DNA from: Ginglymostoma cirratum
Taxonomy: Eukaryota
Length of the DNA stretch: 64,000 nt
Assembly (NCBI GenBank): GCA_024137785.1
Contig: JAHRHZ010000021.1
Span: 27,391,745 to 27,455,744 of the forward strand
Direction of reading: 5' to 3'
The position numbers were made by a program, and so were the translations under genes. This document shows positions 1 to 64,000 of this stretch, in pieces. Every line of letters begins with the position of its first letter. Positions within the stretch are counted from its first letter, which is position 1. The notes under the pieces were generated by a model. The model was not told the origin of the DNA and did not search any database. It was given only the letters and a program-made list of their open reading frames with translations.

Positions 1-1129
1 TGAATTGATTGTGGAATTAAAACAAGTAATCATAATTCCTAGCAGTTAAAGATGATAAATAAGATTTAACTGCACTGTACATTTTTGTGTTAAAGTTCAT
101 AGATCATACTTTCTTAGGTTGTTAATTAAATGCTCAGTCACAAAGATATGATTGAGTTTTATGAAGTGATGAATTGAGCTTCTTATGGTCTCCTTGTTTG
201 ATATCTAACTTGTGGGATGTTCTCTTTGTTCTTAACTCCATTGTGCATTTACTTTTGTGTGGTTGTCACCAACTGTTGCTACAATGAGAGGTGGAACTCA
301 AGAATCTGCTCAGGATGTCAAGACAATTCCCTTGCTGAAAGGCAGATGCGCACACGTTCAGTTGTTTGTCTATGTCAAAATAATTTTAGTGTACGTTACA
401 GAAGGTAAATTTCATCGCTCATTTCTTGTGCATGTGCTATTTGGTAATTCCAGCATTCTAAACAGACAGTGCATGTTCAGCGCAAGGTCTTACTTAACTA
501 TTAAACATAGTGAATAGGTCAATTTGAGATTCTTTGTGATACTTGAAAAGCTGTAGCGTTGAAGTCTTCCATTTGCTGTCTTAAGGTTTTCACATATTTG
601 GTAGTCCCATTTTGAGATCACTTTGAGCAACAAATGTGCAAACCTGCAATCTTAACATCGTCCAAATTTGAGGGGATCAGGAGGGTTGCTCAACAATAAT
701 CCAACAGCATGTTTTGTAGCACTGAATGATGGAAATAACTTACTCGGATTAGAACAACCAATTAATTTGACTGCATTTTTAGCTGTTGAATTTTGACTTG
801 TTAGAAAGGAGAACAATGTTACTTTGACAATCATTGTGGTGGAATTGACAGATACTTCACTGTAAAATTGAAGTCAGTCAAAAATGGAAAATTCCAACAG
901 TGATGGTTATGTTAATTATGCTGTAGTCATGTTTTGCAAGTGGTTTGGAATAGACAACTGACGTCTCTTTAGTCAGCTACTCTTTGAATGATTAGTTGTC
1001 TAGTCCATATATCTTCGAGGAACTGTATACTTGGAACTAGAATGAAAGATTACGAAACAACCGTGGGGGATATTAGTAATGTTGCTTTTTCAAAGGACAA
1101 GTTCTTTGTTTTTCCAAAGTGCCAATCAT

Positions 1130-1460
1130 TGTTCAGTGGGAGCACCCTTCTCCTCAAATCAGATTGTAGATTCAAGACCTGCTCCAGAAACTTTTACGTA
1201 AAATCTAGATGGATACTCTGGTGCACTGCTTAAGAAGTGCAATCTTTTAGATAAGGTGTGAAATCAAAGTAGTTTTTACCTCTGAGATAGATGTGAAAGA
1301 TTCCATGACATTATTTTGAAGATTAGTAGAGGGGTTTCCTCAGTGTTCTGAAAAATGTTTATCCTCAACCAGTCGCATGAATATAGATTGTCAGATTATT
1401 ATCCTATTGCTGTTTTCTTGGATACCTCTGCTCTTTAGTTGCCAAACTTTTGACATTACG
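1130..1460 (+). mobile_element. Decayed Deu-domain SINE (SacSINE1/AmnSINE-like)
   Basis: Resembles the Deu core from memory: gatgtgaaagattccatgacattattttgaag...gtgttctgaaaaatgtttatcctcaaccag...attgctgttt. Confidence 0.6.
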
Positions 1461-1494
1461 AGAAAATCTTTTTAGGCAGTCCCTTGGGATAGCA

Positions 1495-1700
1495 ACATAA
1501 GAAAAAGGAGCAAGAGTAGACCATTCTGCACAGCAAGCTTGCCCGACCATTCAGTCAGCTCCTCATAGCCCCATCTGCCCAACTATTTCGAAAATCTATC
1601 TGCCTTCTCTTTTAAACATTTTCAGCGAGCTAGCCTCCACAGTTCCCTGTGAGTAGACAATACTAGAATTCACTACTTCTGCCTTACCCTAAAAGATCCC
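1495..1700 (-). mobile_element. CR1-type LINE 3' end fragment
   Basis: Starts aacataagaaaaaggagcaagagtagaccattc, the reverse complement of the CR1 3' tail seen repeatedly in this window (e.g. ~26880, ~42240). Confidence 0.55.
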
Positions 1701-2074
1701 TTTGATTCAGTGCTGGATTTAAACTACTGTGAGGGACCGTGTGGACTGATTTATGTTTTCCCCCAATGTTAGTGGTGATGCATGTGTTTTACCACTAACT
1801 GCAAAGGATGGTCCCATTGTGAATTTCCTGATGTATGCTTCTTTGACAGTAGTATTTGTCAAGACAGTAGTATTCCCTTCACAGAATTTTTTTTCATCTT
1901 GACTAATTGCTGATCAACGATTTCATGACCTGTAGTGTAGGCAAAGCATCTCTTAGCAACAGTTTGTATTTGAGTTATTTGAGTTACAGTAGCCAGTGTG
2001 CATTTGATGGTACAGAACTCTCTTATATGGTTTTTACCCTTCTGGATTTTCATGTGATACTTTATGGTTTGCAT

Positions 2075-2433
2075 GGGGCAGCACAGTGGCTCGATGGTTG
2101 GCACAGCTGCCTCACAGCGCCAGTGACCCAGGGTCAATTCCACCCTCAGGTGACTGTGTGGAGTTTGCACATTATCCCCATGTCTGCGTGGATTTCCTCT
2201 GGGCGCTGTGGTTTCGTTTCACAGTCCAAAGATGCACAGATTAGGTGGATTGACCATTCTAAATTGCCCCATTGTGTTCAGGATGTGTAGATTAGGTGGC
2301 TTAGCCATGGGAAATGCAGGGTTACAGGTACGGAGTTGGGAGGGGTGGGGGGATGAGTCTGGGTGGGATGCTTTTCAGAGAGCCGGTGTGGACTTGTTGG
2401 GCCAAATGGCCTGTTCCACACTGTGGGGATTCT
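2075..2433 (+). mobile_element. HE1-type tRNA-derived V-SINE
   Basis: tRNA-like head with A/B boxes (gcacagtggctcgatggttggc...ggtcaattcc), V-domain (tgtgtggagtttgcacattatccccatgtctgcgtgg), an internal duplicated unit and a LINE-like tail (ggacttgttgggccaaatggcctgttccacactgtggggattct). Paralogues at 20461 and 63195. Confidence 0.88.
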
Positions 2434-5189
2434 TTGGCTATTGCTGCAAAGTAGTCAAACAACTAGAAGCTGATTTTTAATTTGAAAGGGTTCCTGAATT
2501 TAAAACTTGGGTTATTGGTGCTACTGAAGTTCCAAGAATTGAATTTGACATTTCAGTAAGCAGTTAGAGTACCTCAAAGCCATCTGTCTGAAAACTGGAC
2601 ACTTGTGCATCAATAAGTAACGTGCTTGGATAATTTGGCTAGGCCCCGCCTTGATACGGTTACATCAGACTAGTTACTCGCTTCACCATTTTGATCAATG
2701 CTGTTTCCCACACCCTAAGTCACCTTTGATTCCTTCCAACCAGTCTTGGCTTGATCTGTCAATGGCTTGCAACACCTGGCTTGAAACTTGGAAATATCCA
2801 AAATCTAATATGACCTCCGTCCTAAGGATTTGCGGTATTGTTTTTGTAATGCTAAAGATTTTGGTCACTTCTGTACATTTAAGTTTGTATGCTCCTACTG
2901 GGTCACAAAATCAAAGAAATCAACAGGTATGTTTTAATTGGATCCAGAGTTAAAATCGTACACTTATTTGTGAAAGTGTTTACAGTAGAAATACTTGTAC
3001 TTCAGGAATTCAGTTTTGCAACTTTGTCTGTCAAACTAGGAGAAGATAACTTCTAATATAGACTTTTCAGGTTGAAATTGTTAGATTTAAGCATAGAAAA
3101 AAGTTAAGGCAATTTGATTTGTAGTACTGGAAAGGAGATGCGTGTATTGTACAGGAAAACACCAATTACATTTTATTTGCACATTGCACACACACTTGGG
3201 CCTTGTAATTAGAGCAAAATCAGAGAAAAAACTGTACTATGCTGTTTGTTTACCACAGCACAACAGTTACAGGGAGCTTAAATTGAAGAGCCTGGATTTT
3301 TGCAAGTTTCCTGCTGAAATTTTGTTATTCAACCATACTTTCACAAGTTCTTTTTTTTTCCATGCACTTCTCTCAATTCAACTTTTAAAGTTGTTTTGTC
3401 TGAGGATGGTAGAATGAACTGTCGCACTTACTCACATTACTCCATGGATCACAACACAAATGAAGAATATATTTCCCAGTTACCACAATAGCTAATTAAA
3501 TGTCTTATCTGTATCAAGTTTTAAATGAAAAAAATCTATCAACCAGGTTTCTTTAAATGCAATTATTGGTTTATTGTCCAAACAAGACTTCATCATGAAG
3601 ATGTAATAACTAGTTAATGTACACAGTTGATGATGTGGAAGTTTAAATGGTTACCCTTTTAAATAACCCAAAGTGTGTGCACGAATATACATCCACTCAC
3701 ACGAAGTAAAAGATTGCTGTCTGCAGAAGTTCATTTTTTCTGAAAAACAAACTCCTGGCCATTCAAGAAAGCAAAAAAGCATAGAATGTTCCGAATTCTG
3801 TCTCTTCGATGTTCTGTCACGTGGTTAAGTCACATCAAAGTTGTCGAAGGAGTCTTGGCAGACACAGTTTGCTCTGGAAATATGACATTGAGAAGTTCTT
3901 TCAGTCACTCAAAGCAGCAAGTAGTTTCACTCTGAATTCAACGAAAGCTATTTTTTTCAGACATAGGAGAGATCAGCTGGGCAGCCCTACCCCTAAGGCT
4001 CCTTGTTCCCAACTAAGTTCAGTTACCTAAGTTCAGTTACCAAAGTGCACTCCATCCAATAATTGAATCAGTGGTGGTCTGCAGCAGAACAAGCAGTTAT
4101 CACCAGGTGTGCAGTTTTTTTTTGTTTGGTTTTGAGGAAACCTTGTTGTAAAAAGTGCTCTATCCACAGTGATGCTTCAATTTTTTTTTCATAAATTAAG
4201 AACACTCTGGTTACTTCCACAAAACTTGAAATAAATCATTTTTTCATAATCCTTCAAAAGTTAATTTATCAAAATATAACGTGTCATCATAAAGTTATAA
4301 ATCAGTTTATGCATACCTGATAAGCATTATGAAGTTACTAAATGTTGTATTCCAGTGTTGCTCCTTCACCCTGTTTCCATGAAGGCTGTCCATGTATCAT
4401 GATCAAAGAAACAGAAGAGACCACTTTGCCCCTAAAGTTTGTTATAAGAGTCAGGATTGTATGGCTTATATCCCACTGGATAACAAAACTTTATCAGTCT
4501 CAGATTAAAATTAACAATTAGTATAGCATAAATTGCCACTTCTGGAATACTGTTCCAATCATTGTGTGTTGAAATCCTTTCCTGTAAGGTCTGTCATTAA
4601 ATCCTCTTGTCCTGGACAGTGAGACTAGGACATTTGTTTGTTTACGTCAATTTGGTTATATGTTATCGTTAATATCTTGGAAAATTTAATCATATTACCC
4701 CTTTAAGCTACTAAATTTCAGGGATTACCCCCTTAGCTTGTGCAATCTTTCTTTGTAGTTTAACTGTTCTAATCCATGTATCATTCTGCTAAACCTACAC
4801 TACATTACCTCTAGAAGTGTATATCTTCCCTGAAGTGTGTTGCATGTGTAAAGCTAGACAGTTGCCTTTGGGAGGATGGAGTGGTGGTTGGAGATGCAAG
4901 GTCATTTAGAGGACATTGTGTGACACTACTATGACTTTGAGGTGTGTTCTGTTCTGTGTTTTTGCTTTGAAGAGACGGTTTTGAGACAGAGGTACTGAGC
5001 TGTCCGATCCAAGCCAATAGAGTAAACAGCTTGTGATGTTCCTGGATATTTGTTTTATGGTTAGACAATTAAAGCATGAAAGGGTGTCAGAACCAGGGTT
5101 TTAGTTGAACTTTCAGTAGTTGTTGGGGTTTTCGAAGTTGGCTGTAGAAGCAGTTTCATCTCTCTCAACCGCAGCATAAAGCTGAAGTT

Positions 5190-5283
5190 ACAAAAACAAA
5201 GTTGCTGGAAAAGCTCAGCAGGTCTGGCAGCATCTGTGGAGGAGAAAACAGTTAAATGTTTTGGGTCCGGTGACCCTTCCTCA
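5190..5283 (-). mobile_element. Short PLE terminal-repeat copy with hammerhead-like core
   Basis: Reverse complement reads tgagga-a-gggtc-accg-gaccc-aaaa-cattt...cagatgctgccagacctgctgagcttttccagcaac, same family as 6723 and 58561. Confidence 0.8.
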
Positions 5284-5397
5284 ATGGTTGCTCCTGTTCT
5301 GCTTGATCACCTTCCTTTCCTGGGTTCTCGCTCTCTGGACTCTGAAAGTTGCCCACCAGCACTTATTTGCTGTTCTGAGGAAAGGTCACTGGACCTA
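5281..5397 (+). repeat. ~115 bp near-identical copy of 6630-6746 (genomic flank + start of the 6723 element)
   Basis: tcaatggttgctcctgtt...gttgccca(c/t)cagcactt(a/g)tttgctgttctgaggaaa(g/a)gtcactggacct at both loci, with only scattered substitutions. Confidence 0.92.
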
Positions 5398-6722
5398 ATA
5401 ACCCTCAGATGAAAGCTGACGTCCTTCTCTTTGCCAGAATTTTCTCTTGGTGTTCTTTTCTCCTGGACTGGAGAAACATCGCATGTGAGATAACCTATTT
5501 TACCGAATTTGCCTTTGTCAAGGGTGTGTCTATGGGATGTTACAATATCGGAACAATTTGTTGTGTAGTTAAATCTATTATTCTATCAAGTTTTTCAATA
5601 GAGCTAAAGTTAAACCAATTCTTCTTTCATTTGTTTATATTTTAACTGGGAGTACAAATAAAGTGTGTTTTGCTTAAAGCTGAGTAGTGTCACCAATTGA
5701 ATTACATCTGGAACACAGGACCTTACACTTCTTTTAAATAAGGTAAAAGTTAGGGTCCAGGCTACCACCACAATATATTTGAAGAGGGTTTGGTCTGGTC
5801 CATAAAAATTGTCATCAGCTACCACCAAAAATGCCAAACACATGAATGAGGATTTCAGTGGCAAGTGGATTGATATATTGGGAGAAATGGATGACATCAT
5901 GCACATGGATGCTTGTCGTCTGCTTGTAGGATCAGAAGCTTAACGTGATGTTGAATAGGTTTCTGAGGTTGTGAAAGGTCTGATTTTAGCTAGAGATAGT
6001 GACTGAAGAGGGATATGAAAACATTAGTGATGGCACAGTTAGTTAGGGCCAGAAGCTAACAGCTCAGATCTGTCCAACATAAAGCTGGAGGGAAAGAAAA
6101 AGCAGCTTATCCAATGCTGGATATCAAACAGTCTTACAACATGAAGTTGTAAGAGAAAGAGCTATGATGATCCCAAACCAGGTCACCAACTTGGCTGTGA
6201 TCCTGGATGAGACTAGCAAATCATTGCTATTAACATGTTTGGGGAACCAGTAACTCTTAGTTTTAAAATAGACAAAGGGGAGTTCCAGAGAATAAAGCCA
6301 CAAGTTTCCACTATTTTGAGCAAATAACAGTAAGCTTATAAGCTAGAACAATATTACAATCTCCAATACATGTAAAACTTTCTTCTAGTACCCAAAATTA
6401 ACGTAACTAACATGGGTGTTGCAGTATATTGTGATTTAACACCCCATAGCATATATCACCGAATGATCATGATCATGACATGACAGATCCCACAGATTTG
6501 TTAGTAACCCTCAGATGTTATTGACATGATGGGTCATCAAATTTTAATAAACTTTTACAAGGGTTTTCAATTCTTCACTTTTGATCTGACCTGAAAGTCT
6601 CTCGCTCAAGCCATTCCATCATGGCCTGTCTCAATGGTTGCTCCTGTTTTGCTTGCTCACCTTCCTTTCCTGGATTTTCGCTCTCTGGACTCTGAAAGTT
6701 GCCCATCAGCACTTGTTTGCTG

Positions 6723-6856
6723 TTCTGAGGAAAAGTCACTGGACCTGAAACGTTAACTCTCATTTGTTCTTCAGATGCTGCCAGACCTGCTGAGCTTTTC
6801 CAGCAACATCTGTGTTTGTTCCTGATTTACAGCATCCTCAATTCTTTTGGTTTTTT
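6723..6856 (+). mobile_element. Short PLE-derived element with minimal hammerhead motif and 15-bp TSD
   Basis: gtt-CTGAGGA-a-aagtc-actg-gacct-GAAA-cgtt-aac. TSD ag(c/t)acttgtttgctg at 6708-6722 and 6857-6871. Confidence 0.88.
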
Positions 6857-7359
6857 AGTACTTGTTTGCTGACTCCTGACTCGACCGAGCTAACATTTGC
6901 CCCTGGCGACTCATCTAGCTCGACTGTACCAAGCAACTGCTGCATGTGACTTTGAACTTTCACTGTCAGCTGCCTTGAAGAATTAATGCTTGCAGGCTTC
7001 CTTGGAATGCCTCACAAGCTAGCCACAGCAAGCTTAATCTTGTGCCTTTACCTGGGACTTAGCTACATTGAATTGTTCAACTCCACTTGACTCCATCCCT
7101 GTCAGACAGCTAAAAATCATGAAGTGTGCTCTGTCTTTATCTTGTTCTTCAATTATCTGTGACCCTTGAACTGCTTTTCCATGACCCCTTAGCAGTGTTG
7201 AGTGAGCTGTTGAAAACATTTCACTAAACCGCAGCCCTATTGCAGTCCAGAATTGAATGTTGCCACTTAACCACTCTTGGAACACTCTGTATCATTAAAT
7301 GTTGCAATGTCCCCATTTTCACAATGCTGGCTTTCAGCACTAAGAATGCTTACTTACCA

Positions 7360-7448
7360 CTTCTGCTGTTTTCAAGGGCAGCTCGGACCGGGTAATAAAT
7401 GTTGGCCCTACCAGTGATGCCCAGATAGCATGAATGAATTAATAAAAA
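7360..7448 (+). mobile_element. LINE/SINE 3' tail fragment (same tail as the 60.2-62.1 kb LINE)
   Basis: ttcaagggcagctcggaccgggtaataaatgttggccctaccagtgatgcccagatagcatgaatgaatt. Related copies at ~12005-12070 (-), ~15675-15780 (+) and ~56640-56720 (+). Confidence 0.65.
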
Positions 7449-8949
7449 GGAAGGAATCATCTCAGTTGAAAACCACCACAAATCTAAAAGCTGATTCCTT
7501 CGTTTTCGGTAGCAGTATTTAAAATAAGAAAGAGAATATATATCCCTGGGCATTGCTGAATTTACAGTTTATAGAGATTGGTAGAGCCAAACAGTCATGA
7601 TTGGAAAGCTAGGAGTGCAATTAAATGAGTGGGTATGACTGAAATCGATCACAGGTTCTCAACAATGGCAGGGGGTGGTCTCCTGCCTCATTTGCAGAAG
7701 TCAGGTAAAAGAGGTCAGTTCAACATTTGCAGAGCATGATGGTAATGACTGATGAGAGTTGTTTTGCTACTCGTGGTGAGTGTTAACTAAGTATTGATTT
7801 TTAGAATAATTCAGAAACAAATATTGATGTTCAAGGACTTTGTGGTTAAAAAAGATCTTGCAAAGAAAGTGTGAGTACATTGGAATTTTAAAATTACAGT
7901 GCAGGTGTTTTTGAAATTTCATTTACAAATCACCTTGGATTAAAGAAAAGAATGTTCAGAATATTTTGAATGTAATTGGAGTAAAAAGGAGCATGAATAT
8001 ATTTAACTTAAAGTGACTGTGCCAGAGAAATCGGCTGCAGAATGTACAGCCACTGCTTGGGTTGCAAACTGGTTCTGTTGTGGAGTCTGTTCACAAGTTG
8101 ATTTGTGTACAAGTCAAAACACAATGCAGGACAATGTAAAGCAGCTGCTTGTAAGTGCAGTAAATGATCAAATAAAATTATAACCTTGCATGGAATTGCA
8201 ATACAAGTATGAGCTTTGGAAGTTGTATGTTTGTAAATTGGGGACCCCTTGCAAACTCTCACCAGTGTGTGTCTCCACATAGTTCCTCCAGGATCTGGCT
8301 TTAAGTTGACTACAAATCGTGATTGTTATACGTAAACTATGCTTGAACAATATCATAATTTAGGTCAGGTGGGAGATCTCTCTGAACAAGGCACTAAAGG
8401 TGATATTTCCTTGATGTATATTAATTCAAAAGTTACTGATTGGCAATTCCCTAAAAAATTGTTTCCAAGCCGTCCATACATAGGACATACTTACAAGCAA
8501 TATTTCATACAGAACACGATGAAAATTACCTTGCATTGCACTACATCCATAAAGAGAAATTATTGTAAAATACTTACACAGTGGTGTAAACATGCCTTTT
8601 TCAATGGATTTGGTCTCAAGTTGTATAAACTTCTTAATTCTTAACTGTTTCAGATAACTTTTTTGTCTTTAACAATAATAATTACAAAAACTGTCAAGCA
8701 CAGCAGAACATAACAGCATTAACTAGCAATGTATACATAATGCTGTGACAAATACAAAGAAAGGGAAAATTTTCACTTGCATAATACCTTTTGGCCTGAG
8801 CACATTCTAATTGTTTTGTGAGCAATTGCTTTTACATTTTAATGTCGGCTAATGTTTGGTCTGAATAATATGTGGACACAATGAGCTCTGACAAATAGCA
8901 TATAAATGATTAGTTAATTTAGTTGCGTGGTATTAACAGCATTAAAAGT

Positions 8950-9650
8950 AGTAAAATGGGCCAGATATTGTGGATCTATTAGGTGACCTTTTCCAAATCA
9001 TGCTAGATTCAAGGATTAGATGTAGAATTTGAATATAGTAAATACTGCATTTTTATTCAAAAAGGATGAAAGGACACAACAAGAATTGTTAGCATCAGAC
9101 TTTAAGGTCAGTGATTAGAAAGTTGTTAGCATTCATCAGGGTCAAAATGAATAGACATCAGATTTACAGAATGTCATTATGAATGAAGGGCCAGGTAAAC
9201 CCCAATAGAATCTCAACAGTCATGAGGGGATGAACAGAGCAAGTTAAGTACATGGATTGTGAGAAATTTATTAGAGCCTACACAAGAGATCTAGCTAAAT
9301 TTGAAGTATCTGGAATTGAGAGAGGATTGTGACTTGGGAAGGAAAGGGTGAGAGTGAAAGAACTAAGTTATAAGGGGCATTCTCAGATTGGTGGGTGGTG
9401 ACAAATAATGTTCTTGGGGATTATTTTTGGATTTGGGGAAGAGGGGTAGGTGTTTTCACATACGTAGATATGATCTAACTTTAAGAATTCAGTTGAGCAT
9501 ATCTGGGTTTGCAAAGATGCCAAACTAGACAAAATTTTTAAAAGAACAAATTTACTTCATTAAACTGATTGTAAAGTGATTGCTGAAGCAGTTAAGCAAC
9601 ACCGGTGTGATGCAGTGTATTTTGAAGGAGCTAATTAAATCTGAACAAGA
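8950..9650 (+). mobile_element. Highly decayed CR1-type LINE ORF2 fragment
   Basis: Patchy similarity to the CR1 RT regions at 24100-24700 and 34320-34660 (ttttccaaatcatgctagattcaagg..., gggtttgcaaagatgccaaact). Confidence 0.45.
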
Positions 9651-9696
9651 CACCATGAGACGTACTAGCTGTATGTCCTCATTGCCAGAACTGGCA

Positions 9697-9795
9697 GTTC
9701 TGAAGAAGGGTCACTGGTCCCAAAATGTGAACTCTGATTTCTCTCCACAGATGCTGCCAGAGTTGAGATTTTCCAGTAATTTCTATTTTTGTTTA
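9697..9795 (+). mobile_element. Short PLE-derived element with hammerhead-like core
   Basis: agtt-CTGAAGA-a-gggtc-actg-gtccc-AAAA-tgtg-aact...cagatgctgccagag. Confidence 0.78.
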
Positions 9796-12700
9796 TTAGA
9801 AATTTCTTGACTTGAACATGAGCAAACTGTACAAGTTGCCATCTGTTTCATTGGAGAAATGATGACAAAGCTTACTCAACTCTGATTCACAAGCAGATTG
9901 AATGTTAAAAATGCTTAACCTATTTGTTTTTGTATTTATACTACAAATTTATTTGACCATTTTACTTGCGGGCAGTTAAAATCCTGTCACTGACAAAGGG
10001 GAAATGAGAGTGTATTTAAATAATGACTGTTTATCCCTCTAAAGCCTGAGACGGAGAGATATTATTTGACTTCCTCCTTTCTTATTTTGCTCATGACTCT
10101 TACTGAGGAAGGCTGTTGCTGAAACCTGGCTTTTGCACTCCATTTTTAAAAAAAAATAAACTCAGTAAAATCCAGTGAGACAAAATCAAAGCTGGGGTTT
10201 ATTACTAAAAATCTGTTCACAAAAGGCACAACTTCCTGGAGTTTGCTATCCAATAATTTGTTTCCTCTGAGAGTTAGGTTCAGTAGTTTTCCATCTTGCA
10301 GGCCACGTGTATGCTTCTTCCAGCCAACAATGAGGAGATAGAGATTGAAGATCTAAGGCAAGCTGACAGCTCCGCCTGGGCTCTGCTGTTGCTCTGGAGG
10401 TCAAACAGCAACTGATTTTTAGAATCCCAGAATTGTATACTTAGGAAAAGCTTCTGATTTCAATTATCTAAAATAGGCAGGCCTTTCAGCATGAAATCTT
10501 CTTTGGCATTTCAAATTATTATGTCATGGAAAGAGAAAAATTTTATAAATGATCTCTTAATAAAAGAGATTTGACATTTGTTATTGTGAGCAAGCAATAA
10601 TATTTTTAGTCAAACCTAGAATCACTTCAACATTTGTTAATTTCAGAGTTGAAACCTGTATTTGTCAATTGTATTGATTCTTTGTCGGCTTCAGCTTCCC
10701 CTTGGAACGCTATAGAAGTTCCTGTTTTCTGTCTCTTATGCAGGTGGGTTGGACTAGTTTGATTTTGGCTATTGTGATTGTGTGTATTGCGCTACTGTTG
10801 GGCTGTTTTTATTTTTCCCTTGGATATTAATCATCTTTAGTTCAACTAGTAGAATTAACAAACAAAAGCTTCTGAAGAAAATAGGACCTGGCTTTGTAAT
10901 TGAGAATGGCAGCCAAGTGTCATCTTGCATTCAGGATGATGATGGAAGAGTGAGTAGTTTCAGTAGATGAAAACAGGACCTGACCGTTTTTGTTGTCCAG
11001 CCAGATCTGGCAGTGAGCGCCAAATCAGTTGTCCTCATATCCCTTCAAATCTATCCTTTAAGTGATTTTATTGAAGCAACTGTTCTGTTTGTGTCATTTG
11101 GTTTCTTAAATAGTCAATCATTTAAAAACTATAAAGCTCTCTCATAAAATAATTTTAGAACTCGGAGAAAACTTTATTATTTTGTTCAGAGTCCTACACA
11201 ACAGTGGGAAGCTCAAAACATTTTTCAGTACTCCCTTGCATTGTATTCTCTCACTTCTTCATACTCTCCTTGTGCTCTCTGCCATCTTTGCAGTATCTAC
11301 CCTCACCCTATGTAAAAAATACTTATGCAACTGCAGCAAACGTCTGAATAACAGCTCTTTTGAAGTGAATATCCTGGAATCACTTTTTGGTAAATGGAGC
11401 CATTGTGTGTCTTCCATTGGACTATTCACTCCTGTCAGTGCATCAGACTTTACCAAGTTCCCCCAGATCCTAGGAAGCCTCTGCTTTCAACTCACTTTCA
11501 GGCTGAGGAAATGATCTCTCCAGTGATTGAGGTTGTTGACATTTTCCCAGCTGATATTGCTTTGCATGGTTAAGCAAGTGATGAGTCAAATATGTGACAT
11601 CTTTATTTTCCTTCTGATCTCTCACTCCTGCTGTAATATTCCCTTTACTGGGAACTGATGAATGTGGTCTGCTAAGTAAATGATTTTGCTTGATTATTTC
11701 TCCTTGTCTTCAACTGGTTATGTCCATAAGGGGTTAGAATATTCACTTTCTATATCAGCAGAGTATTCGATTATTTTTAGTTTAATTCACCATTTACTGC
11801 AGAATGAAGCAGTACTGAATTGAGTAGTATTTATGCCATGTCATTGCTTACAGTGAGGTGACAAAAATGTTCATTTGATGTTTCCAGTCAGCAGCATTAT
11901 TAGCAGAATATTGGTTAAATTACAGATACATTTTTTTCTTCTTTTATATACAAGAAGCAATTATGAAAAGATCTTTTATGTTTCTTTGAGAGATGTCTTT
12001 TATTTTATTCGTACTTGGGATGTAGGTGTTGCTGACAAAGCTGGCATTTATTGCCCACCCACACCAAGACCATGTGAGATACTGTAAAGAATAAGCTGAG
12101 CTAGGTTGTGAACAACAAGGTAGCAAAGGATAAAATAAAGCTTGATTCATGCATTGTCTGGAGAAGCATTCTTTTCTAAAGCTGCAAAATGCTTTTCAGC
12201 ATCAGGGTGGTATGCAATCCTTTGATTTTACAGCTCATCTGAGCTCTTAAATATTATGTAGAACAAAATTCTTAGCACTTAGAAAACGTCAAACGTTTAA
12301 TTGTTCAGCCTGCAAATAGTTTCTGATTATATTCAGAAGAGCACCAGTGAGTGGACTTTAAAAGAAGTATAATCTGGAGAAAGTCATACTAGTCATAGGG
12401 GTTTGTTCAGTTGGTTTCTGGGTGAGATGTAAGGAATCAACAAGTAAGAATGTGTATTGCTGAAAGAATAAATGTGAAGGCAATGATCTTGTCAAAGATT
12501 TCAATTTTACACATCAATTTGGTATAAAAGGGAGAATGATTTTGTGTTTAGTTATTTATCTCTATCTCTAAATAATTTGCAGCTTTTAGAATTTTAGCCA
12601 AAATTCCTAATGATATTTATATCCATTTCTGTGTCTTTAAAGATGTCAATGTTTGAATGATGATTCATCATACTTTGTTTGCCAGGCGAACTAAAAATAG

Positions 12701-13558
12701 CAAAGCTGTGTCTGAAGAAAAGATAGCGTAGGAGTTAAGCCACAACCAATCCATGACTTATTGGTGATAAAATCAAGTAATTAGCTGAGAGAAACAAGTT
12801 GAGTAATTATAGTTTCATAAGTTAAAATTTTATTTAGTGATAGCAGATCAGTTATTGTCAGTGCATTTATGCTGCTGTATTGCACTGGCAAGTACCATTA
12901 GAAATCATGATCCAGGTGTTTAGATTTAGAGACATTTCTTGTTTTCTGATACTTGTTTTCTGATCTGATGCCTTAAACCACCACCACTCCCCCTTTTAAA
13001 AATAAAAAGTCAGGTTAAAGTTTTGAAGGAGTCTGTTTAAAATGTTGACCTTGTGAGATGTTGAATGCTGGTCTTTTATCTCTACACTTTAATTCCTTGC
13101 ATCTCTGATCTGAGTTTGGCTCTCTGTTGAAATCAAAGACCATAAGAAAGTCTTCAGTACCTGCTGGCTGCAAGCAATTATAATGGTCCTGTGCAGACCT
13201 GACCCAGTCTTTAGTGGACATTGACCTGTAACTCATAACTGATGCCACTGGAATACCGGATTGGTAATTTCTATAAAAGGGTGATACCTTATCTGTGGGC
13301 TATACAAAATGGTCCAATGGAGGTGCTGTGCTGAGACGAGCTGAGGCACAATATTATTGGGGCAGAATAAAGGGAGTTTTATTGTGTAGCTTACTCATTG
13401 TCTTTGCACTGCTTAGAAAAGTAATTAAAGATTAACTTTCAAATCTAAGCATAGGATATTAAGATAGAATAACAGCTGAAAAATGTGAGACGTAAGCACA
13501 AAATACTACTGTATAGTATTTACCTGAAGACATGCCGACCTTTTGGAAAATCCATTAA

Positions 13559-13807
<249 letters not shown>

Positions 13808-16800
13808 TAAGTTAATTTTTTTTTAACGTCAATCAAATTTGACAAGGCCAGTATTTTAACAAAGTAAGATACAATTTCTATCATTCCTCATTCAGCGTGA
13901 CTTGCAAATGCAAAATTGTTTCCCTATGGGAGAAAAATACTGGTACTACTGACCCTTGCCATGACGGTACGAGCAGAAGTGAGTCAACCCGTACAGCTTG
14001 GTAAATAGAATTTCTATGACTTTTGAGGACCTGCACGTACACTTGGCATCTTATTTTCTCCTGTTTTCAGATACGAGGCCAAGTAGTGAAACGGGCTCAG
14101 CCGGAAATTGTAATTAGGCAGGGTAACTGAAAGGAAAATCAAAAAGATGAACTTTGAGCAAGTTTTTAAAATGAGCAGTGTGATTTAGGAATGCCCCTTC
14201 ACACACCCTTAGCACCAAAGGAGTGTGAGATAACATAATCAACATACACAACTACCTGAAGCTTCCTTTCTGTAGAAGTGTTTTTTTGGGGGAACATTGA
14301 GATAATACTTGGAGAGGAACAAGAAGTACTTTTTAAAACTTTGTGTCTACTTGATAATTGGAAGTTCCACCTTGCATTCATCTCAAATAAGTTAATCTAG
14401 TTTGTTTTATGTTATATTCCCAGGGTCAGTGGCTTAGATGATTTTCACAGTTTCTGCTTTAATTCACTGTTTGGAAGTCCACGTGGGCAACTTGGGGATC
14501 ACACTTTTCACTGTGAACAGGCATCTGAGTCTCTGCTTGGTTCTTTGCAAGGTAGCATGTTGACAAGCTAAATTCTGTCGTATGCAGGATCAGTCCTGGA
14601 TAATAGCACTGTCACGGCTCCAAGTGATGTTGCTATAACAACTTTTTGATGTCAGTAAAGAGCAGTGTTACAATGGTAATAGTTGGTGGCCTCGGTCGAT
14701 GTTACGAGGTGAATATATAGGTAATATGTGAAGGGAGTATTTCTGCACAGCTTAAAGATAGATTTTTGTGCGACTTCCAATACAGCTGTATTGAAAGGAA
14801 AACCCAGTGAGTACAGTGTGTGTCATACCATGCACTCTGCATAGAAATGTCCCTTCTGAAGTTGAGTGAAAGTACTTTTCAGAATGAATGCAACTGGCAC
14901 ATTGATGAATATTATCATATAAACTAGGCAAAACTTCTGTTGCTGCAACAGCTTCCTAATGCAAAAAAAATCCATTTCCCAGTGGTTATAGTCTAAAAAT
15001 ATGTACTGTTTAAATGATGGCCATAGAGTGTTGGTATGTTCACCAGACGTGTTGATTTCATTCCATTGGAGTTGTATGTCATATCGAATTTCAACTGTTT
15101 ATCATGAGAGTATAAGCAAAGATGCTGGAACTCTGAAATTAAAAAAAGAGTGCAGTGAAAGTCTGTTACGCTTTTTTAGTGCTAAAAGCACCATTCCCCA
15201 ACACCCCTCAATTCCAAAGAAAAGTCACAATCGAGTCGACGCATTTATTCACTTTTTCTCTCGACAGATAGTTTGTCCAGCACTTTGTTTTCAATTCACA
15301 ATGAGGATGTCCTTTAAATATATAATTGAAAGGATGACCAAGTTGGTCTGTTTTGTCTCTGGATCGCTCACTGTAGTGAATACTGTAGTCAGTGGTCAGT
15401 GGTTAGTACTGCATATGGCAAGTCTACTTGATGCTTATCCTGTTAGAATTGCAACGTTGAAGTCCCTTAAGATTTGTCTGCCTTTGTTTCAATATGCAGT
15501 ATACCTTTCTTAATTTGAAGTCAGTTAGTTCAAATAACTGATTAATGTGAGGTGTTCTAAAAATCTTCCCAGTGCTATTTACTTAATAAATATGATGAGT
15601 TAAATCAAATTCTAATATGAAAGTAACTAAGATTCTATTGACAAGATACTGCTGATTGTACTGCACATGAACTGCAGTAGTTCAGGAGGTAGCTCACAGC
15701 CAGCTTCTCAAGGGCAGCTAGGGACAACACTAAATGCTGGCCAGGCAGCAATACCAGCATCCTGCAAATGAACAAAAAAAATGTAGACCTCTAATAGCAT
15801 TGGTTAATGAGTCATAAAAGACTGATGATCTAGTGTTTGAACCCAGTGATCTGAAAGTGAAGAGCAGACATAAATCTATCAGACAGCACATATCTAGTGT
15901 ATCTTCTAACTTGTGTTCAACTGTTATGAGTACTACTTTGATTTCTTCAGAGCAACTGCTGAGATGGTTAACTTATATGACAGGTACGTCTCGTCACGCT
16001 CCCCCTTCATTGCATTGGATGATGCTTGCACTTTGCCATTATTGATTGTTCATTTTATTCTAGCTTTGAGCAGTTATTATAATTGGTTGAGTACAATGCC
16101 AGCTTCCATCTCCATGTGATATTGCTGATGTTTCCATGCTGTGAAGCCTTCTATTTTCACTGGGTGTTGCATATTATCCTAACAGCTAGTCAACAGTAAT
16201 CCAAGAAAGAAAGCACGCAATGATCAGAAATACTTGTGTTCTGTTTTTTATCTTGCTGTTTTACCAACAAACATATGCGTATGATAAAAGTACGCATGCA
16301 CAATGATGGTGTCCATTAATCAACTTTTACTTATCAAAAATTTAAACAAGTAACATTGGGATAATGTATTGAATAAGAGTGGAATAAAACACCATCTATT
16401 GTAGAGCTGTTGAAATTTTTCTTTTTAAATATTGTGCCTTTAATTTGCCTACCACAGTGAAAAGTGAGAGTGAGCTTCAAGAATTCAATATTAGTTGTGA
16501 AGATGGATACTATATCAAATTTTGGTATAGGTACATGAATCCAGGTTATGCCAATCAAGATAGAATTTGGATATGTGGTGGTAGTGGTTATGCAGTAGTT
16601 CTTTTGCTTAATTTTTATTTTTTAATCTTCTTTTATTACTTTTCCTGTTGAGCATTGGGTATACAGTGAGTTGGTGAACTTTAATTTTGATTTGTCATGT
16701 CCCACCTTCTCCTCATTGTCGTACAGTTAATATTATGTTTCCCTTTTCTTTAAATTACATAATGTGAATAAATTATTCTGGAAAGAAATTAGTAATTTCC

Positions 16801-19800
16801 AAGAAAAGCTCTCATTTTATGCAAAGGAGGAAGAAAAAGCATTATATGCAAATAGAAAATGTTACAAAAATGCAACAAGCAATTCAATATCTATAACAGA
16901 CAGAATTGTGGCACATTAGTATGTACCTTCTATTAGAACTGGAGTACACAGCTGGCATTACGTTTCCTAAATGACTTGCACTCAGGGAAATCAATTTTTT
17001 AATGATCTAAATTATTTGTTGCATTTTGCAAATTACCTCATCATTTTGGTGATGTCCAATGATGTTCTGGTATAACAGTCAAGGGGTGAATATACCTTAG
17101 CCATAAATTAGTTCAGACGTTTATTTAAAATACAAGTAGAGCCACTGGATAGCCTTGTGTTCAACCTATTATGCCTTATTCTGTATGAAAACAGTTTGTT
17201 TGGCATATTGACAAAACAAAGTCAATAATGATTCTGGAATTGAATAAGATTCTTATCAAATTAGGCTTGCTCCCACAAAATAACAAAATTGAAAAAGTCA
17301 TTCCTGTCAAAAAATAGACTAAAATGAATGGATAATTTAAAGTTTTAAATCTATGAACCCAATCATATCCAGTCATAAGAGTAGCATTAATGCAAGCCTG
17401 GTGCAATATTAGAAATAAGATTTTTTTCACCTCACAGCACATATATAGAATGAACCTGCAACAAAAATGAATGCTGTGGTTAAGCAAATTGTAAAGTAGC
17501 TTTGCACGTGACTATTAATCTCTGTAATCTTCGTTCCCTTTTATATTCATGCATATGGACAGTTGACTAGAACATCATGACTGAGCTTTACCTTCTTGCA
17601 CTGCTTTCTATGATGACTCAGTTTAGGATTGAATTATGTAGGAAGGATAGCCTTGAATTTTTTAGATGAATGTTTTCAGGAAGAGTTTCAGAACTTTCAT
17701 TTTCTTGGAGGTGTTATATGTTATTATTCTCTAATGGTGTATTATTAATAAATTAGTTAACATCTGTGACAAGGCCAAACCTGATAAATTGAAAGAGGTG
17801 ATCTCAGTGGCTTCATTGCATTCCATGTTTTGTTCCTGTGTTTTGCCTACATTTGCTCCATCATGTTGATATCTACTCTTTAAAAATCTTTGGATTTTAA
17901 CCTAGAATGTTGCCTTGGGGTTAAAAACTAACTTGTCAAGGATCTGAAAATCTCGTCTTATGACCCTTCTCATCAATTCTGATTTCCTACTTGTCACTTT
18001 TTCGTCTCTGTTGTCATTTAAAATGCAACAACTGCCTGACTTCTCTGAGAAAGGAGTGTAATTTAGGCAGTGAATTTGATGTCTCTTCCCACAAGCTAGT
18101 TTCTTAAAATATCCTACATTTCCTGCCTGTTTTGGGGATGCCAACAATTTTGACCAATTATAATGCAGTCAATATAGAGCAGCTGTAAGCTCTGAACTCT
18201 GTTCTGTGTCACACATTGAAGTAACATCTGGATCATTTGAAGAAACTTATCTAACTAACTAAGGATCTGCTTTTGATGGTATTAAGACACAGATTTTTCT
18301 TGTGTGGGTGGGAGAACTAATGCTAAATATTTAATGCAGTAGGCAAGTACAGATAGCCATTTGATTTTCTACTGTTCTGTGCCACAAGCTGAGGAAAGAT
18401 AAAATATATTCATAATATGTGTCTACAGTGCTGAATTTATTGATTTTTAAATGCATAGATGTAACATTCAATAAATATTTAAAACATTTAAGCTCTTTGG
18501 AGTTAGAATGCAGACACCCTGGATTTATAGTGAATCCAGCTTCTCTTTGTGTCAAATAAATAAAAATATCACAAGATAATGAAAAATAGAGAGTTCGGTT
18601 CTCAATACAATACCTTCTATGGGAGACAAGTTAGGTGAGTCTTAGACCAACCCTAGACTTGCTTTCTCATTTAGACCCCATTATACTGTGCACAGTTTTT
18701 GCCCTTTCTCCAAACAAATTTATTTTTTAAATGAGTTAATCTCTCATCTTCTCAAACAAAGTGGTAGATTTTCTTTTTCATGGTTTTTATTTGCCTCAAC
18801 TGTCTAGATGCATGGTAATAACTATCATCTTTAGACTTAATCAATAGCTCGCGCAAGTAAATTTCTATTGTATTTTCACTTAAGCTACTTTATATCATGA
18901 ATAGAATGCGAAGAAGACAAATATAATAATAATAATAATCAGTTATATTTCCTTCATTTGAAATTCCAGGATATTGCAATTTAACATGATGTTAACTCTT
19001 CTGTCAGCAATGTTACAAAATTTCCCCCAGATTTGGTTATTGCAGCTATTGATAGTTGTGCTTGCAATTGCTGGCGAGTTGTAATAATGAAGCCTTTTAG
19101 ACTTTGTTGGAAGATGATGGTTGACTGCATTTTCTTTTATATAAGTTGAGGCTTTTTGGTCGGTGGATGATTCATATATGTATATTCTGCCCTTTTATAA
19201 TAAAATGGGATTTCCTATGTTGGCAGCTACTTAAAAGTCTGTTTGAGTTCAGAAAACACATTTTTAAAAATAGAATTACAACTTTTGCCCCTTTCCTGTT
19301 TAGGTTCCCCCATTACTGTCACCTGCCACATGATCTCCTCTAACTGGGAGTGAGCGACGGTCTAGATCCAGGATGTCTCTGTTGCTGCTGTCAATTGCTG
19401 CTTTTTGATTAGCCGACAGGAGATGCACTTCTACTGGGTGGGACTGTGCTGCTAGTTTTCCCTTTCACCCTCCGATGGAGCGCCTTACTGCTACACAACA
19501 CTTCATGTGGTGAACTGGACAAAATCTGGTGAAGCTCTCGGTGAGGACAAGTGAGTTTGAAGGTCCTTAAAAACTGGAGTTTGAGAGCTTGTGACAAACA
19601 CTTCGGTTGATAATCCAGAGCTGCTGCTGCTCAAAGTTCCACTTCAAAATTAATATCTTTTAAAAGGAAGGAAAAGTGTAGCTAGAATATCAAAACAAAA
19701 TCCAGCTAAAATGTTGTATATGGAAGTTTATCAGTAGTTCACAACAAAATTTTAAAAATGCAAACTAAAAATACATTAGAATATCAGATGTGAAAATGAC

Positions 19801-20404
19801 AAAGCACAATACTGTAACAAATAAATAAGAGACTACTGTTGAGGAAGACTTTTGGGGGAAAATGTGCTTTGAGACCTGCTTAATTTTTCTTGGTGTAACT
19901 TCTAATTAAAATCTAAAATGAAACCAGTCCGTCTTTAATATACTGTGCTCATCAGCCAGTGGTGAAGAAGATTGTTGAAACATATATCCGTCGTTTACAA
20001 AATGAAACACTGTGCTAGTCTTCCGTCTGGTAATGAAAACACTTAGGCTACGTTGGCCAGTGTACTGATACAGTTGAATCCTGACATACAGCTGTTTATC
20101 ATGAAATTATGTATTTAAATTAGAATTGCTGCAACTGACTGAATTATGCCTTTACCTTGTATTTAAGAATTTAAAGAACAAACATATGGGAAAGTCTTTA
20201 AGCGAAAACAAGTTAAATATGATTTGATATTGTTACATTATAAGGTAACTAAATCCTTTTCCTTAAACACATACATGTGCTAAACAGAAATTCTACAAAT
20301 GTAGATCTAAAGTTTACTATTTGTTTAATTTTAGTTTTCCTTAGAATTCAAATGAAATCGTAATCCAAAATTTATTTTGAAAAGCATTTGCACTCTTAGC
20401 CAAT

Positions 20405-21096
20405 CAACATAGAATCAGAGAACCCCTACAATGTGGAAAGAGGCCACTTAGGCCATCAAGGGGCGGTACGGTGGCTCAGTAGTTAGCACTGCTGCCTCAC
20501 AGCTCCAGAGACCCGAGTTCAATTCCACCCTTGGGTGTCTGTGTGGAGTTTGCACATTCTCCCCATGTCTGCATAGGTTTCCTCCTGGTGCTCCGGTTTC
20601 CTCCCACAGTCCAAAGATGTGCAGGTTGCGTGAATTGGCCATGCTAAATTGCCGGTAGTGTTCAGGGATGTGTAGATTATATGTGTTATAGGGGACGGAT
20701 CTGGGTGGGATGTTCTGAGGTTCGGTTTTGGGCCAAAGGGCCTGCTTCCACACTAGGGGTTCTGTGATTTATGATCTAAGTCTGCTCTCACTATCCAGCG
20801 AGTATCCCATCCAGACCCAGCAACCCCCCACCCCCACACCCTATCCCCATAACTCCATATTTACCACAGGTAATCCACCTAGCCTACATCCCTAGACACT
20901 GTGGGATAATTTTGCATAGCCAGTCCACGTAACCTGTACATCCTTGGACTTGGGAAAAAACTGGAGCATGGCAGAAACTCATGCAGGCACTGGGAGAACA
21001 TGCACACTCCACACAGGCAGTCACCCAAGGCTGTGATCAAACCCAGATCCCTGGTGTCGAGGTGGTAGTGCTAAACACTGACCCCACCGTGCCACC
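20405..21096 (-). mobile_element. Older HE1/V-SINE split by a younger, oppositely oriented HE1
   Basis: 20405-20460 is the reverse-complement tail (tagaatc...ccctacaatgtggaaagaggccac). 20781-21096 is the reverse-complement body and head (...cactccacacaggcagtcaccc...cactgaccccaccgtgccacc). Confidence 0.8.
20461..20780 (+). mobile_element. HE1-type V-SINE (nested)
   Basis: gggcggtacggtggctcagtagttagcactgctgcctcacagc...gagttcaattcc...ctgtgtggagtttgcacattctccccatgtctgc...gggcctgcttccacactaggggttctgtga. Confidence 0.9.
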
Positions 21097-23639
21097 TGTG
21101 GATTTGCAGCTTAAGTGTCCTGAATTAAGATGTTCTTTCTAGCTAAGTTAACAGTGAAGTTGATAAAAGTAGGAATGCACTATCACCATGTTAGATGTTT
21201 AGTTGAACATGTCTAAGTGTGTCACAATTAATAATTGAAAATTACAATGGAAATTTTTATGGAAGTTCTTAACAGTTTAAGTTGTTAATGGGCGCAAATA
21301 TAATAATGCTAACTCTGCCAATTTATAGTTCAGTTCATTTAGTTATTAAAAAGTGAACAACTCTTGACCAAGCAGGGCTTTCCTGAATTGTGGGCATAGA
21401 AATGTATGCGTTTTTAAAGGCAGACTGAATTTGGGTTCTGACTGTCATCATCTCCTGGAACTCAAGCAATGACCCACAATCTCTGTTTTGTCATCTTGTC
21501 TGAGATGTGTGTATGTTTCTCTGATTGCTATAATATTGATGTTATCCCATATTGTGCTGGGAGACATTGTTGGTGCAGTACAGCTGAGGTGTGAGTAGCC
21601 TTGCCGTCATGACGGTAGACTAGCAACTCAGAAAAATTTATTCAGAGTCACTATGGCTGTTGAGTTGAATTCAATAAATATGTTCCTATGTGGATTCGCA
21701 CAAAAAATAAAACTGAATGTCAAACGCAAGTAATTCACTAATCAGCTTTGGGGGATGAAAGAAACCAATTCTCAATATTAGGCAAGTACCATGTAGCATT
21801 AATTTTATCATAAGTTGCATGATGAAATATTAAGCTTTGTCTATGCTGTATATGTCATATGAGAAAACTAAAATATTACTTTTGTCAAGTTAAGTCCTTT
21901 CACATTTAACTCCTCTTAAAAAAAAAAAAACTAACTTCTGTCTTTTTTTTAAATAAAGTTTCTGGGTACTGCTTGAAACTTTCCTCTCTGCTTCTGTTTG
22001 CTTCTATCTAAATTGAGTTGCAGTTTCCCCCTTCCCCTCCATTTCCTTAGTGGCTTTATTTTGCCTGATTTCCTTCTCTTGGCGAGGAGGACAGTTTTAC
22101 ACTTCAAATTCTGTTGGGAGTAAATTTTGGTGACTGAATAGAAAAACACTGTTTTACTTTATTATGACATGGAGACAGGCAGCTGAAGTAAACCAGCCTT
22201 TCTACCTCTGTATTCACAACATAGTAAAATTAAAACCTTCAAAGATCCTTGAAATTGACCCCAATGGTTTATAACGAAACTTTCAATAACCAATCCCAGC
22301 ATCTGTGAATAATAAATTCCATATGCCACCTAAACAGACGACTTAGCAATTTATTAGTAATGTTGTAACTTTACTTTGTTGCTTAATTTTACCCTGTTAA
22401 TCTATTGATTTATGGTTTAACTCCAAAATCTTTTCAGCCTCCTTCAGACAAATAAACAGACTGACAAATGAATACAGTTAAGGAATAAATAAAAGAAAAT
22501 AACAAAACTGGTCAGATTACCCAAGTGGTTTTCACAAGGTTTTTTCTAAACTTGGTGGAACCAATTTCCAGCTACTCACTTTGTTAACAGGCCACTTCTG
22601 CTATCCTTTTAAACGTAATGCTCTTCCCTGGTGACGAAGCATATGCAGAACCTTTTGATCAGGATCCAAAGTGCAGTTAACTTCCAGGCCTGGTCTCACA
22701 AATAAATAGAAGCTTGTTTGGTCCGTTTTTCTTTTAACACCAGCTGTGACCCGCATTCCAAAAGTCATCTTTAGCTCACAATTCCCAGTTCACAGCTCCA
22801 AACCAAAATTAAACAAAAGCAGTTTAAAAAAAAAACATGAGAAGTCAGCAAGGGCTCTAACAGCATGTATATTTTCCAAATGATCAATTTTATTTATACT
22901 AAAACTGTTTGCATGAACAATTTGTTGTACCAGCTGCCTTCCTAAGCTTGATGAGCTTATGGGCAGAATTGATTAAACACTTGCTGGTTATCTCTCTCCA
23001 GATTTTCTTGGAGACTTGATTCAACTTGACTTCTACTTCTAACCTTTTGGTTTTTACTAGGCTTCCAGAGTGTAATCGAACTCCAGAATCTGATTGTTGG
23101 CAGTTGTTTTGTGACACTAAAGACAAAAACAGCTTGCAATTATTTTGTACCATTGACATAATCAGATATCCTGAGTTGCTTCACGAGTATAATTAAAAAT
23201 GTAGCTTGGAATCGGTTAAATAACATGATATTAGATCAGAAGACCAAAAGGACAGTCAAAGGAGTAAGTTTTCAGAAGTTTCTTAAAGAGGGAATTCCAT
23301 AGAGGGAATGTTTTCTAGACAACTATATGAAGAGCTGACTGCAGGACAGTCTTTAGATTTAGCATTATGTGACAAAAATGGCTAATTAATACACAATTTG
23401 CAAAGGAACCTTTTAAGAATGAATAACCATTGAGATGACATGATAAAATCCAATTTTGCATTATTTTTGCGAGGAGGTGAATTTGTCTGATGTGATTGTG
23501 GTTCGGTCTGAATCAAGGGTGTTAAAAATGTGAAAAAAGGAAATAATGAAGGCATGAGACCAAAACCAGCTGAGAAAAATACATGAAAGGGCGTGAGTGT
23601 ACATAAATAATAGTCTTTAAAGAACTATTACATGGCTTA

Positions 23640-25075
23640 GAGCAACTATATATTCCTTCAAGGTGTAAAGACTCAAAAAAAAAAGTCAGTCAACCGTGAT
23701 CAACAATGGATGTTAAGGATTGTATAATATTAAAGGGCTTAAAGTTGCCGGAAATAGTGTCTGACAGTTGAGCGGATTTTAAAATACAACCAAAGGGACC
23801 AAAATAACACTAGTAAGGAAAAGGAGAATAGAATATTAATGCAATCTAGCAAAAAACAGTGTGAAAGCTTCTATGGGTACATGAGAAATAAACTTTTGGC
23901 TAAGATGAATGTTGGTCCATTGTAGGCAGAGTCAGGCAAATTTGTAATAGGGAGTCAAGAAATGGCAGAGAAGCAAAATGATTGTGTTGTGTTTTTTTCA
24001 CTGAAGAAAGTACAAGAAATTTCTTGAAATGAGAGATCCAAGTGACTAGGGAGGATAAGGAGTTTAAAAAATGTGCATTAGTCAAAAGATCATAGAGATA
24101 GTTTATGATCTTCCAAAATTTCATAAATTCTAGAATGATGCCTATAGTTTGTCACACTAATATTTTAAAAAAGAGCAAAAGAAAAAGTAATGGAAATTCA
24201 GGCCTGTTAGCCTTTCATTAGCAGTAGGGAAAAATTTAGATTCTAATAGAAAATATAATAAATTGGCACTTGGGTAATAATAGTCTCACTTGGCACGGTA
24301 CGCATAGATTTGGAAATGGGAAATCTTTTGTAATGAATTTGGAATTTTTTGAAGATGTTACTAACAAAACTGGTACAGTTGATTGACATAGTTTACTTGG
24401 ATTTTCAGAATGCTTTCGATAAGGTCCCCTACAGGCGATTGGTCAGTAAAGGTAAAGCTGAAGGGATAGGAGGTAACATACTGGCATGGATTAAGGATTG
24501 GCCATCAGACAGAAAACAATAGAAATAATAGGTCATTCTTACCTTGGCGGACTAAATAGTGGAGTACCACAAGGATCAGCCCAGAGGCCCCAGACGGTCA
24601 TAATAAATAACAATGATTTAGATGTGGGAGCCAACTTAAATATTTCCAAATTTGAAGATGGTACGAAGATCAGTGGGAGTGTGTTGCAAGGAAGATGTTA
24701 AGTGGATTCAGGAGGATTTAGCCAGGATTAGTTATTAGGCAGGAGCACAGCAGATGAAATATAATGTGGAAGAATATGAGGTTATCCACTTTGGTAAGAA
24801 TAGCAGATGCGCAGAATATTATTTCAATAGTGAGAGGATAGAAAGTGTAGATATATGAAGGGACCGAGCTGCCTTTGTGAATAAGTTGCTGAGGACTAAC
24901 ATGCTGCTGTAGCAAGCTATTGGGCAGACTAATGGGAAGTTAGCCCTTATTCCAAGAGGATTTGAATACAGGAGTAGTGAGGCCTTGCTTCATTTGTTTA
25001 GATGCTTGGTTAGACCACTTCTGGAGTAGTATGCTGTTCAGGAAAGATATTATTGCTATGGAGGAAGTGCAGTAA
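23640..25075 (+). mobile_element. Decayed CR1-type LINE ORF2 (RT)
   Basis: Remnant motifs YLDFQNAFDKVP (~24393-24430), SGVPQGS and ISKFEDGTKI (decayed FADDTK), with many stops and frameshifts. Confidence 0.82.
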
Positions 25076-25629
25076 ATGGTCTACCCCTGTTCCCATGTTT
25101 CTGAGTTCTGGAATTTTGGACATAGGCATGGCTGCCAGTGGTGGAACAATTATAGTGTGACAGGATTAAAAGAGCGCAAGTACATCAGAGTTGAATTGGA
25201 GGATGTTGCAGAGAAAGCAGGAGCGCAACACTAAGGAGAATATGAAAATGAGGATGAGAATTTTGAATTCCAGATTGTTGCTTGACCAGCAGGCAAGGTT
25301 CAGATTTCCTATAACACAAACATTTGTTTTTGTATTTGAAATAATAAATTACAGATTAAATCTTCGAGATGAAACCTTCTAGAAAGAATCCCACAGAATT
25401 CTGAGCAGATTCATGGGTTCATACGGTGCAGAAAAGGCTCTCTGGCCTGTTGAGTTTACACTGACATAACTACCACTAAAAATATGTAATCCCAATTTCT
25501 TACATTTGTCCCGGATCCTTGTTTTGATCCTTAATATTGATGTTCATTTGCATAGCTGTAGTTATCCTTATGTGAGTGGGAATTTCAAGGTTATGATAGA
25601 AAACAATAAAGTACTATTTTTTAAACTAG

Positions 25630-25860
25630 TGCTTATCACAACTTGAGAATATGTCAAAGTGCTTCACGGCAGTTGATTTGCCTTTTTAAAGTATAGTTGC
25701 TGCTGTAATGTAAGAAAGCAAACCAGTTTGTGCTCAGCAAGGTTTCCCAAAGGCAGTGAGTGAAATTACTGATATTTATTTTGATGATGTTGATTGAAGG
25801 TAATGACCAAAACACTGGAAGAACTTACCTGTTCTTTTGAATAGTTCTATGATATTACCA
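25630..25860 (-). mobile_element. Decayed Deu-domain SINE
   Basis: Reverse complement of Deu core + tail (caaagtgcttcac...gctgtaatgtaagaaa...gatgttgattgaagg...tgttcttttgaatagttctatg). Confidence 0.6.
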
Positions 25861-26566
25861 TGCATCACTCAGCGAACAGGAAATCCAAGCCCAGCTATTC
25901 ACGAAAGTTTTATAAAAGTCCACAAACTTTGTGAATTTCCCTGCCTTTTTAGACTCAGGTTAACAAAGTATGGAACAAGGCTTCAGTGTTTCACAAGACT
26001 TGCTAATAAATAGATTCTAGGTACAGGTAAACAACTATGAACTGTTGGTATATGACCAGTCAAACTTTAATCTGTTATAAAACTCCCCCTACACACAAAC
26101 ACACACACAGGCAGAGACAAATGAATAAAACAAAAATGATGTTATGGGTGGAGAGAAAAACTGGAAAGCCAATTCAATTGTCTCTGTCTTAAAGCTTCAC
26201 TGAGCTGATCATTTAGGCTTAGTAGGACTTCCTTCTCCTTAATCTCACTCCAGATATTATGACTTGCCTACACAAAGCACAGAGTGAATGAATCACAGCA
26301 CATAAAGTCCCTGAATTAATGGTTTAAAGTAACAGCTTACAGCAACTGCTGAGTTGTAAACCCACTTTCTTCAGGGTTAGGGTGTTTTCACTGCAGAGAA
26401 AAGGACACCACCTCCCCTTTCAGAGGTCCAAAGACTTTGCTATTTTGTCCTTATCTACAAGAACTGTGTAATTGGCTCAGTACTCGTGTACTGATATTAA
26501 TGTTAGTTCTACAAATAAGAGCTAAATTCTCCATTACACTACTTCTTTCAGTAGTTTCTTTACCCA

Positions 26567-26672
26567 GTTCTGAAGAAGTAACACTGGACTTGAAACATTA
26601 ACTCTGCTTTCTCTCGGATGACAGATGCTGCCAGATCTGCAGAGTTTCTCCAGCAGTTTCTGTTTTTGTTTC
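26567..26672 (+). mobile_element. Short PLE-derived element with hammerhead-like core
   Basis: agtt-CTGAAGA-agtaacactggactt-GAAA-catt-aact...acagatgctgccagatctgcagagtttctccagc. Confidence 0.75.
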
Positions 26673-27549
26673 TCCTTCAGTGCTTTCTAAGCTCACTGTG
26701 TTTGTCAGACCAACTTTCTTACTGTCCCAATCTGATACCCGCTAATCCACAAGCCATGCATTTTTTTTTCTTTGGTTTCATGTTTGATTCCCTTTTGATT
26801 AAGTTTCTATCTCACTATGGTACCAAAACAGTTTCACTTGACATCAATTACAACTTTGTAACTGTGCCAAAGGTAAACATAAGAAATTAAAGTACAAGTT
26901 GGCCATTTTATTCCCCTCATGCCTGCCCCAGCATTCATTAAGTTGATCTGCCCCCAAGCCTCAACTCCTGTGTTGTGCCAGCTCCGCATAGCCCTCAACT
27001 CCCTGATATTTCAATAAAAGCTATCTACTTCCTCTTCAAAGACTTTTATTATCTAACCTCCACCTTCTTCAGTATAGAATTCCAGACATTCACTACCCTC
27101 TAGTGGAAGGAATTTCTTCATGTCTGTTTTAAATGTGAGTTACAGAACAGGGGAAAAATCTTCTCAATTCTACTGTCAAGCCCCCTCAAAACGTACATGT
27201 TTCAATAACATCATCCCTCATTCTCCAAAACTCTAGTTAATAATGGTCTAAGCTTGGTAAGTCAACCCCTTCATCTCAGGAATCTGCCTAATGAATCTCT
27301 TGTGATCTGTTTCTACTGCCAGTATATCCTTTTCTTAAATATGGAGACCAAAACTGTACTCAGTACTCCAGGTATGACCCCTGAACAGTTGAAACAAGGC
27401 TTACATAGTTTGGAACTCCAACCTAGGAATAAAGGCTAAAAGTCAATTTGTCTTAATTACTTGCTGCAACTACATGCTGACTCACTTTTCTGCATTAAAC
27501 TCAATCTACCAAGTTTTTGCCCACTTAGTATCCCCTTTTAAGATTTGTT

Positions 27550-28020
27550 GTAGAAACTAGGAGCAGAGTTATGCCATTTGGATCTTTGAGCCTGCTCGGT
27601 CATTGATTATGATCATGGCTGATACTTTACTACAATGCCATAGTCCTGCTTTTTCTTGATACCTCGTAATCGTTTAGATATTAAAGGCATCATCGATTAC
27701 TTACTGAAATACGTTCATCTACCAGGCCTCAACAGCCTTCTGTGGTAGCGAAAACCACAGGTTGAAGAAATGTTTCGTCATCTCAGCCCTAAATGATCCA
27801 CTCTGTGTCCTAAGATTGTGGCCCCTGATCCTAGATTCCCCAACTGGAGGAAACATTCTTCCTGCATCAAGTCTGTTCAGCCCTGTTGGAATTCTATACA
27901 TTTCAATCAGATTTCCTCATTCTTCTAAACTGTAGTGACTACAGACACAGTCTAACTAATCTCTCCTCCTAGGACAAACCTGCCATTCCTGGTTTCGGCC
28001 CAGTGAACCATTGTTGAACT
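27550..28020 (-). mobile_element. CR1 3' end fragment nested in the older CR1
   Basis: ORF 27719-27901(-) GLNRLDAGRMFPPVGESRIRGHNLR...HFFNLWFSLP is the CR1 ORF2 C-terminus; has its own tail at ~27555. Confidence 0.8.
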
Positions 28021-29029
28021 CTGTGTGTAGCAAATATAGCCTCACTTTGGGTTATGTAACCACCACAGTACATCTTCCTGCCTACTTTTGTATTGTCAGC
28101 AAATTTGGATACATTAAACTCTGCCCCTTCTCCAAGCCATTAATGTGGATAGTCAATAAATAATTGCTGCACTAGGAACAATCCCTGAGCACTCCAGTTA
28201 TCTCTTTTCAACCTGAGAAAGACCATTAATTTCAACACCATGTATTAACTAATCCTCAATCCATGTTAATACATCAACGCCTGTATCTTGAGCTCCTATC
28301 TTGAAATAACTTTTTTTGTGATGCCTTCTCGAATGCTTCTGGAAATTCAAATGCAGTACATCTACCAGTTCCCCTCTATCAGCTCTATTTGTTCTATTCT
28401 CAGAACACGAGCAAATTTTAAACTGTGATTTTCCTTTCGCAAAACCATGTTGACTCTACTTGATTACGGTCAGGTTTTCTGAATGTCCCGCTTTTTTCTC
28501 CTTAACAGGCTGTAGCATTTCCCCAATGACAGGTGTTTGGCTAATTGGCGTTTTCTATTTCCCTCCCTTCTTGAACAGAGGCATCCCACTTGCAGTTTTC
28601 CAATTCACTGCAACTACTCGGAAAGTTCTGGAACATGTTGACGAATGCCTCCACTATCTTTGTAGCCACATTCTTTTACAGCCTTGGATACAGGCCATCA
28701 GGTCCAGGCAACTTGTCTGCTATTAGACCTATTAGTTTGTTGAATTCGTTATCCTTCATGATAGAAACTGTTACAAGATTGTTCTGCCCATTAACATCTT
28801 GCTTATGTTATCTTTAATATGTTTATAGTGTCTTCCACCATGAAGACTGATTTAAATTATCAGCTAATTCCCGAGCTGCTGCTTCCAAAGATCCCACAAT
28901 TACTTTAACTGCTCTGTTTTTTAAGTTACAGAAGCTCTTTCTATTTGTTTTCAGTTTCTACAAAAATTCTCAAATCTTTCAGCCCACTAGCTTTCGCCAC
29001 TTTGTATGCTTTAGTTTTTGTTTTAGAGA

Positions 29030-29885
29030 TTCAAAATTATAGAGATCTGCAGCACTAAAAAAGGCCCTTCAGCTCCTTGAATCGGTTAAAAACATGCATC
29101 TAACTAGTCTAGTCCCATTTTTCAACAGTAGGCCCATAGCTGTGTGCCTCAGTATCACAAGCGCGTATCTAAATACTTCTTAAATGTTATGAGTGTTTCT
29201 GCCTCTACCACCCTTCTAGGTGCTGAGGTCCAGATTTCCACCATACTCTGATTTTTAATAAAAATTTGCTGACATCATCTCTCAACCTCCTTCCCTTACC
29301 ATTAAATCCACGCACCCTGTTCATTCATCCCTCCAACAAGGGGAAAAGTTCTCTCCTATCTATCCTTTCTATGCCCCACATAGAAGGGAATGTAATTGAA
29401 ATGTGTAAAACTGTCTCCTCTGCTCCAAGGAAAAGGTTCAGCAAACCTTGCCTGCTCTTAAACTCTATGCTTGGCTAATTTAAGATGTGTCCCATTTTCC
29501 TCCTTAACCACTTTACCCACCAGTTCCACTACGTTAAGGAACTGGTAAACATACACATCAAGATCCTTCTGATCCTCGATGCTTCCCAGGATCTATCATT
29601 CACCCTGTATTCCCTTGCTTTCTTTGTTCTGCCCAAGTACATCACCTCATTCTTATCCCAAATTGAATTCTAGAAGATGGTGGGAATCTGAAACTCGAGT
29701 TACTAAGTATGGTGGATGCAGAAACCCTCATTATATTTATCAAGTATTTAGATGTGCACTTGCGATGCCAAGGCAAACAATACTGTGGGCCAAGTGCTGG
29801 AAAATGGGATTAAAACAGTTAGGTGCTTGTTTTTTGTCTGGCTCAGATTTTATGGGTTGAACAGCCTTTTTTCTGTGCTGTAAAT
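29030..29885. mobile_element. CR1/HER1 3' fragments: minus 29030-29670, plus 29670-29885
   Basis: Tail-like sequences in opposite orientations (agatctgcagcactaaaaaaggcccttcagc... and ...gggttgaacagccttttttctgtgctgtaaat). Confidence 0.55.
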
Positions 29886-29927
29886 CCAAGTCTGATTATA
29901 AAGCCGCTCATACATGCCTCCATTAGT

Positions 29928-30810
29928 AAAGTCATACAGCATAGAAACAGACCCTTCAGTCCAACTCCTCTTCTCCAACCGGACATCCCAATCTGACCTC
30001 GTCCCATTTGCCAGCATTTGGCCCATATTCCTCTCAACCATTCCTATTAATATACCCATCCAAAAGCCTTTTAAATGTTGTAATTGCAGTCGCCTCCATC
30101 ACTTCCTCTGGCTGCTAGTTCCATACACACACTGCCATTTGTGTAAAAAAAAAAAAAAAGGCACTCGGGTCCTTTTTAAATGTTCCCCTGTCACCTTAAA
30201 TCTGTGCCCTCTAGTTTTGAACTCCCCCTCCCTAGGGGAAAGGTGTTGGCTATTCACTCTATTCATGTCCCTCATGATTTTATAAACAGCTGCAAGGTCA
30301 CCTCTCAGTCTTTGATGTATGAGGGAAAAATGCCCCCGCCTATTCAGCCTCTCCCTACAACTCCTAACCCTCCAGTGCCAGCAACATCCTTGTAAACCTA
30401 TAGTGCACCCTCTCAACTTTACCAGCGTCCTTTCTATAGAAGGGAGACCAAGAATTGTATGCAGCATTCCAAAAGTGGACTCACCAATATCCTTTACAGC
30501 TGCAACATGATGTCCCAACTGCTTTACTCACTGTTTTGACCAAAGAAGCGTACCAAACGCTGCCTTCCCTACCCTCTCTACCAGAAACTGCATTTTCAAG
30601 GAACTAAGCACCCCTCGGTCTTTTTGTTCAGAAACACTCCCCAGGGCCCTACCATTAATTCTATAAGCCCTGCCCTGGTTTGCCTTACAAAATGTAGTCC
30701 CTCACTTTTATCTAAATTAGACTCCATGGCCCATTGGCCCATCCGATCAAGATCCCATTGTACTCTGAAATAGTCATTTTCACTGCCCACTACAGCATCT
30801 ATTTTGTTTT
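29928..30810 (-). mobile_element. 5'-truncated CR1/HER1-type LINE
   Basis: ORF 30099-30518(-) contains RLRGDLAAVYKIMRDMNRVNSQHLSPREGEFKTRGHRFKV (CR1 ORF2 C-terminus); 3' tail at 29930-30010. Confidence 0.85.
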
Positions 30811-31299
30811 CTGATTTATACTTTGTCCTACAGTGAAGCAACTCTTTGGTGGCCTATAGACCACTCCCACCTTGGCTGCATTCCCTTGCTATTCCTCTTT
30901 GCTCCCAAATTGATCAATTGCACCTACGTAATCATTCATCACTACACTGACACCTTCCTTCAATAACAAAGCCAGCTGATCTCCTTTTTATTTTTGCCTG
31001 TTCTTCTGGAGTATTAAATACCCTTGAAAATTGTGTTCCCAGACTTGGTCAACCTGCAACCATGTCTCTGTAAAGCTATAAAGTCATAATGTTACCACCA
31101 GCTTATCTATCTTGTTACAAATGCTGTACACATGCAGATAAAGAAATTTAAGAGTTGACTTTTTCCCATTATTACATATTCAGGTTCTCATATCACTCTT
31201 CTATTTTATGTTTCTTGCTGTCATGTTTTGATTAGTGTTCAGCTCTCCTCTACTCTGCACCTCTGCACTTTTGTTTCTTTTTTTTTTAAAACTCGCCTT

Positions 31300-31781
31300 T
31301 GATTGAACCCCCTTCTCCTCCACCCCCCCCCNNNNNNNNNNNNNNNNNNNNNNNNNNNNNNNNNNNNNNNNNNNNNNNNNNNNNNNNNNNNNNNNNNNNN
31401 NNNNNNNNNNNNNNNNNNNNNNNNNNNNNNNNNNNNNNNNNNNNNNNNNNNNNNNNNNNNNNNNNNNNNNNNNNNNNNNNNNNNNNNNNNNNNNNNNNNN
31501 NNNNNNNNNNNNNNNNNNNNNNNNNNNNNNNNNNNNNNNNNNNNNNNNNNNNNNNNNNNNNNNNNNNNNNNNNNNNNNNNNNNNNNNNNNNNNNNNNNNN
31601 NNNNNNNNNNNNNNNNNNNNNNNNNNNNNNNNNNNNNNNNNNNNNNNNNNNNNNNNNNNNNNNNNNNNNNNNNNNNNNNNNNNNNNNNNNNNNNNNNNNN
31701 NNNNNNNNNNNNNNNNNNNNNNNNNNNNNNNTGATGCTGCTTGGCCTGCTGTGTTCATCCAGCTCTACACCTTGTTATCTC
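31300..31781 (+). mobile_element. PLE terminal-repeat copy spanning a 400-N gap
   Basis: Left flank gaacccccttctcctccacccc matches 54206-54225. Right flank tgatgctgcttggcctgctgtgttcatccagctctacaccttgtt is identical to 54274-54318. Confidence 0.8.
31332..31731. other. Assembly gap (400 N)
   Basis: Run of N. Confidence 1.
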
Positions 31782-32979
31782 CCATGAATCGGAACCTATT
31801 TCTCCCACAGCGATCTTTCAGCCATGCATTTACATGTTTAATCTTATTTTACTTAACGCCAACTTGCATGTGGCTCAGCTAGTAACTGGGAGATTATTAT
31901 CCTTGTCATCCTGCTTTTTTAATTTAGCCAGAGCTTCTTATAATACCCCAGCAGAACCTGTTTCCAAGTCCAACCTGTGTCATTTGTATCTACATGAATC
32001 ACGACAACTGGATCCTACTGTTACATTTCTCTGTTTTTTGCCCCAATTTAAATGGTGCTCTGGATCATTTCAGATCACTCATCCTTCTGTGGTCTGTATC
32101 CTCGGCCATACCAGGAACAAGAACACCATACCTGTTGGACAAGGACATAGGCTGATGCTCTGTCATAGCTAAATTCTGCATACCAATACCTGCCTTGCTG
32201 TCAGTCACACCCTATCCTTGACCATGGACCAAATTTGATGTAATTAATCTAAGGGATGTGGCTATGTTCTAAAACAATGTGGTCAGGTAACTCTTACCCC
32301 TCCTTGTTGTGTCACAGCAGCCACCGTGCAATCTCCAGCTCATCAGCCCTGAGCTGAAGTTGCTTCAGCAGCCAACATTTGCTGTAGGTGCAGTGACCTG
32401 CATCCACCAGTTCCCACATGCAGCTGGAAAACACCACCTGCCCATCCATTCTATTTTACTTCTAAAAGTAATATATATGTGAAGTATTTTAAAAGTGTAT
32501 TTCTTAACTGTCAGCTCTTGTGATGCATTGGTAGTGTCCCTATCCCTGGGCCAGATGGCTTGCGTTCACCTTCTCCAGAGGTGTGTCATAACATGTCCGA
32601 ACAAATTGTTTGTGCATAATTTTCTTAATTCTCCTCTTCAGCTATAGTACTTCTCCTGATTTAAACCACTTGACCCATCGAAAGAGAGACAGTAGAAATA
32701 CCCTGTTTCACTGTGATGTCACATATCAGCTCTGAAGAGTAGAAACAGGTTGAATATGTCAGTTTTTCAGCTCCCACTCCAGCAGGTTCATTCTCCATTT
32801 CCCTCTGCATCCTTTTGGCATTTGGTATAACTAGTCATACCATCCTCTGATTCTTGTCCACTGTCATCTAGCCTGGATTCCTCCTGGACTGCACACTCCC
32901 AGTTTTGTACTTATTTATCTAACTGTTGTGAGAGGATATTCTGTCATGGCTTCTCTTTCCACTTCTATATATTTGCCTT

Positions 32980-33260
32980 TGGTTTCCCCTAGGATTCTTC
33001 TTGAACCCCCCCTTCTTTCTTCTCTACATGTTGCACATTAACGTTGTCATCTGGCAATACCAGTTTCCATATATATGCCAATGACACACACTTCTACCTC
33101 ACTATCAACTCTTCTGACCCCTCCACTCTGAATTATCAGTGTCATTGGATATTCAGGACTGGATGAACAGCTAAATTGCTCAGGCTTAAGTCATTGTCGT
33201 TAGTTTTCAGGATGAATTTTAATACTTAGCTGAATTCATCCCTTTCCCTGGTAACTACAC
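32980..33260 (+). mobile_element. Decayed L2-type LINE RT fragment
   Basis: Remnants of GVPQGS.LGP and FHIYANDTHFYL (L2-type YADDTQLY). Confidence 0.55.
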
Positions 33261-34269
33261 TATGATCCTCACTGAGAACTTTTAAACAGAAATTTGAATG
33301 TTCATTTGGTGATTGAAAGCATTACGTACAATTTCGCTTTTAGTCATTTGTTAAAGCTTTAAAAAGCACTATTGACTAAAAATTTTTTTTGTTAGTAACT
33401 TCTATTTTTAACTACTGACTGGAATATTCTCTGTTTAATCTTATTATGCATCGCATTCTTAAATGAAATTGCATTCAATGTGTCAAATAGTCCACAGTTG
33501 CTGCAAATTTCCAGAGTTCGTGTATCAGTTTTATGAAGTAGTAACTTCATTAGCTGTCTCCTGACACTTTTCTCAGATGTTGGAGAGTTTCTTAAAACCA
33601 TCATCAGTGCTAAGATCTGTTCCAATGATGATTCTTCCTCTGGCCATGACAGAGTAAATCTCCCAGAACCTGTTAAAGGCTGCATGATATGTCTTTTTAA
33701 CTGGAGGCTATCTCCTTCCTGCACTCGTTTGTGGTATCTCACAAATTGAAACAGAATTACTGTGACATTCATTGATTTGCAGGGAAGTTTGCCACCTCAT
33801 CTCAAAAATTAAGTTCTCCTGCCATCTTCCTATATTTCCCCCTGCCATATGGATCTTTTGTCCACTTCACAATGCTAATGAGCTATTATCCTAGTCCCTT
33901 TTCATTTTAGAAGTAAAGGGATAGTTTGTAGCCTTACTGTTTACAACTCCGGAAGTTCGACACCTTTCTGGGGGTTTTGGAGACCACAGACCTGCTGCTA
34001 TTCAAGGGTTAATAATTTGCATTAACTTCTCAGAATTATAACCTAACCAGTATTTTAGATCTTGCATTATCAAACTATCCAAGTTTATTTGTCGGGCAAA
34101 CTTCAGAACAGGTCGCATGACTCCATACCCTAAAGCTACAGTGCGGGCATAAAATGTTATAAAATTCAGAGTTGTAACAGCTGTCAGCGGCTGAAATAAA
34201 CAGTTTGAAAATTTAATATCATATTTGACCTGAGATGTACTTCCAAATAAATAAATATCCCATGGGAAA

Positions 34270-35188
34270 ATACTACAATCTTTTACAGAGAATGTGATAA
34301 TTGTGTACGTGGATAATAATGGTCTGATCAGTCAGAGTCAACATTGCTTCCTCTTCATAAATCCATGTTTTAAAAACCTGTTAGGCTTGTTGTGAGGATA
34401 TTACAGGCATAGTAGTTAAGGGAAAACTAATGAAAATGACAAATTTTGGTTTTCAGAAGGCTTTTGATAGCATCCCACACAAGAGGGTAGTAAACTAAAT
34501 AGTGGATAAGGATTAAATACAGTATGGATTGAGAACTGGTTATCAGAGAATGCTAATAATTGGTCATTCTCAGTTTGAAAGGCTGTAATGAGTAGTGTGG
34601 ATCTGGGTACTAAGTGCAATATTTCCAAGTATACTGATGACACAGAACTAGGTGGGAATGTAAAATTAAAGCAGAGAAATGGCTGGAAAATCTCAGCAGA
34701 TCTGGCAGCATATGTGGAGAGAAAGCACAGTCAATGTTTCAGGCCCAGTGACCCTTCATCAGAACTAGTAGTAGCGAGGAAAAGGTGATATATATGCTGA
34801 AGGAGAGTCAGGGGTAAAGAAGTGAGAGGATTAGTAGAGCTGGAGGACAGTGGGAGAGAAAGCCGTTCGATTAATTATGGGATGGATTATCGTCTACTAG
34901 GGGAGGCGAAAAACTGATAATGGGGACCGTAAGTATATGTAAATGGATTGTGCTGAAAGCAGCCCGTGTTCTGACAGAGCCTGGGCTGTGGGGCATGGCA
35001 GAAGTACATTGTGGGGAAAATGTAAAGTTTTTCATTTGAAAGAGAGAACAAAACAATAGAATATTGTTTACACTGAGACAAACTGCAGAAGGCTGCAACG
35101 CAAAGGAATGTGGGGATACTTGTGCATGAAACACACAACTGGCATATAAATGCAGCAGGTAATCAGGAAGGCTAATGTTGGCCCTCAT
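34270..35188 (+). mobile_element. Decayed CR1 RT fragment interrupted by a PLE 3' end
   Basis: FQKAFD remnant and ISKYTDDTELGG (ORF 34588); resumes at ~34990 after the insertion. Confidence 0.7.
34662..34985 (-). mobile_element. PLE 3' end with intact-looking hammerhead core
   Basis: Reverse complement reads gtt-CTGATGA-a-gggtc-actg-ggcct-GAAA-cattgac, preceded by a pyrimidine-rich UTR like 53950-54230. Confidence 0.78.
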
Positions 35189-35583
35189 TTAGTATTCTTG
35201 ATTTCTGCTGAATTATGTTCCGGAGATTGAAAAACCTACTGCAAGAATTAGGCTTTTCATTTGACCACACTTGAAGAATGTGCAACTAAAATACTATCCG
35301 TTATGAAAATTTAAAATAGTACCCAAGTTGACATGTACTGTTTGAGTTGTTATTTCTCTATAGAATATTTGGTGAACTGATAAAGGTAACCCCCTCTTGA
35401 CGGACACTAGTTTCTGATATGGCTGCATTATTGGAGATACTAATAACAATCTCCTGAGAGAAATATTTACCAACATTTGCTGGTTGAATAGTTTTATTTG
35501 CTACCACTGCTAAAATTTTATTTGTTGTTATTATAGTCTGGCATCTTGTCCATGAATGCTTAAGTCGTTAGCTCAGTAATATG

Positions 35584-35760
35584 AAAGAAGGACTTGTATT
35601 TACACAGCACCTTTCACAACGTCAGTAATGTTTCGAAATTTTTTGCAGGCAATAAAACACTTTCGAAATGTTGGTTACTATAATGTCGGAACAGCCAGTT
35701 TGTGACATCAGAGTCCGACAAATAGAAGTGTGAAAGTACTCAGACCATCAGCATCCATGA
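35584..35760 (-). mobile_element. Deu-SINE 3' part
   Basis: aaagaaggacttgtatttacacagcacctttcacaac... is the reverse complement of the Deu-SINE tail. Confidence 0.55.
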
Positions 35761-36424
35761 TTTGAATCAAATCTTCCATGAAATTTTAAACATCATTTAA
35801 AATTCTTTTCTCAATTATTTCATTTTACATAGCTGTACTTTGGGGCATACTTCATATTGCATCTATATATTTAGCATAGTAACTTAAAGAATTCATAGAA
35901 GCTACGTTCATGTTCCACAAGACCCCAGCAATACACATCTCCATATATTTGAGTGATAGCTTATCATAGGATAGTAAATACGACAACATTCATGAAAGCA
36001 TATATCTAAAGGTCTACAAAGTATACAGTCATAATATGTGGCAATGATTTGGTGAGTATTGTAATCTTGCAGAAATACGTATTTGATTCTGGAATTTAAT
36101 GAACTGCAATGTAAATAATGCAGTAAATGGCTTTACTTCATTTTGGCATGGGATTGAAGACTTCATGTTCCAATTAGGGATGAGTACTGGACGAGTCTTC
36201 AGAATTTTTTTTTCTTCTGTGAAGATCCTGTGATAGAAATTTATCACTGTTAATTTTAGCAAAATTGTACATGTTCAGGTCTACTGAAGTGCTTAACTAG
36301 TCAACATAATATATTTGCAATATCTTGTGTATGTTGTGCTTTGTCAAGTAACTCGTAAATTGAAGTGCTTCTATCCTATACTTCCTCTGAGTATAATTTC
36401 ATCAAACCTGCCCTCTCCCTCAAA

Positions 36425-36550
36425 TAAAAGCAAAATATTGCAGATGCTGGAAATCTGAAATAAAAATAAAATGCTAGAGATACTCAACAGGAGTGTTACC
36501 ATCTGGGGGAAGAGAGTTACTATTTCAAATCCAATGTGACACTTCAGAAC
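36425..36550 (-). mobile_element. Old, decayed short PLE-derived element
   Basis: aaaagcaaaatattgcagatgctggaaatctgaaataaaaataaaatgctagagatactcaacagg...cttcagaac, colinear with 58561-58700. Confidence 0.65.
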
Positions 36551-39441
36551 ATAAGATGAGAAATATTGGACTAGAAAGGTTAATTCTGTTTCTAGGGGCT
36601 GAACAAGTTAGAAAAAGCAAAGGAGCACCTACTTCCCCAATCACCTCAACTCTCCAGCACTCTGTTCAAGCCCACCTCAATGCTGAGTCACATTGACATT
36701 GCTGTATTTATATGCTAATGAAACAACAAAGCTAGCTAGAAGAAAAGTGATTCAGCTATCTTCCTTAATGATCAAACTTCAGTTATTCATCCATTAGAAA
36801 CCTAATATAACTCTGCCTAAGATGACTCATCTGCTGGATGACCCAGCACATTTCATGACCAAAGATGCCCCAAAGTGTTTGATAACCAACGAAATATCTT
36901 TTGTAACTTCAGTCACAGCTGAAATGCAGGAAAATATGTTGGATATTAGTGAAAAAAAGCATAAATTTAGCATCAACCCAGAATTTGTGGTGGATGTCAG
37001 AGTGAGGCTATAGTATTGATGCTCACCATTTATTAGGGAGTATATTAGACTAACTTCCTATGTCCATACATAGAATTAAATGCCGATGTCAGGAAGTGGC
37101 TACTGATTGGCCCTGATCCTCCACACATTTCATTGTACTGTTAAAAACATTATGAAGGGTGTTAAACTGCTGTGCACATTCACCAAATACCCACTGAGCT
37201 TGCCAGAAAAAGTCTCATCCAATCAAGTATAGTTAATTCTATAGTAAGTTTAATTGCTACCAAATCACACCTCTAGCACTAAAAATGTTTTTCTTTAAAG
37301 TTTGGAATCACATTCTTTCAGATGTTAATTGTTGGAAATGTTGTCAATTTTCTTTACTTTGTTCCTTCTGTCTATAATCTCTGCCTGTCTGTTTTATACA
37401 AACCCCTCTCTTTCATCCTATGCTTTTATACAAATGTCCTGGTTTAGAATCCATGGGCAGAATTTAATCAAGCCCATCTCATCAAGAATCAAGGCAGCCA
37501 GGTCACTTAATTGTGTCACTTACCCAGAGAAGGCATCACATCCTCCTCAACTCATCCACTCCCTGTCACTCTGATCAGAGGAAAGAAGGAGCTGATGCAG
37601 AATTTCTAGTTGTCAGTGTTGATCTGCCAGTTGAGTTTATTAATCTGTCAACTGACTTTTATCCCTGAACCCACTACAATTCAGTGATGGCTCAGGGACC
37701 AAATGGGAGCCACAGGGCTTTTCAGTACCTTCCGAAGAGTGTCCAGCAAGCCCCATCAGTTTTTCCAGTGGCCTCCTGTGGGGTACCTCATTATCCCGCA
37801 CTATCTTCCCAATCAAGGATCCTGGCACAGAAGAGATGGGGGGAGATAGCTGATGCTAATCTGCCCTTGCCTTCAAGTTCCTCACTTCCCTTTCTGTGAA
37901 CCCCACTCTGTGATACCCATCCTGCACTTTGGTCTGCAGCAAGCAGATACTGCTGCAAGCCTGTTCACATATGCTGTAGATGCTTTGTACAATCGCCTTT
38001 TGGAAAATGGCTTTCCAGTTTACATTGGTTGCCTTGCAGAACCCATTAAAAATTTATGGACAGCTGTAGGCATGAACGACAGCAAACTCCATTCATTTGC
38101 CCCTGATAGGAAAACAAAAGACATAATTGTTAAGTTTTTTTTTGTTAGTTTCCCTAAGGAGCTGATTTCTGAGGCACATTGAAGACTTTCACACTTTTCA
38201 ACAGAAATGGCTGATGACGTTACCTATACTTGTATTTGAGAAACCAATTATATCAGCTGGCTTGCTCAATTGTAAATATTCTAATTAATTTTTCAAAGTT
38301 ATTTATTAGCTGCAACCACAATATAGTATATATCAGTAATCTTAATATTTTGTTCATCATAGGGCATATCACTCTATTGTTTTAACATAACCATATTCAT
38401 GATTTACCATGAACAAAAGAAGTCTTCCATGTATCTATCACAGTTCACACATGTCCTTGGCACAGATTCAAAGCCATCATATTTAAAAATCATTTTTAAT
38501 AAGGATAATGAGAAAACTAAATGTTGACTGGGAGGCGCCTGATTGACCCGAGTAATTTGTAAACGGCTGTGATTATATGAAAAAACATATTTAGATAAAT
38601 CTCAAATAGGACTTTTGACGTAGCACCCACTGCTTTTTTAGGGAAAAGAGTCACCTATTCCAATTACCTTTATGTGAAAAAAGGTGCTTGCTGATTACAG
38701 TATTATAATTTTAACGTTATGCCTTTTGGCATTGTTTAATCTTTGTGGACACGCCCCTCACTTTTGGTTCCAACATTTGTGAGCTTATAACAGCACTAGA
38801 ACAATTACACACCACATACAGGTACAGAATACAGTTAGAATTGAGTCTTGAATTAAATCAAATTGGTACCTGGAGGAATATGACTTGACTTATTGAACGT
38901 TATTGAGCTGTCCAAAAAGAGGTGATATTTTAAGAACAGGAATTATTATTCCAAATTTGGCAACAAATTGGAAATGTATCTATACATTTGGAAAATATGG
39001 ATAACATTGCAGCGCTTGGAGTGGCATAGATGTATGCTTTAGGCACAGACTTTTGTTTCTCTTTTAATTTTCACAGTATCACATTTACAACTTTTTATCT
39101 CATTAAAGGTGAAGGAAGTCAAGTAACAGTGATATGAAGGCATAACTATTAGCAATGAATAATAGGGAACTTTCACTCACTTCAAATCCCAGAATAACAT
39201 CCACATTTTCGCCCTTAAAAATGTAGTAGTACATCCACCTGGAACTACCAGCAGTCAAAATAGGCATGAGATTGGCATTAATTACCAGGAGCATAGACGA
39301 CAATTGCAAAATGTTGGATCGTTAGTTAGTCTCAATAAACATTGACAGCATTTTGTTTACAGACAAAGAGAAATAGCATCTATGTGTCAATGTTTCTATT
39401 TTGTTATTTAAGGCTGACCAATTATTCTTCCTTTTTTATAG

Positions 39442-39621
39442 TGTTTGTCAAGAATATTTTCTGAATGGTGGAATGAAGAGGGTACTTGAAAAAGATGAGA
39501 AAAGAGCCAGGCTTGTGCTTGTCATGGCTACTCCAGCCTTCAATGTGCAAACATCTGAAAAGAGAGATGATTATTCTGCATCAAATGGTATATTAATGAA
39601 TCTGGATGCTTCCATTTCAAA
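39442..39621 (+). CDS. SAMTOR: SAMTOR/BMT2 internal coding exon (probably exon 3), 180 bp
   Basis: ttcttccttttttatag acceptor. AG from the previous exon + T makes Ser, continuing [25 protein letters not shown]...TPAFN (human [25 protein letters not shown]...TPALN). The donor AA|GTAGGT at 39622 removes the in-frame TAG. Confidence 0.9.
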
Positions 39622-40352
39622 GTAGGTAACATAAGCAGTCTTCATTTATTCAAAATGCAGTGATATTATGCTAAGCTTCTGGTATTTTGGAACATTGCTG
39701 TAATAAAATGGATTAAACATCACTTGGATCTATATTCACATGTAATTTGTGTTACAGATGGGCCATAAGTGTACAATAGTGTTTTTTAAGGTAAAATTGA
39801 AATCCTTCAGAATGCAGTTGTTGACCATGAGCGTAATCGTTGATTTTGGATAGTACAATAATTAGGGGGTATATTTTCTATATTATGACAATGTAGAATT
39901 GAGAACAAAGAAGGGTGCTATGCAATCCAATTCATCTGCAATTTTGCAAAAATTAACAAATAAAGTGAAATGATGTGAAATAAGATCCCGCAATGAGGGA
40001 GGTTGCCTCTAAAATATTTGAATGATATGTTCATAATTGGATAAAATATTCATGCACAATGACGTACTTTAAATCCAAAGTTATTGTTATTTTGAATCAA
40101 ATTGATGCTGCTTTTCAAGAAGAAAAAGTAAAAAGAAAAAGATGCGATTTAAATAGACAGTGTGGAAGATATTTATTCCATCTTTTTCTTTTTTTTTCTT
40201 TTTGAAGAGTATCAAAATTACCCAACTATTGGATTGTTCCATTTAGTAAGTATAATATAATAACGATTAATACTATTTTATGTTTGTTTCAGTACTAAGA
40301 TCACTAAACCCTCCATGTTTGGCTAAACCAATTCCTAGCAAATATTTGTATC

Positions 40353-40670
40353 CTAGTGGTAATATCACCAGACAATCCATCCAGAACCTCAGGCTAATGT
40401 TCTGGAGTCATGCGTTCTAATGCCACCAGGGCAAATGGTGAGATCTGAATTTAGTAAAAAAAAACTGGAATAAAATGTTAGCCTAATGCTAACCTTGTAA
40501 CCACTGTTGGTTGTCATAAAATCTCATCTGGTTCACTGATGTCCTTTACGGAAGGAAATCTGCCATCCTTACAATTAACTCTAGAACCACAATACTTGGT
40601 CTTGACCGCCCTCTGGGCAATTCAAGATGGCCTAGCCAGCAATGCCCACTTCCCATGAGCGAATTAAAAA
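40353..40670 (+). mobile_element. tRNA-derived SINE sharing its 3' tail with the 60.2-62.1 kb LINE
   Basis: tagtggtaatatcacc (A box), gcgttctaatgcc (B box), core ctggttcactgatgtcctttacggaaggaaatctgcc, tail gggcaatt...ggcctagccagcaatgcccacttcccatgagcgaatt. Confidence 0.7.
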
Positions 40671-42231
40671 GTACAAATATGAATTGCAATAATTTCAGTT
40701 TATTAGAAACATTTGCTCAGGGTATCCATGTAGGACATAAAATACATATCTATAGAAGCATTTCATGGGATCGTTGGAATTTTGAAAACTGAAATTGGCA
40801 ATTTATTTTGAATGATTGACCTTAATTTCGGTCAATTTTATTTTTGAATTAAGTGCACAGAACCATGCCAGAAAAGGAGTATGTAGTTTGGATGCTTTGT
40901 ATATCTAGTTTGAACTATGCTTGATAGCAGGAAAGTCTAATAATTAAAGCAATTAAACCCGTTATTCTTTACTTACTTGATCTACATGTACAAACTCAAT
41001 CTACATATATGAATTGTTTGTACAAATATTTTATTCAGTCAAACTGTTATAAATGCTTCAAACATATGTCTCATTGAGGAGGGGAATGTGTGAGCTTTAG
41101 TAATTTGTGAAGTGAAGGCAGATGGTTTGAATTGATCTGGCATTCTCTGTTTGCTTATATTGTAAGTTGAGAGTGACTTGATTATGATTTTGCATGTGAA
41201 CACATTCCATATAGCCACACAAGTGCAAACTAAAACCTTTTTTAAAAATTATTTTTAATAAACCTGTTTGAACATGGTATGACACACCTCTGGGAGAGGT
41301 GGGACTAGAGAGAGAGATTTTTTTTGTATATTTATATTTTTTTTTGCCACAAGACCATTGCAATGTATTTTCGGAGAATTGACTTTGGAGAGAAAGAGTT
41401 TGGAAGAAATTACAGGAATAAATAGTGATTAGCTTTTTAGATACAAATAAAATATATCCAAACATTCTTTGTCTAAATGGAACCCACCTTTTTTAAAAAA
41501 AATCATTTTCTTATTTTTGTTTTAAATGAGCAAGGTCTATAACTCCATTATGATATATTTTAAGCTGAATGAGTTCAATGGTAACCTTTCATCATGGTTG
41601 TACTTAATCAGTTTGCAGCTCTAATGTTTTTTTGATCTGCATAAGATCTATTTTATGTTGCACTCAATGCAACACCTTCACTGCTACACAGAAAGAGAAA
41701 ACTGCTGAACAGACAAAAATCAGAAAGACAAGGGACAAAAGTGAATAGAAAATAAAGTAAGGGAGCAGAGACATGAGAATGAGGGAGTAGGCAAAAATGG
41801 AAGAGACGCACTGTGTTAGAGATTCAGAAATGGAAGAGAAAAACACAAATGTAGCAAAGGTAAACAGTACGAAAAAGGGAGCAAAAATACGAAGGAATAA
41901 AGATTGAGAGGAGAAGCAGAGAGAGAAAGCTTAAAGAATAGAGAAACATTTCCTGACTCGCCAGTGCAATTAACCAACATGTTTCAAGGGGTTGAGGTTT
42001 TGGTGGCTCCAACCTGAAAATTTTCTAAGCCACGAAACAGACAATTTAATAGAATTATTGACATGAAATTTCAAATTGGTTGACTGCAGGCTTGTGGCTC
42101 TTAAAGGTTTCATTGAGCAGATATAAATATTGTGATATTTGTTGTATATGTGTAACTTTTAGCAATCATCTCTGACCCTTTTGTTTCCCTTGCCTCAATA
42201 TATTCACTGTCAATATGAGACAAGAAAGTTA

Positions 42232-42390
42232 GATCATAAGATCATAATGTATAGGAGCAGAATTAACCTATTCGGCCCATCGAGTCTGCTGTACCAGTCT
42301 ATCGTGGCTGATATGTTTCTCAAACCCATTCTCTGTTTTCTCCCCGTAACCTTTGATCCCTTTTCTAATCAAGAACCAGTCTACCTCTGA
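42232..42390 (-). mobile_element. CR1 3' tail fragment
   Basis: cataagatcataatgtataggagcagaattaacctattcggcccatcgagtctgct. Confidence 0.65.
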
Positions 42391-43559
42391 AAGCTAACTA
42401 CAATGCAGCTTGCTGTGTTGGCACTTAAACGTTGGTATGAATAATCTTGAGTGGTAACTCGGCATGACAGGCAGAGAGACATTGTAATAAGACACACTGA
42501 AAGGAGCTGCCAGAATATGAATGCTATTTATCAGCCCAAATATGATGGCGCACCATACTGATGTACTGGTAATTGTGTACATTAAGTGCTCTGTAGGAAT
42601 GTAACTTTGTTTATTTCTGAGAAGTGGAATTCACTGACAAGTACAAAATCCAAAAATTGGTCTAAGTCAAAATGATGAATAGCTTGCTAAGATAGTGATA
42701 ATAAAGTTTCAGAGAGTAGTCAGTTGAGATTCTAATAACATGCTGAATCACAGAAAGATTGCAAGATTGAACCACTGCACTGTTTGTCAGCTAAACTAGA
42801 TATGATTGACAAAAAAAACTAGAAACCACATGATGAGTTTCTTGTCTATGTACAATGTTATGAATTAGAATGCAAAGCATAAGAGGGCAATGGAAGCAGA
42901 TTCAACAGATCTTTTAAAAGGGAACTAGATAACTACTTTGAGAGAAAAGAATATATGGCTGTGTTCAAAGAGAAAGGTAGTGGGATTAAATAGTTTGCTG
43001 TACCAAAGAAGACAACAATCGCTAAGTAACCATCTTCTGTGCTATTATTATTCCAGGGTTCTGTTAAATCGTGAGCACTGCGCTGTTATCCACACTGTCT
43101 CAAAACTATTTAGTTGGCATTTTGGTAGTATTTACTTTTCCTTGCATATCGCTTCTACAAATGTTATCTATTGCACAGCTATCTTAGGTCATCGTTTACT
43201 GTCAGTATTGTTCTTTTTTCAACGTCCTCATTAGCGGCACCCCCTCTAATTAGAATAAAAACCATGTTAAAAATCATTGATTTTCAAATAAGTCATGACT
43301 ATTGGGTACATACAATATGGTTTGGAGAAATAGAGTGGAGCAACTAACTGTGAGGAAGTAGTAACACATTGGTAAGAGTGAGGGCAACATAGTCTGAATG
43401 TGAAAATATATAAGGGGAATTAAGATTCATAGGTAGGTGAGCTGGACTGGGGAAAAAAAAAACATGGCTTAGGGAAAAAGAAAAAATGCCTTCAAATTAA
43501 CTTGGTTAGAAACTTAGTAAAAAGATAGATGAACAACTGTGGCAAACCACCCTTAAATT

Positions 43560-44200
43560 GGTGGGACACGCAGATAAAGTGTTTAAAAAGGCATATGGGA
43601 CACTTACCTTTATTAACTGAGGCACGGAGCTTAAGAGCAGGGCGACTATGCTAGAAATGTAGAAAAAGTTGGTTTGGCCACAACTAGAGTATTGTGTGCA
43701 GTTCTGGAATTCACATTACAGTAGGGATGTGATTGCACTGGAGAAGGTGCAGGGGAGATTTACCAGAATGTTGCCTGGGCTGGAGAGTCTTAGTTATGAA
43801 GAGAGGTGGATACACTGAAGTTGTTTTCCTTGGAGCAGGGAAGACTGAAGGAGATATATATGATTGAGGTGTACAAAATTATGAGGGGCATAGATAGGGT
43901 AGACCCTCCTAGTGGAGGGATCAAAGTCTGGGGTAATAGATTTAAGGTAAGGAGCAGCAGGTTTAGAGAGGATGTGAGGAAACTTTTTTAAATTGGAGAG
44001 TAGAGGGAATCTGAAATTCGCTGCCTGTGTGGTTGTTAAAGGTAGAAACTTTCATAACGTTTGAGGTATGTAAATTAACACTTGCAATGCCAAGATGTAC
44101 AAGGCTATTAAGGAGTGTTGGAGAATGGGATTAGCATAATTAGGTGGTTGCTTTTGACTGGCACAGTATTTTTCTGTGCTGTGACCTCTCCAACTCTATG
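43560..44200 (+). mobile_element. 5'-truncated CR1/HER1-type LINE
   Basis: QLEYCVQFWNSHYSRDVIALEKVQGRFTRMLPGLE and LFSLEQGRL..IEVYKIMRGIDRVD (CR1 ORF2 C-terminus), followed by a tail. Confidence 0.85.
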
Positions 44201-44782
44201 AATATGCAATAGATAATTTAATAAAATATCTAGCCTTTTCCCAGATAAATAGGTTACAAATAAAGTGAAACTTGAAAAGGAGGCTACTTGTATAACTACA
44301 TGAACAGTATGAAAGAAAATTGTAAGGAATGTACAAAATGAGGTGAAAAGGGGGCTTGGAAGGGCCAAGAAGGAATATAGAATAAATGGTAAGCAATATA
44401 GGGGGAATTAGTAACGGTTTTCATAGATTAAAATTAAATGACAATCTATCCAAAGGAATACTTTTCAAAGATGGAAAACCAGGATAAAGGCATAATAGAG
44501 ATTTCAATTAAGTCTTCTCTGATAATTGTTTAAATAAAAGCATAGTGGAAGTGAAAATCAATGAATAATAGAAGACAACAAAAGATGGATAAAAATAACA
44601 TAGAGGGGAAATTGGTTATGAAAATATTAGATTTCCAGGTGATTTTGTGCTGGGCTGTAATTAAATGAACTATAGGATTTTGAAAGAATTTGGAGAAGCT
44701 AACAGAGACTGTGATTAAATTTTAAGTAATTTTATAAATGCAAATCTATAATTTTTTTGATTAATGGCAAACAGTGCAAAGC

Positions 44783-44900
44783 TTCTGATGAAGGGTCCCG
44801 ACCCAAAATGTCGACTTTTCCATTCCTCTGATGCTGCCTGACCTGCAGTGTTCCTCCAGCTCCACACTGTATTGACTCTGACTCCAACATCTGCAGACTT
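44783..44900 (+). mobile_element. Short PLE-derived element (subfamily of the 51-54 kb PLE) with hammerhead-like core
   Basis: tt-CTGATGA-a-gggtc-cc-gaccc-AAAA-tgtc-gac...cctctgatgctgcctgacctgcagtgttcctccagctccacact...tctgactccaacatctgcag. Confidence 0.82.
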
Positions 44901-45307
44901 AGACATCCTTTATAATGCATACCACAAAATTATATTAGTGTGTATTTGGGTATGTGTCAGATGTTGAAGAATAACTAGAGACTTTTAATGGTTTTGCAAA
45001 GTTTGGCAAATGTAATCATGTTTGTTTTGGAAGGCAATTATGTAACGTGTATAAATTTTCAGAAGATTTTTGCTAAACAGGAGACTTGCGACAAAGTCCG
45101 GAGTTTGGTGTTAGAGGAAATGTCACACAGTGGATCGAAGGTTGATTGGTGTTAATTGGTATTGCTTAAATTGAAATAGAGTTGGAAATGGAGTACCAGA
45201 GGTAAATATTGAATGTGCTAGATTTTTTTCTTATTCACATACGTGTACATTATCTTTGTAATTTTTATTTGAATATGGTCAGTACAGTGTTAAAATTTGC
45301 TACTTCA

Positions 45308-45920
45308 TTTATTAATTCATGGGATGTGTAAATTATTTGCCAGACCAACATTTGGTACCATTCCTGTTTGCCTTGAACCGTTGCAGTCCAAATGCTATAG
45401 GTACGTCTGAAGTGCTTCTAGGAAGGAAATTGTAGAATTTTGACCCATTGATAGTGAAGGAACAGCTCCCTATATAGTTTCAATTCAGGATGGAATGTAG
45501 CTTGGCAAAGAACTTGCAGGTGATGCTGTTCCTATGGCATCCGTTACCCTTTTGATAGAAGGATTGGTTTGGAATGCAATATCTGAGGGGCCTTGATGAG
45601 TTGGTGCAGTGCATCTTGTGGATGGCACACATTGGTGCCACTGTGCTTTGCCGGTGGAAGGACTGTATGTTTAAAGTAGTGAATGAGATGCTAATCGAGA
45701 AGATTACTTCATTCTGTTGATGCAAAGTTCCTTGAGAGGTAGTAGATTTTCAGTCATCCAGGAAAGTGAAGAGTATTCCATGACACTCCTGATTTTTGCT
45801 TTGTAGATGGCAGGCTGGCTTTGGAGAGGCTGGAGGTGAGCTCTTCACCACAGAATACCCATCGACATTGTCTCATGTACTCTTCTAGTCACCATACTTA
45901 GATGGCTGGTCAATGGTAAC
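45308..45920 (-). mobile_element. 3' part of a LINE, same family as 60220-62110
   Basis: Colinear with 60220-60940 (ttcatgggatgt...cttgaaccgttgcagtcca...gtgaaggaacagc...tattccatgacactcctga). Confidence 0.75.
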
Positions 45921-45944
45921 ACCCCCACCCTGAAAGTGATGAAG

Positions 45945-46970
45945 AAACTGAGCAGGTTTGGCAGCCTCTGTAAAGAGAAAAACAGAGTTCATGTTTTGAG
46001 ATCAGCGACCCTTAGTCAGAAATGAAAGCAGCTGGGAAAGGATTGTACTTATGCTGATGATGGGGTTTGGGTTGGGGATTTACTGATTAGTCGTGGTAAG
46101 GAGTGAATAGAATACATTGAGATAGTATGAGAAATAAAAAATGGAGAGACAATGAAGAGATTGCTGATAAATTGAGAGGGAGATAAATGCTAAGTAGGGT
46201 GCTATTGAGAAGTGTGAATGTTTGAAAAAGGGTTTGCTGGAAAATACCCATTCAAAACAGGTGTTGGGGGGGTGGGGGGAAGACAAAAAACACGTTCACA
46301 TTGTGAAATTGTTAAACTCAATGCTGAGTCCTGAAGGCTGTAAGGTACTTAGTCTGAAAATGGAGTGTTGTTCCTCCATCTTCCAGTGAGATTTGCTCGA
46401 GCACTGCAGCAAGCCTGAGAGAGAAATGTTAGCATGGGAACATAGTTACATGTTGAAGTGGCAGGCAACTGGAAGCTCAGGTCATTTTTTGCTGACAGAG
46501 CATGAGGCTCTGCAAAGCAATCTTTCAGACTGTGTTTCGTCTCCCTCCGCAACCGCAACCCCCCCCCCCCCCCCAACTTTGTGTAGAAGAGACCACATTT
46601 TTAGCAGGGAGTACTGTAAACTAGATTGAGGAAGTGCAGATTCCCCTGGTCCTCGTGTATGCCCCACCAGCCTCCAAAGGCTCATAAGCCACCATTTTTA
46701 CCATCTCCAGCAAGATGCCTCTACCTGATGCACATTCCCCCTCCTCTCCCCTGTCAGCATTCTGCAGGGACCATTCCATCTGAGACCTCCTGGTTCACAC
46801 CTCCTCTACTCCCAGTCCCCTCTCTCACCATCACAGCATCTTCCCATGCAATCACAAAAGGTGCAACACCTGCCTATTTACCTCACCTCCTCCACACTAA
46901 ACCAAGCCCCAGACACACCTTCCAGGTGAAACAGCAGTGTACCTCCATTCAATCTAGTTTACTGCATGTT
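45945..46970 (-). mobile_element. Decayed PLE 3' end with 5' inversion (minus 45945-46640, plus 46640-46970)
   Basis: The minus part has the terminal repeat, a hammerhead remnant and GIY-YIG remnants (LPATS, CSARA..WRNNTPFS). The plus part is colinear with 53308-53640. The two parts overlap at caatctagttta. Confidence 0.75.
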
Positions 46971-49900
46971 TTGATTCAAAAGTTTGTTCAGTTTAGTTGA
47001 TACATAGGCTTAATATAGACAAACACATGGTTTATGATAGGTTTCAAACGGATTAATTCAGTGAATATTTTCATCCTGCATGAGTCACTTAGATCTCCTG
47101 TGCCCTTGATTAGACACTTAGAAAATGATCTTCACTTGTTGCCATACAAAATTTTGACAGCTTTGATGCAGTGCTTGTCACGGAAGCTTGCTTTAAAAAG
47201 GGCAGCTTCATACATAGGTTATTATGATTTAGAATCCTAAGGCTGTCAGGGAGTGTAATGAATGTTTCAGTACTCTGCTACAGTGCTGGCTAAAATGTCT
47301 TATGAAACTGGAATATCCCATCTTAAGGAAAGAGAGAGATGGGAAGGGCTAATCATCTAAGTTTTTTACAAGTGCATTTCGTGTCATTTGATGATTGAGC
47401 ATTGGCATTGGTTGCCTGAACAATCCCTTGTCTAAGAGAATAGGCAAGCAAATCGTTGTGCTTTACTGGTGGGGTATGGACAATAGCATCTGGTGTTTGA
47501 TAATGCTTTATAACTTTTCATGATATAATTGAAATATGAAAATATTAAGAAAAAGAGTGTGACTTCTTGCAGTTTTAAGAAGAAGGCCATCTGATTGTTC
47601 AGCTATTGAACATTTTGGGTACTATACACACACCGAAACGTATTTCAAATGGCTTCTGGTTAACAGCAGCCGCATGATTGATGTTTTGCCAGGAAAACAG
47701 TGTGCATGTTGTCTTTTATATTTAGGTTGCCATTATAATCTGATCTGAAGGGTTTGTCACAACAAAGCCAAAAATGTTTACATTTTTGAGTTGTATGTTA
47801 ATGGCAATTAGATTGAAAGTGGAAAAGATGTACGTCGTGATTTCTACTTGTGTAGTAGAACTCAACTGATATCTGGAAAATGAATTTTTTTAAAACATTT
47901 GTCCACAGGATGAAGAATGCTGCACTGTGCCCATAATGTAGCTTGGCTAGTAGGAGATTTTTAGGTTTGCTATTATATTGACTTGTGTGATGAAGAAGTA
48001 TTTCAGAGTAATTTTGGAAGTAAATTGAAGAGCAGATTTAATACCAAAATGACAAATTAAGTAGTCCCACAAGTTTGAGGGTGCAGGGAAAAGGAATGAT
48101 TATACAATGCCATATTTGGAACGGAGATGAAAGAAAGAACATCTGGATTAGTACTGCCTACATGAATATTGATTTCAAATGGAGTCAAGAACATTTATCA
48201 CCGAGAAAGTTGATTGAAGCTAGCGTTGAGAGATTTCCTATTGAATAGCGAGCTGTTGCTAGAGTTACAAAAAAAGTTGTTGATTTTTTTTTAATGTTCA
48301 TATATCCTGGAAAGTTGATATTAATTTAACAAGAGGCCATGTTACTATGAATAAAGCAAGGCATTGGGTTGTTGTGCTTCAAGTTTATTGTGCCATTTTG
48401 CCAAATAGGAACCCAAAGCAGCTGTTAAGCTATGACTTTGGCAAAGAGATTTTAATCACTAACCTTCAAGTAGGCTTGTGTATGACAAAAATGCTGCAAC
48501 GACTATGCTTATAGCTCTCATTATGACTTGTTTAGCTTCTCTTCTGTCATTATCACTTGTTCAGCTTTACTTCTGCCCTGGTCTGCGATCAATAATCCTC
48601 TCATCTGCCTATCCCAGTCACGTCTCTCTGTTTGTCTCTGTGCTCTCTCTTCACTTATTTGCTCACTTCTAACCCTAGCCCATAACCTTGTCTTCTCCCT
48701 AATTAATCAATTTGGTTAATTCCGTATGAGTTGTAAGTCACCTTGAAAAGCACTTTTCTATTTCAATAATTAGGGTTTTGGGGAATTACTCCGGTGCCAT
48801 TTTTCCTCATTTCTGTCTTTGTACACTGAACTACGATTTTAGCCAGTTAGGAAGAAACTTCCCCCTTGCTTTTAAACACAACAGGCTTGTATTTGCTGTG
48901 AGTGGTAGTACTTATTACAATTGGACTTACTATTTGTGGGTGATTTGAACAGGAATTTTCTATAAATTCAAAATCCAAAAAGTGCATATTATCTACTGCG
49001 TATCTGAGACCTATGTGAATTGGCCAAGCAACTGTGTATCTTCTCAGCCATTTAGCATGAAGAATCTTTGATAAGTAGCACAGTTTGAATGAGAAAATGT
49101 AAGCTAAAGTACTGACGTCATTGTCAAATTGTGTACAGAAAACATGATTGACAGGCAAAAAAAATTGGATTCAGAGAGAGAAAAAGGAATCGGAAGGAAA
49201 AGGAAAAAGATTTAAAAAGTTTAACATTTTCAATTCTGCTCTGAAGGGAGACCATTAATTTTCAAAATAAATTGGATTAGGTACAATAAAGACACTGCAA
49301 GATTTAGCAGTTTAAACAAATACGTTACTGTACAAGAGTTGAATAAAACAGGTTTAATGAATTATCATTGTATCTCATGAATAAATACTCTGAACCCAAA
49401 ATTCTCCTTGAGCCAAATCAAAGGGTGTCACAGCTTTCAGGAATTCACTTTGACTCTAATCTGTATTCTCACGATTGTATAAATTATGACATTTCTTGGG
49501 ATCCTTTCACTAACATTCAGCTAAAAGATCCTTGAACTTTTCTTAAACACTCCATAACTGGGCTTCATGCCCAGCTCAAACATGGGCCTCACTGCAGACT
49601 CGTTTCAGAAATACCCCTTGTTTTTGATATCACTCCTCAGTCATGCATCCTTTACAGCATCTAACAGATTCGCTGGCTCTAAATTGCACAGTTCAAAGCT
49701 GACTATGAGTTTTGAGTGTGAATATTCACAGATAAACCTAAAACCAGTAGGTACTTCCCTGCATATCGTACTTCGATAGCAATGGAATGTTCCAGAAATT
49801 GATCCAAATCAATTAATTTTACTCCTTTGACTCTGGGACTCATGTGAATAAGTTAAATCCTTTATGGAGGCAGCTGTAGCTATTTCGTCTTCACCAAGTC

Positions 49901-51085
49901 ACTCAAAGGAGCTGACCTTTTGTTTAGTGTTTTCGCATTTCTGCTGCTGACCTCATTAACTTAAAAAAAACTTTTGAATGACAATTATCTTCTGTCTGTC
50001 TGCCATCTTCTCTTATATATCTTAAATTTAAATATTTCTGCCACGTAAAAATAAATATGCCACTAAAATGTACAAACCATGAAATTAGAAAATTTTGGTG
50101 CATAATCTCCAAAACTAATTTAAATTTGGAAGAATGAGATTCCTTTATAAAGTTTTATTTTCAGAGAGAATGGACAACAGCCATAATAACAACAATTTAT
50201 ATCTAAATAATACCTTTAACAAAGTGAAATATCCTAAACCATATCACAAGAGAATTATCATACAAAATGTGACTCTGATGCACAATGGACCTGTTAATAA
50301 GACTTGCCATGAAGTAGAAAAAGTACTTAAACACTGAAGTGGACAAGCCCTTGGTTTGATGTGTTTAGTCCAAATACATCTTGAATGTTCAGCAACTTGG
50401 CACTCGTCAATGCATCTGGTTGGTGAGTCCGATGATGATATTATCGTCGTGCTTTTTTTTTGGAGGAACGGGGCATCGTGGACAGTAACGTCTGGATTTC
50501 CATGTTTAACTGCTGCCCAATTTCCAGAAAAATAACATTGTTGTTTCTATTAAAAGTAAGGTCCAACAAGATTGTTGCCTTTTCCATTATTTGGAACTGA
50601 CAAAGTAGAATTTGTTCGGTGACAGTTGGTTCCAATAACAGGTTTTCTAATGATCAAAACTTGGTAATGTCATGTTTGTTGAGTAGTCTGTGTCAACTTG
50701 GTTCTATCAGAAGGGTTTCTCATTGGGATGCCAGTCACACGCTTTCCAACTTCCTTCATCAAGTGATTGATTGTGTTTTCTTCTCGAGAGCTGCCAGATT
50801 CTAATGTGACAAGTTTATTTGTTCTGCCTTGGATGTAGGCTTTGGTTTCAAACTCTTTGAGCTACTGCTCGGTATGATTTATATCCTCGCTTGTCATGTC
50901 AATTACCAGGTCACCATCAAAGTGAGTGGAGATGAAGTAACTGAACTAGACTTAATCTTTACACACAGAATCAACAACTTTTTTTTTAATAAAAAAAAAC
51001 CTCAATTTTGCCAATGTGCTGTAATGCTATCTATTCCAAACTTTTTTTTTAGTTTTACAAAGCAGGATACAATGAATTTGACTCA

Positions 51086-54000
51086 GAGATAGTAGGAACT
51101 GCAGATGCTGGAGAATCTGAGATAACTGATAATCTGATTCTCCCTGCGATTCCTGAAACACACACACGCAGCAATGCGCAGCCATCTCCTTGCACTACAA
51201 TCAAGCCTACCCCAGCTCAGAGCCTCCCTCTCCCAGATCTGCAAAGGACTTCTCCTGTTTTTTATTCTTCATAGGATCCACAACCTGAACTCTCAATTCT
51301 ACTCAGCTTTATTGGACACTAAAAACCGTAAGTACAGTAAACTTACTGGTGCCTACCACCCAAAACTGGCTTCCTCCACCTCCCAAATCCCCAACCCTAC
51401 CCAGGACCTTCCCCACAATGTGCCCCCCCGCCGTTGGCCATGTGGCCACTGTCGGAGAACCCATGGATGACATCACATCCTCCGCCACCGGGTACACCAC
51501 TTCCGGGACAGCGAACGCCATCGACACCGTTGCTGATGCCACCGCCTCCATTTCCGAGGTCAACACACAGACACTGAAGACACACCTACCATCACCGCTG
51601 CTGCCGCCGCCTACCCCACTCTGCCCACCACCAACGCCAAGTCTGCCTACTGCCAACGCTGACGCAACTCCGCCCACAGCCGACGCCAACTGCCTCCACA
51701 GCCAGCAGCTCCAGAGGAGACAGTAGCATCCAGCCCTGCTGAGTCTTCACTATCCCCCCAGACCTCCCCCTTACTGAGGGCAAACAGTCAGCCCTCAGTA
51801 AAGGGCTCGCCTTTGTCCCCCTCCATCCACACATCAATGAATACCGGTCATGCTTGGACGTTGAACAGCTTTTCCGCTGCCGCCGCCTCTGCCTCTGCGC
51901 TCGCTTCTTCAACCGTGAGCCTAACCCTCCCTCTACTGACCCTTTCTCCAGCCTCCGACGCACCTGTCCTCCTGGACACCACCCCAAGGCCTCCTACCCT
52001 CCCTCGACCTCTTCATCTGCAACTGCCGTTGAGACATCAATCGCCTCAACCTCTCCACCCCTCTCACCCACTCCAGCCTCTCCCCCGCAGAACGTGAAGC
52101 CCTCCATTCCAATCCCAACCTCACCATAATCTCCGCGGACAAGGGAGGCACAGTTGTAGTATGGCGCACTGACCTCTACATCGCCGAGGCCAGGCGCCAA
52201 CTCTCCGACACCACCACCTACCGCCCCCTTGATCATGACCCCACCCCCGACCACCAAACCATCATCTCCCAAACCATCCACAACCTCATCACCTCAGGTG
52301 ACCTCCCACCCACAGCCTCCAACCTCATCGTTCTCCAACCCCGCACCACCCGCTTCTATCTCCTTCCCAAAATCCACAAACCTGACTGCCCTGGTCGACC
52401 CATTGTCTCCGCCTGCTCCTGCCCCACCGAACTTATCTCCACCTATCTCAACTCCATTTTCTCCCCCTTGGTCCAGGAACTCCCTACCTAAATCTGACAC
52501 CACCCATGACCTCCACCACCTCCAGAACTTCCAATTCCCCAGTCCCAACACCTCATCTTTACCATGGACGTCCAGTCCTTATACACCTGCATTCCCCATA
52601 CAGAAGGCCTAAAGGCCCTCCGCTTCTAGCCTGTCCCGCAGGCCCGACCAGTCCCCCTCCACTGACCCCCTCATCCGCTTAGCCGAACTCGTCCTCACCC
52701 TCAACAACTTCTCTTTTAATTCCTCCCACTTCCTACAGACAAAGGGGGTGGTCATGGGTACCCGCATGGGCCCAAGCCAGGCCTGCCGCTTTGTAGGTTA
52801 CGTGGAACAATCCCTCTTCCGTAGCTACACTGGCCCTAACCCCCAGCTCTTCCTCCGTTACGTTGATGACTGTATTGGCGCCGCCTCGTGCTTCCACGAG
52901 GAGCTCGAACAGTTCATCTACTTCATCAACACCTTCCACCCCAACCTTAATTTCACCTGGACCATCTCTAATACCTCTCTCTCCTTCTTGGACCTCTCTG
53001 TTTCCATCTCTGTCAACCACCTAGAAACCGATATCCATTTCAAGCCTACCAACTCCCACAGCTACCTAGAATACGCCTCCTCCCACCCATCTTTCTGCAA
53101 AAATGCCATCCCCTATTCCCAATTCCTTCGCCTCCACTACATCTGCTCCCAGGATGAGGCATTCCACTCCCGTACATCTCAGATGTCCTCGTTTTTCAAG
53201 GACCGCAACTTCCCCCCCTCAGTGGTCGAGAACGCCCTCGACCGTGTCTCCTGCATTTCCCGCAACTCATCCATCACGCCTTCTCCCGGCAATACCAACC
53301 AAAACAGAATCCCCCTTGTCCTCACGTACCACCTCATCAACCTCCGGATCCAATGCATCATCCTCCGACACTTCTGCCATCTGCAATCCGACCCCACCAC
53401 AAAAAGACATTTTTCCTTCCCCACCTTTATCTGCTTTCCGGAGGGACCACTCTCTCCGTGACTCCCTTGTCCACTCCACACTCCCCTCCAGCCCCACTAC
53501 ACCCGGCACTTTTCTCTGCAACCGCAGGAAGTGCTACACCTGCCCCTACACCTCCCCCTCACCCCCATCCCAGGCCCCAAGAAGACTTTCCACATCAAGC
53601 AGATGTTCACCTGGACATCTGCTAATGTGGTATACTGCATCCGCTGTTCCCGTTGTGGCCTCCTCTACATCGGGGAAACCAAGCGGAGGCTTGGGGACTG
53701 CTTTGCGGAACACCTACGCTCGGTTCGCACTGAACAACAGCACCTCCCAGTCACGAACCATTTCAACTCCCACTCCCATTCCTCAGACAACATGTCCATC
53801 CTGGGCGTCCTGCAGTGCCACAACGCTGCCACCCGAAGGTTGCAGGAACAGCAACTCATATTCCACTTGGGAACCCTGCAGCCCAATGGTATCATTGTGG
53901 ACTTCACAAGCTTCTAAATTTCCCTTCCCACTACGGCATCCCAAAACCAGCCCAGTTTGTCCCCACCTCCATAACCTGTCCTTCTTCCCATCTCAAGCCC

Positions 54001-54318
54001 CACCCCCATCTCCTACCTACTAACCTCATCCCGCCCCCTTGACCTGTCCGTCCTCCCTGGACTGACCTACCTCCCCCCTAACTCTCCACCTACACTCACC
54101 TTTACTGGCTCCATCCCCACCTCTTTGACCTGTCTGTCTCCTCTCCACCTATCTTCTCCTCTATCCATCTTCTATTCACCTCCCCCTCTCTCTCTCTTTA
54201 TTTCAGAACCCCCTTCCCCTCCCCCATTTCTGGTGAAGGGTCTAGGCCCGAAACGTCAGCCTTCCTGCTCCTCTGATGCTGCTTGGCCTGCTGTGTTCAT
54301 CCAGCTCTACACCTTGTT
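51086..54318 (+). mobile_element. Penelope-like retroelement (Neptune-type): RT + Cys linker + GIY-YIG endonuclease, frameshifted, 5'-truncated
   Basis: Motifs LSKGLAFVP, ADKGGTVVV, FYLLPKIHKPDCPGRPIVS, FTMDVQSLYTCIP, QTKGVVMGTRMGP, LRYVDDC, CNRRKCYTC, NVVYCIRCSRCGLLYIGETKRRL..FAEH, split over several frames. Pyrimidine-rich 3' UTR and terminal repeat follow. Confidence 0.95.
54226..54262 (+). ncRNA. Minimal type I hammerhead ribozyme motif in the PLE terminal repeat (A6>G variant)
   Basis: CTGGTGA(54230-54236)-a-gggt-ctag-gccc-GAAA(54250-54253)-cGTC. Palindromic ACGT in place of stem III, as described for PLE hammerheads. Confidence 0.7.
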
Positions 54319-54801
54319 GGCCCTTGGTGCTTAGGCACCTGTTTTACAATAATAAAACAAGCCCAAAGCTATGAATGGCGAATGCTTTCTCAACCCTTTT
54401 TGAAGCATTGTGCTAATCATTGTCAAGCTGGCAATTAGCAGCATTTTTATCTCACCTTCTTGGCAGTCACATCACAATTGAACACCTGCAACCGGAGTAG
54501 TGAGTTTTTTAAAAATCTTTTCTGCACACTAACCACAAGTGGTGAAAATGTTCCGCAGTAGAGCAGCAGCAAGGTAGTTCAGAAGTCACAGGTTAGTTCT
54601 GCAATTGAAATTAGAGTTTTGCCCTAAAGATGGTCATACTTCTGTTCAGAGTAACTTGAAAGGATTATGATTGGTTCAATTTACTGTCCATTAAAGAAGA
54701 ATTTTCAAGCAGGTGGACTCATTATGCAAATAATTAACCAATAAGTTTGACACAGCTCCTGTCAGAATGCCTCCTACCTGCCAAACTGAAGGAAGTACTA
54801 A

Positions 54802-54952
54802 AAACAGAAGTTGCTTGAAAAGCTCAGTAGGTCTGGCAGCATCTGTGAAGAGAAATCAGAGTTAACGTTTTGAGTCAGGTGAGCCTTCCTCAGAACTTCT
54901 CGTTTTTCTTTGTTTCTGATTTACAGCACCTGCAGTTCTTTTGGTTTTTATA
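54802..54952 (+). mobile_element. Short PLE-derived element with internal inversion and 13-bp TSD
   Basis: TSD aaggaagtactaa at 54789-54801 and 54953-54965. 54802-54896 is the hammerhead-bearing part on the minus strand; 54897-54950 is the 3' tail on the plus strand. Confidence 0.85.
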
Positions 54953-56586
54953 AAGGAAGTACTAACTGCAGTTTGGGATAAAGCGTCACCTGGTACCATC
55001 CAGTCCCTCAGAGTGAGAGTTGCTCTTCAGCAGTAAATAACTTGGCCAAAGAAGAAAAATAAGGGACTAAGAATAGTTCTTGAAAATTTATTGGATTTTG
55101 GACAACAATTACATGCATTTTGTTATGTTTTGTATTTGGCATCTGTCTGAGATAAAAAGTTTAGTTGCATTGCCAGGGAGAACTGTATTCCTAAGACAAC
55201 AGTAAAGGTTAACAAAAAGAATTAGCAGAACTGGAATTTAACATGTCCCAGTATCGAAATAACTACCTATATTTAATTTAATACACTGAGCCAAATTCTG
55301 TTTGCTGCAGAGAAAGTATTGAAAAAGATATCTGAATGGTCTACAGACTGAAATAGGTGCTGAAGATGCAGTTCAGAATAGTTCACTGCTTTGTGGATAC
55401 GAAATATTGCATGGTATACCAGTTGCAGCAGGCTTGTTTCCTTGAGTAAAATACATTCAAGGCATTGTAATTTAATCCCTTTCTCTATTGCGGAGTCATC
55501 ATTGAATATGTTTTTCTATAAATTTGTTCTTAGGATGTCGGCAAGGCAGCACTCATTTAACATCTTCAGTTGCGCTGAAAACATTAGTTGTGAATTACAC
55601 AAAGTGGGCCTGGAGACACATGTCAGCTAAATCTGCAAAATTTATCTTTTTGCAACAATTGGACAGCTTTCATTAGAAATTTTTTATCCCTTGGTGATAA
55701 CCTACATATTACCTTGTTAATTAAATTAATTTTCATCTACACCCCCAATTCTCCTGGTGAAATAGGCCAATTTTTCAGGTGTACAGTCAGTTTATCAGAG
55801 TGATACAGCATATTTCTCCTCTTGAATATAAATAGAATATTTGAACAAGTCAATGAAGGTTGAAAACAGGCCATGGTTATAACCCCAACTTATATAGGCA
55901 AAGCATAATGAAATGAAACCTGCCAGACCTGGTACAGAAACGTAGTGTTCTAACTGAAAGACCTAACAATACATTTTGCATCTTTTTAAAAAATAAAACA
56001 AATTCAGCAAACTTGAGTTCTAATCCATTCTCTCCTGGAGGATAGCTCTTGTTTGGGAATCTTATTTTTGTTTTGGGCAAGGTGACTGTGTCTCAATTTT
56101 CTGAGATATTTGAGAACATAGATTTTAAAGTGAAGGGAAAATGGATTTTAATTTGAGTCCTGTGAAGGTCTGACATTTTGTTTTAAAGGTCAGAAAGTCA
56201 CTTTGAACATGAGTTTGAATAGCAGATACAAAAAGTCATGTGATTTTCAGCTATGTGACCAGCAAGCCACATGGGGAGACAATTGCTGAATTGAGTTTTT
56301 ATTTACTGAGCCACAAATGACTTCATGCAGGGGAAAGGGCCATAACAGCAGAGGTGTCATGTCAAGCAGTCATGTCAGAGGAGGAGTCCAGAGGTACTTG
56401 GAGATCAGTGAGAAGAAATCTTCAGAAGCCTCTTACCTATTACAATAGTTACGTCATCAAAAAAATTCCAGTTTGTTCAGCATGATTTGCTTTTCAAAAA
56501 CCCATGCTGACTTTGACTGATCTTTTTAATGTTTTCCAGATGTTCTGTTATCACATCTGAGACTCCAGGCAATCTCATTACCACCT

Positions 56587-56596
56587 NNNNNNNNNN
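56587..56596. other. Assembly gap (10 N) with identical 47-bp flanks
   Basis: 56540-56586 is identical to 56597-56643. Confidence 0.95.
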
Positions 56597-57157
56597 ATGT
56601 TCTGTTATCACATCTGAGACTCCAGGCAATCTCATTACCACCTTCTCAAGGGCATTTAGAGATGGCCAACAGATGCTGGCCTTGCAACTAATATCCATAA
56701 ACTGCGAAAGAATGGAAAGAAATATTGTTGTCCCCTACATAAAGCTGATCTATATTGTGGTGGAATTGATGCCTTTTATAGTACTTCATAGAAATATTGT
56801 TATGTCTTATATCCTCTTTAGTTACATCTACCTGTCTTCCTTTTCCTCTTCCACAGCAATATACTTACTAATAACTTTGGCATTGCTCTCTGACAAAAAG
56901 AATCCTGTAGTTTACTATTTATTTATACAGTTTGATATGTACATGTTTAAATTCATTGTAGTAATTTTAAATCAGAGTAAAATGTTCTCTTTTAAATTTG
57001 ACTGCAGCTGCAAATGTTGTATAGGATTATCAGTAATGCCTTGACAACAAGTGAAATTTTGCTTTTCTTATCAATTCTTTTTCCCATTTGGAGAGATGTT
57101 AATTTTCAATTCAGTGCTAAATACAGATGAATAATCTGATTCAACCCACATGGAAAA

Positions 57158-57762
57158 ATTAGAATTCACTATATTGTCACATGTACTAAAATGACTACAG
57201 TGAAAAGTTTATAAGTCGCCACTTATGGCATCATCTTAGCTACAGATTCTTAAGAGCAAATACTTAAGGGTAAAAAATTAGAAAATTAAAGAAATAAAAA
57301 GTCCAGTATTGCAGATGATAGGAATGATTAGAAAATAAAGAAATTAAAAAGGTCAGGATAACCGTCTTTCCGATCCAGTCCGTGCCGGCACCTAACCTCT
57401 AGTCCACCACAGGACTCCAGACCACGATGGGCTTCACCTCAAGGCTGTCAAGGCCAGGATACCATTCTGGAATCATCTCAAGGCTGGAGAGCCATGCTGG
57501 GCTGCTGAGAAGCTGCAACACCAGGCCATCAATAGACCACTGGGCCGGGAGACAAACACACTGGGCCGAGAGTCTGTCACAACTGGCCAAGAGGATGCCA
57601 CACCAAGGCCATGAGTCCGAGTCCACTCTGAGGCCGGGATTTCAGAATATCGCTGAGAAGAAAGAAGGAAAAGAAAACACAAGAAAAAGAGTGGAAAAAA
57701 AGAAAAGAAACGGATGGAGCGGATGATCTCCAGCTGAAGAATCCTACTCCACCACCACCTTT
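57158..57762 (-). mobile_element. Probable non-autonomous LINE-derived element (Rex1/Babar-like tail)
   Basis: Minus strand starts aaggtggtggtggagtagga (decayed aagatggcggc-type 5' end), has a GC-richer body and ends ttttcactgtag...gtacatgtgacaataagtgaattctaat. Confidence 0.45.
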
Positions 57763-58560
57763 GAATCTGTACTAGGGCTAAGCTCTCAATTATTGGAGAG
57801 GAAAATAATCCCTTAATACTCAGCTGAAATGGTGCAGTCTTTCTGTAAAGAGTTCAACATTGAAGACAAATCAGCAAATTCTAAACTCTCAACTCATTAT
57901 CAAAGTTTTAAGTAAATTTTAGATTAATTTTCTGTTCGCCGTTGTACACAAAACACATTATGAATATGCCTAAATGTTCATAACAAGGTCAATAAACTCG
58001 TTTAATTTAATAAGGAGGAAATAAACTTGTCTTTTATATAATGTGTTTGATTTATTAGGAATTGTGTGTTGATTAAATCAGCTGACGAGCTTTAATAACC
58101 TCCTAAAAACATTGCCTTGTTACCAGTAGCGACTTCTGTACCTTTGAAACAAAACCATTTACCTAGAAATGAAGTATGTTATTGCTAATAATCTCACATT
58201 CTACGTACAGACAAAGAGGTGGCAATGCCACTGTTCAGAAATCTTTGAATCCCTATGAAATTTTATTTTTATCTTTTGTCACCTGCTGTGTTACTGATAC
58301 TACAGAGCTATTGTAGTGGAACCATTGCGAGCAATTCCTTTTGATCCAGCTTATGTGTAGTTTATTTCTAAGGAAAAGAGTTATGTACAAGCTGTTTTGT
58401 AACCAGAATTAAAAATGGCATTAAAGGCACAGTTCAGTTATTGCTTATAAATCTGATTGATACTTGTGTATGGATATCTCTTAGTCGAAGTACTTACTAA
58501 CTATATAATTACTTCTCCATTCTATGTTTCAATGGCTAAAATAAATATTAGAAATGTCTT

Positions 58561-58706
58561 AATAAAAGCCAAAAGAACTGCGGATGCTATAAATCAGGAA
58601 CAAAAACAGAAGTTGCTGGAAAAGCTCAGCAGGTCTGGCAGCATCTGTGAAGAAAAAATCAAAGTTAATGTTTTGGGTCTGGTGACCCTTCCTCAGAACT
58701 GTCTTC
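58561..58706 (-). mobile_element. Complete short PLE-derived element with hammerhead-like core and 14-bp TSD
   Basis: TSD attagaaatgtctt at 58547-58560 and 58707-58720. Reverse complement reads agtt-CTGAGGA-a-gggtc-acca-gaccc-AAAA-catt-aact. Confidence 0.88.
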
Positions 58707-60219
58707 ATTAGAAATGTCTTCTTTTGTTTATGAAAATCTGAAAACGAATCAGTAGCATTTTACATTTAATGACACACATTTCACTAAATGACATTGACCT
58801 GCTTTGTGCACTTATAGCTAGTATTATTCCTTTGTAAATGTTCTTTTGCTGAGTTGGTTATTCAAGAAGGTGTGTAAGGGAGATTTAAAAGCTGGTGATG
58901 TACTGCACTCTCCAGTTTAAAGTTAATTTCAAATAGGGCAAGGACAACCAGAAACAACCAAATTATATTTTATTGCTAAGTTCCAAAGTTAGTTTTTTCA
59001 TTGCAGCTCTGAAGGACATGACTTGCACAATTGATACAAAGTCAGCTGATGTACTCTGCTGACAGCTGTGTGGAAGTCTAGGTTCATTGGTTTTGATCTA
59101 AATTGCCAAAATAAATTATGATTTATATGCATTTTTAAATTAAAATTACTTTGAGCCAAGGCGAGAAAAAGATAAGGTTGGGTGAGAAAATGCAGCGTAA
59201 ATTGTCAAGTAGTTACATTGTTTTGGGTTGTCAGTGAAAATGACTGTTGTCTATTCAAGATGTTCAAACTACATTGATATCTGCCCTTCTGACTTCTATT
59301 CAGAAATCAATTATTCACACTTGTTTCCTTGCATTAGGGAAATGTACTATTTAAACTTTACAATGCCACACAATCATTGTTGTAACACATGAGCTTTCCA
59401 ATGATGTGTAAGTTACAGGGAACCATTTTGAGAAAGCATCTGGTGTTACTTATGCAAGTGCTGGCGAAGCTTAAATTGATTAAGTGCAATTTTTGTAAAG
59501 TCTTTTTTTTAATAAAAGAAATGTGTAATTTCCTCTAAGCTTAATTTTACCTTTCTTTAAATTAATATTGACTTTACACATCTAATTAAGCTGGGCTACT
59601 CACTTTCCTTTCACTTGGTATCTGTGCCCAAAATGGCAAAGTGCATGGTGTGAAGCATGATTCTTGCAAATACCCTTATGGCTGATTGATTGCCAAAAGG
59701 CGCAGAATGTGGAATTGAATTTAGAATAAAAGTTCTCATCTGCAAGCTCTAAAGTTTAGACGTAAATTGAGTTTAGACAACATCAATTAATTTTCTTCAG
59801 GGACTTTCATCAGTAGCACAAAGCAGTTCATAATTTAGTACTCAGGAAATCTTGTTGAAAGAGCCATAAACATAACATGCTGCAGGTGTCAATGTAGCAT
59901 ATAAGTGTTGCCCTTCTGAAGTTGGAGGCAAAAGTACAATATTGGAACAATTCAAAGTCCTGACCCAGGGGTGTTAAATAATAATTCTAGATACAAAAGA
60001 AGGCTGTTCCACTGCCCTGTACGAACATCCCTCACCTTGGTGTAAACTAAAATGCCACTGAAAATTTTCTCAGTCTCCTGGATTTTTAACAAAATCCAGT
60101 AGTCTATCACAATGACCACAGCCCCTCCTCCAACATCTGTAACATTTGTCTATGCCCTACTCTATTCTCCTGCACACCAGCATCCCCCTTCAAATTCTCC
60201 CAAACTCCATGATTCTTTG

Positions 60220-62110
60220 TTTTATTTGTTTGTGGGATGTGGGCGTCACTGGCTAGCCAGCATTTAATGCCTGTTCCTAGTTGCCCTTGAGAAAGTAGTG
60301 GTGAGCTGCCTTCTTGAACTGCTGCAGTCCACCTGCTGTGGGTTGACCCACGATACCATTAGGGAGAGAATTCCTGGATTTTAACCCAGTGACAGTGAAG
60401 GAACAGCGATGTATTTCCAAGTCAGAATGGTGAATTACCTGGAGGGGAACTTGCAGGTTCCCATGTATTTGCTGTCCTTGTCCTTCCAGATCAAAATAGT
60501 CACCGGACCTGAAATGTTAACTCCGATGTTTTTTTTTAAACGGATGCTGACAGACCTGCTGAGCTTTTCCAGCAACTTCTGCTTTTGTTCGAGGTTTGGA
60601 AGGTCTGAGGATCTTTGGTGAATTTCTGCAGTGTACCTTGTAGATAGTGCACACTGCTGCTACTGAGATTCAGTGGTGAAGAGACCAGATGCTTGTGGAT
60701 GTAATGCTAATCGAGCTTGCTGCTTTGTCCTGCATGGTTTCAAGCTGATTGAGTGTTGTTGGAGCTACACTCAACCAGGCAAATGGGGAGTGTTCCATCA
60801 CACTCCTGACTTGTGCCTTGTAGATGGTGGACAGGTTCATCAGGAGATGAGTTACTCACCACAGTATTCCTAACCTCTGATCTGCTCTTGTGGCCACTGT
60901 GTTTATGTGGCGAGTCCATTTGAGTTTTTCGTCAATGATAACCCCCAGGATGACACCATTGAATGTCAAGAGTGGTGGTTAGATTGTCTCTTGGTGATGG
61001 CCATAGCCTGGCATTTGTGTGGCATGAATATTACTTGCCACTTACCATCCCAAGCCTGGATATTCTCCAGATTTTGTTGCATGAGAACATGGACTGCTTC
61101 AGTATCTGAGGAGTCACGAATTGTGAACATTGTGCAATCATCGGCGAACATCCCCACTTCTGACCTTATGATGGAGGGAAGGTCATTGATGAAGCAGCTG
61201 AGATGGTTGGGTCAAGGACACTAACCTGAGGAACTCCTGCAGAGATATCCTGGAGCAGAGATGGTTGACCAACGACTATGACCATCTTCCTATGTTCTAG
61301 GTGTGACTCCAACCACTGGAGAGTTTGCACCCTGATACCCATTGATTCCAGTTTTGCCAGGGCTCCTCGGTGCCACTGTCGGTCGAATGCAGCCTTGATG
61401 TCAAGGGCTGTCACTCTCACCTCCCCTCTGGAATTCAGCTGTTTTTCCATTTTTTGAACCAAAGCTGTGATGAGGTCCAGAACTGATGGCCCAGGCAGAA
61501 CCCAAGCTGGATGTCAATGAACAGGCAGAGCAGCTGCCACTTGTTAGCGCTATTGATGACACCTTCCATCACTTTACTGATGATCGAGAGTGGACTGATG
61601 GGGCGGTAATTGGCCGGGTTAGATTTGTCCTGCTTTTTATGTGCTGAATGTATCTGGGCAATTTTCCACATTGTTGGGTGTATGCCAGTGTTGGAACAGC
61701 TTGGCTAGAGGAATGACAAGTTCTGGAGCTTGAGTCCCGTTATTATTGCCAGAAAGTTGTCAGGACCCATTGCCTTTTCAGTATTCAGTATCTCCAACCA
61801 TTTCTTGATATCATGTGGAGTGAATTGAGTTGGCTGAAGACTGGTATCTGTAATGCTGGGGACCATTGGAGGAGGCCGAAATGGATCATCCACTCGGCAC
61901 TTCTGGCTGAAGATTGATGTAAATGCTTCAGTCTTATCTTTTACACTGATGTGCTCGGCTCCTCTATCATTGAAGATGGGGATATTTGTGGAAGCTTCTC
62001 CTTCAGTGAAGCTATATTTATCTGTCAGTGTTTAACTATCCACCACCATTCATGGCTGGATGTGGCAGGATTGCAGAGCTTAGATATGATCTGTTGGTTG
62101 TGGAATCGTT
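60220..62110 (-). mobile_element. 5'-truncated LINE (CR1/L2 group), RT domain decayed
   Basis: KAMGPDN, WKIAQIHSAHKKQDKSNPANYRPISPLSIISKVMEG, ALDIKAAFDR, GVPQVSVLDP and FADDCT in successive frames; 3' tail at 60220-60330. Confidence 0.9.
60498..60589 (+). mobile_element. Short PLE-derived fragment nested in the LINE
   Basis: gtc-accg-gacct-GAAA-tgtt-aact...gatgctgacagacctgctgagcttttccagcaacttctgcttttgtt; the CTGANGA box is lost. Confidence 0.78.
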
Positions 62111-62399
62111 GAGCTTTGTCTTTAAAACTTCTAAAAAACTGTCCTCAAACTACTTTTTTATGTGGTTCTACCAACTTTTTTTCCACTTGTTCCATGCATT
62201 TCCTGCCATATCCGTCACAAGTATTTGGAACATGTTCCCAGAAATATTCCTTTGTTTTCTGTACTTCTGCAAGAAAGGTAGGAGACAAAATTGCACAGGT
62301 AATTTTCAGATGCCAGATAAAATTCCAACAAAGAGCTTGAAAGAGCCATTGGCATTCTTAGAATTTCCTGTCATTAGAATATAATTTGACCTATTTAAG

Positions 62400-62822
62400 T
62401 TTACCAGACTGATTCCATGGATGGCAGGACGAGATGAGTATGAAGAGATACTGGATTGTCTAGAAGAATTGGGGTAGGGGGGTGTGGGGGATGATCTTGT
62501 AGAAACCTCTAACAGTACTAGATGGCGCCAGAGTTCAGAACCAAAGGTCACAGTTTAAGGATGCAGGCTAGGTCATTCAAGACTGAGGTGAAGAGAAATT
62601 TCTTCACCCAGACGCTGGTGAGTCTATGGAATTCTCTGCTACAGAAAACAGTTGAGGCCAAAACACTCTGTTTTTGAGAAGGACTTAGATATCATTCTTG
62701 GGGCTAAAGGGATCATAGGGTATGGCTAGAATGCGGGAACAGGCCATTGAGTTGGATAATCAGCCATGATCATATTGAATGGCAGGGCAGCCTCAAAGGG
62801 GCAAATGTCCTATACCTGTTCC
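62400..62822 (+). mobile_element. CR1 3' end fragment
   Basis: tttaccagactgattccatggatggcagg...gactgaggtgaagagaaatttcttcacccag...gatcagccatgatcatattgaatggcagggcagcctc. Confidence 0.78.
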
Positions 62823-63194
62823 CTTTCAGGCATGGTCAGTTAGTGGTTTTGATGTACTGTAGATGTGATGTATTCACCAATTCACTTAAGTAACACCAGA
62901 AAATATCATCTAAATTTTGAAACTGGGATTTTTCTGTTAAACACAAAAGTCACACATCAGAAATTCCTTGTATTTTGTTACAGATACAATTATTTTATTT
63001 AAGAAAGAAAATTCATGATTAACCTGATCCTTTGAATTTAGAAACAATTTACTGACTTCTAAATGGTCTAAGCATGACCGTTACATAAACTCTCACAGGA
63101 ACTGAATAAGCACTGCTTAGTAATGCTCCATTCCTAATATGCTTTATATAGGTGCTCTATATAAATGGTGAAAAGGGAACAGGTAGAGGACATA

Positions 63195-63483
63195 GGGCAG
63201 CATGGTGGCTCAATGGTTAGCACTGCTGCCTCCTGGCGCCAGGGACCTGGGTTCAATTCCACTGCCGGGTGACTGTCTGTGTGGAGTTTGCGCATTCTCC
63301 CCGTGTCTGCGTGGGTTTCCTCTGAGTGCTCCAGTTTCCTCCCACAGTCGAAAGATGTGCAGGCTAGGTGAATTGGCCATGCTAAATTGCCCATAGTGTC
63401 CAGGGATGTGTGCTATAAGGGAGTGGGTCACTGTGGACTTGTTGGGCAAAGAACCTGTTTCCACACTAGGGATTCTATGATCT
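63195..63483 (+). mobile_element. HE1-type V-SINE
   Basis: gggcagcatggtggctcaatggttagcactgctgcctc...ggttcaattcc...ctgtgtggagtttgcgcattctccccgtgtctgcgtgggtttcc...ggacttgttgggcaaagaacctgtttccacactagggattctatga. Confidence 0.9.
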
Positions 63484-64000
63484 GAAAGTCACTGATTTTT
63501 TTTTTACCAACTGCATTGCCACTTGTTGCATTTTGTTTTGAGAAAGTTCTGCCAAGCTTTCCAATCTAATAACAGTGGCTAGGCTTCAGCAATCTAATTT
63601 AGTTTGCTGTGAAGTACTTTGAGATGACAAATTTGTTTACACGAAGTCTTGTTAACCAACTATTATTATGAGGCCACTCACTGGCTCAGGTCTTGTGGTT
63701 AGCTGCAATGTGACAATGCTAAATGCTAACTTCAAAAAATGTCCATCAAGATTGAGTGATCTCTTTCGTGAGGATTTCACCTTTCTTGATCATTTCATTC
63801 TGATGTCAACAACAGAAGTTATCCATCGTCCAGCAAAAGTGGTATCACCACATTAAAGAAATCTCTGACCGTAAACAAGGTGATTATCCTTTAGTAATTA
63901 CTTTACAGTTTACACTTTTTTAAAAAAAAATCATACATGGAATGGAGGCAAAGGCTGAAATATCATAAACTTATTTAGAAAATCCTCAGAATTTTTTTAT

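Follow-up and report, generated by a model that had tools for sequence, protein, structure and literature searches.

The 64-kb window analysed here (the whole stretch of 64,000 nucleotides of Ginglymostoma cirratum DNA, to which all positions refer) contains many short related repeats with hammerhead ribozyme motifs, and the question is what these repeats are. A preliminary description had traced them to a Penelope terminus and suggested that they form a discrete, non-autonomous unit resembling SINEs or retrozymes. The Penelope origin was borne out, and the short repeats represent the 5′ portions of Penelope-like elements (PLEs), probably run-off cDNA made after reverse transcriptase (RT) started at an internal site of the element's own RNA.

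All copies named in the preliminary description were found at their places or a few bases off. They had been treated as one repeat family, whereas they belong to two Penelope-like families, A and B; the copies at 44783 and 54230 are B and the others A, and the hammerhead consensus given earlier is that of family A. The family A short copy at 6722..6854 (+) starts at about +2, has a tail and is flanked by a 15-bp target site duplication (TSD) with one mismatch; among the 14 window matches reaching the core region, it alone has intact hammerhead core boxes. The family A copy at 58563..58700 (-) runs from +1 to about +139, including the tail, with an exact 14-bp TSD and a 6-nt filler at its 5′ junction. 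The core is decayed and no TSD was found in the tail-less A copy at 9696..9794 (+, from about +1), the older A copy at 26566..26698 (+, from about +1) and the B short copy at 44783..44897 (+, from about +3). Two units listed earlier as short copies exist as head-to-head composites. The family A composite at 54789..54965 lies within an exact 13-bp TSD and consists of a short arm (54795-54896, -, from about +1) and an inverted tail arm (about 54909-54950, +); the three TSDs reported earlier, for the copies at 6723, 54802 and 58561, were thereby all recovered. In the other composite, a family A short arm at 5187..5283 (-, about +5 to +103) stands head-to-head with a captured duplicate at 5280..5396 (+), a 94% copy (117 bp) of window 6630-6746 that takes in host flank plus ~25 nt from the start of the 6723 copy; the whole is bounded by a TSD-like pair of 11 bp (one mismatch), read by eye at about 5178-5188 and 5412-5422. 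The A copy at 60495..60617 (+) starts at about +15 and lacks the CTGANGA box, that at 36432..36545 (-) is degenerate and old, and a B fragment at 31731..31791 (+) adjoins an N run. Two A-type modules retain promoter-side upstream sequence: 34673..34800 (-), a long-type copy end with the TATA-like CATATATA about 30 nt upstream of an initiator-like A, and 45932..46057 (-), with a TATA-like box at about -30 and the initiator-like TCATTT.

The long element at 51130..54319 (+) is a 5′-truncated, frameshifted family B PLE. Its left end bears an inverted B tail arm (51088..51126, -, +92 to +133) and its 3′ region is closed by a tail-less module (54227-54319, +). Pfam searches of the broken frames matched RVT_1 (E=0.0016) at 52613-53458 (+) and GIY-YIG (E=0.0026) at 53462-53914 (+), both below the curated cut-offs, with a C-x4-C-x2-C linker between them. 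The same linker occurs in one of three family A copies examined; it is a feature of the Neptune clade common to Nematis too (PMC8557442, cited here, like PMC3846280, PMC4209133, PMC7229834, PMC11167929 and bioRxiv 10.64898/2026.07.22.740005, from the available parts of its text). The family B head region holds an 835-codon open frame. In the ORF, the family A parent and the PLE of the window are only 65% identical. In each family the module corresponds to +1 to ~+135 of the 5′ UTR, the ATG lying at ~+172/+174. Both parents have a single ORF with RT followed by GIY-YIG, as in EN+ PLEs, as well as partial tandems (pseudo-LTR), an inverted 5′ copy and an optional tail. Both are probably Neptune-type PLEs. 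Known EN+ Neptune PLEs share with them the single RT and GIY-YIG ORF with a Zn-finger-like linker, terminal repeats that carry a minimal hammerhead, a pseudo-LTR formed by partial tandems, TSDs, an optional tail (30-40 bp), and an inverted 5′ copy giving head-to-head arms of which one bears the tail; their 5′ truncation is described as variable (PMC8557442, PMC3846280), whereas many A and B copies stop at one promoter-like base.

The short repeats were compared across a genome sample of 1.02 Mb, where the copy number was very high (305 module matches). Plotting of 5′ ends in this sample confirmed the shared 5′ boundary: the ends pile up at one site, and the preliminary description was right that the copies are not random 5′ truncations. 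In 78 A and 89 B copies of at least 85% identity, 5′ stops within -5..+5 had a per-nucleotide rate of 0.104 (A) and 0.077 (B), 43-48 times the upstream rate (0.0024 and 0.0016); at +6..+60 it was ~0.007. In young sets picked by the module alone, 20/30, 20/30 and 12/30 copies started in -4..+4. The most frequent start in both families was +2, directly after CA, and family B showed a second 5′ cluster at +10/+11. ORF-bearing heads start alike in 9 of 17 cases in A (-2..+8, one N-bounded) and 2 of 10 in B (+2), while 16/49 A and 27/58 B copies extend upstream past +1. Contigs from four sequencing runs, the kind of which was guessed, had loose ends at ~+2 to +4; these repeat the boundary of the genomic copies and carry no information on transcription start or expression.

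A promoter-like signal precedes this boundary. The best TATAWAWR match in the 600-nt region upstream of family A lies at -31 (one mismatch, the sole such match), with a similar A/T box at -30/-31 in diverged A subfamilies. Family B carries TATTTATT at -31, a weak match with two mismatches and one of four such matches. A perfect YYANWYY, which occurs at ~10/740 positions, is located at +1 in both families, and the TATA and initiator motifs keep a fixed spacing although the upstream sequences are unrelated. We infer from these motifs that +1 may be a Pol II transcription start. As short and full-length copies begin at one spot behind this signal, they are likely run-off copies. A putative TATA box and initiator are known in the pLTR of rotifer Pen2a (PMC8557442, PMC3846280), and D. 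virilis Penelope has an internal, TATA-less promoter (PMC2377424). No cap-derived G was found at the 5′ junctions overall (23/77 copies vs 20.2 expected); a G before the start was enriched solely in a post-hoc B subset (6/11, p=0.026). This negative result weighs against run-off from a transcription start at +1, as do the modal start at +2, the second 5′ cluster and the weak TATA match of family B, the TATA-less promoter of D. virilis Penelope and the mixed long/short inverted pairs described below.

The modal start at +2, right after CA in both families, might instead reflect an RNA 5′ end left by a polyadenylation-type cut of a read-through tandem transcript, from which the short copies would still be run-off products. 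The TATAAA at -29 in family A, a poly(A)-signal variant, would agree with such a cut, but family B has no poly(A) hexamer at -45..-10, and the rigid -30/-31 spacing, the geometry of TATA-initiator pairs, fits a promoter better; this origin is distinctly improbable. It is scarcely credible that a splice acceptor sets the boundary. In D. virilis Penelope the intron does stop where helix I begins on its 5′ side (PMC4209133), and in family A a branch-like motif and a pyrimidine run accompany a CAG at -1..+2. Most A copies, however, retain the G or AG that would be lost by splicing (54 start at or before +2, within 4 nt, vs 8 at +3), the boundary of family B lacks an AG, and TSDs often adjoin the copy start.

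A sharp edge could also arise if RT, copying long RNAs from the 3′ terminus, stalled or disengaged on reaching the hammerhead's 5′ edge, or if a joining hot spot lay there, the promoter-like motifs being incidental. A natural A copy is predicted to fold with +1 itself as the first base of stem I, the share stopping at +1 is similar for 3′-end copies and ORF-bearing heads, as a fixed stall would give, and the search for a cap-derived G was negative. However, the 3′ strand of the stem would already be copied by +1, so a structural pause would be expected near +38 or +27, where there is no peak, and stem I, no longer than 2-4 bp, differs among B subfamilies. The fixed TATA/initiator spacing also argues against stalling, as do the assortative arm types in inverted pairs, of which 4/53 are long-long (permutation p=4e-4, long arms of >600 nt being undercounted). 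We therefore regard a stall as unlikely and return to run-off from an internal start.

The 3′ ends fall at two sites, ~+100 and ~+135 (48 and 45 of 110 in B, 31 and 33 of 78 in A). These match the two internal RT start sites of the Poseidon element PAc of Anolis carolinensis, which lie 3′ of the hammerhead and define the tail, as here; in vitro, PAc initiates at both sites, both strands are nicked and extended, and uncleaved RNA is the main template (PMC11167929). PAc differs in clade, and its ORF starts inside the hammerhead (PMC11167929), whereas the A and B ATG lies ~140 nt downstream of it; the available account of PAc neither maps the 5′ end of its RNA nor treats run-off copies in the genome. 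TSDs are 10-18 bp long; a TSD score of at least 10 was obtained for 19/124 solo copies, among which are a few duplicate rows, vs 1/400 shuffled pairs. Solo 100-140-bp copies with TSDs are more numerous than long copies, and the short copies were likely inserted by the RT-GIY-YIG protein.

Exactly one arm has the tail in 43/50 head-to-head pairs (p=1e-7). Multiplication of composite hairpins as units was rejected, as all 50 of 50 seams are unique. Mixed long/short inverted pairs occur (L158, and about four with longer references). Arm-to-arm identity was higher within than between insertions (B, 0.918 vs 0.868, 20 pairs; A, 0.836 vs 0.800, 12 pairs), which fits a common subfamily and age and is equally compatible with twin priming and fold-back. 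The inverted arms of Neptune PLEs have been ascribed to self-priming on an antisense template (PMC8557442, PMC3846280).

We propose that the upstream pseudo-LTR supplies the TATA-like box at -31 and the initiator, so that Pol II would start at +1. The RT-GIY-YIG protein would bind its own mRNA near the ORF start, nick one or both strands of the target and prime at either internal site, as anole PAc does in vitro. Priming on the 5′ copy would yield a 'strong-stop'-like cDNA, joined to the target via microhomology or filler, and priming from both nicks would yield inverted pairs. Short copies, having no TATA box, would be dead ends. Those passing +1 would derive from tandem or read-through RNA, from a circle closed by ligation or from a jump between templates, and in this way the pseudo-LTR with its promoter would be restored. 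Minus-strand strong-stop DNA of LTR retroelements is primed by tRNA close to the 5′ terminus of the RNA and extended until the template ends. The proposed process is alike in outline, with internal priming followed by run-off, but nicked target DNA would serve as primer and the cDNA would be inserted directly. More tentatively, RT might always start on the 5′ UTR of the capped mRNA and run off at its start, and would then have to copy the remainder and restore the promoter-bearing pseudo-LTR, either by jumping to the repeat at the RNA's 3′ end or by way of a circle produced by the ribozyme; about one million short copies would be failed jumps and the hammerhead region the terminal redundancy. 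We consider such an obligate cycle doubtful.

The sharp boundary, the TSDs and the 305 matches per 1.02 Mb would also suit a model in which at least one independent, non-autonomous master of SINE or retrozyme type is transcribed as a unit and moved in trans. Non-autonomous PLE derivatives are known in Chlamys (PMC8557442), PLE-related retrozymes have been reported (bioRxiv 10.64898/2026.07.22.740005), and the proportion of short copies is somewhat higher in subfamily A1 (27 short:6 long) than in A2 (37:17). Against this, in a comparison of 93 A and 83 B copies, every main subfamily held short and long copies alike, and none of the alignment columns tested (97 in A, 67 in B) separated them; the lowest p values (0.035 and 0.004) fell at subfamily sites that long copies have too. 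Nearest-neighbour label tests (p=0.11 in A, 0.16 in B) gave no short-only lineage, and 12/46 short B copies were within 1% of some long copy. Tandem arrays, the head-to-tail hammerhead units of non-LTR retrozymes, were not found, either among the 305 matches (three loose direct neighbours) or in a tandem-repeat scan of the window. Neither SINE hallmark, an internal Pol III promoter or an own master lineage, was seen; as stated earlier, Pol III A/B boxes had no match at ≤1 mismatch in either module, and the same scan found both boxes in three true SINE-like repeats of the window. The putative TATA box moreover lies outside the unit. Taken together, the shared subfamilies, the lack of diagnostic bases and arrays, and the unique seams give no indication of a separate master of SINE or retrozyme type, which is very unlikely; a discrete self-propagating unit is not supported, the module being the 5′ UTR of a full element whose ORF-bearing copies share the start base. 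Non-LTR retrozymes resemble the short copies in being non-coding kin of PLE termini with a type I hammerhead, but they form head-to-tail tandems cut at the ribozyme into circles (PMC7229834; bioRxiv 10.64898/2026.07.22.740005), whereas the A and B short copies occur singly or head-to-head, and the predicted cleavage site lies 32-34 nt downstream of their start.

The hammerhead itself, with core boxes, stem I, stem II and a palindromic stem III, is present as a minimal type I motif in the family majorities, but most single copies are decayed. The catalytic boxes were intact in 14/82 A and 42/90 B copies of the sample, and core positions of single copies were kept no better than neighbouring positions, CpG sites decaying most. 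A check against Rfam Hammerhead_1 did not detect the motif, its sole match (57728, E=2.5) being at chance level. Stem II pair 14/25 of family A was GC in 59, AT in 11, GT in 10 and AC in 12 copies (p=0.003, uncorrected for relatedness), and pair 16/21 of family B was TG in 68 and TA in 40. Cleavage is predicted from the sequences after +34 (A) or +32 (B), away from +1. No end pile-up was found at the predicted site in family A; in family B, three of the six solo ends within +16..+60, too few to judge, fall at +33/+34, suggestive of a possible trace of ribozyme cleavage. One paper reportedly describes dimer-cleaving PLE hammerheads; the predicted lowest-energy dimers here are plain duplexes, unlike the active fold. 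Viewed as functional elements, the short repeats appear unremarkable and in most cases decayed. Minimal type I hammerheads of metazoan PLEs share the core boxes, the G-C closing pair, one unpaired base before stem II and the palindromic stem III region, and are mostly single, dispersed and 'probably related to truncated PLEs'; the available account contains no shark data and, unlike for A and B, gives no fixed 5′ boundary (PMC4209133). The role of the PLE hammerhead is unsettled (PMC11167929).

In the literature searched, with Repbase/Dfam and the supplements of the 2026 preprint (including one cartilaginous fish) outside the search, we found no account of PLE short copies bounded by a transcription start or of a PLE strong-stop step. 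How PLEs regenerate a promoter-bearing pseudo-LTR has been stated as unknown (PMC2377424). In two families, the copies give the exact position of a predicted RNA start (+1) and of two sites of RT initiation, and indicate nicks staggered by ~10-18 bp, so that the PLE cycle becomes directly testable by CAGE and in vitro TPRT. Penelope-like elements are the closest retrotransposon relatives of telomerase. The single minimal hammerheads of animal genomes may be insertion by-products, neither working ribozymes nor a new SINE class, and the short copies likely record how the poorly understood Penelope family copies itself.

Self-comparison and a profile search found 17 matches in the window to the module, the ~100-140-nt hammerhead-bearing repeat, including every copy listed in the preliminary description and a few extra. 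The copies fall into two sequence families of Penelope-like elements, A (5190, 6723, 9697, 26567, 34662, 36425, 45945, 54802, 58561 and 60498) and B (31731, 44783, 51088 and 54230); the consensus proposed earlier fits family A. The three target-site duplications (TSDs) of 13-15 bp were borne out. Catalytic boxes were intact in only one of the 14 window matches that cover the core, at 6722, and Rfam did not recognise the hammerhead motif in the window. At 5178-5422, a family A arm lies head-to-head with a 117-bp copy of DNA 1.35 kb downstream (source 6630-6746), consisting of host flank and the start of another module copy; the whole composite lies within one TSD-like pair, and is possibly local sequence captured at insertion or repair. 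Other dispersed repeat fragments, interrelated in self-comparison (29085-29363, 29682-30527 and 43890-44172; 7353-7426, 15660-15781, 45372-45810 and 60216-60827), are likely LINE remnants, and a weak U7 snRNA-like Rfam match at 9493-9557 on the minus strand (26.1 bits against a cut-off of 34; E=0.17) is probably due to chance.

In the long family B element (51130-54319), which ends in a B module, the RT and GIY-YIG frames are broken; its linker is C-x4-C-x2-C, a Zn-finger-like motif of the kind named for Neptune and Nematis (PMC8557442). Family A has a separate parent, with 65% identity across the RT-EN region. Searches seeded with the 5′ portion of the ORFs recovered loci at which the module continues straight into the ORF in both families. 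Counting from +1, the A just 5′ of the first hammerhead core box, the ATG lies near +172 in B and +174 in A, and the two N-termini resemble each other. Because it runs directly into the ORF, the module is the element's 5′ UTR and, via the pseudo-LTR (the terminal repeat, pLTR), also its 3′ end. A third, rarer module family (L104:46-133, L039:1616-1740 and L138:4956) has a 3-nt stem II loop and the same downstream layout.

Sampling covered 140 segments of the genome, each 10 kb long and placed at or next to round-number coordinates of large contigs; 105 of them contained sequence (1,016,493 non-N bases). These yielded 305 module matches (154 A, 151 B) in about 255 insertions, which, extrapolated roughly from this not strictly random sample, suggests a copy number on the order of a million in 4.36 Gb. 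Ends were mapped in 78 A and 89 B copies, after removal of those with less than 85% identity (71 A, 35 B), those touching an edge or a run of Ns (0 A, 23 B) and those that stop short of +70 (5 A, 4 B). The 5′ ends of A were located at -5..+5 in 33 copies, at -20..-6 in 3, at -100..-21 in 0, farther upstream in 13 and downstream of +5 in 29; the corresponding numbers for B were 31, 1, 4, 22 and 31. Per-base stop rates at -5..+5 were 0.104 (A) and 0.077 (B), versus 0.0024 and 0.0016 upstream. The same peak was seen in solo copies (21/52 A, 19/53 B) and remained at ≥90% identity (19/42 A, 15/51 B), though divergence of the upstream sequence can make copies of older A subfamilies score wrongly as short. 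Among the best 30 genome matches in each of three sets from module-only queries, which are by construction poor in starts inside the module, 20, 20 and 12 began within -4..+4. The earlier view that the copies are not random truncations holds for both families in the sampled genome. A second 5′-end cluster in B at +10/+11 (10/89; L031-L150, L276-L295 and L167), comprising solo copies and one ORF-bearing head, may mark a further start site or pausing once stem II has been copied.

Among family A loci picked by ORF start, 17 of 30 kept the module before the ORF (one interrupted); nine of these heads begin at -2..+8 (one N-bounded), one at +37, and seven reach upstream. In family B the module was kept in 10 of 20; six of these reach upstream and the others begin at +2 (two), +11 (one) and +89 (one). 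Since ORF-bearing copies begin at the same site, the boundary belongs to the element's template rather than to a short unit. In both parents an A/T box starts at -31 (CATATAAA in A, TATTTATT in B) and a perfect initiator-like YYANWYY has its centre at +1, while the sequence between box and +1 is unrelated in the two families. The box is the sole one-mismatch TATA match in 600 nt of A and one of four two-mismatch matches in B; among the A-type ends that have diverged, similar boxes lie at about -30, as at 34662 and 45945. A rotifer pLTR has been noted to hold a putative TATA plus initiator (PMC3846280), whereas the internal promoter of D. virilis Penelope lacks a TATA box (PMC2377424). Two results speak against a capped start: no G excess was found at the 5′ junction (23/77 versus 20.2 expected), and the modal start is +2 rather than +1. 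That a stall of RT sets the boundary is unlikely, an RNA 5′ end made by cutting a read-through tandem transcript is quite improbable, and a splice acceptor at this position is scarcely credible.

A natural A copy is predicted to fold with both stem I and stem II of a minimal type I hammerhead. Cervera and de la Pena described this motif type, saw it mostly as single motifs and linked these to truncated PLEs (PMC4209133). Stem II carries a single compensatory change across the A subfamilies and a single consistent one in B; both reflect subfamily history rather than independent events. Core boxes are intact in 14/82 A and 42/90 B copies; single module copies decay neutrally. Cleavage is predicted after +32 or +34, and therefore the +1 boundary is not made by ribozyme cleavage. 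Three solo B copies (L113, L034 and L085), too few to weigh, begin at the predicted cleavage site (+33/+34) and may be copies of cleaved RNA.

The 3′ ends form two groups, at +95..103 (48) and +127..133 (45) in B (n=110) and at +95..112 (31) and +126..139 (33) in A (n=78). Of the 305 matches, 100 make up 50 head-to-head pairs, and in 43 of these exactly one arm carried the tail, the longer 3′ end. By arm type, pairs were mostly short-short (45), with four long-long and about four mixed. Young copies have TSDs of 10-18 bp (29 of 90 scored). These features agree with the behaviour of the protein of PAc, an anole Penelope element, which has two internal RT start sites with both strands extended, and which requires RNA from the ORF start and not ribozyme cleavage (PMC11167929). 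N runs lie directly upstream of several young copies (L216-L245 and other loci), often with a few inverted bases visible; the assembly, and with it the count, may miss some inverted pairs.

The module had been proposed to be a discrete non-autonomous SINE- or retrozyme-like unit, and this was not supported. Short copies and long copies, which pass upstream of +1, occur together in each of subfamilies A1, A2, B1, B2 and B3, no alignment column separates them, nearest-neighbour tests gave p=0.11 and 0.16, and the seams of all 50 inverted pairs are distinct; an independent master is very unlikely. Neither arrays nor Pol III boxes were found for the modules, the latter as described before. Retrozymes are defined as tandem units, so modules without arrays fall outside the definition (bioRxiv 10.64898/2026.07.22.740005; PMC7229834). 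A separate ~220-bp family (2072-2294, 20457-20679, 20801-21096 and 63191-63411), with Pol III A- and B-box matches in three copies, appears from its sequence to be a conventional tRNA-type SINE.

We consider it probable that the stubs, the module-only insertions, are run-off copies of an mRNA beginning at +1, bound by its own protein and primed by a nicked target. The boundaries, common start, two 3′ ends, TSDs and lack of a separate lineage are read directly from the copies. Transcription would begin at +1, the protein would bind its own mRNA in cis, and the nicked target would prime RT at about +100 or +135, with copying to the RNA 5′ end; single priming would give a solo stub and twin priming an inverted pair, and stubs, without the TATA box, would be inert. 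Long copies would pass +1 by way of read-through or tandem RNA, a ligated circle or a template jump. At L086 (about 1800-2085), a B head piece extends to about +157 and abuts a fresh module that begins at -2, an arrangement that template jumping would produce.

The parents are new members of an already known kind of element, and the variant is the fixed, promoter-aligned start in a large share of copies. No earlier description of such a start was found in the literature searched, mostly open-access papers; the available text of a curation guide mentions variable truncation only (PMC8969392). The elements are ordinary in themselves, and their value is that they record a replication cycle precisely and in testable form.
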